A stretch of 64,000 nucleotides of DNA from Armatimonadota bacterium (GCA_046292385.1 JBKBRF010000010.1:1-64000), one strand, 5' to 3'; shown: positions 1 through 64,000, numbered from the stretch's first letter. The notes: generated by a model not told the origin, from the sequence alone. Program-made: numbers and translations.

Positions 1-179
1 GTTTGAAGATGGGAAACGCACCAAGTGCCTGGCGGCGATGAGCCGCGAGCGGGCAGCGGAACGCGAGTGGGAGAAGGTCGCCGCCTGATCCGCTTTTACA
101 CACCTATTGACAAGAGCTCTTCACGCCGGAATACCTCTGCTTCCTTACTCTGCTGCGCGAGACTCGCAGGGAAGCAGGC

Positions 180-383
180 TTGTCTCAAGCCGACGTGGCT
201 GCGCGTCTCGGGCAAACCCAGTCGTGGGTGTCGAAGTGCGAAAGAGGAGAGCGGCGCCTAGACATCATTGAGGTCCGCGCGTTCTGCGATGCCTTTGGCG
301 TTCCCTTCCCGGACTTCGCGCAGCGGCTGGAGACTGCCATCCGGAGCAATGGTGCGAGGAGCCTGCTGGAAAGGCGGGCATGA
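180..383 (+). CDS. XRE-family helix-turn-helix regulator (5' end possibly frameshifted)
   Basis: SQADVAARLGQTQSWVSKCERGERRLDIIE is an HTH_3 motif. The frame stays open upstream to ~111 (LFTPEYLCFLTLLRETRREAG) with no ATG/GTG start. Confidence 0.75.
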   Translation: MSQADVAARLGQTQSWVSKCERGERRLDIIEVRAFCDAFGVPFPDFAQRLETAIRSNGARSLLERRA

Positions 384-635
384 CCCCATGCCACCGGCTG
401 GTTCTCGAATCCGACCCAAAATTGGGGGAGCCCCTACCCTATAAAGCCGGGTGCGGGTTCGCCGTCCGCATTACTCGGCAAGTAGGTGCAGAGGGTCTTG
501 CCTTGGCAACACAGAAGGGCCGTCCGATACCTTGGGTAGCTCCCGAGTGCCGGACGGCCCTTCTGCGCGTTTCTCGTGTCAAAGAACACCTACTCGCAGC
601 TTGATAGGCATTCCCCGGCGAATCGGAGTTCGGAG

Positions 636-1598
636 CTATAGGCCCACGGATGCAGCCGCGTTCTCGCGGAAGAGGCAGCCCTCCCGGATGTAGCGCCGCA
701 CCATGCCGACGCTGCGGTGCCCGGTCTGCTGCATTATGGCTCGCTCGCTCACGCCAGCAGTAGCGGCACTGGTGGCTAGCCCGGCCCGCAGGGAATGGCC
801 CGAGTACCGCGTCGGGTCAAGCCCGGCGGCTTCAGCGGCCCGCTTCACCACACGGGCAATTGCCTTATCCGAGAGCCGGCCTTCCAGAATCCCCCCGTGG
901 CGGTTCAGCGGTCGGAAAAGCGGCCCCTCAACAATCGCCGAGACTTCCAGCCACTCCAGGAGCGCGCGCACCGGGCAGGTATCTGGGCGGGATCCGTAGG
1001 GGATGCCTAGCTTGCGGCCCTGCCCCTCCTGATCCGTCTTGCTGCGGCGAAGCGTCACCGTCACGCCTGGGCGGGTTAGCTCTACATCACCTCTGTCAAG
1101 TCCCACGAGTTCGGAACGGCGAAAGGCTCCTGCAAAGCCAACGAGCAGGATGGCGCGGTCACGCACGCCCAAGGCGCCCGCAGGCAACGCGGCCACCATG
1201 CTGCGGATGTCCGCAGTCACAGCCGGCGCTTTTCCCTGCTGGGCAACGCCCTTGGCACGGCGGATGCCCTGCCAGACCAAGCGGACCGGACTGGACTTGG
1301 TAGGGCTACCGTAGCCGGCGACCTCATGCACTTGAGAGATGGCCGACAGCCGGCGCTGCAGGGTGCTGACTTTGCAGGTCTCCGCCCTGTCGGTAAGGTA
1401 GAGCGCAACCGTCTGCGGAGCTGCGGGCAGGGCACTCAGCTCCGCTCGCTCACACCAAGCCGTAAAGTCACGCCAATCAGCCCGATATGCCCGCAAAGTG
1501 TTCTCCGCCTTCGCTTGGCCGATGTAGTCTCGCGCTTGCCCTGCCAGTGAAGCCAGTGCTGTGGCCGCTTCTTCCGAACGAACAATCTCAGCACCCAT
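636..1598 (-). CDS. Cre-like tyrosine recombinase
   Basis: N-terminal core-binding domain (NTLRAYRADWRDF). Catalytic set: GAFRRSEL, RSKTDQ, GHSLRAG, QTGH, RRY. Confidence 0.92.
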   Translation of the reverse strand: MGAEIVRSEEAATALASLAGQARDYIGQAKAENTLRAYRADWRDFTAWCERAELSALPAAPQTVALYLTDRAETCKVSTLQRRLSAISQVHEVAGYGSPTKSSPVRLVWQGIRRAKGVAQQGKAPAVTADIRSMVAALPAGALGVRDRAILLVGFAGAFRRSELVGLDRGDVELTRPGVTVTLRRSKTDQEGQGRKLGIPYGSRPDTCPVRALLEWLEVSAIVEGPLFRPLNRHGGILEGRLSDKAIARVVKRAAEAAGLDPTRYSGHSLRAGLATSAATAGVSERAIMQQTGHRSVGMVRRYIREGCLFRENAAASVGL

Positions 1599-1608
1599 TC
1601 GCAGGACC

Positions 1609-1646
1609 TCCTAACGTCCGATAAATAATCTTATCGGACGTTAGGA
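1609..1646. promoter_or_regulatory. lox-like recombination site / operator of the adjacent recombinase
   Basis: Perfect inverted repeat TCCTAACGTCCGATAA-ATAATC-TTATCGGACGTTAGGA, readable as 13-8-13 at 1611-1644, 10 bp upstream of the recombinase start codon. Confidence 0.8.
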
Positions 1647-1796
1647 TACCAGATCGCCGCTACCCCTGCAAGCACTCTCCTTGCAAGCCCAGCGGGCGTG
1701 TAGCTGCCCGTTCCATCCTCAACGAAGGAACATTAACGGGAAAGCGGGAAATGCGATCCGACCGTTATCCCTCACGCCCTAATCAGGCCACCGACA

Positions 1797-4700
1797 ATGG
1801 CAATCCCCTTCGCATCCTCGTTACCCGCGCACTGCCGGAGTTTCCCCGAACTACAAGAACCTCAGGTGATCCGCGACAACATCCTGGGAGGGATCGAGAA
1901 ACAGTTGGGAGGCGACACCGAAGCCATTCTAGTGGAAGGTGACGAAGGCATTGGGAAAACTACGCTCCTCGCGCAGTTCGCGTTGCGTCACCCATCCCGT
2001 TCGTTGTGCCTCTTTATCCGGTCCACCAGTCGATGGGCATATGACCCGGATATCCTGCTCCGCGATCTGTGCAACCAAATGCATGTCGCGGTTTCCGGCC
2101 AAGAGCTTGCCGCCGAGGTGGCGGCAGATGACCGCCTCTTCAGAACCCTGCTCTACGAACTTCAGAGGCGCGCCCGTAGGACACGCGAGCCCTACTACTT
2201 TGTCGTGGATGGTCTACAAGACATTCCGAAGGAGCACCGAGAACTCGCTCAAGCTATCAGTGCCATGCTTCCTTGGGGTCTGCCTGGATTCCGCTTCGTA
2301 CTCAGCACGGGACAAGCGGAAGAGACGGCTTACGTTCCCGACCGAGTCCCGATGAAAGCCTATCCTGTGTATGCCTTCAATCTCGACGAGACGAAGTCCT
2401 ACCTGTATGACGTCTGCCCCGATCCCGCCATGGCTGAGGAGTTCTATCGGACGTTCTCAGGATTCCCGGACTCACTCGCGAGCATTCGACGGATTATTCA
2501 GTCTGGTGAGCAAGTTGACTCGGTCCTCACCCAGCTACCGGAACGCCATGATCTCTTCCAAGTAGAATGGCGCAAGGTTCCTGACGACTCATCGTTACGC
2601 TTAGCACTCGCCGTTATAGCTCAAGATGCCGCTCGACACACGATCGCCGACGTAGCTCGCATCGTGAGATCAACCCAGGCGGATCTGGAACAGCAGCTTT
2701 CCGCCCTGCCCTTCATCCGCTGTGATGGAGCTACAGGTATTCTTAGCTTCGCAGCAGAGACCTTCCGCAAATTTGCCGCCCTGCAACTCGGCGACTTGCG
2801 CATACAGGCTTTAGAACTTCTCATTGAAGACCTGGAGTCGAGTCCTGACAGTGAGACCGCCCTACTGTACCTGCCAGCTTATCTACAGCAAGCCGGCCGC
2901 CTCAGTGACCTAGTGACCTACCTTTCGCCCGAACACTTCACCAGGTTGTTGGAGAGAAGCGAGTCCCTAATTCCTGTCAGCCAAAAGCTAGATCTAGGAA
3001 TCAGCACTGCTCGACAAATTGGACGGGCTGCCGACATGACGCGCTTTAGCTTACAGAGGTCGATTGTACGCGAACTTGAAGGCGCTGAGGTCTGGCGTTC
3101 TGAGATCGAAGCGCGAATGGTGCTGAATGACTACGATGCAGCACTCTCACTTGCACAGAGTACGCTGATCAGAGAAGACCGGCTTCACCTCCTGGCGGTT
3201 ATTGCTAAGGCCAAACGGCAGCAGGGACTCGCTCCTGAACCGGAGCTATTGGAGCAGATCCGAGGACTTTACAAACAGATTGACATTGCTGGGCTGTCCG
3301 AGCGAGCCGTGAGCATAGCGACTGACCTCTTCCACGCAGCACCTGATTTAGCTATCGATATGGTCGAGAGAGCGACTAGCAGCAGTGACCAAGAGAACAC
3401 TCTCGATTGGGCATTCGCAAAACTATCGGTCTCCGCGCTGCAATCGGCGGATCAACATCCTGATTACTTGGAAACCGTAAATACCATTCGGTCTCAGATC
3501 AGTGATCCAGGTGCGCGCAGGTTGTCAGAGGCTGCCTTTCTGCTTCTGGGGAAGTACTCGGCGCAGCAAGTACTAGTCGAAGCTGCGCGCTTGGATGAGG
3601 CGCGAGACAGGCTATACGTGCTCGCTCACTGGTGCATGCTCCATCCTCGGCGAGGTGACGCCCATGAGGTCGTTGCGCACGCGCTTGACCATGCAATCAC
3701 CGCAACAAAATATTCGCCCAACGCGACAATTCTCAGGCAGATTGCGACGCCGCTTCCGCATGTGGGGGACGTCAGTAAACTTAAGGATCTAGTTGGAAGC
3801 TTTGATAGTCAGAAGGGATCAGTTGAACGGCTCGGTCCAACTGAGGATTACGTGCGGCTACAATTGCTTCTCGCTGCATCAGAGTGCACCTATGACCGGC
3901 AAGCGGCTGCGAATAGAATCATCGAGACGTACTTCTACATCAGTGAACTTGGAGACTGCGCGCTGAAGAGCGCTTGTCTGTCTCGGCTAATGACCTCCAC
4001 TGGAGTGACTGAGGCACACAGATGCTTGGAGCGTGAAGGGCTTCAAGATCTTGCAAAAGATGATCTCGAACGGGTTCTAACCGAGTTGCTCGGCACGACT
4101 GCAGATCATTACACCGCTCTTCGAGGCACAGTGAGGGCACTCGCTCGGCGGGACCTTCCCCGAGGGAGGGATGTTGCCCTAAGAGCAAACACGGAAGCGA
4201 GAAGGGACCTACTGCTGTTTGACGCAGTAGATGCAGCATTCTATCCCAGTGCCAGTGAGTTCAATGCCGCAAGTGTCATCAGTACGCTGGAGAAGATCTC
4301 AGATACGGATGTAGCTGACCAAGCGCTCTGCATTGCGATTGAGCGGATCTCTGGAAATCAATCGCTGTGCTCAGATGCCAAGCGTGCTCTCCCGCTGATA
4401 AACAGAATCAGCACTATCAGAGATGCGGGGCTACGTTGTAAGGCTGCTAGCGAGGGATATCTGTGTCTCTCCCACTCTTCCGCAGACGAATTCAAGTCCC
4501 TGCAGGAGAGTCTTCTTGGTTTGATCGAGAACTCTTGGAACTCTATCGATGTAGCTTGGCATCGCGTGAATGTGGGATTTCACGTGAGCCATGTCTTGGC
4601 GGGAGCATCCATCGAAGCTGCGAAGAATTTCTTGAGTGTCACCCAGGCCTATCGACAAGAGATCCTGCTGGACGATAGCACGACTTCCGATGCCTATCTG

Positions 4701-6731
4701 GCGTGTCTACGCCTTGCCATTCGGTCCTTCAGTGGGCTCTTTCAATCGAAACTGGACAGCCGCGAAGACTTGGAACGGCTAACCGATCTCATCGACCTGG
4801 TGCCGTCAGCCGGGGAGAGGGCACGATTGCTGTCGGAACTGTCACTCCGCTTTCACATGGCTGGGAGGATAGCAGAGTGTCATGACATTACCAACTCGCG
4901 GGTGAGGCCATTAGTCCAGTCCATCAGTGACAACGACAGGGTCTACAAGACTAATGTGGTGATCAGCACAGCGCCAGCACTGTTCATCGCTCATCCTACT
5001 ACGGCAAAGGAAATGATACTGAGCCTGCAACCAGCAGACCGGGATAGTGCGTATTCACAGATCTGTGAATACCTCTTGCGGAAGCAGGTGCCCACTGATC
5101 CATACGAAGGCCTTCGCCTGGAAAGATACGACGTCAGATACGAGGGCATCGTTGACATAGTCTCGCTGATGGAGTTAATGGACCTCGATGGTCAGGTATA
5201 CCATTACACCAGAGTCGTAGCTAACTGTATGGACTCTCCGTCGGGCCGGAAGCGCTACACGGAACAGCAACGTGCTGACGTCGTGAGGCGGCTCACCGAA
5301 GTGGTCGCGAAGCGGCTTCCGAACCGTAGGCATATTCAACACCAGGGTTATAGCATAGCCGCGCGCGCACAGATCCTTCGCATTCGCCGCGGTAACTCAA
5401 AGGCATGGGCTGATCTTGCTGACGAGGCAAGAGGCCTAGGGAATATTGCTGACAGGTGCTATGTCCTTGCGTTGATTTCGGCAGCTATGCCCCTCTCGCA
5501 TGACTCTGCTAGACGGCAGTTATTCGCCGAGGCTCGGGAACTCGTCTCCGAAATCCCTTCTCGTTACGATCAGATCCAGCATTACGAAGCGCTCGCAAGC
5601 TTTGCCATGGAGTTTGACACCGTCCTGGTCAAGGATTGTCTGCAGATGGCGATGAATGCGGCTGTATCGACCGATGGTGCTTCTGCACAGGCAGCACAGC
5701 GGCGGATTGTAGACATGGCACACCGGCTTGATGCGGAACTGGCATCGTCGCTTGCATCACTTGCTGACAACGACCCCGCCCGTGGAGATCTCCGGAGCGG
5801 TCTGGAGAGGCAGATTCAGGTCCTCGATCTAAGAAAGAAGATTGCCGACAAGATCGAGTCGGGAGTTGAACGGGCGGGTAAGGCTCGGCGCGACTATCCG
5901 GAGGCAGCAGTCATGTTACTCGGATCTCTCAATGCAAACCGACTGGAACCAGTTCACTTCGAGAAGGTCGTCCCCTACATACCATTGGTAGCTCGATACC
6001 CGGTGCATGAAGCGGTCGCGATCCTTTCTTGGATTGTTGAGAATGCAATCAGACGCATCGGTCGGACCGATCAGGCAAAACTACATCTGGTACCGCTGTT
6101 TGGTGCGGTAATGGCGTCAACCGAATTAGCCGCCAAATTGGCATGTCGATCTGAGTTACGGTCAATAGGGCGTAAGACGCTTCCTGGCACGATAACTCCT
6201 GCTGACAGTATCCTGGTACGAGCTGGCGAACGCGAGGCCGGGCTAGACTTCCTGCGCGCCTGGATCAAAGACCAAGCGAGTGGCTATGTGAAGATCTGTG
6301 ATCCATATTTTGGCCCCAGCGATCTTGAAGTTCTCCAGCTAATCCGCAGCGTCAATGCTGACTGCGATGTAGCGATCCTCTCCAGCCGCAAGCACCATTC
6401 CGAACAAGTCGCAGAGCCTTGGGAGCAGACCTATCGAGATAAGTGGCGGATAGACATCTCGGACCAAGATCCGCCGCCAACCGAGGTGCTGATCGTGGGC
6501 ACCAAGTCGGGTGGCGATCTCCCCATACATGACCGGTGGTGGCTGACTTCGAACGGAGGCATCCGCATCGGCACTTCGTTCAACGGGCTCGGTCGAGGGC
6601 GGGATTCTGAGATCTCGATCCTATCGGCCGATGAGGCGGCGCTTCGTGAGGCTGATGTAGATCAGTACTTTGATCGTGCGAAGCGGGAGCACGACGGGCA
6701 GAGGCTCTTGTACAGTCTCATTACCTTGTAG
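1797..6731 (+). CDS. Large STAND/NACHT-like ATPase with helical repeats and a C-terminal PLD-like domain (putative anti-phage protein)
   Basis: Walker A GDEGIGKT, Walker B YYFVVDGLQD, GxP motif (SGFPDSL), long helical middle. C-terminus ICDPYF...IHDRWW...GTSFNGLG. Visibly lower GC than host genes. Confidence 0.75.
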   Translation: MAIPFASSLPAHCRSFPELQEPQVIRDNILGGIEKQLGGDTEAILVEGDEGIGKTTLLAQFALRHPSRSLCLFIRSTSRWAYDPDILLRDLCNQMHVAVSGQELAAEVAADDRLFRTLLYELQRRARRTREPYYFVVDGLQDIPKEHRELAQAISAMLPWGLPGFRFVLSTGQAEETAYVPDRVPMKAYPVYAFNLDETKSYLYDVCPDPAMAEEFYRTFSGFPDSLASIRRIIQSGEQVDSVLTQLPERHDLFQVEWRKVPDDSSLRLALAVIAQDAARHTIADVARIVRSTQADLEQQLSALPFIRCDGATGILSFAAETFRKFAALQLGDLRIQALELLIEDLESSPDSETALLYLPAYLQQAGRLSDLVTYLSPEHFTRLLERSESLIPVSQKLDLGISTARQIGRAADMTRFSLQRSIVRELEGAEVWRSEIEARMVLNDYDAALSLAQSTLIREDRLHLLAVIAKAKRQQGLAPEPELLEQIRGLYKQIDIAGLSERAVSIATDLFHAAPDLAIDMVERATSSSDQENTLDWAFAKLSVSALQSADQHPDYLETVNTIRSQISDPGARRLSEAAFLLLGKYSAQQVLVEAARLDEARDRLYVLAHWCMLHPRRGDAHEVVAHALDHAITATKYSPNATILRQIATPLPHVGDVSKLKDLVGSFDSQKGSVERLGPTEDYVRLQLLLAASECTYDRQAAANRIIETYFYISELGDCALKSACLSRLMTSTGVTEAHRCLEREGLQDLAKDDLERVLTELLGTTADHYTALRGTVRALARRDLPRGRDVALRANTEARRDLLLFDAVDAAFYPSASEFNAASVISTLEKISDTDVADQALCIAIERISGNQSLCSDAKRALPLINRISTIRDAGLRCKAASEGYLCLSHSSADEFKSLQESLLGLIENSWNSIDVAWHRVNVGFHVSHVLAGASIEAAKNFLSVTQAYRQEILLDDSTTSDAYLACLRLAIRSFSGLFQSKLDSREDLERLTDLIDLVPSAGERARLLSELSLRFHMAGRIAECHDITNSRVRPLVQSISDNDRVYKTNVVISTAPALFIAHPTTAKEMILSLQPADRDSAYSQICEYLLRKQVPTDPYEGLRLERYDVRYEGIVDIVSLMELMDLDGQVYHYTRVVANCMDSPSGRKRYTEQQRADVVRRLTEVVAKRLPNRRHIQHQGYSIAARAQILRIRRGNSKAWADLADEARGLGNIADRCYVLALISAAMPLSHDSARRQLFAEARELVSEIPSRYDQIQHYEALASFAMEFDTVLVKDCLQMAMNAAVSTDGASAQAAQRRIVDMAHRLDAELASSLASLADNDPARGDLRSGLERQIQVLDLRKKIADKIESGVERAGKARRDYPEAAVMLLGSLNANRLEPVHFEKVVPYIPLVARYPVHEAVAILSWIVENAIRRIGRTDQAKLHLVPLFGAVMASTELAAKLACRSELRSIGRKTLPGTITPADSILVRAGEREAGLDFLRAWIKDQASGYVKICDPYFGPSDLEVLQLIRSVNADCDVAILSSRKHHSEQVAEPWEQTYRDKWRIDISDQDPPPTEVLIVGTKSGGDLPIHDRWWLTSNGGIRIGTSFNGLGRGRDSEISILSADEAALREADVDQYFDRAKREHDGQRLLYSLITL

Positions 6732-7198
6732 CTACGGGCGCGAGTTGTAAAGGCGGAAACGCGTACCGAGTCGCGAAAGGCGGTAGAAGTCCAAAGCAAG
6801 CGTAACCGGGACAGGTGCACATCCACTTCGCGGAAGGTCCAGTCCTCGTAGGGGCATCAGGTGCAGGCGCACGCAGTTGCGGCTGCGTGTAGGAGCGCTT
6901 TGAGATTTGGGTGTAGTAGGCTGGCAATGTCCGTTGCGCCAACCGAAACGCTTCCCGCGGGAACTAACGACGCCCAACTTCTGCTGTAGCGATTCTCCGG
7001 GCCAGAAGGGTGGCAACCGTCCGGCGGAAGAGACATGGTTGGAGGAACTGTCCAGATGGGTAGCGAACTACTGTATGGGCGAGTCACTGCCTGGTGCAGG
7101 GTTAGCCCACTACCCTCTAGCGGGGAAAGGTCACTACTTACTCCGCGGAACCGGTAGTGCAGGCAGTAAGTGTATTATTTATTGCGGGGAATGGAGTC

Positions 7199-7246
7199 AC
7201 TGCCTTCCAAGCAGTTGGTCGCGAGTTCGAATCTCGTCCCCCGCTT
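7199..7246 (+). repeat. att site (left boundary of the satellite): 3' part of tRNA-Gly(TCC)
   Basis: ACTGC-CTTCCAA-GCAGT anticodon arm, GCGAG-TTCGAAT-CTCGT T-arm, CCCCCGC acceptor strand. No D-arm upstream. Identical to 22896-22943. Confidence 0.92.
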
Positions 7247-7338
7247 ACTTTCCCGGTGCCGACTTCCATTTTAGGCACGAAACCAAGCAACTGCCCTAGC
7301 CCGCTGGCTCCTTTTGAACCCCTCAAAGGAGCCGGAAA

Positions 7339-8400
7339 TTGGACCAAAAAGCAACTGCTCGCCGGGTGCAGAAAGCAACTGCCCCGGTAGTCTCTGCGCG
7401 TGAGGAATCCCCTTCACGCGCTGCTCCGATGCCCCCTTCCACCGACCTGCGGCGCGCCGTCGCCGTGTGGCTCTCGGACGGTAAAGCCCAGGGCTGGAGC
7501 CCCCGCACGCTCCGCGACCGCGAGACCGCGATGGAGCGGTTCTGCTGGTGGCTGGAGAACGAGGCGGAAGTCTCCGCGACCCTCGCCGCCCTCTCCCCTC
7601 TCCAGATCCGCGCCTTCCTGGCCTACGCGCGGGAGCCGCGGCCGGAAGGCCGTTACGGCACCGATCATCCTCGAGCCCGGGACGCCGCGCGGCCGGCGAC
7701 GATCCACGCTTACTTCCGGATACTGCGCGCCTTCGCCAACTTCTGCCTCGCGGAAGGGCTGATGGAAGAGACACCGCTCCGGAACGTGAAGGCGCCGCGC
7801 GTCCCCACGGACCAGGTGCAGCCGTTCGCACAGGAGCAGCTCCAGGCGCTACTGGACGCCGCGCGCCGGAGCCGGAACCCCGAGCGCGACGTGGCGCTGA
7901 TCCTGCTACTGGTCGACTCCGGAATGCGGGCGTCCGAGGTGATGGGCCTGACGATCGGAGACGCGGACCGCGGCACGGGCGAGCTGACCGTCACCGGGAA
8001 GGGCAACAAGAAGCGGGCCGTCTATATGGGGCAGGCGGCGCGGCGAGCGCTCTGGCGCTACCTGGAGACGGAGCGGCGGGACGCGAGCCCTGCCGAGCCG
8101 CTCTTCGCTTCGACTGGTGGACACCGGCCAGGAGAGGCGTTCACCAACACCGGGATACGGCTGATCGTGGCGAACGCCGGGAAGGCGGCGAAGATCACGG
8201 GGATCCGGTGCAGTCCCCATACCCTGCGCCATACCTTCGCGGTCACGTTCCTGCGGAACGGTGGGAACCTCTTCGAGCTGCAGCAGCTTATGGGGCACAC
8301 CGACTTGACGGTGCTCCGCCGCTACGTGGCTCTCGCGGAAGCGGACCTGGCGCAAGCTCACCGGCAGGCAAGCCCTGCCGACCGGCTCAAACTAAAGTAA
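7339..8400 (+). CDS. Tyrosine integrase (XerC/D-like); true start may be ATG 7429
   Basis: SGMRASE, GKGNK, PHTLRH, MGH and RRY catalytic motifs; adjacent to the att repeat. Confidence 0.95.
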   Translation: MDQKATARRVQKATAPVVSAREESPSRAAPMPPSTDLRRAVAVWLSDGKAQGWSPRTLRDRETAMERFCWWLENEAEVSATLAALSPLQIRAFLAYAREPRPEGRYGTDHPRARDAARPATIHAYFRILRAFANFCLAEGLMEETPLRNVKAPRVPTDQVQPFAQEQLQALLDAARRSRNPERDVALILLLVDSGMRASEVMGLTIGDADRGTGELTVTGKGNKKRAVYMGQAARRALWRYLETERRDASPAEPLFASTGGHRPGEAFTNTGIRLIVANAGKAAKITGIRCSPHTLRHTFAVTFLRNGGNLFELQQLMGHTDLTVLRRYVALAEADLAQAHRQASPADRLKLK

Positions 8401-8477
8401 GCTGAAGTAGATCAGACGACAAGCGCCGGCCCTGCCTGGGAAGCTGTGGGCCGGCGCTCTCTGGGTTTGGGGCTTTC

Positions 8478-9515
8478 GTGGCTACTATACCACGGGAGCC
8501 CGGGAAGGGGCATACCACCGTGGCGGGCTGGGTTGAAGACGACTACCTTTACGACGAGGATGAGTATGATCCGGAAGCGGACGCCGAACCCACCGACGAG
8601 GAGTGGTTCGGCCCGAGTGTTCTGATCGTTCGCAACTGGCACAACCTCGCGTGCGTGGACCTTGCCAGGATCAAGGATCTCTCGGCAGAAGCTATGGAAG
8701 CCACGTGCGACCAGTGGCGATGGGAGATGATGCGTTCGGCGGGGTTTGACGTGAGAGAGCCCACGCCGCCACTGCCTATCGGCGGTGGGCTCTGGACTGC
8801 GAAAGTGCAGGTTCACGAGAACCCGTTCAAGCATCCCACGTGGCCGATCCCCCTGCGAGGCTCGGCGCTAGCCGTGGAGATGGTTCTGCGCGAATGGGTT
8901 GAAGACGAGCCGGACCCGCGACTCGCAGAAGCTTTCGCGGCGGAGTGGCGCCAGGCGCTCGAACACGCACGGTGCAGCATCCCTTCTTGGGATACTCTCA
9001 CGGTGCTCGCACAACTCGGCCTTCCGGCCACTCCTGGCACGCTCTACCACCTTTATTCGCGGACCCAGCCCGGACTGGTAGAGCATCATCTGGGTTCTCG
9101 GCCGGGGCCAACCGGGTTGACCCGCGGCGTGTGTGTTACCACGTTCTGTCTCGCCAGTGGCGTCTACCCGTTTGTAGAGACAGCGCGCTCCGCCGCCGTG
9201 CATCAAATCGAAGCCTCTCACTCCTGGGCCACGAAGGGGCTCCACGCGGATGCGATCCGTGTAGCAGAGAAGCACGCCGAATGGTGGAAGCGACGATCCT
9301 CGGCCGAGCTGCCTAAAGTGACCAAGCGGCGCGGCCGAAAGATTGGCGATGAAGGAAAGACCGCACTTCGTGTATTGCGGGGTGAAATTGCCTTCGATGA
9401 TGGGACAGAGACGCTGCGGCAGATCTTCAGAGATCGTGGTGAGACCCCTCCAGATACTCCAACCTTACGTCGAAGGTTGAGTGCTCTGGTTGACCACTAC
9501 CGAAAGAAAAAGTAA
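8478..9515 (+). CDS. Hypothetical protein of the satellite (acidic N-terminus, basic C-terminus)
   Basis: 345-aa ORF filling the gap after the integrase; no family recognised; start uncertain. Confidence 0.6.
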   Translation: MATIPREPGKGHTTVAGWVEDDYLYDEDEYDPEADAEPTDEEWFGPSVLIVRNWHNLACVDLARIKDLSAEAMEATCDQWRWEMMRSAGFDVREPTPPLPIGGGLWTAKVQVHENPFKHPTWPIPLRGSALAVEMVLREWVEDEPDPRLAEAFAAEWRQALEHARCSIPSWDTLTVLAQLGLPATPGTLYHLYSRTQPGLVEHHLGSRPGPTGLTRGVCVTTFCLASGVYPFVETARSAAVHQIEASHSWATKGLHADAIRVAEKHAEWWKRRSSAELPKVTKRRGRKIGDEGKTALRVLRGEIAFDDGTETLRQIFRDRGETPPDTPTLRRRLSALVDHYRKKK

Positions 9516-9586
9516 TAGATGAAGCTTCTAATTTGAAATCCGAGGTTTCAAACTTGGAACCTCGCCAATTACTGCCCTGCTAGAGT

Positions 9587-9626
9587 GGCTCTAGGCTGTT
9601 AACCCGGCCTAGAGCCTTTTCGTTTT
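9587..9626 (+). terminator. Rho-independent terminator-like hairpin
   Basis: GGCTCTAGGC...GCCTAGAGCC stem followed by TTTTCGTTTT. Confidence 0.7.
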
Positions 9627-9680
9627 CTGCGCTGGCACGAGCGCAACGAGACGTCAGGCGCGGATCACTCCTTCGGGAGA

Positions 9681-10049
9681 GTGCCACCAATCCTTTCCGC
9701 GCCTGACCAAACAGAGCCGCCTCCGTGGGAACGTGCCATTCCCCGGGGGTGGCTCTTGGTTTTTCAGGTGCAGCCAGTCAACCACGAGAGACCGTTCGCG
9801 GACCGACGCCGAGAGGCGGGGCTCACGCTGTTCCAGGCGGCTATCCGCCTGCGGATTAGCGAGGATCACCTGCGCCGGCTGGAACGGGGCCGCGCGCCGC
9901 TCTCGCTACGGATCGCTGGGAAGATGGCCGCGGAGTACGGCTGCACCGTTCAGGCGTTGACGCGACCCGCTGACTTTCGGGCCGGCGGGATAGGGCAGAT
10001 CGGCCGGGGGCTGAATGGAAGCGGCTCCCGGCCCCAGCGGGACCGGTGA
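9681..10049 (+). CDS. XRE/Cro-like HTH protein (start may be GTG 9768)
   Basis: RREAGLTLFQAAIRLRISEDHLRRLERG HTH_3 pattern. Confidence 0.75.
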   Translation: MPPILSAPDQTEPPPWERAIPRGWLLVFQVQPVNHERPFADRRREAGLTLFQAAIRLRISEDHLRRLERGRAPLSLRIAGKMAAEYGCTVQALTRPADFRAGGIGQIGRGLNGSGSRPQRDR

Positions 10050-10071
10050 CGAATGGGTGAGGAGCTTTCAG

Positions 10072-10326
10072 ATGACCGGATACATCACCAAGACAGGATC
10101 TTTGAGTGCAGCGCTTCTGACCGCCATTGAGCAGCGGGTGCAAATCGCCGGCGGCCGGATGGAAGTTCGCGAGTTGCTGAAGCAGCTTCCGGAGTTTCCT
10201 CGACGCCGGGTTTGCCTGGCGATCAATGAGCTGTGGGAACAGGGCAAAGTCACGTGCGGGAGCGTAGACGGTGTGGCCTTTGTCCGGCTCGACCGCCGCC
10301 CGAAGCTTCCGGGGGAGCCTGACTGA
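10072..10326 (+). CDS. Small hypothetical protein, possibly winged-helix
   Basis: GAGGAG RBS before ATG 10072; stop overlaps the next start (TGATG). Confidence 0.55.
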   Translation: MTGYITKTGSLSAALLTAIEQRVQIAGGRMEVRELLKQLPEFPRRRVCLAINELWEQGKVTCGSVDGVAFVRLDRRPKLPGEPD

Positions 10327-11060
10327 TGGCTACCGAACTGGAAGCTCCCCCGCAGCGAGTGGACCAGGACGAGGTAGAACGTGCGATCCGACTGCTGTTC
10401 CCTGAAGATCACGTGGTGGAGCTGCGCTGCCCCAAGACGCCCAACGGCTGTGTCTCTGGCTACTACGATGACGGCGACAGCCTGCACTACGATGCCTGCC
10501 AGTGGAGCGGGCGCGCCGAGTCGGTCTACGTCACCCTGAACCCGGTTCGTGAGGATCTCCTGGCGCGGGCCTGCAACCGCGCGAAGGGATACTCGAAGCA
10601 CACCACCGCTGACAAGGACATTCTGCGCCGCCGTTGGCTCCTGGTGGACTTCGACGCCGTGCGGCCGGCCGGGATCAGCTCCAACGATGAGGAGCACGAA
10701 GCGGCACTGGAGAGGGCGCGGGCCTGCCGCGATTGGCTTCACTCCCTCGACTGGCCGGCGCCGATCTACGCGGACAGCGGGAACGGAGCTCACCTGCTCT
10801 ACCGGGTAGACGGGCCGAACGACGCCGCAACGGAGCGGGCGCTGAAGAGCATTCTGGAGAAGCTTGCGCGCCAGTTCGATGACGAGCGCGTAACCGTCGA
10901 CCCGACCACCTTCAACGCTTCCCGGATCAGCAAGCTCTACGGGACCCTGGCGGCGAAGGGAGACCACGTGCCGCGCCTGGGGCGCGTTCACCGGATCGCG
11001 CGCATTCTGGACGCTCCGGACCGCTTTGAGGTGCTTCGGCTGGAAGGCGGTGCCCCGTGA
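10326..11060 (+). CDS. AEP-superfamily primase-polymerase-like protein
   Basis: WLLVDFD (motif I), DSGNGAHLLY (motif II), VDPTTFNASRISKLYGT (motif III region). Confidence 0.8.
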   Translation: MATELEAPPQRVDQDEVERAIRLLFPEDHVVELRCPKTPNGCVSGYYDDGDSLHYDACQWSGRAESVYVTLNPVREDLLARACNRAKGYSKHTTADKDILRRRWLLVDFDAVRPAGISSNDEEHEAALERARACRDWLHSLDWPAPIYADSGNGAHLLYRVDGPNDAATERALKSILEKLARQFDDERVTVDPTTFNASRISKLYGTLAAKGDHVPRLGRVHRIARILDAPDRFEVLRLEGGAP

Positions 11061-13546
11061 GTGAAGAGCAAAGCCCACTCGAACGGCTCTTCGCGGCGGT
11101 GCCAGAACCGGAGCCAAAAGGCCGGAAGGGAAACGGGAAGAAGGGGCTGCTTCGCCGTACCTCCCCCACCGGCTCCGGGGACTACACCACCCTCAAAGCC
11201 GGCGAGTGGTTCAAGCACCACAACCACTACGGCCGCGAGCTAGAACCTGGCAAACACGCCGTGCTGTGTCCTTGGCACGATCAGCACTCCGACGATCGGG
11301 GAGCCGAGGCGAGCGATACCGTGGTGTGGGATGGGGACGGGAAGAGTTGGGCGCAACTCCACTGCTTGCACGCACACTGCCAGGGCCGCACGATCGAAGA
11401 CGTGCTGAAGCTCTGGACGGATGCCGATCAATTCTGCTCCGAGCCGTTCCAACCGGTGAAGTCCTGGCGGGCTGGCGGGGAGACTACCGGAGAGTTTCAA
11501 GCGCAGGTCGACTCCCTCGTTCAGCGGGTCGAAGCCGAGAAGAATCCGGCAGCGGTCTTTGAGGCGGTGGAGCTGCTGGCGCAGCTCGATACCGCGCGCC
11601 GATCCACCTGTAAAGCGCGCCTGAAAGACATCCTCGGCAAGCGACTGAACCTCAACGATCTCGAGGCGGCAATCACCGAGGCGCGCCGCCAGCTCGCCGC
11701 TCAAGAGCTGGCAGAACGACGGAAACGGGATACCGCCAACGGCGAGAGGCTTCCCGAGATCCTCATCGGAGTTTCGCATCTGCGGGACGTGTCGGACGAA
11801 TCAGTGTCGGCCCTAGTGGCTGCGAACAACCCGCCGACCCTCTTTGTGCAGACGGACTCTCTCGCGCGCGTTCGTCTGGTAGCTGATGGGCGAACCATCA
11901 TCGAACGAATGAACGAGCCGATGATGTGCGGCCGGTTGGCGCGGGTGGCTGACTTCGTGATCCCCACGAAAGAAGACGTCCAGGCGATCACTCCCCCGGC
12001 AGACGTGGTGAGGGACGTTCTCACCCGCGGGGACTGGCCGCTTCCGGCGCTGGAAGGCGTTACAGAGATCCCGATCCTACGACGGGACGGATCGATCGTG
12101 TCGGAGCCTGGTTACGATCCGTTTGCGAGAGTGCTATACGCTCCGCCGCCAGGTTTCGCATTCCCGCCAGTGCGAGACACCCCGACCGATGCGGACGTGA
12201 CGACCGCGGCAGATCTGCTGCAGGAGATGATCTGCGACTTCCCGTTTGAGCTCGATGCTGTGGGCGCCGACGGGAACCCGCTGAAGGTGAGTGCATCGAG
12301 GGCGAACGCGCTGGCTGCAATCATCACTCCAGTAGTTCGCTACGCGATAGCGGGCGGGGTGCCGCTGGCCCTCTTCGACAAACCGCGGGCTGGGACCGGC
12401 GCGGGCCTGCTCTGTGAGGTGGTGGCGCACCTGGCGACGGGCCGACCGGCCGAGATGACGACGGCGCCGGACAACGAGGAAGAGTGGCGGAAGTCGCTAA
12501 CCAGCATCCTCGTCTCGGGGCAGTCGATCATCATCATCGACAACGTGGATCGGGCGCTTTCGTCGGCTGCACTAGCTTCGGCGCTCACGGCTAACGTGTG
12601 GATCAGCCGAATCGTCGGAACAGCGCGAGTGGCCCGGGTTCCCCAACGAGCCACCTGGCTCGCCACCGGGAACAACATCCAGCTCAAAGGGGACCTGCCG
12701 CGCCGAAGTTACAAGATCCGGATGAACGCGCGATCTGCGCGGCCATGGATGGATCGGAAGTTCCGTCATCCGGATCTCACCGAGTGGGTGCTGGAACGGC
12801 GCGGGGACTTGCTTGCGGCAGTGTTGACGCTCGCGCGCGCCTGGCACGTGGCCGGCTGCCCTGGGGGCCATGGCCCGAAGGTGGGCGGTTTCTCCGAGTG
12901 GTGCCGGGTGGTCGGCGGGATCCTGCACCACGCTGGCATCCCGGGGTTCCTGGGGAATCTGGCGGAGCTCTACAACGAAGGCGACGAAGAAGCGATCCAG
13001 TGGGAGGCCTTCTTGCGCCAGGTCTTCGAGCACTTCGAGGGCGGGTGGTTCAAGACCGCTGACTTGGCCGCGGTTGTTCACCAGTCGGCCATGGTCCGGA
13101 CCAGCCTGCCGGACGATCTGTTGGAAGTGGTGGAGAAGCCGCCGGCATCGTTCCTGCGCCGGCTAGGATGGGCGCTGAAACGACGCGTCGATACTCACTA
13201 CGGCGATGACCAGCTCCGTCTGGAACAGCGGATTGACAGTCACACCAAGATTGCGCTGTGGCGGATCAACCGGAACGCCTGCGGGGTTTTGGTTGATCAC
13301 GGCGGGGTTCTTTCAGGTGAGAGCGGGGTTCCGCGCGGGGTTTCAAACGGCCAATCTACGCACGGAAGCGGGGTTTGCGGGGTTTCTTCACTAGACCCCA
13401 TAACGCATAACGACTCCCCTACCCTCTTCGGGGATCAAGGTGGGGGTATCTCCGAAGCAAAAGAGGGCGGCGGGAAAACCCCGCAAACCCCGAAACCCCG
13501 CAACTCTGGTACGTCCGCGAACGATTACGAAGAGGGAACGCTGTGA
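11057..13546 (+). CDS. Replication protein: Zn-binding domain plus SF3-like helicase/primase-associated ATPase
   Basis: CPWH...CLHAHC, degenerate Walker A (AGTGAGLL), Walker B IIIIDN, motif C ATGNN, arginine finger DLPRR. Translationally coupled to the prim-pol gene. Confidence 0.75.
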   Translation: MSEEQSPLERLFAAVPEPEPKGRKGNGKKGLLRRTSPTGSGDYTTLKAGEWFKHHNHYGRELEPGKHAVLCPWHDQHSDDRGAEASDTVVWDGDGKSWAQLHCLHAHCQGRTIEDVLKLWTDADQFCSEPFQPVKSWRAGGETTGEFQAQVDSLVQRVEAEKNPAAVFEAVELLAQLDTARRSTCKARLKDILGKRLNLNDLEAAITEARRQLAAQELAERRKRDTANGERLPEILIGVSHLRDVSDESVSALVAANNPPTLFVQTDSLARVRLVADGRTIIERMNEPMMCGRLARVADFVIPTKEDVQAITPPADVVRDVLTRGDWPLPALEGVTEIPILRRDGSIVSEPGYDPFARVLYAPPPGFAFPPVRDTPTDADVTTAADLLQEMICDFPFELDAVGADGNPLKVSASRANALAAIITPVVRYAIAGGVPLALFDKPRAGTGAGLLCEVVAHLATGRPAEMTTAPDNEEEWRKSLTSILVSGQSIIIIDNVDRALSSAALASALTANVWISRIVGTARVARVPQRATWLATGNNIQLKGDLPRRSYKIRMNARSARPWMDRKFRHPDLTEWVLERRGDLLAAVLTLARAWHVAGCPGGHGPKVGGFSEWCRVVGGILHHAGIPGFLGNLAELYNEGDEEAIQWEAFLRQVFEHFEGGWFKTADLAAVVHQSAMVRTSLPDDLLEVVEKPPASFLRRLGWALKRRVDTHYGDDQLRLEQRIDSHTKIALWRINRNACGVLVDHGGVLSGESGVPRGVSNGQSTHGSGVCGVSSLDPITHNDSPTLFGDQGGGISEAKEGGGKTPQTPKPRNSGTSANDYEEGTL
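13281..13501. repeat. Convergent GCGGGGTT iteron-like array (putative ori)
   Basis: Six direct copies (13281, 13302, 13323, 13335, 13368, 13377) and three inverted AACCCCG(C/A) copies (13477, 13486, 13494). Confidence 0.75.
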
Positions 13547-13899
13547 AGGCTCCTGCCGTCCTGGGGGCGCTGCGGCGGTTGGGCGTGGTGCTCTGGGTGG
13601 AAGGCGACACCCTTCATTACCGAGCGCCGGCCGATACTCTGGACGCGAAGCTCCGCGAGCAGCTTCAGGCGTACAAGTGGGCGTTGATGGAGCTCGTCCG
13701 GAGAGATCACGTTGTCACGTTGGCGCAGTCGAAGGGCTTCCCAGGGCTCTACGCCTACGGTCGATACGTCGGGGCGGGGGAGATGCTGTGGCGGAAGTTC
13801 GCGCAGCGGTGTCACGCGGCCTGGTTACCGCTGGCGGTTCAGGCGCTCGAGAGTTATGAACCGTCAGTGCCGTCGGATGGAGTTATCAGCGAGGATTGA
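13543..13899 (+). CDS. TubC N-terminal docking-domain-like small protein
   Basis: LRRLGVVLWVEGDTLHYRAP...LREQLQAYKWALMELV pattern; GTGA overlap with the helicase gene. Confidence 0.65.
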   Translation: MKAPAVLGALRRLGVVLWVEGDTLHYRAPADTLDAKLREQLQAYKWALMELVRRDHVVTLAQSKGFPGLYAYGRYVGAGEMLWRKFAQRCHAAWLPLAVQALESYEPSVPSDGVISED

Positions 13900-13903
13900 A
13901 GTG

Positions 13904-14581
13904 ATGATCAGCCAGGATACGGTAGTTACCACGGATGACGCGCGGGTGACATCACTCGCTATCGAAGTCAAAGTAGTTCGGATCGGCACCCGTCAAATGA
14001 CCAAGGCGGTCTTTAGGCAACTCGGCTTTGAATCCGTGATCGATCAAAATACCGGTGAACTCTGCGGCATCCCCTGGGGGCGGATCAACGAGCATCTGGA
14101 TTGCGAACTTGAACGTGAACAAGGAAAGCCGCACTTGCACGTGATTTGGCAGAAGGGGACTGAATTACGTCGAGCAGTGGTGACAGCGTCCATTAGACGT
14201 GCAGAGGTGGATGTGCGGTTTGAGCGCGCAGTTAACGCCTGGGTTCTCGTTGCCTCTCGATGCGACGGATGGAAACCAGATGGTGAGAAGCGCGGGAACT
14301 TCCATCTGAATGCCGCAGGGGTTCGGGCGTTTGTAGCAGCAACACCACTCCTACAAGCGATTTGGGATGATCGCCAGTCCTTCTACCTCGGGGGAAATCG
14401 ATCGGTTGAGGAAGAATTTCGGTCCGCCCTCGCTTCATTCGATTACGATTACATCCCCAGTATCGAGGATTGCTCTGCCAGCCTTGAAGAATGGGCCGAC
14501 GTCATCAAGAGTCGCGATCAAGCTTACCGCGAAGCCTATGCGCAGCTTCAGTCTCTGGATCAACTCTTCATCGCTGTGTAG
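13904..14581 (+). CDS. Hypothetical protein (lower-GC cargo)
   Basis: GAGGA RBS before GTG/ATG at 13901/13904; open to 14581. Confidence 0.6.
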   Translation: MISQDTVVTTDDARVTSLAIEVKVVRIGTRQMTKAVFRQLGFESVIDQNTGELCGIPWGRINEHLDCELEREQGKPHLHVIWQKGTELRRAVVTASIRRAEVDVRFERAVNAWVLVASRCDGWKPDGEKRGNFHLNAAGVRAFVAATPLLQAIWDDRQSFYLGGNRSVEEEFRSALASFDYDYIPSIEDCSASLEEWADVIKSRDQAYREAYAQLQSLDQLFIAV

Positions 14582-14668
14582 CCTGCGACCGGTTGACCAA
14601 AGCGGACCCGAAGTTGACATTTGCTGACATGCGAGGGTCGCGCGCGTGCGCGCGCACGAGAGGCAGCG

Positions 14669-14929
14669 ATGACCGACAGGCAAGCAGTGTTCGTGGAGCA
14701 CTATCTCCGGACGTGGAACGCGGCGAAGGCGGCGCGGCTGGCCGGCTACAGCACAGCTTCGGCGAAGGTGATCGCTAACCGGCTCCTCAAGCGTTCGGAC
14801 GTGCGAGAGCTGGTTGACGCACGATTGGCGGAGGTGCGGGCGGAGACGAACCGGATCTTCGAGGAGCGGGCGCGGACGGAGCGGATCCCCAAGCGCGACC
14901 CGGTGATTATCCGGGAAGTCGACCGATGA
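14669..14929 (+). CDS. terS: Terminase small subunit (short, mainly the HTH portion)
   Basis: MTDRQAVFVEHYLRTWNAAKAARLAGYS...ANRLLK is the Terminase_2-type N-terminus. Confidence 0.85.
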   Translation: MTDRQAVFVEHYLRTWNAAKAARLAGYSTASAKVIANRLLKRSDVRELVDARLAEVRAETNRIFEERARTERIPKRDPVIIREVDR

Positions 14930-15126
14930 GGAGCCGCAAGCCGGTCCCTCTCACGGCGCAGCAGGACGCGCGGCACCTGGTGAGCGAGCTGCGGGGCGCG
15001 GTGGCTCACTTCACGTCGCTGGAGACGGTCCTGGCCGCGGTGGGCGAGGAAGAGCGGCTCTGGCTCTGGTCGGTGTTGAAGACGGCCAAGCAGCTCCGAG
15101 AGCGGCCGGCGCCGGAAGAGCTGTAG
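14926..15126 (+). CDS. Small hypothetical protein
   Basis: ATGA overlap with terS; element-like codon usage. Confidence 0.55.
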   Translation: MRSRKPVPLTAQQDARHLVSELRGAVAHFTSLETVLAAVGEEERLWLWSVLKTAKQLRERPAPEEL

Positions 15127-15222
15127 GGGCGGCGGTAGGTAATTACTGGTCGGCGCAGGCACGCCAGGCGCAACACATGGACGCAACACCGGCGGTCGGG
15201 AAAGAGCAGCGAAAGCAAGCAA

Positions 15223-15408
15223 ATGGGCGAAACTTTGGAGCCTGAAGAACCGACTAATTACTTGGGACGGGTGAAGGCAAACCGCGAGATGTTGGACCAG
15301 CTCGCGCGCTCAATCCAAGACGTGGAGTATGGCGAGATCCGCATTACGATGCGCGCCGGCCACGTCGCAGAGATTAGCGAGACGCGCACCTTCCGCCCGG
15401 CGAAGTGA
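15223..15408 (+). CDS. DUF2292/YezD-like small protein
   Basis: IQDVEYGEIRITMRAGHVAEISETRTFR matches the DUF2292 pattern as I recall it. Confidence 0.75.
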   Translation: MGETLEPEEPTNYLGRVKANREMLDQLARSIQDVEYGEIRITMRAGHVAEISETRTFRPAK

Positions 15409-15522
15409 GCCCAGCCGAACAACGGCCAGCTCGCTCCGATGATCCTTACAACTTGTGACGGCCCAGCCGAACAACGGCCAGCCGGCGCACTGTGAATTCC
15501 TCACGGTGTCGCCGGCTTTCTT
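15409..15522 (+). promoter_or_regulatory. Tandem 22-bp repeats plus intrinsic terminator (attenuator-like leader)
   Basis: GCCCAGCCGAACAACGGCCAGC at 15409-15430 and 15461-15482. Terminator AGCCGGCGCACTGTGA...TCACGGTGTCGCCGGCT-TTCTT overlaps the second copy. Confidence 0.75.
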
Positions 15523-15564
15523 GGTTTCTGGCTGGTGGATTGAAACTGGACGAAAGGGAGAGTG

Positions 15565-16311
15565 ATGGTAAAGACCTACACCGCGCCGGGTTTATCGACG
15601 ATCCGCGGCGCACAGGATCGGATTGACACGATCCTGGCCGACTACGCGCAGAAGCGCAGCGAGATCCTCACGAAGCCGCGCCTGGCAGCCGGCGACCACG
15701 CCAACGGACAGAACACCCGGAAGGCGGAAGAGGAGCTGCGGGCGGAGCTGAACGGCGCCAAGCAGGTCACGCTCTGGGCGCTCGAAGACCTCTCCACCGA
15801 GGTGGAAGATGCCCACGGCGAGGCGGCGGACGACATCAAGCGCCGGCTAGGTGGCGGGAAGCCCTCGGACAGCTCCGCGGCCCTGCTGCGGGAGATGGAG
15901 CTGACGAACGCCTGGAACCGGATGAAGCCGCGCCTCGACCGCCACGACGAGCCGAGCGCTGCGGACCGCCAGCTACAGGAGTTGGTGAAGGAAGCCGGCC
16001 TCGAGCGGGACCCGATCCGGATTGACGCGCTGCTCCGGGAGGCGCGGCCGTACTTCCTGGGCCGCGGGTGGGATGAGGCGTTCATTCTGCAGGCGGCGCA
16101 GATGCTGGAAGGCGCGCTCTCCGAGATCCGGCCCGAGCTGGCGCCGGTGCTGGCTGCGCGTGTGGAGTTGGAGCAGGACATCTACCGGGCGCGGCTCTCC
16201 ATCAACTACGCGCGGACCGCCGTGGAGAAGGGCGAGGCGAGCGTGATCCTCGTCAACCCGGATGACTCCGTGCGGACCGTCACCCTGGCGGCGCCCTCGG
16301 GCGTGAGGTAG
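15565..16311 (+). CDS. Hypothetical alpha-helical protein, first gene of the morphogenesis-like operon
   Basis: GGGAG RBS; GC3-rich ORF; no family recognised. Confidence 0.7.
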   Translation: MVKTYTAPGLSTIRGAQDRIDTILADYAQKRSEILTKPRLAAGDHANGQNTRKAEEELRAELNGAKQVTLWALEDLSTEVEDAHGEAADDIKRRLGGGKPSDSSAALLREMELTNAWNRMKPRLDRHDEPSAADRQLQELVKEAGLERDPIRIDALLREARPYFLGRGWDEAFILQAAQMLEGALSEIRPELAPVLAARVELEQDIYRARLSINYARTAVEKGEASVILVNPDDSVRTVTLAAPSGVR

Positions 16312-16316
16312 GGCGA

Positions 16317-16670
16317 ATGGACGCGCGCGAGTTGGCGTCAGCGCGGCAGACGGTGGAAGCCACGTTCACCGATGTAGCGACGGTGACGCGGCAGGGTTGG
16401 CCGGAGCGGAACCGGCAGGGTGGCGCAGTGGCAGAGCACGTCCCGCTCGCTTCCTACCGGTGCCGACTGCTGCCGGGGCCGGGCCTGGAGACGGTGGAAG
16501 GCGGGCGGATCGTGTCCGTCACCACCTGGCGGGCGCTGCTGCCCTACAACGCCGACGTGCGGCCCACAGACCGCCTGACGATCCACGGCGTCGAGTACGA
16601 GGTGATCGCTACCAGTGACGGGGCCTCGGTGGAGCTGGAGCTGCGAGCGGAACTACGGAGAGTGCAATGA
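16317..16670 (+). CDS. Phage head-tail adaptor / head closure protein
   Basis: 117 aa, beta-rich; LLPYNADVRPTDRLTIHGVEYEV resembles SPP1 gp16/DUF6093-type joining proteins. Confidence 0.75.
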   Translation: MDARELASARQTVEATFTDVATVTRQGWPERNRQGGAVAEHVPLASYRCRLLPGPGLETVEGGRIVSVTTWRALLPYNADVRPTDRLTIHGVEYEVIATSDGASVELELRAELRRVQ

Positions 16671-17080
16671 CGACGGAGCGAAAGAGCCGGAGCCGGAAGG
16701 CTTCGCAGGTGGAAGCGGTGGCGGCGACGATCCAGCCGGCCGCCAAGGGGGTCTCGCTGGCGAAGCTGCGGAGCCGGGCCACGCGGACCGCAACCCTCCA
16801 GCTCGGGGGCGAGGTGGTGCGGCTCGACTACCAGCCTTCGCGGTTCACGCCGGCCCTACAGAAGCGGCTGGAAGCGGTGGCGGCGGAGCCTGGCGGCGAG
16901 GGCCTGGTGAAGCTGGAGACGCTCGCCGCGGTGCTCACCGGCTGGAACCTGGAAGACGAGGCGGGGAAGCCGCTGCCGGTGACGGCGGAGCAGCTCGCGG
17001 AGCTCGATTACGAGTTTCACGCGCTGGCGGTGGATGCGATCGTGCGGGACCTGGTGCCGCAGGCGGAACAGGCGGCATAA
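16667..17080 (+). CDS. Putative tail assembly chaperone
   Basis: VLTGWNLEDEAGKPLPVTAEQL motif; directly upstream of the tape measure gene. Confidence 0.65.
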   Translation: MTTERKSRSRKASQVEAVAATIQPAAKGVSLAKLRSRATRTATLQLGGEVVRLDYQPSRFTPALQKRLEAVAAEPGGEGLVKLETLAAVLTGWNLEDEAGKPLPVTAEQLAELDYEFHALAVDAIVRDLVPQAEQAA

Positions 17081-17120
17081 GCCGCGGGGCCTACGGGCCG
17101 GTAGGGAAAGGGGGTGCGGG

Positions 17121-19976
17121 GTGACGGCGGCAAGATTGAACGCGGTCTTGACCTTGGACGCGGGCCAGTATCATCGGGGCCTACGGGACGCGGAAGACCG
17201 GGCGCAGCGGTTCTCGCGGACCGTGAGCAGCGGCACGGGTGCGGCCTCGGACGCGCTCGGGGGCCTGGGGCGGGCCTTCAGCTCGCTCGCGTCGGTGGGT
17301 GGCGGGGCGCTGGGGATGATCTCCGGCGCCTTCTCCGCGGTGGCCGGCGTGGCGGCGAACCTGGCCGGCACGGCGCTCCGGACGGTGGCGGACGCCTTCC
17401 GGGAAGTGGTGCAGGCGGGCGGGGCCGCGGCGGCAGTAGTCGGCGGGACGCTGGCGGCGGCCTTTGTGGCGCTCGGGAAAACCGGCATCGACATGAACCT
17501 GTCGATCGACGGGGCGCGGGCGGGCCTGACGGCGCTCACCGGCTCCGCCGCGGCCGCAGAAGCGTTGGTGTCCAAGCTGCGGGAGACGGCGTTCTCCACC
17601 CAGCTCGGGTTCAAGGAGCTGCTACCACTCGGGACGCAGCTAGCCGGCGTCTACGGGCCGGAGGGCCTGGGGCGGGTCATTCCGACCATCGAAGCCTTCG
17701 ACGCGGCACAGAAGGCGCTCTCCCTCAACAGTGACGCCGTGCAGCGGGCCATGCTCGGGTTCCGGCAGATGCTCTCCCGTGGGAACCTCACGGGCGAAGA
17801 GTTGAACCAGATCCAAGAGAACCTCGACGGTGTGGACGTCCGCGGCATCCTGAAGCGGGCCTTTGGCACCGGGGACACGGAGCTGCTTGCCGATGCCGGC
17901 GTCACCGGGCGGCAGGTAGCGGACGTGCTGGTGAACTCCTTCCTGACGCAGTTCGGGGCGGCAGCGAAGGCGGCGGAGAACCGGCTGCCGGTGCTGCTCT
18001 CGGGCTTTACGGACGCCTTCCGGGAGCTGGGGGGCGGCGCCACGCGGACCGCGCTCGGGATGCTGGAGAGCGGCCTGAAGCCGATCCTCGAAGCCTTCAA
18101 GAGCCTGGCCGCCAACGAGCGGTTTGTGTCGGCCCTGGCGGTGCCGTTCGAGCTGCTCGCGGCCGCGGTGCAGAAGGTGGGCGAGGCGGCGCCGGCCTTT
18201 ACCGCCTGGCTCGGGGAAGTCGTCACCCGGGAGAACGTGATCGGGATTCTGGCGCAGATCGGCGGCGGGGTGAAGACGATTACCGACGAGGTAGGCGGCT
18301 TTCTCTCTCGCGTCACCGGGGGCGCCGGCTTCGGGTCGGTCTGGGATGCGTTCGGCGCCGCGGCGAAGAAGGCGCTGGAGCTGGTGGCGCGGGCCTGGGG
18401 CGGCGTGACCGGCGGCATTGAGTATTTCGCGCAGAACTCGGACATGTTCTGGAATGGGATCATCGCGGGCATCGACCGCGTGAAGCAGGCTATTGAGCCC
18501 TTGGTCGGCCTCGTCACCGTCCTGGCCGGCTCCCAGCTCCTCGGGGGCGGGATCGGTGGGGGCCTGAACCTCGCGGGCGGGCTGATGGGTGGCGGTGGGC
18601 TGGGAGGCGGCAACCCGATCGGGATGGCGCTCCTGGCCGGCCTCGGCATCCAGACGGCGCAGGGGCTCGCAGCAGAGAAGGCGGAGAATGCGCTCGGCGG
18701 AGGTTGGGTGGGCAAGGTGTTCGGAGACGCTATCGCCAACTTCGGCGGGCCGTCTCCGGTGCCTAACCTGGTCCGCAACCGGGAAGGGATCTTCGAGGGG
18801 CTCAAAAAGCAGATCCCCGAAGCGCTCCGCGGCATCGGTAAGAGCGTGCTCGGGACGGGGGCCGACTTCGCCGGCAGTCTCATTCCGCCGGAGCTGAAGA
18901 ACTTCGGCAGCGGGCTCCTCTCCCATATGGGGCAGAGCGGACAGGCGGCGGTCGATCGGCTCTTCGGGGGCCACGCCGCGAACGTGGCGAACGCGCAGAA
19001 GGCGATTACGCAGGCGCTCGCGCCGAAGGCCAAGGGCGACGAGCTGGCGCCGAAGATGAAGCTGTACGGGCAGGGTGCGGGCCAGGGGGCCGGCGGGATC
19101 GTGCCGGCGCTGCCGGATAAGAAGGCGCTGGCGCAGGTGCTCAAGGCCTGGGATGGCTATTACGACGCGCTGCGGGAGCAGGTGCGGCTCACGGTGGCGC
19201 AGGTGAGCGACGAAGTAAAGGCGCGGGTGGAGATGCAGGAGCTAGTGCCGCAGCTCCTCTCCCAGATGCAGACGCTGGTCCTGCCGGCGCTGCAGCGGTC
19301 GAAGCAGGGGACGGAGGAGTTCTACTCCGCGCAGCGGGAATACTTCCGCCTCTCCACGGAGATCGAAGAGCTGCGGGCGAAGGCAGCCAACGAGGAAGAC
19401 AAAGAGATCCGGCGCCAGCTTGACGACCGGCGGAAGGCGGCGGAAGAGGCGCAGAAGCGCGCACAGGACCAGCTCCGGGAAGCCGGCGCGCGGACCAACT
19501 TTGCCGAGGCGATGCTCCAGGCGAATCCCTTCCTGAACGACCGGCAGCGAATGCGGGGCCTGGTGCCGGCGCTGCTGCAGCAATTCCGAGCGCAGCTCAA
19601 CCCGATCGCCGGCGAGAGCGGCAACGAGCGGTTCGGACGTCTCACGGACGCGGCGGGGATCATCCAGAAGCTCAACGAGACGTTCGGGCTCAATCGCGGG
19701 GTGGCGCTCGCTGGCGGCGGAATGCTGAACCTGGGAGACCGCCAGGGGGCGGGGATGGTGAGCCAGATGCTCGGGCAGTTGGACGCGGCGGCGCGCCAGC
19801 CGCTTGCGCCAGCCACGGTGGAGCCGACCGGCCCGCGGAACCTGACGGTGAACTTCAACCCGAACATTCAGGCATTCGACCTCCGGGACCCGCGGCTGCG
19901 GCAGCAGCTCCATCGGCAGTTCGATGAGCACTTGACGGAGTTGTATAACCAGGGATACCCGTCCCCGTCCTACTAA
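17121..19976 (+). CDS. Phage tail tape measure protein
   Basis: TMP-type start (AARLNAVLTLDAGQY), tape-measure domain (MLGFRQMLSRGNLTGEELNQI), Ala/Gly-rich helical body, coiled coil. GTG start after AAGGGGG. Confidence 0.9.
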   Translation: MTAARLNAVLTLDAGQYHRGLRDAEDRAQRFSRTVSSGTGAASDALGGLGRAFSSLASVGGGALGMISGAFSAVAGVAANLAGTALRTVADAFREVVQAGGAAAAVVGGTLAAAFVALGKTGIDMNLSIDGARAGLTALTGSAAAAEALVSKLRETAFSTQLGFKELLPLGTQLAGVYGPEGLGRVIPTIEAFDAAQKALSLNSDAVQRAMLGFRQMLSRGNLTGEELNQIQENLDGVDVRGILKRAFGTGDTELLADAGVTGRQVADVLVNSFLTQFGAAAKAAENRLPVLLSGFTDAFRELGGGATRTALGMLESGLKPILEAFKSLAANERFVSALAVPFELLAAAVQKVGEAAPAFTAWLGEVVTRENVIGILAQIGGGVKTITDEVGGFLSRVTGGAGFGSVWDAFGAAAKKALELVARAWGGVTGGIEYFAQNSDMFWNGIIAGIDRVKQAIEPLVGLVTVLAGSQLLGGGIGGGLNLAGGLMGGGGLGGGNPIGMALLAGLGIQTAQGLAAEKAENALGGGWVGKVFGDAIANFGGPSPVPNLVRNREGIFEGLKKQIPEALRGIGKSVLGTGADFAGSLIPPELKNFGSGLLSHMGQSGQAAVDRLFGGHAANVANAQKAITQALAPKAKGDELAPKMKLYGQGAGQGAGGIVPALPDKKALAQVLKAWDGYYDALREQVRLTVAQVSDEVKARVEMQELVPQLLSQMQTLVLPALQRSKQGTEEFYSAQREYFRLSTEIEELRAKAANEEDKEIRRQLDDRRKAAEEAQKRAQDQLREAGARTNFAEAMLQANPFLNDRQRMRGLVPALLQQFRAQLNPIAGESGNERFGRLTDAAGIIQKLNETFGLNRGVALAGGGMLNLGDRQGAGMVSQMLGQLDAAARQPLAPATVEPTGPRNLTVNFNPNIQAFDLRDPRLRQQLHRQFDEHLTELYNQGYPSPSY

Positions 19977-20015
19977 CGCAACGCCTCTATCCCCATCCGC
20001 GTTAGAGGAACAACT

Positions 20016-20054
20016 AGCCCTCGCTCCCGAACAGGCGGGCGAGGGCTTTCTTTC
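20016..20054 (+). terminator. Intrinsic terminator after the tape measure gene, preceded by GAACAAC
   Basis: AGCCCTCGC...GCGAGGGCT followed by TTCTTTC. Confidence 0.7.
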
Positions 20055-20071
20055 GCTTGGAGGGCGGGCAG

Positions 20072-20416
20072 ATGTGGCGATGGGTGGCGCGGCTGGCGCT
20101 GGTGTTGATCGTGGCGGCGGGCCTGGTCGGCTGTAAGAGTGATCCGGCGTTCGTGGGGACGTGGCGGGTGAGTGGCAGCTCCGGCGAGACGCTCACCATC
20201 GGGCGCGACGGTTCATTCATCGCGGGGATGGGTGACGCCGGCTCTCGGACGGCTCAATGGAAGCTGGCAGAGGGCGACGTGCTGGAGATTCACTCGCCCG
20301 AGAATCCGCAGCCGGCGCGGAACCGGTGGACGGTGAGCGAGGACGGGAAGACGCTGACCCTGACGCCGGTGGGCGCGGAGACAGGCGCCGACACTACCAC
20401 GTTCACCCGCCAGTAG
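20072..20416 (+). CDS. Small beta-rich lipoprotein (lipocalin-like)
   Basis: Signal peptide with LVGC lipobox followed by FVGTW. Confidence 0.75.
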   Translation: MWRWVARLALVLIVAAGLVGCKSDPAFVGTWRVSGSSGETLTIGRDGSFIAGMGDAGSRTAQWKLAEGDVLEIHSPENPQPARNRWTVSEDGKTLTLTPVGAETGADTTTFTRQ

Positions 20417-20555
20417 CTCCGGCCCGACAGCAAGCGGGCCGTTCATTTGCCCGAGAACTGACGCGGGGTATCTCGGGCCGCGCCTCTCCCCTACTCGCGT
20501 CAGATTTCAGCCACGCGCGGCCGGCGGGGCATTTGCGGGAGACGGTCAGAGCGGT

Positions 20556-20882
20556 ATGACGGGCTACGAGCTGTGTAACTACCGGGAGGGAATGCGGATC
20601 GCGCTCCAGGAGCTGGCGCACGAGCTGCGGGTCTCCCGGAACCGGCTGGCGCGGATCGAGCAGCTCCCCGAGGTGCCGGCGGAAGAGGAGCCGCGCATCC
20701 TCACCGGAATGGCGCGCATCCTGCGCCGGCGGGTGCAGGTGTTGGAGCTCGCCCGCACTCACAGCGCCCGGGGGCGCGGCAGCGAAGTAGCGGCGGGCTC
20801 CCCGCTGGCTACTCCCCTACTCGGCGCCGGCTTCCAGCAAGCCGATCCGCCGCGCCTCTTCGCGTGTGAGCATCCGCAGTAA
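20556..20882 (+). CDS. HTH (XRE-like) protein
   Basis: YREGMRIALQELAHELRVSRNRLARIE; the 3' end overlaps the convergent gene. Confidence 0.55.
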   Translation: MTGYELCNYREGMRIALQELAHELRVSRNRLARIEQLPEVPAEEEPRILTGMARILRRRVQVLELARTHSARGRGSEVAAGSPLATPLLGAGFQQADPPRLFACEHPQ

Positions 20883-21017
20883 AGCGGTCAGGCTCACGCC
20901 GCCACGCCGCCGCGCCAGCTCTTCCAAGAGCGCCAGGCCGGCTTCATCTTCGTAGTGGGAGATCCGCACAGGATAGGCTTTGTTCGCCTTCCGCTTGCTT
21001 GGGGTGGAGTCGTCCAT
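20817..21017 (-). CDS. Ribbon-helix-helix (CopG/Arc-like) regulator
   Basis: YPVRI strand followed by LLEELARRRGGVSLTALLRMLTREEA helices; 66 aa. Confidence 0.65.
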   Translation of the reverse strand: MDDSTPSKRKANKAYPVRISHYEDEAGLALLEELARRRGGVSLTALLRMLTREEARRIGLLEAGAE

Positions 21018-21076
21018 AAGCCCAAGTATAGCGCGAAAAGAACACCCATACAACGCTATTAAGACGCTTCCACAAC

Positions 21077-21105
21077 CTGACACAGCGTTACTGCAACGCT
21101 ATAAT
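21077..21105 (+). promoter_or_regulatory. Sigma70-type promoter with a palindromic operator in the spacer
   Basis: CTGACA-N17-TATAAT; AGCGTT-N5-AACGCT at 21084-21100. Confidence 0.7.
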
Positions 21106-21190
21106 AAGGGTGTAGGTAAGACGAAGGGCCGGCGACACTCCCGCGAAGAAGACCGCCGACCCTCCCTGACCCCCTCAAAGGAGTCCCCTT

Positions 21191-21577
21191 ATGGTAGCAC
21201 TTCCCACGGCTGACAGTCGCGCGCAGCGAGCGGTCCGCGACTTCGACCGCTACGACTTCCGCGCCGTGGAGATCAAGACCAGCCGCGGCCCGGTGACGGC
21301 GGTTTACGTGACGGCGCCGGCCAAGAAGGACGGCTTCCGCACGGTCTACACCGTGGCGCTCCACCCGGCCGAGAACTCCGCCCGGTGTTGCTGCGGAGAT
21401 GCAATCCATCGCGGCGTCCGCTGCAAGCACGCCTGGATGGCGCTGGCGTTCCTGAACGTGAAGGAGCCGCGCGAGTTGGCGCCGCAGCCGGCCGCGGTCC
21501 CTGTGGTGGATGAGACCCCGGAAGAGCGGGCGGCGCGGCGGGCTCGCGTCCTGAAGGACCGGGAGCTGTGGGACTGA
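21191..21577 (+). CDS. SWIM zinc-finger protein
   Basis: YTV...CCCGD...RGVRCKH (CxCxnCxH); AAGGAG RBS. Confidence 0.8.
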   Translation: MVALPTADSRAQRAVRDFDRYDFRAVEIKTSRGPVTAVYVTAPAKKDGFRTVYTVALHPAENSARCCCGDAIHRGVRCKHAWMALAFLNVKEPRELAPQPAAVPVVDETPEERAARRARVLKDRELWD

Positions 21578-21861
21578 TGGAGCGGTGCGCCTGCTGCCTG
21601 AAAGAGAACGTGGGGCCGGCCGAGGCGAGAGTTTCGGTCCGGTCTCTCGGTCGCGTCTTGTGCGCGAAGTGTCGACTTGCCGGCCGGGTGCCGGATCCGG
21701 ACCACGAGCGAGAGGAGGTGCTCGAGAGTGACGTGGCGCCGCGGGGCGCCTATGGGCTGTGGGCGGCGCAGGTCCGCACCGCGGCCGGTGTCTTTGAAGG
21801 GTTCGGCCAGACCGCGCGCCAGGCGCTTCAGCGCGCCCACACGCGGGCGGGACTGGCCTGA
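21577..21861 (+). CDS. Small Zn-ribbon-like hypothetical protein
   Basis: CACC...CAKC; TGATG coupling to the SWIM gene. Confidence 0.55.
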   Translation: MERCACCLKENVGPAEARVSVRSLGRVLCAKCRLAGRVPDPDHEREEVLESDVAPRGAYGLWAAQVRTAAGVFEGFGQTARQALQRAHTRAGLA

Positions 21862-21916
21862 CACAGAGCGAGGGCGGAAGGTGCTCGTAACACCTTCCGC
21901 CCTCTTCGTTCACTGA

Positions 21917-22345
21917 ATGGAGATCCGAATGAACGTGAACCATGATACCCAACGGGAGGGCCCGGCGGAAGTTACGGCGGGGGGAGCCGATTTGGTGGCA
22001 GCTCTGCTGGCAGAGATTGCCTCGAAGGAGCCGCCGACCCTGGAAGGGGCGCGCGCGCTGGCGCTGGCGTTCCGCCAGGTGCTTGGCGTCACCGGTGAGC
22101 CGACCGCGGAGCACGCGCTACGCCTCTGGAATTGCGTAGCCGGGCAACTGCTGGAGAAAGAGCCGCGCCCGCGGCTTGAGGGCCTGGAACAGCCGATTAG
22201 GCCGGACACCACGCGCCTGGTCGCGTGGTGTGTCGCCGGCCTGCTCTTCACCCACGTCCGCGAGGGGGAGCTGCCGCACCGGCTCGACTGCGCCGAGGAG
22301 TTCCTGCGCGTGTGGCTCGACCGCCCCGAGGAGCCGTCGCCGTGA
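21917..22345 (+). CDS. Hypothetical protein
   Basis: ORF downstream of a leader hairpin, coupled (GTGA) to the MraZ-like gene. Confidence 0.55.
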   Translation: MEIRMNVNHDTQREGPAEVTAGGADLVAALLAEIASKEPPTLEGARALALAFRQVLGVTGEPTAEHALRLWNCVAGQLLEKEPRPRLEGLEQPIRPDTTRLVAWCVAGLLFTHVREGELPHRLDCAEEFLRVWLDRPEEPSP

Positions 22346-22737
22346 CGGGAACTCACTTCTACAACCTCGATCGGAAGGGCCGGGTAGTCATCCCGGCCCC
22401 ATTCCGCGCGGAGCTGGGGGAGCCGATCATCCTGGCGCGGGCACCGAACCGGACCGTGGTAGCGATGCCGCGCGACCGGTGGGAGACGGCCGCGGCGAAG
22501 CGGGACGGCGAGCTGTTCCGGAACTTCTTCCTCTCGGGCGCCGTGGAAGTGCGTCCGGACGCGTTCACCGGCCGGGTGCAGATCCCGCACGCGCTGCGGC
22601 AGCATATGGCGCTGCGGTTCCCGCAGGAAGTCACCGTGGCCGGCGTGGGAGCCGCTGCGGTGCTCTGCGAGCGCGGCCGGTGGGACGCGCACCTGCGCGA
22701 GCTGGAGACGCGCCTGGTGGCGTTCTTGCTGGGGTGA
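22342..22737 (+). CDS. mraZ: MraZ-like (SpoVT/AbrB tandem) transcriptional regulator
   Basis: GTHFYNLDRKGRVVIPAPFR and FFLSGAVEVRPDAFTGRVQIP are two DxxGR-type repeats; not in a dcw cluster. Confidence 0.8.
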   Translation: MTGTHFYNLDRKGRVVIPAPFRAELGEPIILARAPNRTVVAMPRDRWETAAAKRDGELFRNFFLSGAVEVRPDAFTGRVQIPHALRQHMALRFPQEVTVAGVGAAAVLCERGRWDAHLRELETRLVAFLLG

Positions 22738-22895
22738 AGGAACCCGGGCTCGGGTAGACAAAAGTAGACATAATAAGGGACAACTGCTCCGCCGACGCAA
22801 AGGCAACTTCTCTGCGCCGGCAGAAAGCAACTGACCCACGTTCTAGGCCAGCAGGCTAGGCACAGATTGTTAGATTTTATCCGGGGGACGAGACA

Positions 22896-22943
22896 ACTGC
22901 CTTCCAAGCAGTTGGTCGCGAGTTCGAATCTCGTCCCCCGCTT
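22896..22943 (+). repeat. att site (right boundary): 3' part of tRNA-Gly(TCC)
   Basis: 48-bp identity with 7199-7246. Confidence 0.92.
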
Positions 22944-23361
22944 TATCTCTGCTGGAAAGCCCCATACTTAGCCACGGAATCAGCCCGCTTCCGATTCCCC
23001 TGCGGCCCCTTTCCTTCCCGGAGAGGGGCCGTATCTGCGCGAGAGGCCAGTTTCTCTCCCGGCAGTGGGCCGCCCGCCGCAGCCTCTTTCCTGCCGGGCA
23101 CGGGCCAGACCAACTACTCCGGCATCGCGGCGCAGTCCCCAGCCGGTGCCATGCGCTGAATAGCACTCCCACGCCACCACCCTTTCGTGCGGCAGACCAG
23201 CTGCGCTAGCGGTTGACAGCCCAGTCCCCCTGTTCAAGGGTGTCGATCACCGAGCAACCCTCCCGGCAAGTGAGCTGGGATGATCGAGGTCTCCTCGGCG
23301 CCCGACCGTTACCGCCCGAGCCACTGGTAGCACCTCGAGGCGCCGCTGCGCAGTCGAGCTT

Positions 23362-24504
23362 CTATACTCCTCGTTCGCGTCGTTGGCCTTTGCCGGCGGG
23401 GAAGCGGTGCTTGAGGTTGAGGAACGGCTTTTCGTAGAGGTGAAAGCTGGCCACGGCGATGAGGGTGACGAGGGTGGAGCTCAAGGTGATCAGCAGGAGG
23501 GCAGAGGACCAGGTGGGGTGGGCAGGGTCGAGATAGTTGAAATGGTGCAGGGCGTGGGCGGTGGCGTAAGCAAGGGGGAGGTGGAGGAGGTAGATGCCGT
23601 AGCTGTAGCCGCCGATGGCGCGGAGCACGGGGAGCTCGTAGAAGCGCCGGGGGATGCCGCGCAGCGCGGCGGAATCGATCGACCAGACGAGCAGTGCGGC
23701 GAAGAAGGCGGCGAGGGCGCTGTAGAGCATGACGCGAAGCCAGGGGTGACGCGTGGGGTCGAAGCCCCTGGCGGTCAGGAGGATCAGCAGCAGCGCGATG
23801 GGCCCGGCGTAGCCGGCGAGGCGGCGGGTCCGTCGCTCACCGTCCGGTTGGCGGAGCAGCAGTGCGACCAGCGCGCCCGCCGCCAGCGGGTCGGCACGGG
23901 TGGGGGTCCACATGTAGAGCGCGAACCAGTCCACGCCGGCGGCGGTGAGGATGAGGCGCAGCGCGAGGGCGGCGATGATCACACCGATGCAGATGCGGAG
24001 GAGCGTGCGCGGCGAGACTGCGAAGACCACCAGCGGCCAGGCGAGATAGAACTGCTCCTCGACCGCGAGCGACCAGAGTGGAACCATCATCTCCGACCAG
24101 CGATCCCAGGTCGACTGCGTCGGCAGCCAGTAGTTGGCGGTGTAGGTCCATAGCCACGGCTGCGCGCGCCAGAGCTGCGGCGAAGATTGGGTGGTGAGCA
24201 GGAGCAGCAGTACGACGGCGAGGAAGGCGAAGTAGAGCGGGAAGATGCGCAGCGCGCGGCGGGCGTAGAAGTTGCGGAAGTAGTGCGGCGTGCCTCTGGC
24301 GTCGAGGAGGATTCCGGTGATGAGAAATCCGGAGATGACGAAGAACAGGTCGACGCCCGCCCAGCCGATCACGAGCGCCCCCGCCGCTTCAGACGTCGTG
24401 GGAAGCCAGGCAGAGTAGTGACAGACGACCACGGCGAGAATGGCGGTCCCCCGCAGGCCGTCGAGCCCCTGCCACTTCGCATGCCCGGCGGAGGTTCCCA
24501 TCAT
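23362..24504 (-). CDS. Acyltransferase-3 family (OafA/YrhL-like) membrane O-acyltransferase
   Basis: LDGLRG, GVDLFFVISGFLI, FYARRALRIFP, WSLAVEEQFY, SYGIYLLH, EKP. Confidence 0.92.
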   Translation of the reverse strand: MMGTSAGHAKWQGLDGLRGTAILAVVVCHYSAWLPTTSEAAGALVIGWAGVDLFFVISGFLITGILLDARGTPHYFRNFYARRALRIFPLYFAFLAVVLLLLLTTQSSPQLWRAQPWLWTYTANYWLPTQSTWDRWSEMMVPLWSLAVEEQFYLAWPLVVFAVSPRTLLRICIGVIIAALALRLILTAAGVDWFALYMWTPTRADPLAAGALVALLLRQPDGERRTRRLAGYAGPIALLLILLTARGFDPTRHPWLRVMLYSALAAFFAALLVWSIDSAALRGIPRRFYELPVLRAIGGYSYGIYLLHLPLAYATAHALHHFNYLDPAHPTWSSALLLITLSSTLVTLIAVASFHLYEKPFLNLKHRFPAGKGQRRERGV

Positions 24505-24849
24505 CCTGTTGTCGATCTGTGCCGCGGCGGGAAACGCAGGGGCGGAAGCGCAGTGGAACAGTCGTTCTTGCCGCTGGGATCGTGCTGGTGATCCCGACAC
24601 CGCCCGGGAATTGCGTGGATGCGCCGGCCGCTACCGCGATGGAGAGCCGGGTCATCCCCCGCCCATCTTCGTGGTACAATACGAGAGACATAGGCCAACT
24701 ACCTCTTGGCTCACTATCTCGTCCCCCGCTCTCGAACACGATGAAGTAAATAAGGCGGAAAGAGATCCATCCTCTCGCCTTCACGCGTTTTCTGGCAAGC
24801 GCGGCCGGCGTGGACCGGCCCCGTGTGCCCGCTTCCCACCGGTAACCTG

Positions 24850-25119
24850 ATGCCGCTCATCAAGATGGCCACCGCTGCGCGCCGCGCGAGGGTCGGCAGC
24901 GCCAATACGATCCGCCGGGCCCTCCTCCAGGCCGGAGTGCCCCTGGTGACCCTGTCGCCGGGGGTGTTCGCCGTGGAAGAGGCGGACCTGAACCGGTTCC
25001 TGCAGCAGCAGCAAGACGAGCCGCCCACCCCTCGACCAAAGCCCCGCCCCAGGCCCAGCAATCAGCACGGCGCGGAGAGCAGCGCCGCCCGGGCCGACAA
25101 GCGGAAGCGAAGGCAGTAG
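24850..25119 (+). CDS. Small putative DNA-binding protein
   Basis: HTH-like AARRARVGSANTIRR with a basic tail. Confidence 0.45.
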   Translation: MPLIKMATAARRARVGSANTIRRALLQAGVPLVTLSPGVFAVEEADLNRFLQQQQDEPPTPRPKPRPRPSNQHGAESSAARADKRKRRQ

Positions 25120-25159
25120 CGTTCAAGAGCGACCTGTTCAGCACCGTGAGTGGAGTTAG

Positions 25160-25516
25160 GGATTCTCTCCACGAGACCCACATCTCTCCGGGAGTCCACC
25201 CCGTGCCCTCACCTCCCGGAGCGGCCCTCCCGCGTGGATGGCCCTTCGCGGCCCTTTCACGCTCCGGCTTCGCCTCCGCTAGCGGGCGCTGCGGACGTGC
25301 GGACCGGAAGCCTGCGCGCCGCGTCCGGAAACTGCGGCTGCTTCGATGCTGCGACTCACGGACCGCTCCGTCCGGCTCAAGCACGGCCCCCTCGCCAGGG
25401 GGCCTCACAAGTGGAGCCCTCCGGATCTGCCTGCGGCAGACCCTCCGCGCTCCGAAGGGCCAGCACCGACGGAGAATCTGCACGGCCCGACAGTACTCTC
25501 GTGTTGAGTAGTGCAG
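25160..25516 (+). repeat. Non-coding dispersed repeat (MITE-like), copy 1
   Basis: Similar over ~350 bp to the reverse complement of 43569-43930; 48-nt identity between 25247-25294 and 43786-43833. Confidence 0.8.
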
Positions 25517-25776
25517 AAGGGCTGATCGCCAGCCGTTGCTCCCTCGGCGCGAGAGCAGATCAGCCGGCGAAGCCCAACTCGATTCGAAATCTGTGTCCCT
25601 TCTGTTGGTTCGACTGTGTCCTTCTGTGTCCAGAAAAAACTGCCCCACCCCCGGAGCTCCGCCTCGACACCCGCGTCGGTGAGCATCCGGTGAACCGCCA
25701 CAGAGGGAGTTCTCGATCCGACGGGGAACACGTCCGTGGCACCTCTCCCGTGCCGGCGGAATCCGAGGATATTCAC

Positions 25777-27144
25777 ATGAGACGAAGCGGTGCGCGTATC
25801 TCGCGCCGGTCGATACTGAAGGCAACCACTGCCGGCCTGGCCGCCGGCTTCGCGGGCCCGCTTGCGAGCCGCGCCGGCGCCGCCTCCACGGCTGCCAACA
25901 ACAAGCTGAACCTCGCCGTCGTCGGCTGCGGCGGACAGGGTCGCGGGGTCATGGGCGGGATGCTCTCGTCCGGCGAGGTGAACCTGGTCGCGCTCTGCGA
26001 CCCGGATGCCGGGATGATCGAGCAGGCCCGTTCCGCCGCGGCCAATCACGGCGGCGCCGCGGCGAAGGCATATGAGGACTATCGCCGCTTGCTGGACGAC
26101 GCCGGCACCATTGACGCCGTGCTGATCGCCACGCCGGACCACTGGCACGCGCCGCTCTGCAAGGCGTTCATGGCCGCGGGCAAGCACATCTACTGCGAAA
26201 AGCCGCTCACCCACAGCATCGCGGAGGCACGCGAGCTGCGTGAGCTCGCCCGCCAGAGCAAGGTCGTAACGCAGATGGGCAACCAGGGGAGCGCCAGCGA
26301 GTCGCTCCGCCGCTGCGTGGAGATCATCCAATCCGGCGCTCTCGGGCAGGTGCGTGAGATCTATAGCTGGGGCATCGGCGTGGACGCCCGGGAGGGGAGC
26401 GCCTCCGGAGAAGATCCGGTCCCTTCCAACCTCAACTGGGACCTCTGGGTCGGCCCCTCGGAGATGCGTCCCTACAAGAAGGACACCTATCATCCATATT
26501 CCTGGCGCGGATGGTTCGACTTCGGGAACGGCGGCCTGGCCGACTTCTGCTGCCACGCCATCAACCTCCCGATGCGGGCACTCGACCTCGGCTACCCGGA
26601 GCGCCTGGTCACCAACTTCCACGACGGGAAGCAGGTCGCCGGCAAGGCCGCGGTAGAATTCCACTTCCCTCAACGCGGCAAGCTCGATGCGGTGGTCCTC
26701 CACTGGATGGGCGGTCAGAAGCCGCGCGAAGAGTTGGTGAAGCCGCTGGCGGAGCTGTTCGAGGGGAAGGTCCCGGACGGGCTGCTGATTGTCGGAGAAA
26801 AGGGGATCATCCACACCAGCCACTGGAACACCGACGGCCTGATCCGCCTCGAAGGCGAGGAAATGCTACGCCGGGTGAGCAGCCATCCCGCGACGAAGGA
26901 TCTCCCGAAGACCCTGCCGCGCACCAACGGGCACGACCGCGAGTGGATCGCGGCCTGCCGCGGCGAAGGGAAGACCTTCTCGGACTTCGAGACCGGCGGC
27001 AAGCTCACGGAGATCGGCTTCGCCGGCGTAGTCGCCGTGCGCGCCGGCAAGTCGCTGGACTGGGACGGTGAGGCGATGAAGGCGACCAACGACCCCGACG
27101 CGGACCGTTTCATCCGCACCGAGCACCGGAAGAAGTGGCTGTAA
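25777..27144 (+). CDS. Tat-exported Gfo/Idh/MocA oxidoreductase
   Basis: SRRSILK Tat motif, VGCGGQG, ATPDHWH, YCEKP. Confidence 0.92.
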   Translation: MRRSGARISRRSILKATTAGLAAGFAGPLASRAGAASTAANNKLNLAVVGCGGQGRGVMGGMLSSGEVNLVALCDPDAGMIEQARSAAANHGGAAAKAYEDYRRLLDDAGTIDAVLIATPDHWHAPLCKAFMAAGKHIYCEKPLTHSIAEARELRELARQSKVVTQMGNQGSASESLRRCVEIIQSGALGQVREIYSWGIGVDAREGSASGEDPVPSNLNWDLWVGPSEMRPYKKDTYHPYSWRGWFDFGNGGLADFCCHAINLPMRALDLGYPERLVTNFHDGKQVAGKAAVEFHFPQRGKLDAVVLHWMGGQKPREELVKPLAELFEGKVPDGLLIVGEKGIIHTSHWNTDGLIRLEGEEMLRRVSSHPATKDLPKTLPRTNGHDREWIAACRGEGKTFSDFETGGKLTEIGFAGVVAVRAGKSLDWDGEAMKATNDPDADRFIRTEHRKKWL

Positions 27145-27298
27145 CCGGCCGCGGAGCCGTGCTGGGCACCTGAATCGGCGGGGCCACGGCGGGGTGAGGA
27201 GCTGCCTTCCGGCAGTCCAACTCCCGCTGCGGCCCCGCCGGGCCTGTTCCTCGGGCCGAGTGCCCCCCCGGCGTGACAACCGGTAGGGGACGGGCTAA

Positions 27299-28180
27299 TC
27301 AGCCCAGCTCCGGTATTCCTCCGAGCGTTCCCCACTCCACCCGGCCGCTCCGCTCCAGGAAGCGCGCGAGTCGCTTGAGGCTGACGCGGCTGCCCGGCCC
27401 CTGGCGCGCCAGTGCGGCCCGCAGGTCCTCCGCGCTCACGTCGAGCAGTGGACGCGGCTCCTGCGCCTGCAGCAGCGCCTCGGCGACCGCCTCCGCGTGC
27501 TCCATGTGCTCGTCGACCTTGCGCTGCGTCATGCCGGTGGCCGACAGCTCCTTGCGGAGCTCCTTCAGCACCAGGTTGTTCCCAGCCCGCAAGCGGCTCC
27601 GCAGCTCTTCCGCGCCTTCCGCTTCGGCGGGCAGCAGCGAGGTGAGGACTCCGCCGCGCTCGCGGGCCGCGCGGTAGAGGTCGTCGAGCTCGGCGCGGAT
27701 CCCCGGTCCGAAGGCGATACCGAAAGGGGCGATCAGTCCGTCGTAGGTGATGCGGTCTTCGAACGGCAGCAGCACCATCTCCACCAGCACGGGCGGAGGC
27801 TGCCGGGCTACCTCGCTCAGCGGCGACACCAGCCCCAGCACCCCGTAGGCGCGCGGCACCCCGTTCGCGGAAAGTACCACGGTGTGCTTCTTCAGGTGCC
27901 GATAGAGGTAGAACCGGCCGGCAACGCGGCGGCGCCACGATTCCACCAGGGCCAGGTCCGCCGGAGCCAATCCCTCCGGGTTCTCCGCCACGTATTGCGC
28001 GAGCAGGGAGTCGTCTCTCCAGAGCGCCTCCCGCACCATCCGGATGTCGGTAGGACTGCCCCTCCCGTGTGCCAGTTTCGCCGAGAAGTCAGCGACCAGG
28101 CGTAGACGACGATTCACATACCCCAGCAGCGGCCGCCAGATCCGGTAGAACCGCTCGGTTTCGTGGGGAGCGAGAATCAT
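27299..28180 (-). CDS. Hypothetical protein
   Basis: 293-aa ORF with GGAG RBS and host-like codon usage. Confidence 0.7.
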   Translation of the reverse strand: MILAPHETERFYRIWRPLLGYVNRRLRLVADFSAKLAHGRGSPTDIRMVREALWRDDSLLAQYVAENPEGLAPADLALVESWRRRVAGRFYLYRHLKKHTVVLSANGVPRAYGVLGLVSPLSEVARQPPPVLVEMVLLPFEDRITYDGLIAPFGIAFGPGIRAELDDLYRAARERGGVLTSLLPAEAEGAEELRSRLRAGNNLVLKELRKELSATGMTQRKVDEHMEHAEAVAEALLQAQEPRPLLDVSAEDLRAALARQGPGSRVSLKRLARFLERSGRVEWGTLGGIPELG

Positions 28181-28373
28181 GTAGGGACTCCGCCGGTAGG
28201 AAGGGGGACCAATCCCCCGGAATGCTTTCAGGTTGAGCGAGCCCTGGTCCGGCCCCTACTCGGCTCCGACAGCGCTCGCTTTCGTAGTCGGCCCCCTCCC
28301 GTCCCCGCGTAGGGCCGCCGGCACCTCAAGCTGCCTGCGAGGCCTCTCCTCGCCGGCCGACGATACTCATGCT

Positions 28374-30758
<2,385 letters not shown>

Positions 30759-30843
30759 CGAGGACCCGATCCGTGCGCGCTCGCGTGGTCACCTTCCCGG
30801 CTTCGCGGTAACACAAATGAGGAGCGCCCGGAAGGAATCGACC

Positions 30844-31110
30844 ATGCCCTACCGCACGCAATCGGACGACGTCTCGGAAGAGATCGAACGCCTCCAGATC
30901 GAGACCTGGCGTACCTGGTCTCCCGCCGAAAAGCTCGCTCGCATGGTCGCGATGACGCGGCGGCTCCAGGAGATCCAGCTCGCAGAGATCCGGCGGCGGC
31001 ACCCCGATGCGGACGACCGGGAGCTCAGGCTGCGCCTCGCCTCCCGGCGCCTGGAGCCGGAGCAGATGCGCCGGGCGTTCGGCTGGGACCCGGAGATCGA
31101 AGGTTACTGA
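30844..31110 (+). CDS. Small partner protein of the nucleotidyltransferase (antitoxin-like)
   Basis: DVSEEIERLQIETWRTWSPAEKLA...IRRRHPDA; TGATG coupling to the next gene. Confidence 0.7.
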   Translation: MPYRTQSDDVSEEIERLQIETWRTWSPAEKLARMVAMTRRLQEIQLAEIRRRHPDADDRELRLRLASRRLEPEQMRRAFGWDPEIEGY

Positions 31111-31694
31111 TGTATTCCGATCCGCTCGTCCTCGCGTTGCGCCTGGCCCGCACCTTCGACGCCCTGAGTGTCCCCTACCTGATCGGCGGCTCGGTCGCTA
31201 CGTCGATCTATGGTGAGCTGCGGACCACGCAGGATATCGACTTCGTCGCGCTCTTTCGGGAGAGCCAGATACCAGCGTTTGTCGAGGCATTGCGGCACGA
31301 GTTTTACGTTCACGAAGAGATGATCCGGTCCGCGCTGCGCCACCACACCTGCTTCAACGTGATCCATCTGGAATCGATGGATCGGGCGGATGTCTTCCTG
31401 CCGGCGGACGATGCGCGCTTCCGGCAAGAGCTGGACCGCAGGCGTGCGGTACGACTCGACGTCAACGATCCCGGCTCCAGCGTATTCGTCGCCAGTCCCG
31501 AGGATGCAGTGCTGCACAAGCTCGAATGGTACCGCGATGGCGGAGGCGTATCGGACCGGCAATGGCGGGACGTCCTTGGCGTACTGAAGGTACAGGGGAG
31601 CTCCCTGGAAATTGACTACCTACGTGGTTGGGCCGATCGATTGACCTTCCGGGACCTCCTGGAGCGAGCGCTCGGCGAGTCCGGAGTGCGGTAA
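31110..31694 (+). CDS. Nucleotidyltransferase-fold protein
   Basis: YLIGGS...RTTQDID Pol-beta-like motif; SPED...KLEWY...SDRQWRDV. Confidence 0.8.
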   Translation: MYSDPLVLALRLARTFDALSVPYLIGGSVATSIYGELRTTQDIDFVALFRESQIPAFVEALRHEFYVHEEMIRSALRHHTCFNVIHLESMDRADVFLPADDARFRQELDRRRAVRLDVNDPGSSVFVASPEDAVLHKLEWYRDGGGVSDRQWRDVLGVLKVQGSSLEIDYLRGWADRLTFRDLLERALGESGVR

Positions 31695-31834
31695 TACCAG
31701 GTCGGGACACGGCGCGGCCACCCATGCGGGCGGATCGTCTTCGAAGGCACTCCCGCGGAGCTCGTCGCCGCCCGCTCCACCCTCACCGGCCAGCACCTCG
31801 CCGCCTACGTCGGCGACTGACCCAGGAGAGCTTC

Positions 31835-32224
31835 ATGCACGCGGATACGAGCGCTTACAACGAGGCCCAGGCCCCGAGCGATCGAGAGATCTGCCGGCTT
31901 CTGGCGGAGGAGATCGCTTACAGCTTGCCGGAGGCCGAGAACAAGATCTGGCACGGCCATCCGGTCTGGTTTCTTGAAGGGAATCCGATCGTCGGCTACA
32001 GCAAGTTGAAGAGCTGCGTGCGCTGCCTCTTCTGGAGCGGCCAGTCCTTTGAGGCGGAAGGCCTGCAAAAGGAAGGGAGCTTCAAAGCCGCGGAGGCTCG
32101 CTACACGGAGGTCGCTCAGGTCGACACGAAGCAGCTGCGGCGCTGGTTGGCCGAGGCGCGAGACGTGCAGTGGGACTATAAGAACCTGGTACGTCGAAAG
32201 GGTCAGCTGGAGCGACTGAAATAG
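31835..32224 (+). CDS. DUF1801 (YdhG-like) protein
   Basis: KIWHGHPVWFLEGNPIVGYSK; AGGAG RBS. Confidence 0.85.
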   Translation: MHADTSAYNEAQAPSDREICRLLAEEIAYSLPEAENKIWHGHPVWFLEGNPIVGYSKLKSCVRCLFWSGQSFEAEGLQKEGSFKAAEARYTEVAQVDTKQLRRWLAEARDVQWDYKNLVRRKGQLERLK

Positions 32225-32234
32225 AGGTGCGACG

Positions 32235-33053
32235 ATGCTCTACCGCTCGTACACGCCGGCGGCGCCGCTCCATCACCTTATCGAGTGGTACTGGTACAGC
32301 TCGGGCGCTCCCCTTCACGCCCGCGGGCGCGTGCTGCCGAGCGGGACGATGGAGCTGGTGGTCAACCTTCGCGACGACGAGATCCGGATCTTCGATCCTT
32401 CCCGGAAGGACGAGCCCCGCCGTTTCACCGGCGCCGTGATCTCCGGAGCTTACAGCCGGCTTTTCGAGCCGCAAGTCCACGAGTCGGTCCTGGGGGTCCA
32501 TTTCAAGCCGGGAGCCGCCGCATCGCTCCTCGGAGCTCCCGCGGGCGAGCTGGCCGACCGCCACGTGGAGCTGGAGTCTCTCTGGGGGCCGGCCGCCAGG
32601 GAGATCCACGAGCGGCTCTGTGAGGCGGCCACTCCGGAAGCGCGGATCGCACTGCTGGAGACGGCGCTTCTCGAGCGATTGCACCGGGCGCCGGAGCGTC
32701 ACCCGGCCGTTCCGGCTGCCCTCGCGGCGCTGGAAGCGGCGGACGAAGCGGTGAGCGTTCGACGCATCGCCCGGGACCTCGGTCTCTGCCACCGGCGCCT
32801 CATCCAGGTATTCACGTCGGCGGTCGGCCTGACGCCGAAGCGGTATCAGCGGGTGCGCCGGTTTCAGCGAGCCCGGAGACTGGTGCGCCCCACGGCATCC
32901 CCCGACTGGGCGCAGGTCGCCCTGGAGTGCGGCTACTTCGACCAGTCGCACCTGATCCGCGACTTCCGGCAGTTCACCGGCTTCAGCCCGGGAGAGTTCC
33001 AGCGCTTACAGAACGAGAACCTCCTGCCGAGCCACCTCACGCAGGTCCCGTAG
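32235..33053 (+). CDS. AraC-family transcriptional regulator
   Basis: VGLTPK...GYFDQSHLIRDFRQFTGFSP. Confidence 0.92.
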   Translation: MLYRSYTPAAPLHHLIEWYWYSSGAPLHARGRVLPSGTMELVVNLRDDEIRIFDPSRKDEPRRFTGAVISGAYSRLFEPQVHESVLGVHFKPGAAASLLGAPAGELADRHVELESLWGPAAREIHERLCEAATPEARIALLETALLERLHRAPERHPAVPAALAALEAADEAVSVRRIARDLGLCHRRLIQVFTSAVGLTPKRYQRVRRFQRARRLVRPTASPDWAQVALECGYFDQSHLIRDFRQFTGFSPGEFQRLQNENLLPSHLTQVP

Positions 33054-33157
33054 GTCAACTTTTTCCAATTCGGCCTGCGATCCAGCTCCTATGATGGCGG
33101 CAGCGCGCGGGGCAGTCGGATCCCGCGCCGCTTCGTGAGAGGAGTCCAGGTGAGCTC

Positions 33158-33661
33158 ATGTTGGACACGCGTTTTCGCGCTGCACGCTTGCTGGGGGTGC
33201 TGTTGATGGCCGGATACATGGCTGGGCATTTCGGACCGTCCTCCGCCGCGCAGGCGGATGAGCCCGCAGCCGGGAAGAAACCGGTCTTCCGCCCTGCTGG
33301 GGTGCGCTATCAGGTGAAAGAAGTGGAACGCTCGGTGGCGTTCTACACGCAGCACCTCGGGTTCAAGGTGGAGCGACAGGGGGGCACGGCGTTCGCCAGC
33401 GTCTCGAACGGCGCGCTGACCCTCTGGCTCAGCGGACCCGGCTCGTCCGGCTCCCGGCCGCTGCCGGACGGGCGGGTGCAGACGCCGGGGGGCTGGAACC
33501 GCATCGCCCTGGAAGTGGAGGACCTGCAGAGCTGCGTCGCGGAGCTAAAGCAGGCGGGCCTGCGGTTTCGGAACGCAATCGAGGTAGGCCCCGGCGGGAA
33601 GCAGATCCAGCTAGAAGATCCGGACGGCAACCCGGTGGAGCTGTTCGAGCCCAAGCGCTGA
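33158..33661 (+). CDS. VOC/glyoxalase family protein with signal peptide
   Basis: SVAFYTQHLGF, DPDGNPVELF. Confidence 0.88.
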   Translation: MLDTRFRAARLLGVLLMAGYMAGHFGPSSAAQADEPAAGKKPVFRPAGVRYQVKEVERSVAFYTQHLGFKVERQGGTAFASVSNGALTLWLSGPGSSGSRPLPDGRVQTPGGWNRIALEVEDLQSCVAELKQAGLRFRNAIEVGPGGKQIQLEDPDGNPVELFEPKR

Positions 33662-33827
33662 CCGGTCCGTGCCGCGGGGTGAGCGCCACGGAGTACCGCC
33701 TCGCGGCGCCGGCTGCCGGCGCCCCCTCGCGCCGGTAAACGCGGGGATCGACCGCTGGACGGGACGCGGATCCCGCCTCCACGCGCGAAGCGTGGTGCGG
33801 GATCCGGCCGCCCCCTGGCCGAGCGCG

Positions 33828-34343
33828 CTATCCCAGCCGGCGCGTCACCTCGACGAGCTGGTCCAGGGCCTTGCCCCATCCCTCGTGGAAGCCCATCGCC
33901 TCGTGCTGCTTGCAGGCGCTGGGATCACCGTGCATCGCCACCGCCGTGTATCTCGTCCCGCCACCGTGCTCTTCCAGCGAGATGATCGCCGTCATCAGGA
34001 GCCGGCTGCACTCGGCGGAGTCGTCTTCGGGCGGGCCCGCCGGCCGGAAGCCGGGCAGCAGCGCGTTGGTCCAGACGAGCCGCTCGTTCTCGACCACCTC
34101 CAGGTAGCAGCCCACCTCTTCGAACTTCTCTCCCTCCGGCGAGCACATCACGGTGCGGAAGATCCCGCCCGGTCGGAGGTCGAGCTCGCACTCCGCCGTG
34201 CTCCAGGGCGCCGGGGTGAACCACTTAACGAGATGCTCGGGCGTGGTCCACGCCTTCCAGACGAGCTCGCGCGGCACGTCGACGACACGTTCCAGGCGGA
34301 GGTCGAGATTGGAGTCGAATTCGGATCGGTAAGGGCGGGTCAT
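33828..34343 (-). CDS. SRPBCC/AHSA1 domain protein
   Basis: [22 protein letters not shown]; coupled to the ArsR gene. Confidence 0.9.
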
Positions 34344-34678
34344 CAACGCTGCTCCTTGAGGTCGTTCAGGTAATCGTCCAGCTGATCGAGGCGGCGCTCC
34401 CAGTGGGCGCGCTGTGCTGCCATCCAATCCTGCGCCGCCTCCAGCGGCTCCGGGGTAAGCTGGTAGGTCCGCACCCGGCCGCGCTTGCGTGAGCGCACCA
34501 GGCCGCACTCTTCCAGCACGCCGAGGTGCTGAGAGAACGACGGAAGCGCCATGGGAAACGGCCGGGCCAGCTCGGTCATCGCGGCGGGGCCGCGGCTGAG
34601 CCGTTCGAGCACCGCCCTCCGGGTCGGGTCCGCCAGGGCGTGGAACACGCGGGTCAGGTCTGCGGATTGGTTAGGCAT
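34343..34678 (-). CDS. ArsR/SmtB family regulator
   Basis: [10 protein letters not shown]...[13 protein letters not shown]. Confidence 0.92.
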
Positions 34679-34882
34679 ACGCCTAACTATATCGCGAGAT
34701 ACTCAGGCGAACACCTAAGCTTCATTCGAAATGGACAGGCGAGCTGTAAGCCGTTCCTCAGGCCGCCGCCTGCTCCACCCGCACCGCCAACACCTCGCAG
34801 CCTGCATCGGCCCCTGACCGCGGCACCACATGAACACGGCAGGCACGAGCTCTCCCACCGATCACGAATCTACTGTGACACC

Positions 34883-34919
34883 AGAGCGGCCCCTCTCCCG
34901 GTAGGAAAGGGGCCGCTCT
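34883..34919. terminator. Hairpin downstream of katG
   Basis: AGAGCGGCCCCT...AGGGGCCGCTCT 12-bp stem. Confidence 0.55.
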
Positions 34920-34966
34920 AACGTGTGATACCGGTTATTTCGTTCAGACTGGATCGGCCAACCCGA

Positions 34967-37455
<2,489 letters not shown>

Positions 37456-37478
37456 GATAACAAGCGAAAAAAGAGACG

Positions 37479-37850
37479 CTACCGGCATTCGGAGCAGAGG
37501 CCGAAGACTTCGGTGTGGTAGCCCGCCACCTGAAAACCGGTCTCATCCAGAGCCGCCTGGACCGCCTCGACGGCCAGCGGCACCTCCACGTCGATCAGCT
37601 TTCCGCACTGGCCGCAGACCGCATGGTCGTGCCGATCGGTCCGGCGGTCGTACTGCGCCACGTCGCCCACCCGAATCTCGCGGATCATGCCTTCTTCCGT
37701 CAGCGCACCCAGGTTGCGGTAGACGGTGGCATACCCGATCCCGGGCAGCACCCGCTGCACCCGCTCGAAGACCTGCGCCGCGGTGGGATGGTCGTGCGAC
37801 CGCTCGACGATTTCCAGAATTGCCTGCCGCTGCTTCGTCTGTCGGACCAT
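37479..37850 (-). CDS. Fur-family regulator (PerR/FurA-like)
   Basis: TKQRQAIL, HPTA, ATVYRNL, HDHAVCGQCG, CSEC. Confidence 0.93.
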   Translation of the reverse strand: MVRQTKQRQAILEIVERSHDHPTAAQVFERVQRVLPGIGYATVYRNLGALTEEGMIREIRVGDVAQYDRRTDRHDHAVCGQCGKLIDVEVPLAVEAVQAALDETGFQVAGYHTEVFGLCSECR

Positions 37851-38271
37851 CAGACCACCCTAATGAGATCGAGTTTCATTATCTTCATGACCAGTATACT
37901 CCGGATCTGGGCTGTTGACCACCACCACCGCGGCGACTTGCGATCCACGCGGAGCGGTCATCCTGAGCCGCGCAGCCGAAGGCGAGCCATCCCCGAAGAA
38001 GCGGATGACCGGACCATCGATCACCGTCCGGCACTTCAACCGAGGCACCATTCCGCGAATCGGTCATTCTGACCGCAGGGAAGAATCTCGGCAGCCGTCC
38101 GGGTCCGGAGCACGCCTGCTCGTGACGAGGCTTCCGCCGTCGGGTAGGCTTCGCACGCGCGTCAGGCCCCACCGCGGCGAGGAAGGGGGCGAGGGTGCGG
38201 ATCACCAACGATCCTCTCGGCGGGCAGATCCCCGATCGATGGCCCGACTGCTCCCCCACGGCACTTACCCC

Positions 38272-38571
38272 ATGCAGTTCACCTTCAGCGGCGAGATCTG
38301 GTACTGGCGCGGGCCCTCCCCGTTTCACTTCGTGACGGTCCCGCCGGAGGAGTGCCGCGAGCTGAAGGCGCTCTCCGGGCTGGTCACCTACGGCTGGGGC
38401 ATGATCCCGGTGACCGCCCGGGTCGGCGCGACGGTCTGGAAGACCTCGCTCTTTCCGAAAGACGGGAGCTACATCGTGCCGCTCAAGGACAGCGTGCGGA
38501 GCGCGAACGGGTTGGAGCCGGGCGACCCGGTGACGGTGCAGCTCGAGCTCCGGCGCAGCGCCCGCAAGTAG
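38272..38571 (+). CDS. DUF1905 domain protein
   Basis: WYWRGPSPFHFV...WGMIPV...WKTSLFPKDGSYIVPLK. Confidence 0.85.
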   Translation: MQFTFSGEIWYWRGPSPFHFVTVPPEECRELKALSGLVTYGWGMIPVTARVGATVWKTSLFPKDGSYIVPLKDSVRSANGLEPGDPVTVQLELRRSARK

Positions 38572-38632
38572 TCTTCCAGGGTGCGCACGGATCGGGCCGC
38601 GATCGCGAGGTCGGACACGGCGGCTCCCCCGG

Positions 38633-39445
38633 TTAGATCGTCGCGGCGGTGAAGCCGCCGTCGACGACCAGGTTGTGCCCGGTCACGAATGAGGCGGCGC
38701 GAGGCGAGGCGAGGAAGACGACCGCACCGGCCAGCTCCTGCGGGTCGCCGAAGCGGGCCAGCGGCGTGTGGCCGATGATCTGCCCGCCGCGCTCCGTGTA
38801 GCCGCCGTCTTCCGTAAACAGGAGCGCGCGGTTCTGCTCCGCCGGGAAGAAGCCGGGGCTGATCGCGTTCACCCGCACCCCGTGCGGAGCCCACTCCCGC
38901 GCCAGGAACTGCGTGAGGTTGAGCACCGCCGCCTTGGCCGCGGAGTAGGCGACCACCCGCGAGAGCGGCGTCATGCCGGAGAGGGAGGCGATGTTGATGA
39001 TGCTCCCCTTCCGGCGGCGCACCATCGCCTCTCCGAAGACCTGGCTCGGCAGCAGCGCGCCGCCGATCAGGTTCAGGTCGAAGACCTGCTGCCACGCCTC
39101 CAGGGGGAGCGCGGAGAAGTCGGCGCCCGGCGGCAGCGTCGCCTCCGCGCGGTTGCCGCCCGCCGCGTTGACCAGCACGGTCGGCGCGTCCCACGCGTCC
39201 GCCACGGCGTCGCGGACCCGCGCCAGCGCCTGCCGGTCCCGGGCATCGGCCGCCCAGAACCGCGCCTCTCCCCCCGCCTCGACGATCCGGCGCACCCGCT
39301 CCTCGCCGCGCTCGGTGCTGCGGCCGACTACCGCCACGCGCGCGCCGGCGGCAGCCAGGGCCTCCGCCATCACGCCGCCCAGCACGCCGGTCGCGCCTAC
39401 CACCACGGCGACCTCCCCGTCCAGGCGAAAGAGCTGCGCGCTCAT
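38633..39445 (-). CDS. SDR oxidoreductase (D-mannonate oxidoreductase-like)
   Basis: GATGVLG, NAAGGN, YSAAK, PGFFPAEQN; coupled to uxaC. Confidence 0.88.
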   Translation of the reverse strand: MSAQLFRLDGEVAVVVGATGVLGGVMAEALAAAGARVAVVGRSTERGEERVRRIVEAGGEARFWAADARDRQALARVRDAVADAWDAPTVLVNAAGGNRAEATLPPGADFSALPLEAWQQVFDLNLIGGALLPSQVFGEAMVRRRKGSIINIASLSGMTPLSRVVAYSAAKAAVLNLTQFLAREWAPHGVRVNAISPGFFPAEQNRALLFTEDGGYTERGGQIIGHTPLARFGDPQELAGAVVFLASPRAASFVTGHNLVVDGGFTAATI

Positions 39446-40872
39446 GGCTGGGGCACCTCGGACGCGGCCGGGATCTCCAGCCCCAGGTAGCTGCGGGCGT
39501 TGTGGTAGCAGATGTTCTCGATCATGGGACCTACCAGGCTGTCGTCATTCGGGATCTCTCCCCGCTCGATGTCCCGGCCGATCAGGTCGCACAGGACCCG
39601 CCGGAAGTACTCGTGGCGCGGAAAGGAGAGGAAGGAGCGGGAATCGGTCAGCATCCCGATGAAGCGGGAGAGGAGCCCGCAGTTGGAGAGGGCGTTGAGC
39701 TGCCACTCGATCCCTTCCCTGGTATCCAGGTACCACCAGCCGGAGCCGAACTGCATCTTGCCGGGAGTGATGCCGTCCTGGAAGTTGCCCGCCATCGTGG
39801 CGAAGACGTAGTTGTCGGTCGGGTTGTTGTTGTAGAGGATCACCTTCGGCAGCGAGTCTTCCTGGTCCAGCCGGTCGAGGTACGCCGCCAGCGACTGCGC
39901 CTGCGGCCAGTCCCCGATCGAGTCGAAGCCGGTGTCCGGACCGATCAGACGGTAGCCGCGGCTGGCGGCGTTCCGGAGCGGGCCCAGGTGGAGCTGCTGC
40001 GTCCATCCCCGCCGGGCGTTCAGCCGCCCGAAGAAGAGCATCAGGTGCGCGGCAAAGCGGCCGTGCTGCTGCGAGTCCGCCGCCCTGCCGGCGCGCGCCT
40101 GCGCGAAGATGGCGGCGGCTTCCCCCTCGCCCGGGAAGTCGGCGTAGGCGTGGCTCAGCCCGTGGTCGGAAAGGCGGCAGCCCAGCTCGTGGAAGTACGC
40201 GTGCCGCTGCTCCAGCGCCCGCTCCAGCGCCGCCAGGGAGTCGATCTCCGTGTCACTCGCCGCTGCCAGGCGGTCGACCCAGGCGTTGAATAGCTCCGGC
40301 TGGTGGACCTGCAGCGCCTTATCGGGGCGGAAGGCGGGATAGACCCGCGTGTCGAGGTCCGATTCCACGATCTCGCGGTGGAACGCCAGGTCGTCCGCGG
40401 GATCGTCCGTGGTGCAGAGCGCGGCGACCCGGAACCTGCGGAGTATCCCGTGCGTCGAGAGGTCGCCGGATTGCAGCTGCGCCCGGGTCTCCTCCCAGAT
40501 CTCCGGCGCGCTGTCCGCGTCGAGGAGCCGGTCGATCCCGAAGTAGCGCTTCAGCTCCAGGTGGGTCCAGTGGTAGAGCGGGTTCCGCAGCGTGTGCGGC
40601 ACGGTGCGGGCCCACGCCAGGAACTTCTCCTCGGGCGGCGCGTCGCCGGTGCAGAGGCGCTCCGGGACGCCGTTGGCCCGCATCGCCCGCCACTTGTAGT
40701 GGTCGCCCTCCAGCCACGCCTCGTACAGGTCGTGGAAGCGGCGGTCGCGCGCGATCTCCCCCGGCGGCAGGTGGTTGTGGTAGTCGATGATCGGCAGCGG
40801 GGCGGCTCGCTCGTGATAGAGCCGGCGCGCGGTCTCGCTGTTCAGGAGGAAGTCTTCATGGATGAACGACAT
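39442..40872 (-). CDS. uxaC: Glucuronate (uronate) isomerase
   Basis: IIDYHNHL, GDHYKWRAMR, NPLYHWTHLEL, CTTDDP, GMLTDSRSFLSFPRHEYFRR. Confidence 0.96.
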   Translation of the reverse strand: MSFIHEDFLLNSETARRLYHERAAPLPIIDYHNHLPPGEIARDRRFHDLYEAWLEGDHYKWRAMRANGVPERLCTGDAPPEEKFLAWARTVPHTLRNPLYHWTHLELKRYFGIDRLLDADSAPEIWEETRAQLQSGDLSTHGILRRFRVAALCTTDDPADDLAFHREIVESDLDTRVYPAFRPDKALQVHQPELFNAWVDRLAAASDTEIDSLAALERALEQRHAYFHELGCRLSDHGLSHAYADFPGEGEAAAIFAQARAGRAADSQQHGRFAAHLMLFFGRLNARRGWTQQLHLGPLRNAASRGYRLIGPDTGFDSIGDWPQAQSLAAYLDRLDQEDSLPKVILYNNNPTDNYVFATMAGNFQDGITPGKMQFGSGWWYLDTREGIEWQLNALSNCGLLSRFIGMLTDSRSFLSFPRHEYFRRVLCDLIGRDIERGEIPNDDSLVGPMIENICYHNARSYLGLEIPAASEVPQP

Positions 40873-41067
40873 GGAGCCCCTTTCTCGCCTCCGGGGAGCA
40901 TCCGAGCGCTGCCCCCCGCCAGACCGGTCTATCCCGGCCGGCGGCAATTCCTTCCGGGCCCGAGATAATTGAACCCGAAAGAGGCGCAGCCGCCGGCCGG
41001 CAGGAACCGCTGGCTCGCCCGGCCAATCACCAGTGGGTTTGAAAGATGAGGCAGGAGGAGCAGGTTG

Positions 41068-43017
41068 ATGCGGATCTGGAGCTGGGTGTTGCTGACCGCG
41101 GCGGTGGGGGTACTTTCTGCCGCGGCGGGCGGGGCGCAGGAATCGCCGGAGCGGAAGGCGGCTCATCCGCTCGACCCGCTCACCGCGGGCGAGATCCGGG
41201 AGGCGTTCCGGGTGCTGAAGGCCGATCCGCGCGTGCCGAAGGGGGCGTTCTTCCCCACGCTGCTGCTGCAGGAGCCTCCGAAGGAGGCGGTCCTCGACTG
41301 GCGCGAAGGGCGGCCCCTGCTGCGCCGGGCCTACGCGGAGATCTTCGACCGCCCAGGCAACCGGGCGTTCGAGGCCGTGGTCGACCTCGGCTCCGGCCGG
41401 CTCGTCTCCTGGACCCCCCGCCCCGGCATCCAGCCCACCACGTTCGCGGACGAGTACGAGGCGATCCCCCCGCTGGTCCGGGCCGATCCCCGCTGGCAGG
41501 CGGCGATGAAGAAGCGGGGCATCGACGACCTGGAAGCGGTGCACCTGGAGCCGTGGGCCGGCGGCGACGAGCCGGTGCCAGGCGTGCCGAAGGAGACGCG
41601 CCTGTTCCGGGTGCTCTCCTTTTACCGGGGCGATCTCCCCAACCCGTATGTCCGCCCGATCGAGGGCGTCGTCGTCGCGGTCGACGCGAACCGTCTCCGC
41701 GTGGTCGAGGTGACCGACACCGACGTCGCCCCGGTCGTGCGGGAGACCGGCAGCGCGGACGCCGACGCGTCCACCCGGCCGCCGCTGAAGCCGCTGCGGG
41801 TCTCCCAGCCGGACGGGCCCGGGTTCACGGTGCGCGGCGGCGAGGTGCGGTGGCAGAACTGGCGCTTCCACTGCTCCCTGCACCCGCGCGACGGCCTGGT
41901 GCTGCACACCGTCGGCTACGAGGACGGCGGGCAGGTCCGGCCGATCCTCTACCGCGCCGCCCTGAGCGAGGTGTCGGTGCCGTACGGACTGCCGAACCGG
42001 AACTGGGCCTGGCGCCGCGCGTTCGACCTGGGCGAGTACGGCTTCGGCCGCTACGCCAGCCGCCTGCAGGCCGGCGTCGATGTGCCGGAGAACGCGGTGC
42101 TGCTCGACAACGTGCTGGCGGACGATACCGGCGACGTGACCGAAGCTCCCGCCACGATCGGCATCTACGAGCGGTACGGCGGCCTGCTCTGGAAGCGGGT
42201 CGATCCCGAAAGCGGCGAGCCGGAGGCGCGGCCCGCCCGCCAGCTCGTGGTGACGAGCAACGCCTGGATCGGCAACTACGTCTACGGCGTGAGCTGGATC
42301 TTCCAGCAGGACGGCTCCATCAACGTGGAGGTGGAACTGACCGGCACGATGCTGCTCCGCGGCGTGGCGAACCCGCGGCAGGGCTCCGAGTACGGAACGC
42401 TGGTGGCGCCCAACCTCTCCGCGCCGTTCCACCAGCACTTCTTTAACTTCCGCCTCGACTTCGACATCGACGGCCGCGCCAACTCCGTGATGGAGATGGA
42501 CGTCACCTCGGATTCGCGCAGTCCGAACGGGATCCGCATGAAGGAGACGATGCTCCGCAGCGAGCGCGGCGCGCGGCGCGACCTGAACCTGAAGCGGGCG
42601 CGGATGTGGAAAGTCGCCAACGCGGAAGGCGGCGGGATGGAAAGCCGGCCGGGCTACTTCCTGATGCCCCACGGCGGCGCCGTGCCGTACGGAGCGCCGC
42701 GCCTGCGGGCCCGCGCCGCCTTCGCGGACCACGCACTCTGGGTGACCGCGTTTGAAGAATCGGAGCGGTACGCGGCCGGCGCCTACCCGTACCAGGGCCG
42801 CAGCGGCGAGGGACTGCCGGCGTGGATCGCCGACAACCAGTCGCTGGAGCACCAGGACGTGGTGCTCTGGTACACCGTCGGCGTTACCCACATTCCCACC
42901 CCGGAGCAGCACCCGGTGATGAGCGTGGACCGGGCCGGCTTCCGCCTGATGCCGGGCGGGTTCTTCACCCGCAACCCGGCGCTCGACGTGCCACCCGCAC
43001 AGGTCGGTGGCGACTGA
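41068..43017 (+). CDS. Exported copper-containing (TPQ) amine oxidase
   Basis: HPLDPL, AFDLGEYG, GNYVY, HQH, THIP...PVM; signal peptide. Confidence 0.92.
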   Translation: MRIWSWVLLTAAVGVLSAAAGGAQESPERKAAHPLDPLTAGEIREAFRVLKADPRVPKGAFFPTLLLQEPPKEAVLDWREGRPLLRRAYAEIFDRPGNRAFEAVVDLGSGRLVSWTPRPGIQPTTFADEYEAIPPLVRADPRWQAAMKKRGIDDLEAVHLEPWAGGDEPVPGVPKETRLFRVLSFYRGDLPNPYVRPIEGVVVAVDANRLRVVEVTDTDVAPVVRETGSADADASTRPPLKPLRVSQPDGPGFTVRGGEVRWQNWRFHCSLHPRDGLVLHTVGYEDGGQVRPILYRAALSEVSVPYGLPNRNWAWRRAFDLGEYGFGRYASRLQAGVDVPENAVLLDNVLADDTGDVTEAPATIGIYERYGGLLWKRVDPESGEPEARPARQLVVTSNAWIGNYVYGVSWIFQQDGSINVEVELTGTMLLRGVANPRQGSEYGTLVAPNLSAPFHQHFFNFRLDFDIDGRANSVMEMDVTSDSRSPNGIRMKETMLRSERGARRDLNLKRARMWKVANAEGGGMESRPGYFLMPHGGAVPYGAPRLRARAAFADHALWVTAFEESERYAAGAYPYQGRSGEGLPAWIADNQSLEHQDVVLWYTVGVTHIPTPEQHPVMSVDRAGFRLMPGGFFTRNPALDVPPAQVGGD

Positions 43018-43109
43018 CCGCCGGCCAACGGCGAGCCGCCGCCGAACCCGCTCGCACCCCCGGCTTCCCGATCGATCTGGAGTTTCCAGTATCATAGGAG
43101 AGAGGTGCG

Positions 43110-43406
43110 GTGCCGATGAGCCTGACGATCGAACTCAGCCCCGAAGAACAAGCTCGGCTGGCGGATGCCGCCAGCCGAGAAGGGCTCGCCCCGGAGGAGC
43201 TCGCACGGAAGCTCCTCTGCGAACACCTGGCCCCGGCAGCGGAAGGATCGCCTCCGGACGATCCGACGCTGGCACTCTTTCGGCAGTGGGAGGCCGAAGG
43301 CGCCGCACGTACCGCGGATGAAGCACGCGGGGAAAACGAGCTCTGGGAGCAATTCCAGACGAACGTCAACGAGACTCGCGCAGCGCTGGGGATGAGGAAG
43401 CTCTAA
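43110..43406 (+). CDS. Putative antitoxin upstream of the PIN gene
   Basis: LTIELSPEEQARL RHH-like start; 3 bp before the PIN ORF. Confidence 0.7.
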   Translation: MPMSLTIELSPEEQARLADAASREGLAPEELARKLLCEHLAPAAEGSPPDDPTLALFRQWEAEGAARTADEARGENELWEQFQTNVNETRAALGMRKL

Positions 43407-43409
43407 CTC

Positions 43410-44279
43410 GTGCAGCGGGTCATCGTTCTCGACACCTTCCCCCTCAGCAGCACCGGCAAGCTCAGCCCACCGGCTTCCGTCGTGCCGACCGCCCTCGACC
43501 TTTGCCATCGTTGGGTCCGGGATTGCGTGGCAGCGGGACATCGGGTCGTAGCTCCGGCCATCTCCTACACTACTCACCGTGAGATTCTTGTCGGGATGCG
43601 CAGATTCTCCCCGGGGTGTGCTCCTAGGGAGCCCGGAAGCGCTGCCGGAGGCAGGGCGGGAGGGCTTCACCTGTGACCACCCCTGCGAGGGGTGGTCGCT
43701 TGAGCCGCCCGGAGCGGCCCGTGAACCGTCACCTCGCCGCGGACGCCCCACTCGGACGCGGAACGTAGGGCGTCGGGGAACTCGCCCGCAGCGCCCGCTA
43801 GCGGAGGCGAAGCCGGAGCGTGAAAGGGCCGCGGAGGGCCACCCACGCGGGAGGGCCGCTCCGGGTGGGGAGGGCGCGGGGTGGAACCCCGGAGCGATGA
43901 CGGTCTCGCCGAGAGAGTTTCTCTCCCGCCGTCTTGAGTTTGGCTGCGGCGTCAGCCGCGCTGTGATGTCGTGCGTGAGCTGGAGCGTCTCAACGCTACC
44001 GCGCAGATTACGCGTCTCCGCGCGTTCTGCCACGCCGATCCGGACCGCTACCTCTCACTCACGGACGCAGACCTCGAACACGCTGCCAAACTCTGGGGAC
44101 AGGCGCGGAATGCCGGCACGCCCACGGCCAGCCTTGAGGCCCTGGACGGCGACGTGATCCTCGCCGCTCAAGCACTGTCGCTCCAGGTACCGGTCGAGCG
44201 CCTGGTGATCGCTACAACCAACGTGGCCCACCTCTCCCGCTTCGCGCCCGCGGACCTCTGGACGAACATCGACCCGTGA
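43410..44279 (+). pseudogene. PIN/VapC-family toxin interrupted by a ~393-bp insertion
   Basis: N-half VIVLDT...PAISY (43410-43568), C-half VVRELERL...LDGDVILAAQA...ATTNVAHL (43962-44279). In-frame stop inside the insert. Confidence 0.85.
43569..43961 (-). mobile_element. Non-coding dispersed repeat (MITE-like), copy 2
   Basis: Inverted homologue of 25160-25516; splits the PIN gene. Confidence 0.8.
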
Positions 44280-44385
44280 ACCTGAGAGTTCCGGGCGGGA
44301 AGTCACGGAGCCCGATACGCCCGCAGCCGCGCCCGGTGATCGGACGCGGCTGCGTGGTGCGGTATGCGGTTGCCGGCAGGGGCGG

Positions 44386-45708
44386 TTAGCCCTTCCGCAT
44401 CTCCAGGCCGCGCATGGTGCCGGTGCTGGTGGCGAAGCGGTCCGCCTCCAGGCCGAAGCGCTGGAGGATGTTCACGAAGAGGTTCGGCAGCGGGTAGTTG
44501 CGCTCCCGGTCGAAGGCGAGGTGCTGGCCGTGCCGGAAGCCGCCGCCCGCGAAGAGGACCGGCAGGTTGGTGGTGACGTGCCTGTTGGCGTCGCCCATGT
44601 TGCTGCCGTAGAGGACCATCGTGCGGTCGAGCAGCGTCTCCCCGCCTTCCGGAGTCGACTTCAGGTCCGCGAAGAGCCCCGCGAGGAGCTTCATGTGCTC
44701 CGTGTCGATCTGCTCCAGCTCCGCCAGCTTCTGCGGGTTGCGGCCGTGGTGGGAGAGGTTGTGGTAGCCGTCCGAGACGGTCTTGCCGTCCACCACGATG
44801 GCGGGCGAGGCGACCCCGTCGAGCATCAGCGTGATATTGCGGGTCGAGTCGGTGGCGAAGGCGAGGTGCGCCAGGTCGTAGATCAGCCGCACCTTCTCCA
44901 TGTACTCGCGGGAGCTCGGCGGGTCGACCGGCGGCGGCACGTTCACCACCGGGCGCGGCTTCTTCTCCCACTCGGCCGACTGCACCAGCCGCTTCTCCAG
45001 CTCGCGCACGCCGGTGAAGTACTGGTCCAGCCGCTCGCGGTCCCGCGCGCCGACGGTGCTCTGCAGCCGCTTCGTCTGGTCCGCCACGCTGTCCATCACG
45101 CTCTTGCCGAGCGCCAGCCGGCGGGACTGCGCCTTGATCTCCTCCGGAGAGCCGCCGAGGAAGAGCTTCTTGAAGACCGCGGTGGCGCTCGTCTCGCACG
45201 GCAGCACCACGCCGCCCGCGGTGCAGGAGAGGCTGTTGCGCGCGCCGCGGGCGTTGACGCCGAGGGTGAGGGAGGGGAAGCGGGTCAGGTGGCCGATCCG
45301 CTCCGCCACGTACTGGTCGAGCGAGATCGTGTTCCGGAAGTTGCTGCTCGCCGGGTGGGGCGCAGCGGTGAGGAAGCAGACGTCCGCCGGGTGGCCGCCG
45401 TCCACGTCCGGGTGCCACACGCCGCTGAAGACGGTGAAGTCGGAGCGGAAGTCGCGCAGGTGCTCCAGGTAGGGAGAGAGCGCGTAGCCCTGCCCGGTCG
45501 AGTCGGCCGCCGGGAAGAACCGGTCCGGCAGCACGCCAAGGTTGTTGCAGATGCCGAAGAACCGGCGCGGCGCCTCCGCGGCGGTCTCCGCGCGGGCAAA
45601 GGCGGGCGACATCGCCTCCAGGAGCGGCAGGCCCAGAAGGACCCCGGCTCCCCGCAGGAAGTGACGCCGGGAGAGTGCGCTCGGCGTGCAGGCGTGTACA
45701 CGTTTCAT
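44386..45708 (-). CDS. DUF1552 (HXXSHH) protein, Tat-type
   Basis: [39 protein letters not shown]. Confidence 0.9.
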
Positions 45709-45712
45709 GCGA

Positions 45713-48370
45713 CTACTTGCTCCTGAATAGCGGGCTGGCGACAACCGCGTGGATAAGGGACCTTACCCCATATCCGCCGGGCTTCGCACGGTCCAGGATG
45801 CGCTCCACTTCCGGCCTGTCGCCAAACCGGACCGGCGCTCCCGTGGAATAAGTCACCAATTGCGACACCAGGTTGCGCGCAATCTGGCGCTCGTCCTGAA
45901 GCAAGAGGCGCTTGAGCTCCCGCACGTCTTGGAACGGCCGTCCGTCCGGAAGCGCGCCGGAAGAGTCGACCGGCAGCTCCGCGCGGAAGACGAACGGCTG
46001 CCCGTTCTTGCCGCGGCCGGGCACCCGCGGGCCGGCCTCGCCCAGGTCCCGGTACTTCTCCCGCCAGCCGCCGAAGATGTCGAAGCTCTCCAGCGCGAAA
46101 CCGGGAGGGTCTATCTTCACGTGGCACGGGCGGCAGGAGGCGTCTGCGCTGTGCTTCGCGAGCTGCTCGCGGATCGTGGTGGCGCCGCGGATGTCCGGCT
46201 CCACCGCCGGGATCGACGGAGGCGGAGGCGGCACCGGCTGGCCCAGGATGCGCTCCGTCACCCAGGCGCCGCGCAGCACGGGGGAGGTGGTGGTGCCGTT
46301 CGCCGTCACCTTCAGCACGCTCGCCTGGGTGAGCAGTCCGCCCCGCACGCTGTCGGGCGGCAGCGCCACGCGCCGGATCGGGGAGCCTTCCACCGCCGGC
46401 AGGTCGTAGTGCTCCGCCAGCTTGGCGTTCAGCATGGCGAAGTCGGAAGCGACGAGATTCCGGGCGGGCAGGTCGCCCCGGATCAGCTCTGTGAAGAAGG
46501 CGCGGGTCTCCGCCACCGCCGACTCGGTGAGGAGGTCGTCCAGGTAGTAGTCCGGATAGAGGATCTCATCCGGCGAGGTGAGGTCGACCTTCCGCAGGTC
46601 GAGCCAGTAGTCAAGGAACCCCTCCACGAACCGCGCCGCGCGCGGATCGGCGAGCATGCGGTCCGCCTGCTCCGCCAGCTGCTTCGGGTCCTTCAGAGCG
46701 CCGCGGTCCGCCAGCGCGCGCAGGGCGGGGTCCGGCTGTGTGTTCCAGAGGAAGTAGGAGAGCCGCGAGGCGAGCGCGTGGGCGTCCAGCGGCCCGGGCC
46801 GCTCCTCCAGCGTCAGGAAGCCGGGAGAGCAGAGCACGCCGGTGCAGGCGGTCAGGAGCGCCTCGGTGAAGTCGGCCCCCTCCTCGCGCGCGGTGTGGAA
46901 GAGCTTCACGAACGGCACCGCGTCGGCTTCCTGCACCGGCCGCCGCAGGGCGCGCTCGAGGAAGCGGCGCACCAGCCGCTCCCCGTCCCGGGCCGGGTCG
47001 TGCGGGACGATCTCCACGTGGCCCCGGTCCGAGTCTTTCAGCGGCAGGTCGCCGGAGAGCAGGCGCTGGGCCGGCGTGGGCCAGCTCTCGTAGAGCGGGC
47101 CTTCCACCTCCAGCCAGTGGTAGGCGACTCCCGGCTGCCCCTCCGGCGTGGCGAGCGGGTTGCGCCAGTTGGGCGGGCGAGAGCGGAAGAGGCGGGCCGG
47201 GTCGGGCTGGATGCTCTCGCCCTCCAGCAGGTGCACCTCCAGCTCGCCGACCGTCGACTCCGGTCCGTAGTCGAGCGTCCCCAGCTTCCGGAGCTGCTGG
47301 GTCACCCCCTGCGGGAGCGCCGCGTAGAGGCTGACCGGCTCCTGCGTCCGGCCCGCGGAGAGGCTCGTCAGGCTCGGCCGCCACCAGCGCTGCTCGCTCT
47401 CCGGGTGCGCCCAGAAGGTGTGCGCCCGCAGCCGCAGCCGGTAGCGGCCGGAGAGCGGAGCGCGGAACCGGTCGAAGCGCGGGTTCAGCGGCTCGTAGGC
47501 GCTGGCGACCACCCCTACCGATTCCAGCTCTCGCTGGACCGGATCGCTCTCCCCCACCGTGACGGGGCCGCGGCCGCGCGGCTCCCGCGCCGCGGGATCC
47601 GCGGCGCTGTTGAGGAGCATGTAGGTGGCCCGCTCCGGCGCCTCGCCGGGCCGTGGGCCGAGCGATCGCTGCTCGCGGGCGTAGTAGCGGTGGGTGGTCG
47701 TCTCCGGACGGGCCGCCGTCTTCACCATCGCCTCCCGCAGCGCGTAGCCGGCGGCGTTCAGGTAGCGGCTCATCTGGACGTGGGAGATGTCGAGCGCCTC
47801 CCCCACCTTGTTGAAGCGGGCCAGGGTGCCGTCTTCGGGCAGCATCTCCCGGAGCTGGAGCCAGGGGGTGTCGAGGAAATCGCGGACCGTGTTCTCGTAC
47901 TCGTAGCGGTTCATCCGCCGCCAGGCGGCGCGCCCCTCGCGCCGCACCCGCTCCGCCTCGACCGCCAGGAGCGGGGCGCTCAGCTCCGAGACGAACTTCC
48001 GGCGCGCGGCCGCGGTCGGCTGCGGCGCTCCTTTCGGCGGCATCTCACCCGCGGTGACGCGGTCGACCACCTTTACCCACTTCTCGAAGCTCCGGGGGTC
48101 GTCCGGCCGGAACGCCGCCGTGAGGTCGAGCCCGCCGCTCGGGTTCGTCTTTCCGTGGCATCCGGCGCAGCTCTGCTTCAGGAAGCTCTGCGCGGAGGCC
48201 GGCAGCGCCCGGGCGGCCGCGGCGTTCGGAACGCTGCTCCAGCCGACGGAGGCGACCAGCGCCAGCAGCGACCCGCCCGCGCCGGCGAGCACGGCGAGCG
48301 GGCGCCGCCACGGCGACGCCGGCCGCTGCCCCGCCCGACAGCGGTATCCCCGATGACTGCGTGGGATCAA
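45713..48370 (-). CDS. PSD/PSCyt (DUF1587/1592/1595/1588/1585) c-type cytochrome domain protein
   Basis: CAGCH and CRPCH heme motifs, [34 protein letters not shown] start with GGAGG RBS inferred. Confidence 0.9.
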
Positions 48371-48781
48371 TTCGGTCCCTCCTGTCCGGCCCGGCGCCCG
48401 GCTGCGGAGCGTTCCTCTTCCGAAAGCACTGAATCCCACTTCGACGAGCCAGAGCAAGTTCCTCTCACCGCCGCCACCGTGCCGAGGAAGCCGGTGGTTA
48501 ACAAACTCGAAACCGGAACTTCCGCCTCCCGATACAGGCGGGTAACAGCGCCGCAATCAACCGCTGCTAACCTTCAGAAAGACGAGCGGCCTCAAGCAGC
48601 GGAGCGGGCGCGCCGGCAGGCGGTGCGCCCGCTCGCTTCCTCTCCAGGTGAGCTGTATTTCCGAGGCGAAGATTATAGATTTTTTTTGTTAGCAGGTAAC
48701 CCCCTCGCAACCCCCGAATGAATAGTCCAACCGTGGGGAGCTAGTAGGCGCTCTCCAACTCGAGCAACAGGAGATCCTGTC

Positions 48782-49537
48782 ATGCAGCTCAGCAAGCGGA
48801 CCGGCTCGCGTACGGGTTTCACCCTGATCGAGCTTCTGGTCGTGATCGCCATCATCGCTATTCTCGCCGCAATCCTCTTCCCCGTCTTCGCGCAGGCCCG
48901 CGAGAAGGCCCGCCAGGCCACCTGCCAGTCCAACCTCAAGCAGATGGGCAACGCCTTCACGATGTATGCCCAGGACTACGATGAGACGCTGCCCTACAAC
49001 TACCACTACAACTCGGCGCGCAACATGCTCTGGTGGTGGGAAGACGACCTGCAGCCGTACGCCAAGAGCTACCAGATCTTCGTCTGCCCCTCCGCGGACC
49101 CGAAGATCGTTTACAACTGGGGCCGGGACCACGCGCTGTTCAACGCCTGGCCGCGGAACCTGGTCACTACCTACGTCGGCAATACCGCCGGGTTCTACGG
49201 GTCGACCTGCAGCGTGCTCAAGGCAAGCGGCAGCTGCACCCCTCCGCTGATGAGCAACTGGGGCGGCGACACGAACACCTCGCCCCTCGCCTCCATCGAT
49301 GACGTCGCCGGCACGCTGCTCGTCACGGAAGGCTGGTCGAAGGAGATCTGGGACGTGGTCCAGACCACCTCGTGGGTCGGCCGCGCGGGCGCCAGCCAGC
49401 CGTGGGATACGAAGAACCCGTCCACGATCGAAGGCCGGCACATGGGCCACAACAACGTTCTGTTCGTCGACGGGCACGTCAAGGCGACCAAGACGATCGG
49501 CCTGAAGCCCTCCGTGTGGACCCGCGAGACCGACTGA
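48782..49537 (+). CDS. DUF1559 prepilin-type N-methylation protein with H-X9-DG motif
   Basis: [49 protein letters not shown]. Confidence 0.93.
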
Positions 49538-49600
49538 TCCGCCGTCTCCGGCCCGGGCGGCCCACGCGTCTGCCCGGACCGGAGCGCACCGTGCACTACT

Positions 49601-49921
49601 ATGGCAAGACTTCGAACCGCGGCCCTTCTCTGGGCCTTAGCCGCCAGCGCTCCGTTCCTGTCCGGGTGCGCCGATACCACCCCACCGCCGCCATCGAGTC
49701 CGGAGATGGTCCCGCTCTCCGGCTCGCGCCCACCCCAGGGAGAGTACCGCAAGGCAGGCGGACAGCCGGGGTCCATGCCCCCCGGAGGCATGCCTCCCGG
49801 CGGCATGCGTCCCGGGGCGATGCCTCCCGGCGGAATGCCTCCAGGCGGGATGCCCCCAGGTGGGATGCCGCCGGGAGGCATGCCTCCCGGCGGGATGCCT
49901 CCCGGCGGGATGCCCCGTTAG
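49601..49921 (+). CDS. Small lipoprotein with (MPPGG)n tail
   Basis: LSGC lipobox; nine 15-bp units at 49775-49909. Confidence 0.7.
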   Translation: MARLRTAALLWALAASAPFLSGCADTTPPPPSSPEMVPLSGSRPPQGEYRKAGGQPGSMPPGGMPPGGMRPGAMPPGGMPPGGMPPGGMPPGGMPPGGMPPGGMPR

Positions 49922-50081
49922 CGCTCTTCCGGGCGTCACCGTTCCGGCTGGCGCCCGGGAGCCTCCGACAGAATGGAAGGGGAGGAGGAAACATGCCGGC
50001 GGTGCTGCTGGTCTCCCCTCCCCCTCCCTTCCTCCTGGCCGCTTGAGACGTTCGACTCCGTCACTCCGCACCACAGCTCGC

Positions 50082-51287
50082 ATGCTAGCTCGCACCCGCA
50101 GTATCGTGAGAGCGTCCTGGCCGCTCGCCGCGTTTCTCCTCGTCGCCTGCGGGTGCGGGGGGCTTCGCACTGCGGGCAAGGGCTCCGAACTGGCGGCGGT
50201 CCCTACCCCGGAGTTGGAGCGGCGAGCGTCGACGGCGCCGCAGGCCGCCGTCTTCCGAGAGCTGGCGCACCGCATGCTTCAGGAAGAGCGGCTGCGCGAG
50301 TGCGAGAGCTACCTGCAGCGGGCGCTGGAGCTGGAGCCGCGCAGCTCGGATGCCTATAACCTGCGCGGGATGCTCCGGGCCACCGAGGGCGCGGCGGAGG
50401 CCGCCGCGGACGACTTTCGGCGCGCCGCCGAGCTCGCTCCGGACAAGATCGGCCCGCACCTCAACCTGGGCCGGCTGCTGATCTCCCAGCGCCACTACCA
50501 GTCCGCCGCCGCGGAGTTCGAGAAGGCGCTCGCCCTCCATCCCGCCAGCGCGGAAGCAGCCCGGTTAGCGGGAGACGCCCGCCGCGAAGGCGGCCCTTCA
50601 CTGCTTGCCAAGCGCCACTATCGCCGGGCGCTGGAGCTCCGGCCGGACGATACGGCCGCCCACGCGGGACTCGGGGAGGTGCTCACCAACACCGGCCGCT
50701 TCGCGGAAGGACGCGAGCACCTGCGCCAGGCGCGTGCGCTGGGGGACGCCAGCGCGCGCACCCAGGGCTATCTCGGCCTCGCCTGCGCTCTCGGGATCGA
50801 GAGCCCGGCGGACGCCGGCGAGGCGCTGCAGCACCTCGAAGCGGCGCGCGCCGGGGGTGACACCGGCTCCCACGTCGTCTACGGGCTCGGTCTCGCCTAC
50901 CTGGCTGCGGGAAAGCACGGGGAGGCGGAGCGGGTGCTGAGAGAGGGAATCCGCCGGTTCCCGGACGTTTCGGGCCTCCACTACACGCTGGCCGATCTCT
51001 ACGCCGCCACGGGCCGCGCCCGGGAAAGCCGGAGTGCTCGCAGCCGCTCCGCCGCTCTGACCGCGGTGCGGCAGGAGGAGGAACGCCTCCTCGGGGAGAT
51101 CGCCGGCCGGCCCCAGGACGTGGAGCCGTACCGGCGCTACGGCGCCTGGCTGCTGCGGCGCGGGGAGCGGGCGCGGGCGAAACCGGTGCTCGCCCAGGCA
51201 CTCCGGCTGGCGCCGGACGATCCCGCCCTCCAGCGCGATCTGCGCCTCGCCTCCGGAGAACCGGACCCTTCCGCTAACCCTCGATGA
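50082..51287 (+). CDS. TPR-repeat (lipo)protein
   Basis: Multiple TPRs (YLQRALELEP, FEKALALHP, YRRALELRP); LVAC lipobox-like sequence. Confidence 0.85.
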   Translation: MLARTRSIVRASWPLAAFLLVACGCGGLRTAGKGSELAAVPTPELERRASTAPQAAVFRELAHRMLQEERLRECESYLQRALELEPRSSDAYNLRGMLRATEGAAEAAADDFRRAAELAPDKIGPHLNLGRLLISQRHYQSAAAEFEKALALHPASAEAARLAGDARREGGPSLLAKRHYRRALELRPDDTAAHAGLGEVLTNTGRFAEGREHLRQARALGDASARTQGYLGLACALGIESPADAGEALQHLEAARAGGDTGSHVVYGLGLAYLAAGKHGEAERVLREGIRRFPDVSGLHYTLADLYAATGRARESRSARSRSAALTAVRQEEERLLGEIAGRPQDVEPYRRYGAWLLRRGERARAKPVLAQALRLAPDDPALQRDLRLASGEPDPSANPR

Positions 51288-52951
51288 GCCTTCTTCCCCG
51301 CCTCCTGATTCCCATCCTGCTGCTCGCCGGCGGCTGCGAGGTAGTGCGGCCCCGCGCCGCTCCCGCGCCGGCGCCGCGCGAAGGCCTGTTCCAGGAGGTC
51401 TCCGCCGCCGCCGGCGTACGGTTCCAGCACACCGAGAAGCCAGCTGGCCCCGATCCGGCAGACATCCTCCAGACCACCGGGGCGGGCTGCGCCGTCTGGG
51501 ATTACGACGGCGACGGGTGGATGGATCTTTACCTGATCGACGGCGTGCACGCCGCCGGGGGTGGAAACCGCCTCTATCGCAACCGCGGCGACGGCACCTT
51601 CGAGGATGTCACGCAGGCGGCGGGTGTCGCCGGCCAGGGATACGGGATGGGCTGCGCGGTGGGCGACTACGACGGCGACGGCGATCCCGATCTCTACCTC
51701 GCCAACCACGGGCGCAACCTCCTCTACCGGAACAACGGCGACGGGACCTTTACCGACGTGACCGACGCCGCGGGAGTCGCCGCGGGCGGCTGGAGCGCCG
51801 TCGCCGCCTTCCTGGACGTGGAGGGAGACGGCGATCTCGATCTTTACGTCGGCCGCTACGCGCACTTCGACGGGGAGAGCCAGCGGTTCTGCGAGACGGC
51901 CGGGGTGACGGGAAGCTGCAACCCGTCGCAGTATCCGCCGGAAGCAGACCTGCTCTACCTGAACGAGGGGAACGGCCGCTTCCGGGACGGAACCCGTGCC
52001 GCGGGCCTCTCCGAGAGCTCCGGCCGGGCGCTGGGAGTGCTGGTCGACGACTACGACGCGGACGGACGGGCCGACCTGTTTGTCGCCAACGACGGAACCG
52101 CCAACTTCCTCTACCACAACGAGGGTGGGGGGCGCTTCCGGGACGTCGCCATCCCGGCCGGCGTCGCCTACGGCTTCGGCGGCCGGGCGGAGGCGTCGAT
52201 GGGCTGCGACTGGGGCGACTTCGACGGGGACGGGCGACTGGACCTCCTGATCGGCAACTTCCAGGGCGAGACGAGCGCGCTCTACCGGAACCTGGGAGAG
52301 GGGCTCTTCCGCTACGCCACCGGGGCGGCCGGACTGGCGGAGGTAACGACCGACGTCCTCACCTTCGGGGCCGGCTTCTTCGACTACGACCGGGACGGCG
52401 ATCTCGACATCGCCCAGGCGAACGGTCACATCCATTCCACACTCGAAAGCATCGACCCGGACGCGCGGTTCCAGCAGCCGCGCCAGCTCTTCCGGAACGA
52501 GGGCGACGGCCGCTTCCGCGATGCGAGCACGGAAGCCGGCCCCGGCTTTACCGCGCCGACCGTAGGCCGCGGCCTCGCCTTCGGCGACCTCGACAACGAC
52601 GGCGACCCCGACCTCCTCGCCAACAACAACGGCCGGCCTGCCGCCCTGCTGCGCAACACGCTGGCGAGTGGGAATCACTGGCTCGGGGTGCAGGTGACCG
52701 GAGCTCCGAGCGGCGCGACCGAGCTGGGCGCCCGCGTCACCGTAGAAGCCGGCGGTCGCACGTGGACCCGGGCGGTGCGGACATCCTATAGCTACGCGTC
52801 AGCGAACGACCCGCGGGTTCTCTTCGGGCTCGGGCCGCACGGGGGCGAGGTCACGGTGCGAGTCGCCTGGCCGGACGGAAGCACGGCGGAGCGAACCGGG
52901 GTCCGGCCTGACCAGTACGTCACTATCAGTCCCTCCCCGCCGGCGGACTGA
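51284..52951 (+). CDS. CRTAC1-family FG-GAP / ASPIC-UnbV lipoprotein
   Basis: Repeated DYDGDG.DL motifs, NRLYRN.GDGTF.DVT, C-terminal LFGLG...WPDG. Confidence 0.92.
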   Translation: MSLLPRLLIPILLLAGGCEVVRPRAAPAPAPREGLFQEVSAAAGVRFQHTEKPAGPDPADILQTTGAGCAVWDYDGDGWMDLYLIDGVHAAGGGNRLYRNRGDGTFEDVTQAAGVAGQGYGMGCAVGDYDGDGDPDLYLANHGRNLLYRNNGDGTFTDVTDAAGVAAGGWSAVAAFLDVEGDGDLDLYVGRYAHFDGESQRFCETAGVTGSCNPSQYPPEADLLYLNEGNGRFRDGTRAAGLSESSGRALGVLVDDYDADGRADLFVANDGTANFLYHNEGGGRFRDVAIPAGVAYGFGGRAEASMGCDWGDFDGDGRLDLLIGNFQGETSALYRNLGEGLFRYATGAAGLAEVTTDVLTFGAGFFDYDRDGDLDIAQANGHIHSTLESIDPDARFQQPRQLFRNEGDGRFRDASTEAGPGFTAPTVGRGLAFGDLDNDGDPDLLANNNGRPAALLRNTLASGNHWLGVQVTGAPSGATELGARVTVEAGGRTWTRAVRTSYSYASANDPRVLFGLGPHGGEVTVRVAWPDGSTAERTGVRPDQYVTISPSPPAD

Positions 52952-53144
52952 TCGCCCCCTACTTCCCTCCCGCGGGCACGGAGACCGGGCATTCATCTTC
53001 CGGAAGCACCGAGTCCCACCTCGATGGCGCGGCGCAAGCTCCTCTCACCACCGACGCCACGCTCCCGAAAGGGTATTCCGGTCTCGCCCGCGTAGCTTTG
53101 GCGCGAAAGCCCTGCACGGGACCGGGGCTCACCGGAGATATGAG

Positions 53145-53711
53145 ATGGAAACCGAAGCCGACTACCTCGAGCCGCCACTGCGGAAGCTGCCGGTCGACCT
53201 GGAGACGCTCGCGGAGTTCGCGACCGAGGGGGAGGATTACCTGGACGACTCCTATGCGCGCGTGGGGTACTTCGACACCCACACCGGCGCGGTCCACATC
53301 GTCTATCGCCAGGCCCTCAGTTGTATCGAGGACGAGCTCGATCCGGACGAGCTGGACGAATGGGGTCAGGCGGATCTCCAGATTGCCGGAGAGATCCTGT
53401 CGGACAGGGACGGGCGGTACGAGGCGATCGATCGCTGGCATTCGTCCGAGGAGTTCCGCCTGATGGAGCAGTTCGCGGAGGAGACCACCGATCCACGCGC
53501 TCGCGCGGCCCTCCTGAGCGCACTCAGCGGACGCAAGCCGTTCCGTCGGTTCAAAGAGGCGGTCTGCGACTGGCCGGGACTCCGCGACACCTGGTTCCTC
53601 TTCCGGGACCATGCGCGCCGCCAGCGCGCCCGGCGCTGGCTGCAGCAGCTCGAGATCGACGCGGAAGACGCCTCACAGCGCAAGCTGGACCCGCTGCCGG
53701 AGCGGTGGTAG
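53145..53711 (+). CDS. UPF0158 family protein
   Basis: YFDTHTG...FRLMEQFA...GRKPFRRFKE...W. Confidence 0.85.
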   Translation: METEADYLEPPLRKLPVDLETLAEFATEGEDYLDDSYARVGYFDTHTGAVHIVYRQALSCIEDELDPDELDEWGQADLQIAGEILSDRDGRYEAIDRWHSSEEFRLMEQFAEETTDPRARAALLSALSGRKPFRRFKEAVCDWPGLRDTWFLFRDHARRQRARRWLQQLEIDAEDASQRKLDPLPERW

Positions 53712-53802
53712 GCCCGGGCTGCGGGCTCCGAAACCACGAGGCCGCTCCACCGATGGGACGGAGAGCGGCCTCGCTGCGAGTTGGGAGCGGTGGGACTGGT
53801 GC

Positions 53803-54708
53803 CTACTCGGCTTCGCAAACCACGCGGAAGCCCGCAAAGGGGGCGTCCGCCAGCCACCAGCGGCTCTTGGGGAACTGCGGATCGGTCTCCTGCCAGCGCG
53901 GCTCCCAGCGACGGCGCATGTCCGGAGACAGGCCGGCCAGCCCGTCGCGGAAGGTGCCGCCGCAGAGCACCGCCTTGCCTTCCAGGTCGGTCGCCCACTC
54001 GCCGGGGTTGCCGACCATGTCATGCAGGCCGAGCTTGTTCGCCGCCTTCTTGCCGACCGGATGCGTTACCTTGCCGCTGTTGCCGCCCCACCAGGCGATC
54101 TTGTCGGCCGTGGCGCGGTCCGGCTTCCAGGTTTCGCTCTCGCCGGCGCGGCAGGCGAGCTCCCACTCCGCCTCCGTGGGGAGGCGGTACTTCTTGCCGG
54201 TCGCCTCGGAGAGCCAGCGGCAGTACATCGTGACGCTCAGGAAGCTGACGTTGATGACCGGATAGCTGTTGTGTCCCCAGCCGAGGTCCGGCAGGATGTA
54301 GCTCTTACTCGGCCGGGCGATCGCGTCGGCCGGGAATTCGGTCTGGTCGTACGCGGGAGAGGCGGGGCCGCTCGCGATGAAGACGTCGTAGGCTTCCCAC
54401 GGGGTCTCCGTCTTCGCCATGTAGAACGGCTTTACCGTGACGCTCTTGTCGCCCACCTTGACCGTCCCACCCGGCACGGCGACCATCGGAAGCTTGACCG
54501 TCGACTCGGGAAGCGCCTGCACGAACGACTTCAGCTTCCCCGCAGGCGCCTGCGCGGCGGACGTTTGCGCCGGAGCGGTTAGAATGACTCCTGTGATGAG
54601 CACCCCCACCGAGAGCAGGGCCCCCGCGACCGGACGACCGGCCTGGAGCCGGCTGCGCTTCCACTTCTCGTTCCCCCTCGGGGTCTGCCTGCTGGCGTTC
54701 AGCCTCAT
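53803..54708 (-). CDS. FGE-sulfatase (SUMF1) domain protein; start uncertain
   Basis: RLPTEAEWELACR, GLHDMVGNPGEW, GFRVV. Confidence 0.9.
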   Translation of the reverse strand: MRLNASRQTPRGNEKWKRSRLQAGRPVAGALLSVGVLITGVILTAPAQTSAAQAPAGKLKSFVQALPESTVKLPMVAVPGGTVKVGDKSVTVKPFYMAKTETPWEAYDVFIASGPASPAYDQTEFPADAIARPSKSYILPDLGWGHNSYPVINVSFLSVTMYCRWLSEATGKKYRLPTEAEWELACRAGESETWKPDRATADKIAWWGGNSGKVTHPVGKKAANKLGLHDMVGNPGEWATDLEGKAVLCGGTFRDGLAGLSPDMRRRWEPRWQETDPQFPKSRWWLADAPFAGFRVVCEAE

Positions 54709-55633
54709 GGTTACCTCGTCTGCGGCCGCGCCGCCTTCCGGCGGGCTCTCCCGCTTCACCTATACGCAATATCACATGGGCGTGGACGCCCGTCTGGTTG
54801 TCTACGCCCCGGATCAGGCGACCGCGGAGCGGGTCTGCGCCGCCGCCTTCGCGCGGATCGCCGAGCTCGATACTATCATGAGCGACTATCGCCGGAATAG
54901 CGAGCTCAACCGTCTCTCAGCACGCGCGGGCGGCCCGCCCATCCGCGTCTCGCCGCACCTCTTCCGCGTGCTTCAGCGCGCCCAACTGGTGGCGCGTCAA
55001 TCGGGCGGCGCCTTCGACGTAACTATTGGACCGCTAATCGGCCTGTGGCGCAAGGCGCGCAAGTCCGGAACGCTCCCGGCTCCCGACGAGATCGCCCGCG
55101 CTCGCCGCCTCGTCGGCTGGCAGAAGCTCCACCTGGACGAGCGCGCGCGCACCGCTCGCCTGGAGCTCCCGGGCATGCAGCTCGACCTGGGCGGCATCGC
55201 CAAGGGGTACGCCGCCGACGTGGCCCAGCGCACCTTCAAGGAGCGCGGCATCCTCCACGCGCTGGTGGAGATGGGAGGCGACATCGTGGTGAGCGGCGCG
55301 CCTCCCGGCACCGAGGGGTGGACCATCCGCGTCCCGAATGCCGGCACCGACCGCGGCCCCGCGGAGCTGCATCTCACCCACCGCGCCATCTCGACTTCCG
55401 GCGATACGGAGCAGTTCGCGATCATCGGCGGGCGCCGCTACTCGCACATCGTCGACCCGCGCACCGGCATGGCGCAAACCAACCGGGTCCAGGTCTCCGT
55501 GATCGCCCCGAACGGCCTCACCTCCGACCCGCTCTCCACGGCCCTCACCATCCTGGGCGAAGAGGACAGCAGCCGGCTGCGGGAGAGCTACCCGAAAACC
55601 ACCACCTACGTCCGGGTCCTGCCTCTGGACTAA
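54596..55633 (+). CDS. apbE: FAD:protein FMN transferase; start uncertain (54596 or 54707)
   Basis: HMG, GAFDVTIGPL, DLGGIAKGY, STSGD, YSHIVDPRTG. Confidence 0.92.
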   Translation: MSTPTESRAPATGRPAWSRLRFHFSFPLGVCLLAFSLMVTSSAAAPPSGGLSRFTYTQYHMGVDARLVVYAPDQATAERVCAAAFARIAELDTIMSDYRRNSELNRLSARAGGPPIRVSPHLFRVLQRAQLVARQSGGAFDVTIGPLIGLWRKARKSGTLPAPDEIARARRLVGWQKLHLDERARTARLELPGMQLDLGGIAKGYAADVAQRTFKERGILHALVEMGGDIVVSGAPPGTEGWTIRVPNAGTDRGPAELHLTHRAISTSGDTEQFAIIGGRRYSHIVDPRTGMAQTNRVQVSVIAPNGLTSDPLSTALTILGEEDSSRLRESYPKTTTYVRVLPLD

Positions 55634-55669
55634 CGGAGCCGCTGGAAGCGGGAGAGCTGCGCCGGTTTT

Positions 55670-55756
55670 CAGGTTATCAAGTTGCAGGTTGCAAGTTTCC
55701 GAGCCGGAAGCCCGGCGCTTAGCTTGTCAACCTGCTAACCTGCCAACCTGCAACTT
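55670..55756. repeat. Imperfect 7-8-bp repeats in inverted arrangement between convergent genes
   Basis: CAGGTTATCAAGTTGCAGGTTGCAAGTT ... AACCTGCTAACCTGCCAACCTGCAACTT. Confidence 0.6.
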
Positions 55757-55780
55757 CAGGCAGCTCTCCCACTCAGTTCC

Positions 55781-57166
55781 CTAGTATTCCCGCTTGACCG
55801 TGACGCCCGGCTGCGGCTTCGGATAGTGGCCGTTGGCATCCGACGGCAGCGGCGCGGGGGAGTTGCGGGTCAGCTTGTCGAGGCCCGGAGCGAACTCGTG
55901 CTCGTGGTTGAGCATCTCGTCGAAGGTGACCTCCTGGCCCGTGTGCGCCGCCATGCGGCCCATGCTGGTCGCCACGCTCGCCTCCACGCCGCGCTTCACC
56001 TCGTTGTAAGGCTTATCGTTGCGGATGGCGCTCATCAGCGCGTCCCACTCGTTCTGGTACGGGTTGCTGTTGTCCTTCGACTCCCAGACCAGGTTGGCGG
56101 GGTTGATGTTGTGGCCCTTGTAGATCGCCGAGGGCGCGCCGCAGTCGTTGGCGCGGGAGGCGATCGCGATCCCCTTGCTGCCGTGGAGGTAGCTGGAGTA
56201 GATCCCCTGCGCGCCGTGCACGCAGCGGCCGTCGAAGTAGAACTTCGTGCCGTCCCCGAAGGTGTACTCCACGGAGTAGGTGTCGAAGTTCTGGTCCACG
56301 AACGGCACGCCGTCCTTGGTCGCCTTGAAGTGCCGCCCGCCCAGCCCCTTCGCGCGGACCGGCCAGGAGTTCTTCATCCACGCGAGATGGTCGATGATGT
56401 GGATGTAGAAGTCGCTGTAGTTGCCGCCGCTCGCCCACAGGAAGCTGTGGAAGCGCCGGATCTGGTAGTCCAGGTCGCTCATGTTCGCCGGCTTGGGGGT
56501 CGACTCGAAGAAGCCGGCCGGCGCGTGCATGCGGTAGCCGCGCATCAGGATGATGTCGCCGAGCTCGCCGTTCTGAACCCGCTGGTGCAGCTCCTGGAGC
56601 GGGCGGGCGTGGCGGGACATGAGGCCGACGCCGCATTTCAGCTTCTTGGCCGACGCCTGCTCCGCCAGCTGGATCATCCGCTTGCTGGTGGGGCCGTCCA
56701 CCGTGACCGGCTTCTCCATGAAGACGTTGAGCCCCTTGGAGATGGCGTACTGGAAGTGGACCCACCGGAACGCCGGCGGGGTGGTGAGGATCACCACGTC
56801 TCCCGGCTTCAGGCTGTCCATCGCTTCCTTGTAGGCGTCGAAGCCGATGAAGCGGCGGTCCTGCGGCACGTCGACCTGCTTCTCCGCCGCCTGGCTCAGG
56901 CCCGCGTAGCTGGCGTTCAGGCGGTCCTGGTAGGCATCCGCCATCGCCGTCAGCTTGACCGGCCCCTGCTTGCTCGTGGCAAGGGCGTTCATGGCGGCGC
57001 CGCTGCCGCGGCCGCCGCAGCCCACGAGGGCTACCTGGACTTCTTCGCTGCCCTGCGCGTGGACGGCAGGGATCGCCACTCCGGCGAGGGCGCCGGCGGC
57101 GGCCACGCCCCCGGCGGTCTTCAGGAGGTCGCGCCGCGAAGGCAATGCGTTCTCATTCTGGTTCAT
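55781..57166 (-). CDS. Tat-exported Gfo/Idh/MocA oxidoreductase
   Basis: SRRDLLK, VGCGGRG, FMEKP. Confidence 0.92.
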   Translation of the reverse strand: MNQNENALPSRRDLLKTAGGVAAAGALAGVAIPAVHAQGSEEVQVALVGCGGRGSGAAMNALATSKQGPVKLTAMADAYQDRLNASYAGLSQAAEKQVDVPQDRRFIGFDAYKEAMDSLKPGDVVILTTPPAFRWVHFQYAISKGLNVFMEKPVTVDGPTSKRMIQLAEQASAKKLKCGVGLMSRHARPLQELHQRVQNGELGDIILMRGYRMHAPAGFFESTPKPANMSDLDYQIRRFHSFLWASGGNYSDFYIHIIDHLAWMKNSWPVRAKGLGGRHFKATKDGVPFVDQNFDTYSVEYTFGDGTKFYFDGRCVHGAQGIYSSYLHGSKGIAIASRANDCGAPSAIYKGHNINPANLVWESKDNSNPYQNEWDALMSAIRNDKPYNEVKRGVEASVATSMGRMAAHTGQEVTFDEMLNHEHEFAPGLDKLTRNSPAPLPSDANGHYPKPQPGVTVKREY

Positions 57167-57689
57167 CGGTGATCTATTCCTCGAGTGCCGAAGCCGCGGA
57201 CGACTTCGCGATTGGCAGGGATCAAGAGGCCATTGCCAACAGGTTCATTCGACGGAGGCCGAACGTCCTCCGTCCACGTCACCCCGCCGGGGAGCGCAGG
57301 GAGGGTGGGCTCCTTCGCTACAACGCTGCTATTTCGCCGCCAGCGAACGAGCTTCCTGTCTCACACGCCGCGCCCGGCCCGGGCGGACCGGCGCGCCACT
57401 GCTCTGACAACCAGAATACGAGTTCCGTTCCTAGCGCGAATGCAGTGATTTCGCGGCTTTTGACGCTCGCACCGTCCGGCTGGCGCCGGCTCCCTCGACC
57501 CTCGACGGAACGTTCAGGTTTGGCAGCCTCCCCCGGGTGAGCATCACCCTTCTAAGGAGACGTCCAGCCGGTTCCGATCAACACCCGGAACCGCCGCTGG
57601 TTTTCACAGTCCTGCGCCGCGCCAGCGATCCGCCTCGCCAGCGCTCATCGGGCGGTGGGGCCGTGATCATCCCATCTGGTCCCCCACCC

Positions 57690-59189
57690 ATGAGCAGCTA
57701 TCAGAATCGGTCTCTCGAGGCACCCGCCGCCACCGGCATTCCGGGTCTGGATCAGATCCTGCGCGGCGGTTTTCCGCGAAACCACCTCTACCTGGTGGAC
57801 GGTCACCCGGGGACGGGCAAGACCACCCTCGGGCTTCGTTTTCTCCTGGAAGGAGTGCAGCAGGGGGAGGCGTGTCTCTACATCACGCTCTCCGAAACCC
57901 GGCGAGAGCTGCAGGGCGTGGCAGCTTCACACGGTATCTCGCTCGACGGTCTGGAGGTCTTTGAGCTGGTGGCCTCGGAGGAGACGCTGCAGGGAGACCG
58001 CCAGTACACCATGTTCCACGCCGCGGAAGTGGAGCTGAGCGAAACGACCCGCGAGGTGCTGGCGGAAGTCGAGCGCGTAAAGCCGGCGCGGATCGTCTTC
58101 GACTCGCTCTCGGAGATGCGTCTGCTGGCGCAGAACTCGCTCCGCTACCGAAAGCAGATCCTGGCGCTGAAACAGTTCTTCGCCGGCCGGGACATCACCG
58201 TGCTGTTCCTCGATGACCGCACCGCGGACATGACCGACCGTCAGGTCGAGAGCATCGCGCACGGGGTGTTGACCCTGGAGCAGATCCCGCTGGCTTACGG
58301 CTCCGATCGACGCCGCCTGCGTATCCGCAAGCTGCGAGGGGTCGACTTCCATGGAGGTTACCACGACTTCATCATCGAGCGAGGCGGGCTCGCCGTCTTC
58401 CCTCGCCTGGTAGCGGCGGAGCATTCGCAGGAGTACACCCGAGAGCTCGTGAAGAGCGGCATCCCGGAGTTGGATCAGCTCCTGGGCGGTGGGCTCAACC
58501 GGGGGTCGAGCGCGCTGCTGCTCGGACCGTCCGGCGTGGGGAAATCGAGCATCGCGACACAGTACGCCTCGGCCGCCGCCGACCGGGGAGAGCACGCGGT
58601 CGTCTTCTCGTTCGAAGAAATGATCGAGAGCTTTTGCGATCGCTCCAAAGCGTTCGGGATGAATCTGGAGAGACATCTCGAGAGCGGGCAGCTCGAGGTC
58701 CGGCAGATCGACCCCGCGGAGCTCTGCCCCGGCGAGCTGGTCCACGCCATCCGGGAGGCGGTGGAGACCCGCGGCGCTACCGTGGTGGTCCTCGACAGCC
58801 TGAACGGCTACCTCACCTCGATGCCGGAAGAGCAGTTCCTGCTGGCGCAGCTCCACGAGCTGCTGACCTATCTCGCCAGACAGGGGGTGCTGACGATCCT
58901 GGTGGTGGCGCAGCACGGCCTCGTCGGCACCATGCACTCCCCCGTCGACACGAGCTATCTGGCCGACTCGGTGATCCTCCTTCGGTTCTTCGAAGCAGAG
59001 GCGGCGGTTCATCAGGCGATCTCCGTCATGAAGAAGCGGCGCGGCCGGCACGAGCGGACGATTCGCGAGCTCACTTTCGAGAACGGCATTCACGTCGGCC
59101 CCCCGCTGCTGAACTTCCACGGGGTTCTAACCGGCATCCCCCAGGTACTGGCGCGGCGCAAGCCCACCCCCGAGTTGGACGAGCTGTGA
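57690..59189 (+). CDS. KaiC-like double RecA-domain ATPase
   Basis: TGIPGLD..L.GG, GHPGTGKT, second domain GPSGVGKS, SFEE, SYLAD. Confidence 0.9.
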   Translation: MSSYQNRSLEAPAATGIPGLDQILRGGFPRNHLYLVDGHPGTGKTTLGLRFLLEGVQQGEACLYITLSETRRELQGVAASHGISLDGLEVFELVASEETLQGDRQYTMFHAAEVELSETTREVLAEVERVKPARIVFDSLSEMRLLAQNSLRYRKQILALKQFFAGRDITVLFLDDRTADMTDRQVESIAHGVLTLEQIPLAYGSDRRRLRIRKLRGVDFHGGYHDFIIERGGLAVFPRLVAAEHSQEYTRELVKSGIPELDQLLGGGLNRGSSALLLGPSGVGKSSIATQYASAAADRGEHAVVFSFEEMIESFCDRSKAFGMNLERHLESGQLEVRQIDPAELCPGELVHAIREAVETRGATVVVLDSLNGYLTSMPEEQFLLAQLHELLTYLARQGVLTILVVAQHGLVGTMHSPVDTSYLADSVILLRFFEAEAAVHQAISVMKKRRGRHERTIRELTFENGIHVGPPLLNFHGVLTGIPQVLARRKPTPELDEL

Positions 59190-60787
59190 GCGGACTCAGC
59201 AGCGAAGACCGGGTGCTGGTGCTCACCCCCACCCGCCAGGACGGAGAGCTGACGCGGAGCATCCTCACGGGTGCCGGCCTCTCCTGCGAGCTGTTCGCTG
59301 ATCTGGGAGCGCTCTGCCGGACTGCACAGACCGAGGGCGCCGGAGCCGTCGTCCTCACCGAGGAAGCGATCTCTTCCCCGGAGATGACCTGCCTCACGGC
59401 CCTACTCGAGCGGCAGCCGGCCTGGTCTGAGCTGCCGCTCCTGGTACTTACCTACGGCGGAATGGACTCGCCGGGCGGAGAGTGGGCACTTGACATTCTC
59501 CCGGGAGCGGTGCTGATCGATCGCCCGGTGCGGATCGCCACGCTGGTCAGCGCCGTACGCTCCGCCATCGCCTCCCGGCGGCGGCAATACCAGATCCGCG
59601 ACCACCTGGACGAGCGGGCGAGACAGGCGGAAGCGCTCCAATGCGTTACCAGTGACCTCCGGGATGCCTCCCGGTCGAAAGACGACTTCCTGGCGATGCT
59701 CGCCCACGAGCTCCGGAACCCCCTGTCGCCTATCGCCGCCGCCGCACAGATCCTTGGCAGCCATTGCCCCACCGATCCCGTCATCGCCCGCCAGCGAGAG
59801 GTGATCGTCCGCCAGACCGGGCACCTCACCCGGCTGCTGGACGACTTGCTCGACGTCTCCCGGATCACCCGCGGCAAGGTGGAGCTCCAGCGCCAGTCCC
59901 TCGATCTGCGGACGGTAGTCAGCCAGGCGCTGGAAGCAGCGCAGCCGCTCATCCAGGCAGCGGGCCACGAGCTGTCGCTCCAGCTTCCACCTGAGCGCGT
60001 TCCCGTGGAAGGAGATGACGTGCGCCTCTGCCAGGTGGTGACCAATCTCTTGACTAACGCGGCCAAATACACGGAGCCGGGCGGGCGCATCGTGGTCCGG
60101 CTTATCTGCCACGAGGACCACGCTTTGCTCACCGTCCGCGACACCGGACGCGGCATTGAGCCGGACCTGCTGCCGCGGGTGTTCGACCTGTTTCGGCAGG
60201 GCGCGCGGGGCCTCGGGCGGGAACAGGGAGGGCTCGGAGTGGGCCTCACGCTGGTCCAGCGCCTGACGCGGATGCACGGCGGAACGGTGCAGGTCCGAAG
60301 CGAGGGGCCGGGCCGCGGCAGCGAGTTCGAAGTGTGGCTCCCCCTGGCCGCGGCTGCGACGCCACCCGAGGAGATGCCGGCACCGGCGCGCCGGCGGGGA
60401 GACCGTGCCAGTGTCCGACGGGTCTTGATCGTCGACGACAATCGAGACGCCGTTGAAACCGCCGCCGAGCTCGTGAGCCTCTGGAACTACGAAGTCCGGA
60501 CCGCCGGAAGCGGGTTCGAGGCGCTGGCGGCGGCCGCCGAGTTCCGGCCGGACGTGGTGCTGCTCGACATTGGCATGCCGGTGATGGACGGCTTTGAGGT
60601 GGCGAGGCGACTCCGGGAGCATCCCGCCACCAGCGCCTCGCGGCTCGTCGCGCTGACCGGCTACGGCCAGGAAGAGGACCGGCAGCGGACCGCCGCCGCC
60701 GGCTTCTCGGACCACCTCACCAAGCCGCTCGAGCCGGCGCTGTTAGAGCGGCTCCTCGCCGGCGGTAGGGACGACCTACCAGCCTGA
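59186..60787 (+). CDS. Hybrid sensor histidine kinase (pseudo-receiver, HisKA, HATPase, REC)
   Basis: LAHELRNPL, NLLTNAAKY, DTGRGI, GLGVGL, LLDIGMP; GTGA-coupled to the KaiC-like gene. Confidence 0.93.
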   Translation: MSGLSSEDRVLVLTPTRQDGELTRSILTGAGLSCELFADLGALCRTAQTEGAGAVVLTEEAISSPEMTCLTALLERQPAWSELPLLVLTYGGMDSPGGEWALDILPGAVLIDRPVRIATLVSAVRSAIASRRRQYQIRDHLDERARQAEALQCVTSDLRDASRSKDDFLAMLAHELRNPLSPIAAAAQILGSHCPTDPVIARQREVIVRQTGHLTRLLDDLLDVSRITRGKVELQRQSLDLRTVVSQALEAAQPLIQAAGHELSLQLPPERVPVEGDDVRLCQVVTNLLTNAAKYTEPGGRIVVRLICHEDHALLTVRDTGRGIEPDLLPRVFDLFRQGARGLGREQGGLGVGLTLVQRLTRMHGGTVQVRSEGPGRGSEFEVWLPLAAAATPPEEMPAPARRRGDRASVRRVLIVDDNRDAVETAAELVSLWNYEVRTAGSGFEALAAAAEFRPDVVLLDIGMPVMDGFEVARRLREHPATSASRLVALTGYGQEEDRQRTAAAGFSDHLTKPLEPALLERLLAGGRDDLPA

Positions 60788-61018
60788 GCGGGAGCCACTC
60801 GGCGCCTCGGCGGCCGCTCCACGAGCATGGGGAGCAGGGACCTGTCACGGCTCAGGCGCGCGCCGAGTCCCGAAAGCTCATCCTACACTCAAATCAGACA
60901 CTCCTACCCAGGCATTTGAGTTTTCCAGATGATTGTTGCCGGATACCCTGGAGATAAGGGTCCGGCAGCCTCTCACCCGCAAGCCCCGGCGAAGCCACCG
61001 GACCTGGGGAGAGTCGAC

Positions 61019-61603
61019 ATGCGTCCCCGTCGAAGGCTTCCGCAGCGGTCCGAAGCCGAAGTCCACCGGCTGGTGCTGGAGCACCGCTCCCTGGTGGAGT
61101 GGACCGTCAGCCGCTACCTGTGCCAGCACTCGCTGCTCGGCGCGGAGCGGGAGGATCTCGTCTCCTGGGGCCTGATCGGCCTGCTCGCCGCGGCGAGAGC
61201 GTTCGACCCCGGCCGGGCGCGGCAGTTTTCCACCCTGGCCGTCGTGTCGATCGAACGGCAGGTGATCCGCGGCGCAAGACGGGCACGCCGGGGACAGGCC
61301 TCGCTGGTGAGCTTCGACGCGCCGCCGTCCGCCGCCGGAACGGGCGGCCCCTCGTGGGAGAGCGTGCCGGACGAGCGGAGCGATCGCGAGCTCGCCCGGG
61401 TGGAGCGAAGCGCGCTGCTGCGGGAGGCGATGGACCAGCTCTCGCCGGATCAGCGCGCGCTGATCCAGTCGCACTTCTTCCAGGGCCGGTCGCTGACCGA
61501 CCTCGCGTGCGAGGCCGGGCTCCCTTACTACACGCTCGCAAACCGCCTCCGGGCGGCGCTCCGCGTGCTCCGCGCCAACCTGGAGGACGCCTGGGCTCCC
61601 TAA
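61019..61603 (+). CDS. Sigma-70 family sigma factor (regions 2 and 4)
   Basis: EDLVSWGLIGLLAAARAFDP...FSTLA; region 4 LSPDQRALI. Confidence 0.85.
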   Translation: MRPRRRLPQRSEAEVHRLVLEHRSLVEWTVSRYLCQHSLLGAEREDLVSWGLIGLLAAARAFDPGRARQFSTLAVVSIERQVIRGARRARRGQASLVSFDAPPSAAGTGGPSWESVPDERSDRELARVERSALLREAMDQLSPDQRALIQSHFFQGRSLTDLACEAGLPYYTLANRLRAALRVLRANLEDAWAP

Positions 61604-61607
61604 AAGA

Positions 61608-61638
61608 TCCGGCGGCGGGTAAACAACCCGCCGCCGGA
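61608..61638. terminator. Hairpin between convergent genes
   Basis: TCCGGCGGCGGGT-AAACA-ACCCGCCGCCGGA 13-bp stem. Confidence 0.7.
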
Positions 61639-61650
61639 CAAGCTTCGACC

Positions 61651-62928
61651 TCAGCGGGTCTTGGCCGGGATGCTGAAGAGGTGCTTCTCGCTGCGGAGGA
61701 GGAGCGAGTCTCCGGCGGGCACCGGGGAGGCGACGATCCGCTCGCCCATCACGTTCTCGCTCAACAGCTCGAACTTCTCTTCCACGCGCGCGGCGAAGAC
61801 GGTGCCGTCTTCCCGGGCGGCGTAGAGGATGCCGTTGGCGATCACCGGCGAGGAGTAGAAGCTGCTGCGGTGGCGCGGGAACTCGCCTTCCCAGAGCGTC
61901 TTGCCGGTGGCGGGATCGACGCAGACCACGCCGCCGCGGTGCCGCAGCAGGTAGACCTTGCCCTTGTACTCCACCGGCGTGCTGCAGAAGACGCCCACGT
62001 CGTCCCGCTCCCAGGCGCGGTGCGTGGCGGTCACGTCGCCGCTGCCGCCCAGCCGCACCCCGAAGAGCGACGCCTGGCCCGGCCGGTCATCCCGCCCCAC
62101 CGGCAGCACGACCATGTCGTCGTGGATCACCGGGGACGCGATGGCGGGCCAGTTCTTCATGGCTTTCGGGTTGAAGCCGCCGCACGACCAGAGCAGCGCA
62201 CCGTTCTCCGCGGAGTGCGCGGTCAGGTGGTCCGACCCCCACAGCAGGAGCGCCGGCTTACCCTGGTGCCGGAAAAGGACCGGCGTGGTGTAGCCGTTGT
62301 CGTTCTCCGCCGGCACTTCGTAGTTGCGCGGCTGCAGCCAGCGCTGCTCGCCGGTCTTCTTATCGAAGGCGGCCACCCACGACTCGCCGTGGTGCATCCG
62401 GGTGATGATCACCTGGTCTCCCGCCAGCATCGGCGAGCTGCCGGTGTCCCAGTAGAGCTCTTCCGGTCCGAACTTCTCGTCCAGGTTGATCTGCCAGCGG
62501 ACCTGGCCGTCCAGCCCCAGCGCGGCCAGCCGGCCGCTCCGGAACCGCGCGAAGAGCGACTCCCCGTCGGTCACGGGCGAAGCGTTGCAGCTGGAGGCGA
62601 GCGTCCGGTGCCGCGGCGGGCTCTCCGGTCCGAGCTTCGTGAGCCACAACTGCTTGCCGCTGCGGTCGAGCGCCAGCACCGCGTCCTGGCCCTCCGCCGG
62701 AGTGGTGAGGTAGATCCGGTCGTTCGCCACGATCGGCGTGGAGACGCCCATGCCGGGGAGCGCCACCTTCCAGCGGGCATCTTCCGGGGTCCACTGCGTC
62801 GGATAGCTGCCGCGCGTGGTGCTGCCGCTGGAGGAGGGGCCGCGCCAGGCGGGCCAGTCGCCCGGCTTCGGGGCCGCCATCGCCGCGGCGGCGAGCAGGG
62901 CGCTGAGGCTGAGAATCGCGATCTTCAT
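61651..62928 (-). CDS. PQQ-like beta-propeller (BamB-like) exported protein
   Basis: Signal peptide, DWPAWRGP, repeated SPV/G..LW motifs. Confidence 0.9.
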   Translation of the reverse strand: MKIAILSLSALLAAAAMAAPKPGDWPAWRGPSSSGSTTRGSYPTQWTPEDARWKVALPGMGVSTPIVANDRIYLTTPAEGQDAVLALDRSGKQLWLTKLGPESPPRHRTLASSCNASPVTDGESLFARFRSGRLAALGLDGQVRWQINLDEKFGPEELYWDTGSSPMLAGDQVIITRMHHGESWVAAFDKKTGEQRWLQPRNYEVPAENDNGYTTPVLFRHQGKPALLLWGSDHLTAHSAENGALLWSCGGFNPKAMKNWPAIASPVIHDDMVVLPVGRDDRPGQASLFGVRLGGSGDVTATHRAWERDDVGVFCSTPVEYKGKVYLLRHRGGVVCVDPATGKTLWEGEFPRHRSSFYSSPVIANGILYAAREDGTVFAARVEEKFELLSENVMGERIVASPVPAGDSLLLRSEKHLFSIPAKTR

Positions 62929-63203
62929 GGGGCTCCCTCTCCTGCGTCTGGACACCACTCTCGCGAAGTAGAGGCGGAGTCATCGCTCAACCGGTTCGAG
63001 CAGCGTTGGCGCGCCAACGCTGTGGTTCGATTCGCGGGCCGACCGGCCGCGTCCTTCCTCTCCTACGACACTCCAACGTATGGCAATTCCTCCGCAGGAA
63101 TTATGGGCTCTCCGGCCGGTGCGGACCCGGGAGCAGCCGGGGGGAGCGGGCGTGGAGCGTCGCCCGGACGGCATGCCGCGCTCGCGGCAGGAGAAGGCAT
63201 CGA

Positions 63204-64000
63204 TCAGTCCGGTGAGGAAAACGCCGCTTTGGCGTCCAGGCTGAGTCGCCGATTGCCGCCGCGCTCCCGGATCTGCAGCTTGCCCCCGTCGTACTCCACC
63301 CGCTCCACGCCCTCGAAGCCTGCCGGCGTGCGCGCCAGGAACGCCGCGTAGCTGCGCGTGGCGCTCTCCCCGGCGTCGAGGTAGGTGTAGAGCGGCAGGT
63401 CGAAGATCCGCCCCTTCTTCACCAGCACCGGGAACGGCTGATGCAGCCCCGTGGTCCCGAACTCCAGCCCGCGCAGCGCCGGCCGGCCGTTCTCCACGTG
63501 ACGCCAGGCGTTGAACCAGGGGTAGTCCGCCGCCGGCCAGAGGTAGCCGATCAGCCGGCCCTGCTCCGGTGCGACCGCCGTGGTCCAGCCGTACCGGCCG
63601 GGCACCTCGAACGAGACGACGTTCGGGTTCGGGTCGTCCGCCAGCCGGCGCAGGTCGACCCGCTTCCCTTCGTGCAGCGCCCCCGGCCAGCGGACGGTCG
63701 GCTCCTCCGGGTTCGGCAGCGGGCTGCTCTGCATGAAGCCGCGCCGGGCGCCGGCGTCGACCCGTGTCTCGAGATCGAGGAACGGCGCGCCGATAGTCGG
63801 ATGCTGGACGATGTTGAAGATCCGGCCCAGCTTGTTCCGGTTGGTCACGGTCTCCCGCACCAGTACCAGCGGAGCGGAGTCCAGCATCCGGATCCGGCGC
63901 GTCACGGAGAGCCCGGCCAGCGGCAGCTCCGCCGCCATCTCCGCCTCGACGCCGCCGTCGGCGCGCACCGGCCCGCGGGTGAGCTTCCACTCCACTTTGG
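63204..64000 (-). CDS. Galactose-mutarotase-like protein (5' end outside the window)
   Basis: ETVTN...NIVQHPTIG, YPWFNAW, GLEFGT; the frame runs off the window end. Confidence 0.65.
   Translation of the reverse strand, partial: KVEWKLTRGPVRADGGVEAEMAAELPLAGLSVTRRIRMLDSAPLVLVRETVTNRNKLGRIFNIVQHPTIGAPFLDLETRVDAGARRGFMQSSPLPNPEEPTVRWPGALHEGKRVDLRRLADDPNPNVVSFEVPGRYGWTTAVAPEQGRLIGYLWPAADYPWFNAWRHVENGRPALRGLEFGTTGLHQPFPVLVKKGRIFDLPLYTYLDAGESATRSYAAFLARTPAGFEGVERVEYDGGKLQIRERGGNRRLSLDAKAAFSSPD

Follow-up and report, generated by a model that had tools for sequence, protein, structure and literature searches.

Element B, a 15.7-kb segment of the window (the whole 64,000-nucleotide stretch of DNA from an uncultured Armatimonadota bacterium analysed here), is a candidate integrative, self-replicating, helper-dependent phage satellite, a reading that we hold with slightly better than even confidence. 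Dependence on a helper phage, as in the kind of satellite first described in 2025–2026, is most likely because element B carries neck and tail genes and lacks those for capsid, portal, large terminase and tail tube. Its layout agrees with that given by an earlier sequence-only reading of this DNA, which had described a 15.7-kb element with perfect repeats and genes almost all on one strand: all 21 accepted ORFs of element B lie on the + strand, and the genes follow the order tyrosine integrase, HTH regulator, split primase/helicase, TerS-like protein, o249, head closure, chaperone, tape measure.

Two perfect direct repeats of 48 nt (48/48 by blastn), whose outer neighbouring bases are not alike, bound the element, which we define as positions 7247–22895 plus one att core. 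The probability that a 48-mer would recur by chance within 21 kb is negligible. The sites at the two ends are as follows.

7199–7246, + strand: left att core, 48 nt, equal to the 3′ 48 nt of tRNA-Gly(TCC)
7285–7382, + strand: putative integrase arm-type sites of the left arm, three copies of AAGCAACTGC
22896–22943, + strand: right att core, 48 nt, a perfect copy

Related copies of the arm motif occur in the right arm at 22801 and 22825, and a degenerate pattern of the motif has 11 matches in the 148-kb contig, 7 of them at the two ends of element B. A functional tRNA is ruled out at either repeat, as ARAGORN finds no tRNA within the window and the two weak Rfam tRNA matches (∼30 bits at the left repeat) consist of att core plus arm sequence, with the D arm missing. 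The left repeat is not a tRNA gene; its position is the junction between element B and the neighbouring element A, which has a related integrase and encodes a 1644-aa STAND/NACHT-type NTPase. The true tRNA-Gly is found on another contig of the same genome, C44, where it ends in the same att core and adjoins an integrase 68% identical to that of element B. The shared core and related integrase suggest a tandem array. From these features, and from a C44-type arm motif found again just left of 7199, element B seems to be an independent integration unit that arrived as a 15.7-kb circle next to a sister element.

The sequence-only reading had proposed a search for attP junctions; the unitigs assembled from the probable source run contain no att-to-att joint and show no excess of depth. 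The same unitigs bear on the possibility that element B, or its link to the genome, is a chimera of metagenome contigs, which we consider highly improbable. The genome is indeed a metagenome assembly of 91 contigs, and unitigs break at the att core, which is present in three copies, but the body of the element forms one 14,999-nt unitig with a depth of 62.8, compared with 63.9 for the right flank, the window contig spans both junctions, and the GC content and codon pattern of element B are host-like.

The genes of element B are listed below.

7339–8400, + strand: tyrosine integrase, XerC/D-like (PF00589, 6e-33; phrog_1, 8e-48)
8478–9515, + strand: 345-aa ORF with no family match (Atlas model pLDDT 0.40)
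9681–10049, + strand: HTH regulator, Cro/CI-type (PF13560, 6e-8; 50% identical to the HTH of the C44 element)
10326–13546, + strand: split replication protein, a 244-aa piece plus an 829-aa primase/helicase
10326–11060, + strand: N-terminal 244-aa piece of the replication protein, sharing 43% identity with the N-terminal part of a 1018-aa fused primase from another genome
11057–13546, + strand: 829-aa primase/helicase (phrog_19930, phrog_10537)
13543–13899, + strand: 118-aa protein with a TubC_N-like docking domain (PF18563, 3e-12)
13904–14581, + strand: ORF of ∼225 aa with no significant family match
14669–14929, + strand: TerS-like HTH protein, 86 aa (PF03592, 1e-15)
15562–16311, + strand: o249, an all-alpha 249-aa protein of an unnamed family (AF2 pLDDT 93.9)
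16317–16670, + strand: head-closure/head-completion protein, a gp16_SPP1-like stopper (PF05521, phrog_501)
16667–17080, + strand: tail assembly chaperone (by synteny and a weak fold match)
17121–19976, + strand: tape measure, 951 aa (GTG start at 17121; open frame from 17034)
20072–20416, + strand: small protein with a lipoprotein-like signal sequence, read from the translation, and no family match
20556–22737, + strand: right-end accessory genes for 108-aa, 128-aa, 97-aa, 142-aa and MraZ/AbrB-like proteins
22342–22737, + strand: MraZ/AbrB-like protein (PF02381, 5e-15)

A strong terminator-like hairpin (9587–9616) lies 3′ of the 345-aa ORF, and another terminator-like hairpin (20420–20441) directly follows the gene at 20072–20416. 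The stop and start codons of the two replication ORFs overlap. Relatives of the replication protein are found in 40 of the 401 genomes of a phylum sample, and a TubC_N-like domain also follows the primase in two related loci (L038 and L050). The name prim-pol, given to 10326–11060 in the sequence-only reading, is backed by the 43% identity to the fused primase N-terminus and not by a family match. The 128-aa right-end protein shows a weak SWIM zinc-finger match. Nine ORFs of element B are without annotation, and there may be a very divergent structural gene among them.

Three prophage-like regions in the same genome (C12, C40 and C37) have TerL, portal, capsid and tube-like tail genes, with head genes plus some or all tail genes in each. 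The co-resident helper that the sequence-only reading proposed to look for thus has candidates. The head-closure, chaperone and tape-measure genes belong to a packed block that begins with o249; there is a 5-nt gap between o249 and head closure, a 4-nt overlap between head closure and chaperone, and the tape measure follows the chaperone after 40 nt. Full prophages have two or three genes between head closure and chaperone, one of them the tube gene.

The head-closure protein matches PF05521 at 31.7 bits (cut-off 25) and is 43–44% identical to its C12 and C40 counterparts. The sequence-only reading had called it an adaptor; it is of the head-closure/stopper type (gp16_SPP1-like). For the chaperone, homologues lie immediately upstream of the tape measure in C12, in C40 and in a prophage from another genome (G063), with 29–32% identity to the C12 and C40 proteins over the aligned protein and 35–36% in local BLAST matches. 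The pLDDT of its model is just 67. The best Foldseek match in the PDB is the HK97 chaperone 2ob9 (E 0.16, prob 0.75), and only 3 of 48,161 chains match the model with Z≥5, among them 2ob9 and 5ir0, the latter being ORF19 of the Vibrio satellite PLE (Z 5.1, rmsd 3.8, 90 aligned). The tape measure is matched by PF20155 (47.1 bits, cut-off 41) and TIGR02675 (32.7 bits, cut-off 21.35). Over 296 aa, its N-terminal TMP_3 region and the tape measure of G063 are 41% identical; its C-terminal 260 aa are 35% identical to C12, the match reaching the C-terminus of the C12 tape measure, and identity at the C-terminus is 35–37% when C12 and C40 are both considered. Judged by these alignments, the tape measure is a mosaic in which only the C-terminal, tip-proximal part resembles the resident prophages.

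The affinities of element B are split, its head and tail parts being akin to C12 and C40, and its TerS-like protein and 108-aa right-end protein to C37, with 58% identity over 65 aa in the latter case. Identity to the candidate helpers is modest, at 29–44%. Over 61 aa, the TerS-like protein shares 36% identity with the N-terminal part of the C37 TerS, a protein of 263 aa. Its match to PF03592 (Terminase_2) is above the cut-off at 59.1 bits, but what the sequence-only reading called TerS is just an 86-aa HTH piece; the match covers only positions 1–81 of the 141 in the profile, corresponding to the N-terminal DNA-binding part. The 86-aa form is also present in a protein collection, and its stop codon overlaps the start of a 66-aa ORF (14926–15126) that has no family match. 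A small terminase combines an N-terminal DNA-binding domain with an oligomerisation core and a C-terminus that binds TerL; on its sequence the protein may fail as one. The further proposal of that reading, that TerS redirects helper packaging, is doubtful, since no more than the DNA-binding third of such a subunit is present.

The AF2 model of o249 comprises eight helices and a C-terminal hairpin, and gives no significant or specific match when compared with known folds. The sequence-only reading had allowed that 15565–16311 might prove to be a major capsid protein; this identification is rejected, the model being confidently all-alpha and without a fold match. The o249 family is small, with 40 cluster representatives at E≤1e-3. 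A role as a helper-exploitation factor, for example an assembly scaffold or packaging redirector, is our guess.

Families for TerL, portal, capsid, tube, tail tip and lysis, which the sequence-only reading had reported missing, gave no match in Pfam, PHROGs and NCBIfam scans, of which some covered 24 ORFs and another the 21 ORFs of the element. To look for remnants, element B was searched by tblastn with every six-frame ORF of 60 aa or longer in five prophage regions. Below 1e-4, matches to these prophage ORFs are given only by the integrase, head-closure, chaperone, tape-measure and 108-aa genes, and none corresponds to a remnant of TerL, portal, capsid, tube or tail tip. The gene fragments and broken gene order of a defective prophage are likewise not seen, either at this level (E<1e-4) or in the tight, overlapping junctions.

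Comparisons with other genomes show that the arrangement recurs elsewhere. On a metagenome contig, WNFY01002587.1, a 61-nt repeat flanks a 12.1-kb element that lies at tRNA-Arg and has genes for an integrase, Xis, a replication initiator, a homologue of o249, a chaperone recognised by hhalign (probability 89%, E 2e-6) and a 1144-aa tape measure (PF20155, 4e-27); no head, terminase or tube genes are found in it. This element and a close sister (the pair L069/L070) share 87% nucleotide identity in the integrase and 86.5% in o249, yet in place of the tail cassette the sister has genes for an SNF2 helicase and an MmeI-like restriction-modification enzyme. In 20 loci with a primase homologue, tblastn finds no TerS, o249, head-closure, chaperone or tape-measure gene, and the 10 of these that were Pfam-annotated include no tape-measure or head-closure gene. 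No close relative or sister copy of the whole of element B was found among these and the other loci searched.

These observations bear on the possibility that element B is the inert remainder of a temperate siphovirus that has lost its terL-to-capsid, tube and distal tail genes, which we regard as quite unlikely. Homologues of the head-closure, chaperone and tape-measure genes do sit in full prophages, in the canonical order of head closure, then two or three genes with the tube among them, then chaperone, tape measure and distal tail; the TerS-like gene is short, and the lack of a sister copy also fits decay. Such an origin would, however, require at least three separate deletions, each leaving a clean junction such as the 4-nt overlap or 5-nt gap, with no fragments of the lost genes detected by tblastn. 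Every ORF is open, the att sites and integrase are intact, and WNFY01002587.1 shows that o249, chaperone and tape measure occur together without head genes in an independent element. Nor were there close homologues in full prophages, as the sequence-only reading had envisaged for an origin by deletion; relatives located in prophages are only 22–44% identical to element B genes.

The cassette swap in L069/L070 is as compatible with a function as cargo as with one in transfer. Element B could be an integrative island that spreads otherwise, or rarely, and whose tail cassette would be cargo, its head-closure, chaperone and tape-measure proteins serving as decoys that poison the tail or neck assembly of siphoviruses, infecting or resident, as an assembly-interference defence; this we think unlikely. 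It is in keeping with the replacement of the cassette by restriction-modification genes, with the NTPase of element A, and with the closest primase relative (in G035), whose island also has genes of the Mrr/AAA and PD-(D/E)XK kinds; defences that block tail assembly are, moreover, described in prophages and PICIs (PMC11364771, PMC10884400). On the other hand, PADLOC gives a family match for none of the 12 element B ORFs scanned, all of them outside the tail cassette, and the tape measure has the look of a working tail part: it is full-length at 951 aa, its C-terminus is helper-like, and the element supplies a chaperone for it. The same gene set is described as serving transfer in PLEs (PMC12987554), and the two roles are mutually compatible.

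Among known satellites, element B shares with those that encode a tape measure its small att-bounded form, its own integrase and primase/helicase, and the presence of tape measure and chaperone with neither a complete tail nor a head. Its gene content is as the sequence-only reading described, but the claim of a new satellite type is weakened, as PLEs (Nature 2026, PMC12987554) and EPIPs (bioRxiv 2025, PMC12822802) are already described as encoding tape measures. The Vibrio PLEs, like element B, are small and integrated and have their own tail assembly chaperone and tape measure; they build chimeric tails whose remaining parts come from the helper (PMC12987554). Identity to helper counterparts is low in both, at 20–41% for PLE (PMC12987554) and 29–44% for element B, and the presence of PLE ORF19 among the three best fold matches of the element B chaperone is a likeness at fold level. 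PLE parasitises the lytic myovirus ICP1 and also encodes a baseplate hub (PMC12987554), whereas element B is of siphovirus type, has a tyrosine integrase at a tRNA site and belongs to a different phylum. It also has a head-closure gene, of which the account of PLEs in PMC12987554, so far as it was available, makes no mention.

By description, the EPIPs of Mycolicibacterium aichiense, of ∼11 kb, are closest in gene content (PMC12822802). They have a small terminase, head-to-tail connectors (adaptor and stopper), HTH and tape measure, and lack tail tube, large terminase and lysis genes (PMC12822802). They differ in having a serine integrase, annotated scaffold and major capsid proteins, and free particles that induce the helper (PMC12822802). 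Element B instead has a tyrosine recombinase (PF00589), a primase/helicase and a chaperone, and shows no capsid or scaffold family match.

Element B resembles the PICIs and SaPIs in its size of ∼15 kb, its integrase at att, its primase/replication module and small-terminase-like gene, and in the absence of capsid and lysis genes. PICIs, however, are not known to carry tail or connector genes, or any phage structural genes beyond packaging or capsid-size factors, and typically have a divergently transcribed repressor pair next to the integrase. Element B carries head-closure, chaperone and tape-measure genes, and its HTH gene is co-oriented with the integrase, all genes being on the + strand. 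With the cf-PICIs it has in common that the satellite makes part of the virion itself, but in the opposite sense; cf-PICIs supply the head, with their own capsid, portal, protease and terminase, and take tails, whereas element B has genes for neck and tail parts and none for the head shell, with no family match to the cf-PICI head genes in any ORF scanned and no remnants found by tblastn. Some cf-PICIs are nevertheless reported with putative tmp genes (PMC12987554, Extended Data Fig. 10 legend).

Weighing against the satellite reading are the even unitig depth and missing att-to-att joint, the failure to find a close relative of the whole element, the short TerS-like match, the modest and split identity to the candidate helpers, the nine unannotated ORFs and the L069/L070 cassette swap. 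If element B is a helper-dependent satellite, as we favour, then once a siphovirus of the C12/C40 kind is induced or infects the cell, the element would excise, replicate and be packaged in heads made by the helper. For packaging, the TerS-like HTH protein might mark the element DNA, or the element might carry the pac site of the helper. The particle would be completed with the element's head-closure protein and with tails built on its tape measure, kept soluble by its own chaperone. Docking into the tail tip of the helper would fall to the helper-like end of the tape measure, and tube, tip and fibres would come from the helper, resulting in chimeric tails like those shown for PLEs of Vibrio. 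The element may gain by not needing the tape measure of the helper, or by interfering with it.

A wider proposal, which we offer tentatively and consider rather improbable, is that o249 is the hallmark of a lineage of small satellites that integrate at tRNA genes, span more than one phylum and have interchangeable downstream cassettes. These would serve either for tail hijack (chaperone and tape measure, here with head closure) or against phage (restriction enzyme, NTPase), and recombination would re-match the tape-measure C-terminus to the tail tip of the resident helper prophage. If true, this would give such satellites helper-compatible tails that are independent of the helper's tape measure.

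The genome is a metagenome assembly of 7.04 Mb in 91 contigs, of which contig C10 supplies the window (bases 1–64000). Here element B, the 15.7-kb candidate phage satellite, lies between perfect 48-nt direct repeats (7199–7246 and 22896–22943) that enclose 21 accepted genes, all 21 on the plus strand. The genes that match known families are as follows.

Family matches among the genes of element B
7339–8400, plus strand: tyrosine integrase
9681–10049, plus strand: HTH regulator
11057–13546, plus strand: primase/helicase of 829 aa, with a 244-aa piece directly 5′ of it
13543–13899, plus strand: TubC_N-like protein of 118 aa
14669–14929, plus strand: TerS-like (small terminase) HTH protein of 86 aa; PF03592, profile positions 1–81 of 141 only
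16317–16670, plus strand: head-closure protein; PF05521 above the cut-off, gp16_SPP1 slightly below it
17121–19976, plus strand: tape measure; PF20155 and TIGR02675, each above the cut-off

When the ORFs of element B were scanned against families for the large terminase (TerL), portal, protease, capsid, tube, distal tail, fibre and lysis proteins, none matched. The gene content described in the sequence-only reading is thus borne out, both in the repeats and gene set and in the missing head, tube, tip and lysis families. Three of its labels need narrowing. The gene called an adaptor does encode a neck protein, but one of the closure, or stopper, type; the gene called TerS does match PF03592, yet only as the DNA-binding piece; and the prim-pol we infer from the 244-aa piece, which shares 43% identity with the N-terminal part of a 1018-aa fused primase homologue from another genome. 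PDB sequence searches with the primase or the 244-aa piece gave nothing significant, and none of the 17 ORFs scanned with PADLOC matched.

The first gene of the morphogenesis block (15562–16311) encodes an all-alpha protein of 249 aa, here called o249. An exhaustive HMMER search found 40 cluster representatives of this family at E≤1e-3, about 225–330 aa long except for one of 179 aa, and most align over most of their length. The AF2 model computed from their alignment is confident (pLDDT 93.9, pTM 0.85) and comprises eight helices and a C-terminal hairpin. Foldseek found no match to it in PDB or BFVD at E≤0.001, the VIA wide search returned only generic helical bundles (best Z 9.9), and a structure search of the Atlas gave no match above TM 0.34. 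The possibility, raised beforehand, that 15565–16311 encodes a major capsid protein was checked by AF2, Foldseek and VIA and is not the case: the confident model is all-alpha, does not have the HK97 fold and has no significant PDB or BFVD match, and we regard capsid identity as ruled out.

Three prophage-like regions in the same genome are candidate helpers.

Prophage-like regions elsewhere in the genome
Contig C12, about 83–118 kb: TerL, portal fused to a head-morphogenesis domain, capsid, head closure and a 323-aa tail protein; in its tail part, chaperone, 992-aa tape measure, distal tail genes and fibre
Contig C40, about 17–35 kb, a prophage-like cluster: TerL, portal, scaffold, capsid, head closure, 323-aa protein and distal tail genes
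Contig C37, from 35.5 kb to where the contig stops: primase, helicase, endolysin, 263-aa Terminase_2 TerS, TerL, portal, protease, capsid and tail protein, the prophage being broken by the contig end within its tape measure

The tape-measure-like ORF of C40 has 227 aa only and matches just the C-terminal part of other tape measures, which points to a very short tail or else to a deletion. The head-closure protein of element B is 43–44% identical to those of C12 and C40, and its chaperone is 29–32% identical to theirs over the aligned protein (35–36% in local BLAST matches). A C37 gene is 58% identical over 65 aa to the 108-aa ORF of element B at 20556–20882. Since the TerS-like protein and the 108-aa gene point to C37, and the head closure, chaperone and tape measure to C12 and C40, it is not possible to single out one helper.

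Over its last 260 residues the element B tape measure shares 35% identity with that of C12 and is collinear with it to the C-terminus. At 41% identity, the N-terminal TMP_3 domain instead matches the tape measures that two full prophages of a different genome in the phylum (G063) encode; there head closure is followed by two genes, then by tube, chaperone, tape measure and distal tail. Because its two ends match different prophages, the tape measure of element B is a mosaic; judged by sequence, its tip-proximal end is the one that matches the resident prophages. The 137-aa chaperone has homologues directly preceding the tape measure in C12, C40 and G063. Its AF2 model, built on a four-sequence alignment, is mediocre (pLDDT 67); in the PDB, Foldseek ranks the HK97 tail assembly chaperone first (2ob9; E 0.16, probability 0.75), and in the VIA wide search only three of 48,161 chains reached at least Z 5, namely 3fgx (7.6), ORF19 of a Vibrio satellite (PLE), 5ir0 (5.1), and 2ob9 (5.0). 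PDB sequence searches with the chaperone or its profile gave nothing significant. We accept the assignment because these fold scores, if weak, are coherent and are joined by the synteny.

Element B could also be a decayed prophage from which head and tail genes have been lost, but we consider this unlikely. The block from o249 through head closure and chaperone to the tape measure is tightly joined, with a 5-nt gap, a 4-nt overlap and then 40 nt, whereas full prophages have two or three genes, the tube included, between head closure and chaperone. Moreover, when the six-frame ORFs of 60 aa or more in five prophage regions were all used as tblastn queries, element B showed no remnant of genes for TerL, portal, capsid, tube or tip. 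A helper-dependent satellite is the best explanation of element B, and one that we judge somewhat better than an even prospect.

ARAGORN finds no tRNA gene in the window. Rfam gives weak tRNA matches (30 and 35 bits) at the att regions, 7184–7245 and 22881–22942, which consist of the att core plus upstream sequence, with the D arm absent from both; automatic annotation could mislabel these regions as tRNA genes. The genuine tRNA-Gly(TCC) gene of this genome is on contig C44 (52174–52245), and the 48-nt att core equals its last 47 nt plus the next base. On C44 the tRNA gene is followed by an integrase (68% identical to that of element B), an HTH gene (50%) and a RepB-like primase, and the contig terminates 6.3 kb beyond the tRNA gene (locus 52174–58554). 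The arm-type motif AAGCAACTGC is concentrated at each end of element B; another, AGTCACTAC, is concentrated to the right of the C44 tRNA gene and reappears in the window shortly before the left att core, at 7082 and 7129. From these sequences the C44 and element B integrases appear to have different putative arm-type motifs. Most simply, these features would be explained by a tandem array, tRNA-Gly::element A::att::element B::att, in which element A, the left neighbour, would leave the end of C44 and resume at the start of C10. The ends of C44 and C10 share no overlap, so this contig link is one that we infer. The parts of element A visible in the window are listed below.

Genes of element A in the window
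180–383: HTH gene
636–1598, minus strand: second tyrosine recombinase
1797–6731: STAND/NACHT-type NTPase of 1644 aa, of low GC

Taken together, window bases 1–7198 and C44 52174–58554 suggest that element A uses the same tRNA-Gly site as element B. Further to the right, 1.8 kb beyond element B, the 3′ end of the att core occurs a third time, as a perfect 15-nt stretch (24716–24730) that may be a relic of an older integration; an acyltransferase gene (23362–24600, minus strand) lies between.

One sequencing run contains the sequence of element B and is probably its source; no RNA runs containing it are listed. In the probable source run, unitig depth is 62.8 over element B, 63.9 to the right of it and 86.8 to the left, while the att unitigs reach 160–230, as expected of a three-copy repeat. 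That element B is an artefact of assembly is, in our judgement, very improbable. The depth of 86.8 belongs to a unitig over the end of element A (6000–7223), compared with 7219–24000 for element B and the right flank; element A may be present in an additional copy or may differ between strains. The assembled unitigs contain no att-to-att joint, and unitigs cannot show excision either way; the few listed joints, with sides of 20–22 nt at 90% likeness, were attributed to other organisms and treated as noise.

No sister of element B was found in the genome contigs, IMG/VR or phylum genomes searched. With the primase, the genome contigs yielded two distant loci and IMG/VR one; IMG/VR yielded none with the tape measure or four proteins of the o249 family. 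The morphogenesis genes of element B are absent from all 20 loci that have a primase homologue, and the 10 annotated among them are diverse islands and phages. Like the lack of a sister, this speaks against a family. In INPHARED phages, tblastn gave no matches for o249 (E≤0.01) or the tape measure (E≤1e-5), and a word-index protein search retrieved one homologue of o249, the chaperone and TerS retrieving only themselves. Across 401 genomes of the phylum the o249 profile matched in seven, including this one, the other six matches being weak (best 2.6e-6). Two of the weak matches (L065 and L067) were dropped, as their neighbouring genes have no phage-structural PHROG match. In another genome (G250, contig C93, 1–7000) a reduced cluster at the contig start has TerL split into ORFs of 258 and 255 aa, with no portal or capsid gene after it. 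Next come an o249-like gene of weak similarity, an ORF of 109 aa, a ‘tail protein’ of 682 aa (phrog_1887) and an excisionase.

The o249 relative P0006 gave access to two metagenome contigs, WNFY01002587.1 and WNGK01005323.1. The first carries a 12.1-kb element flanked by a 61-nt repeat (copies 87% identical), one copy overlapping tRNA-Arg(CCT). It encodes an integrase, an Xis-like HTH protein, a replication initiator, an o249 homologue, three small ORFs, a 123-aa chaperone-like protein (hhalign to the chaperone profile, probability 89%, E 2e-6) and a 1144-aa tape measure (PF20155, 4e-27); no head, terminase or tube gene was found. This element speaks for recurrence. The head-closure profile matched none of four small ORFs from this element and the G250 cluster. 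WNGK01005323.1 carries a close sister that has attL in common with it, with 87% nucleotide identity in the integrase and 86.5% in o249; downstream, a SNF2 helicase and an MmeI-like restriction-modification enzyme replace the chaperone/tape-measure cassette, and the cassettes appear to swap at one position. This pair bears on whether satellite tail genes serve transfer, defence or both. That the tail cassette of element B is interference cargo is rather unlikely; we prefer the helper-dependent satellite.

The sequence-only reading had further proposed that the element substitutes its own head-tail joint and tape measure, giving chimeric tails or blocking those of the helper. Its gene content is confirmed and its interpretation is supported in part, with the satellite as best explanation, but the mechanism is not new. 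In the accessible text of one report, PLEs encode a tape measure, chaperone and baseplate hub that replace those of the helper ICP1 in chimeric tails, are 20–41% identical to their phage counterparts, and have parallels in putative tmp genes of other satellites (PMC12987554). Likewise, as far as the available part of a second report describes them, mycobacterial particle elements (EPIPs) are 11 kb long, with TerS, adaptor, stopper, serine integrase and tape measure (PMC12822802). The mechanism thus already has published precedent. Element B is set apart from them by its phylum, by a siphovirus-type neck-plus-tail-core cassette (head closure, chaperone and tape measure) with no capsid gene, by the mosaic tape measure and the o249 backbone gene, and by the putative tandem array with a defence-like sister island.

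In those same portions of the literature, Vibrio PLEs are so far the only satellites in which tail hijacking is shown, and for mycobacterial EPIPs it is suggested. If element B is mobilised, it would extend such hijacking to a siphovirus-type system, in a bacterium that is uncultured, reportedly from a hot spring, and of a phylum that has received little study, and the head-closure protein would join the parts that a satellite may supply. The o249 family and the cassette-swap pair are handles for locating further such elements. The mosaic tape measure, with its foreign N-terminus and resident-like C-terminus, leads to a testable idea, that the tail core of a satellite may be matched to the tail tip of its helper.
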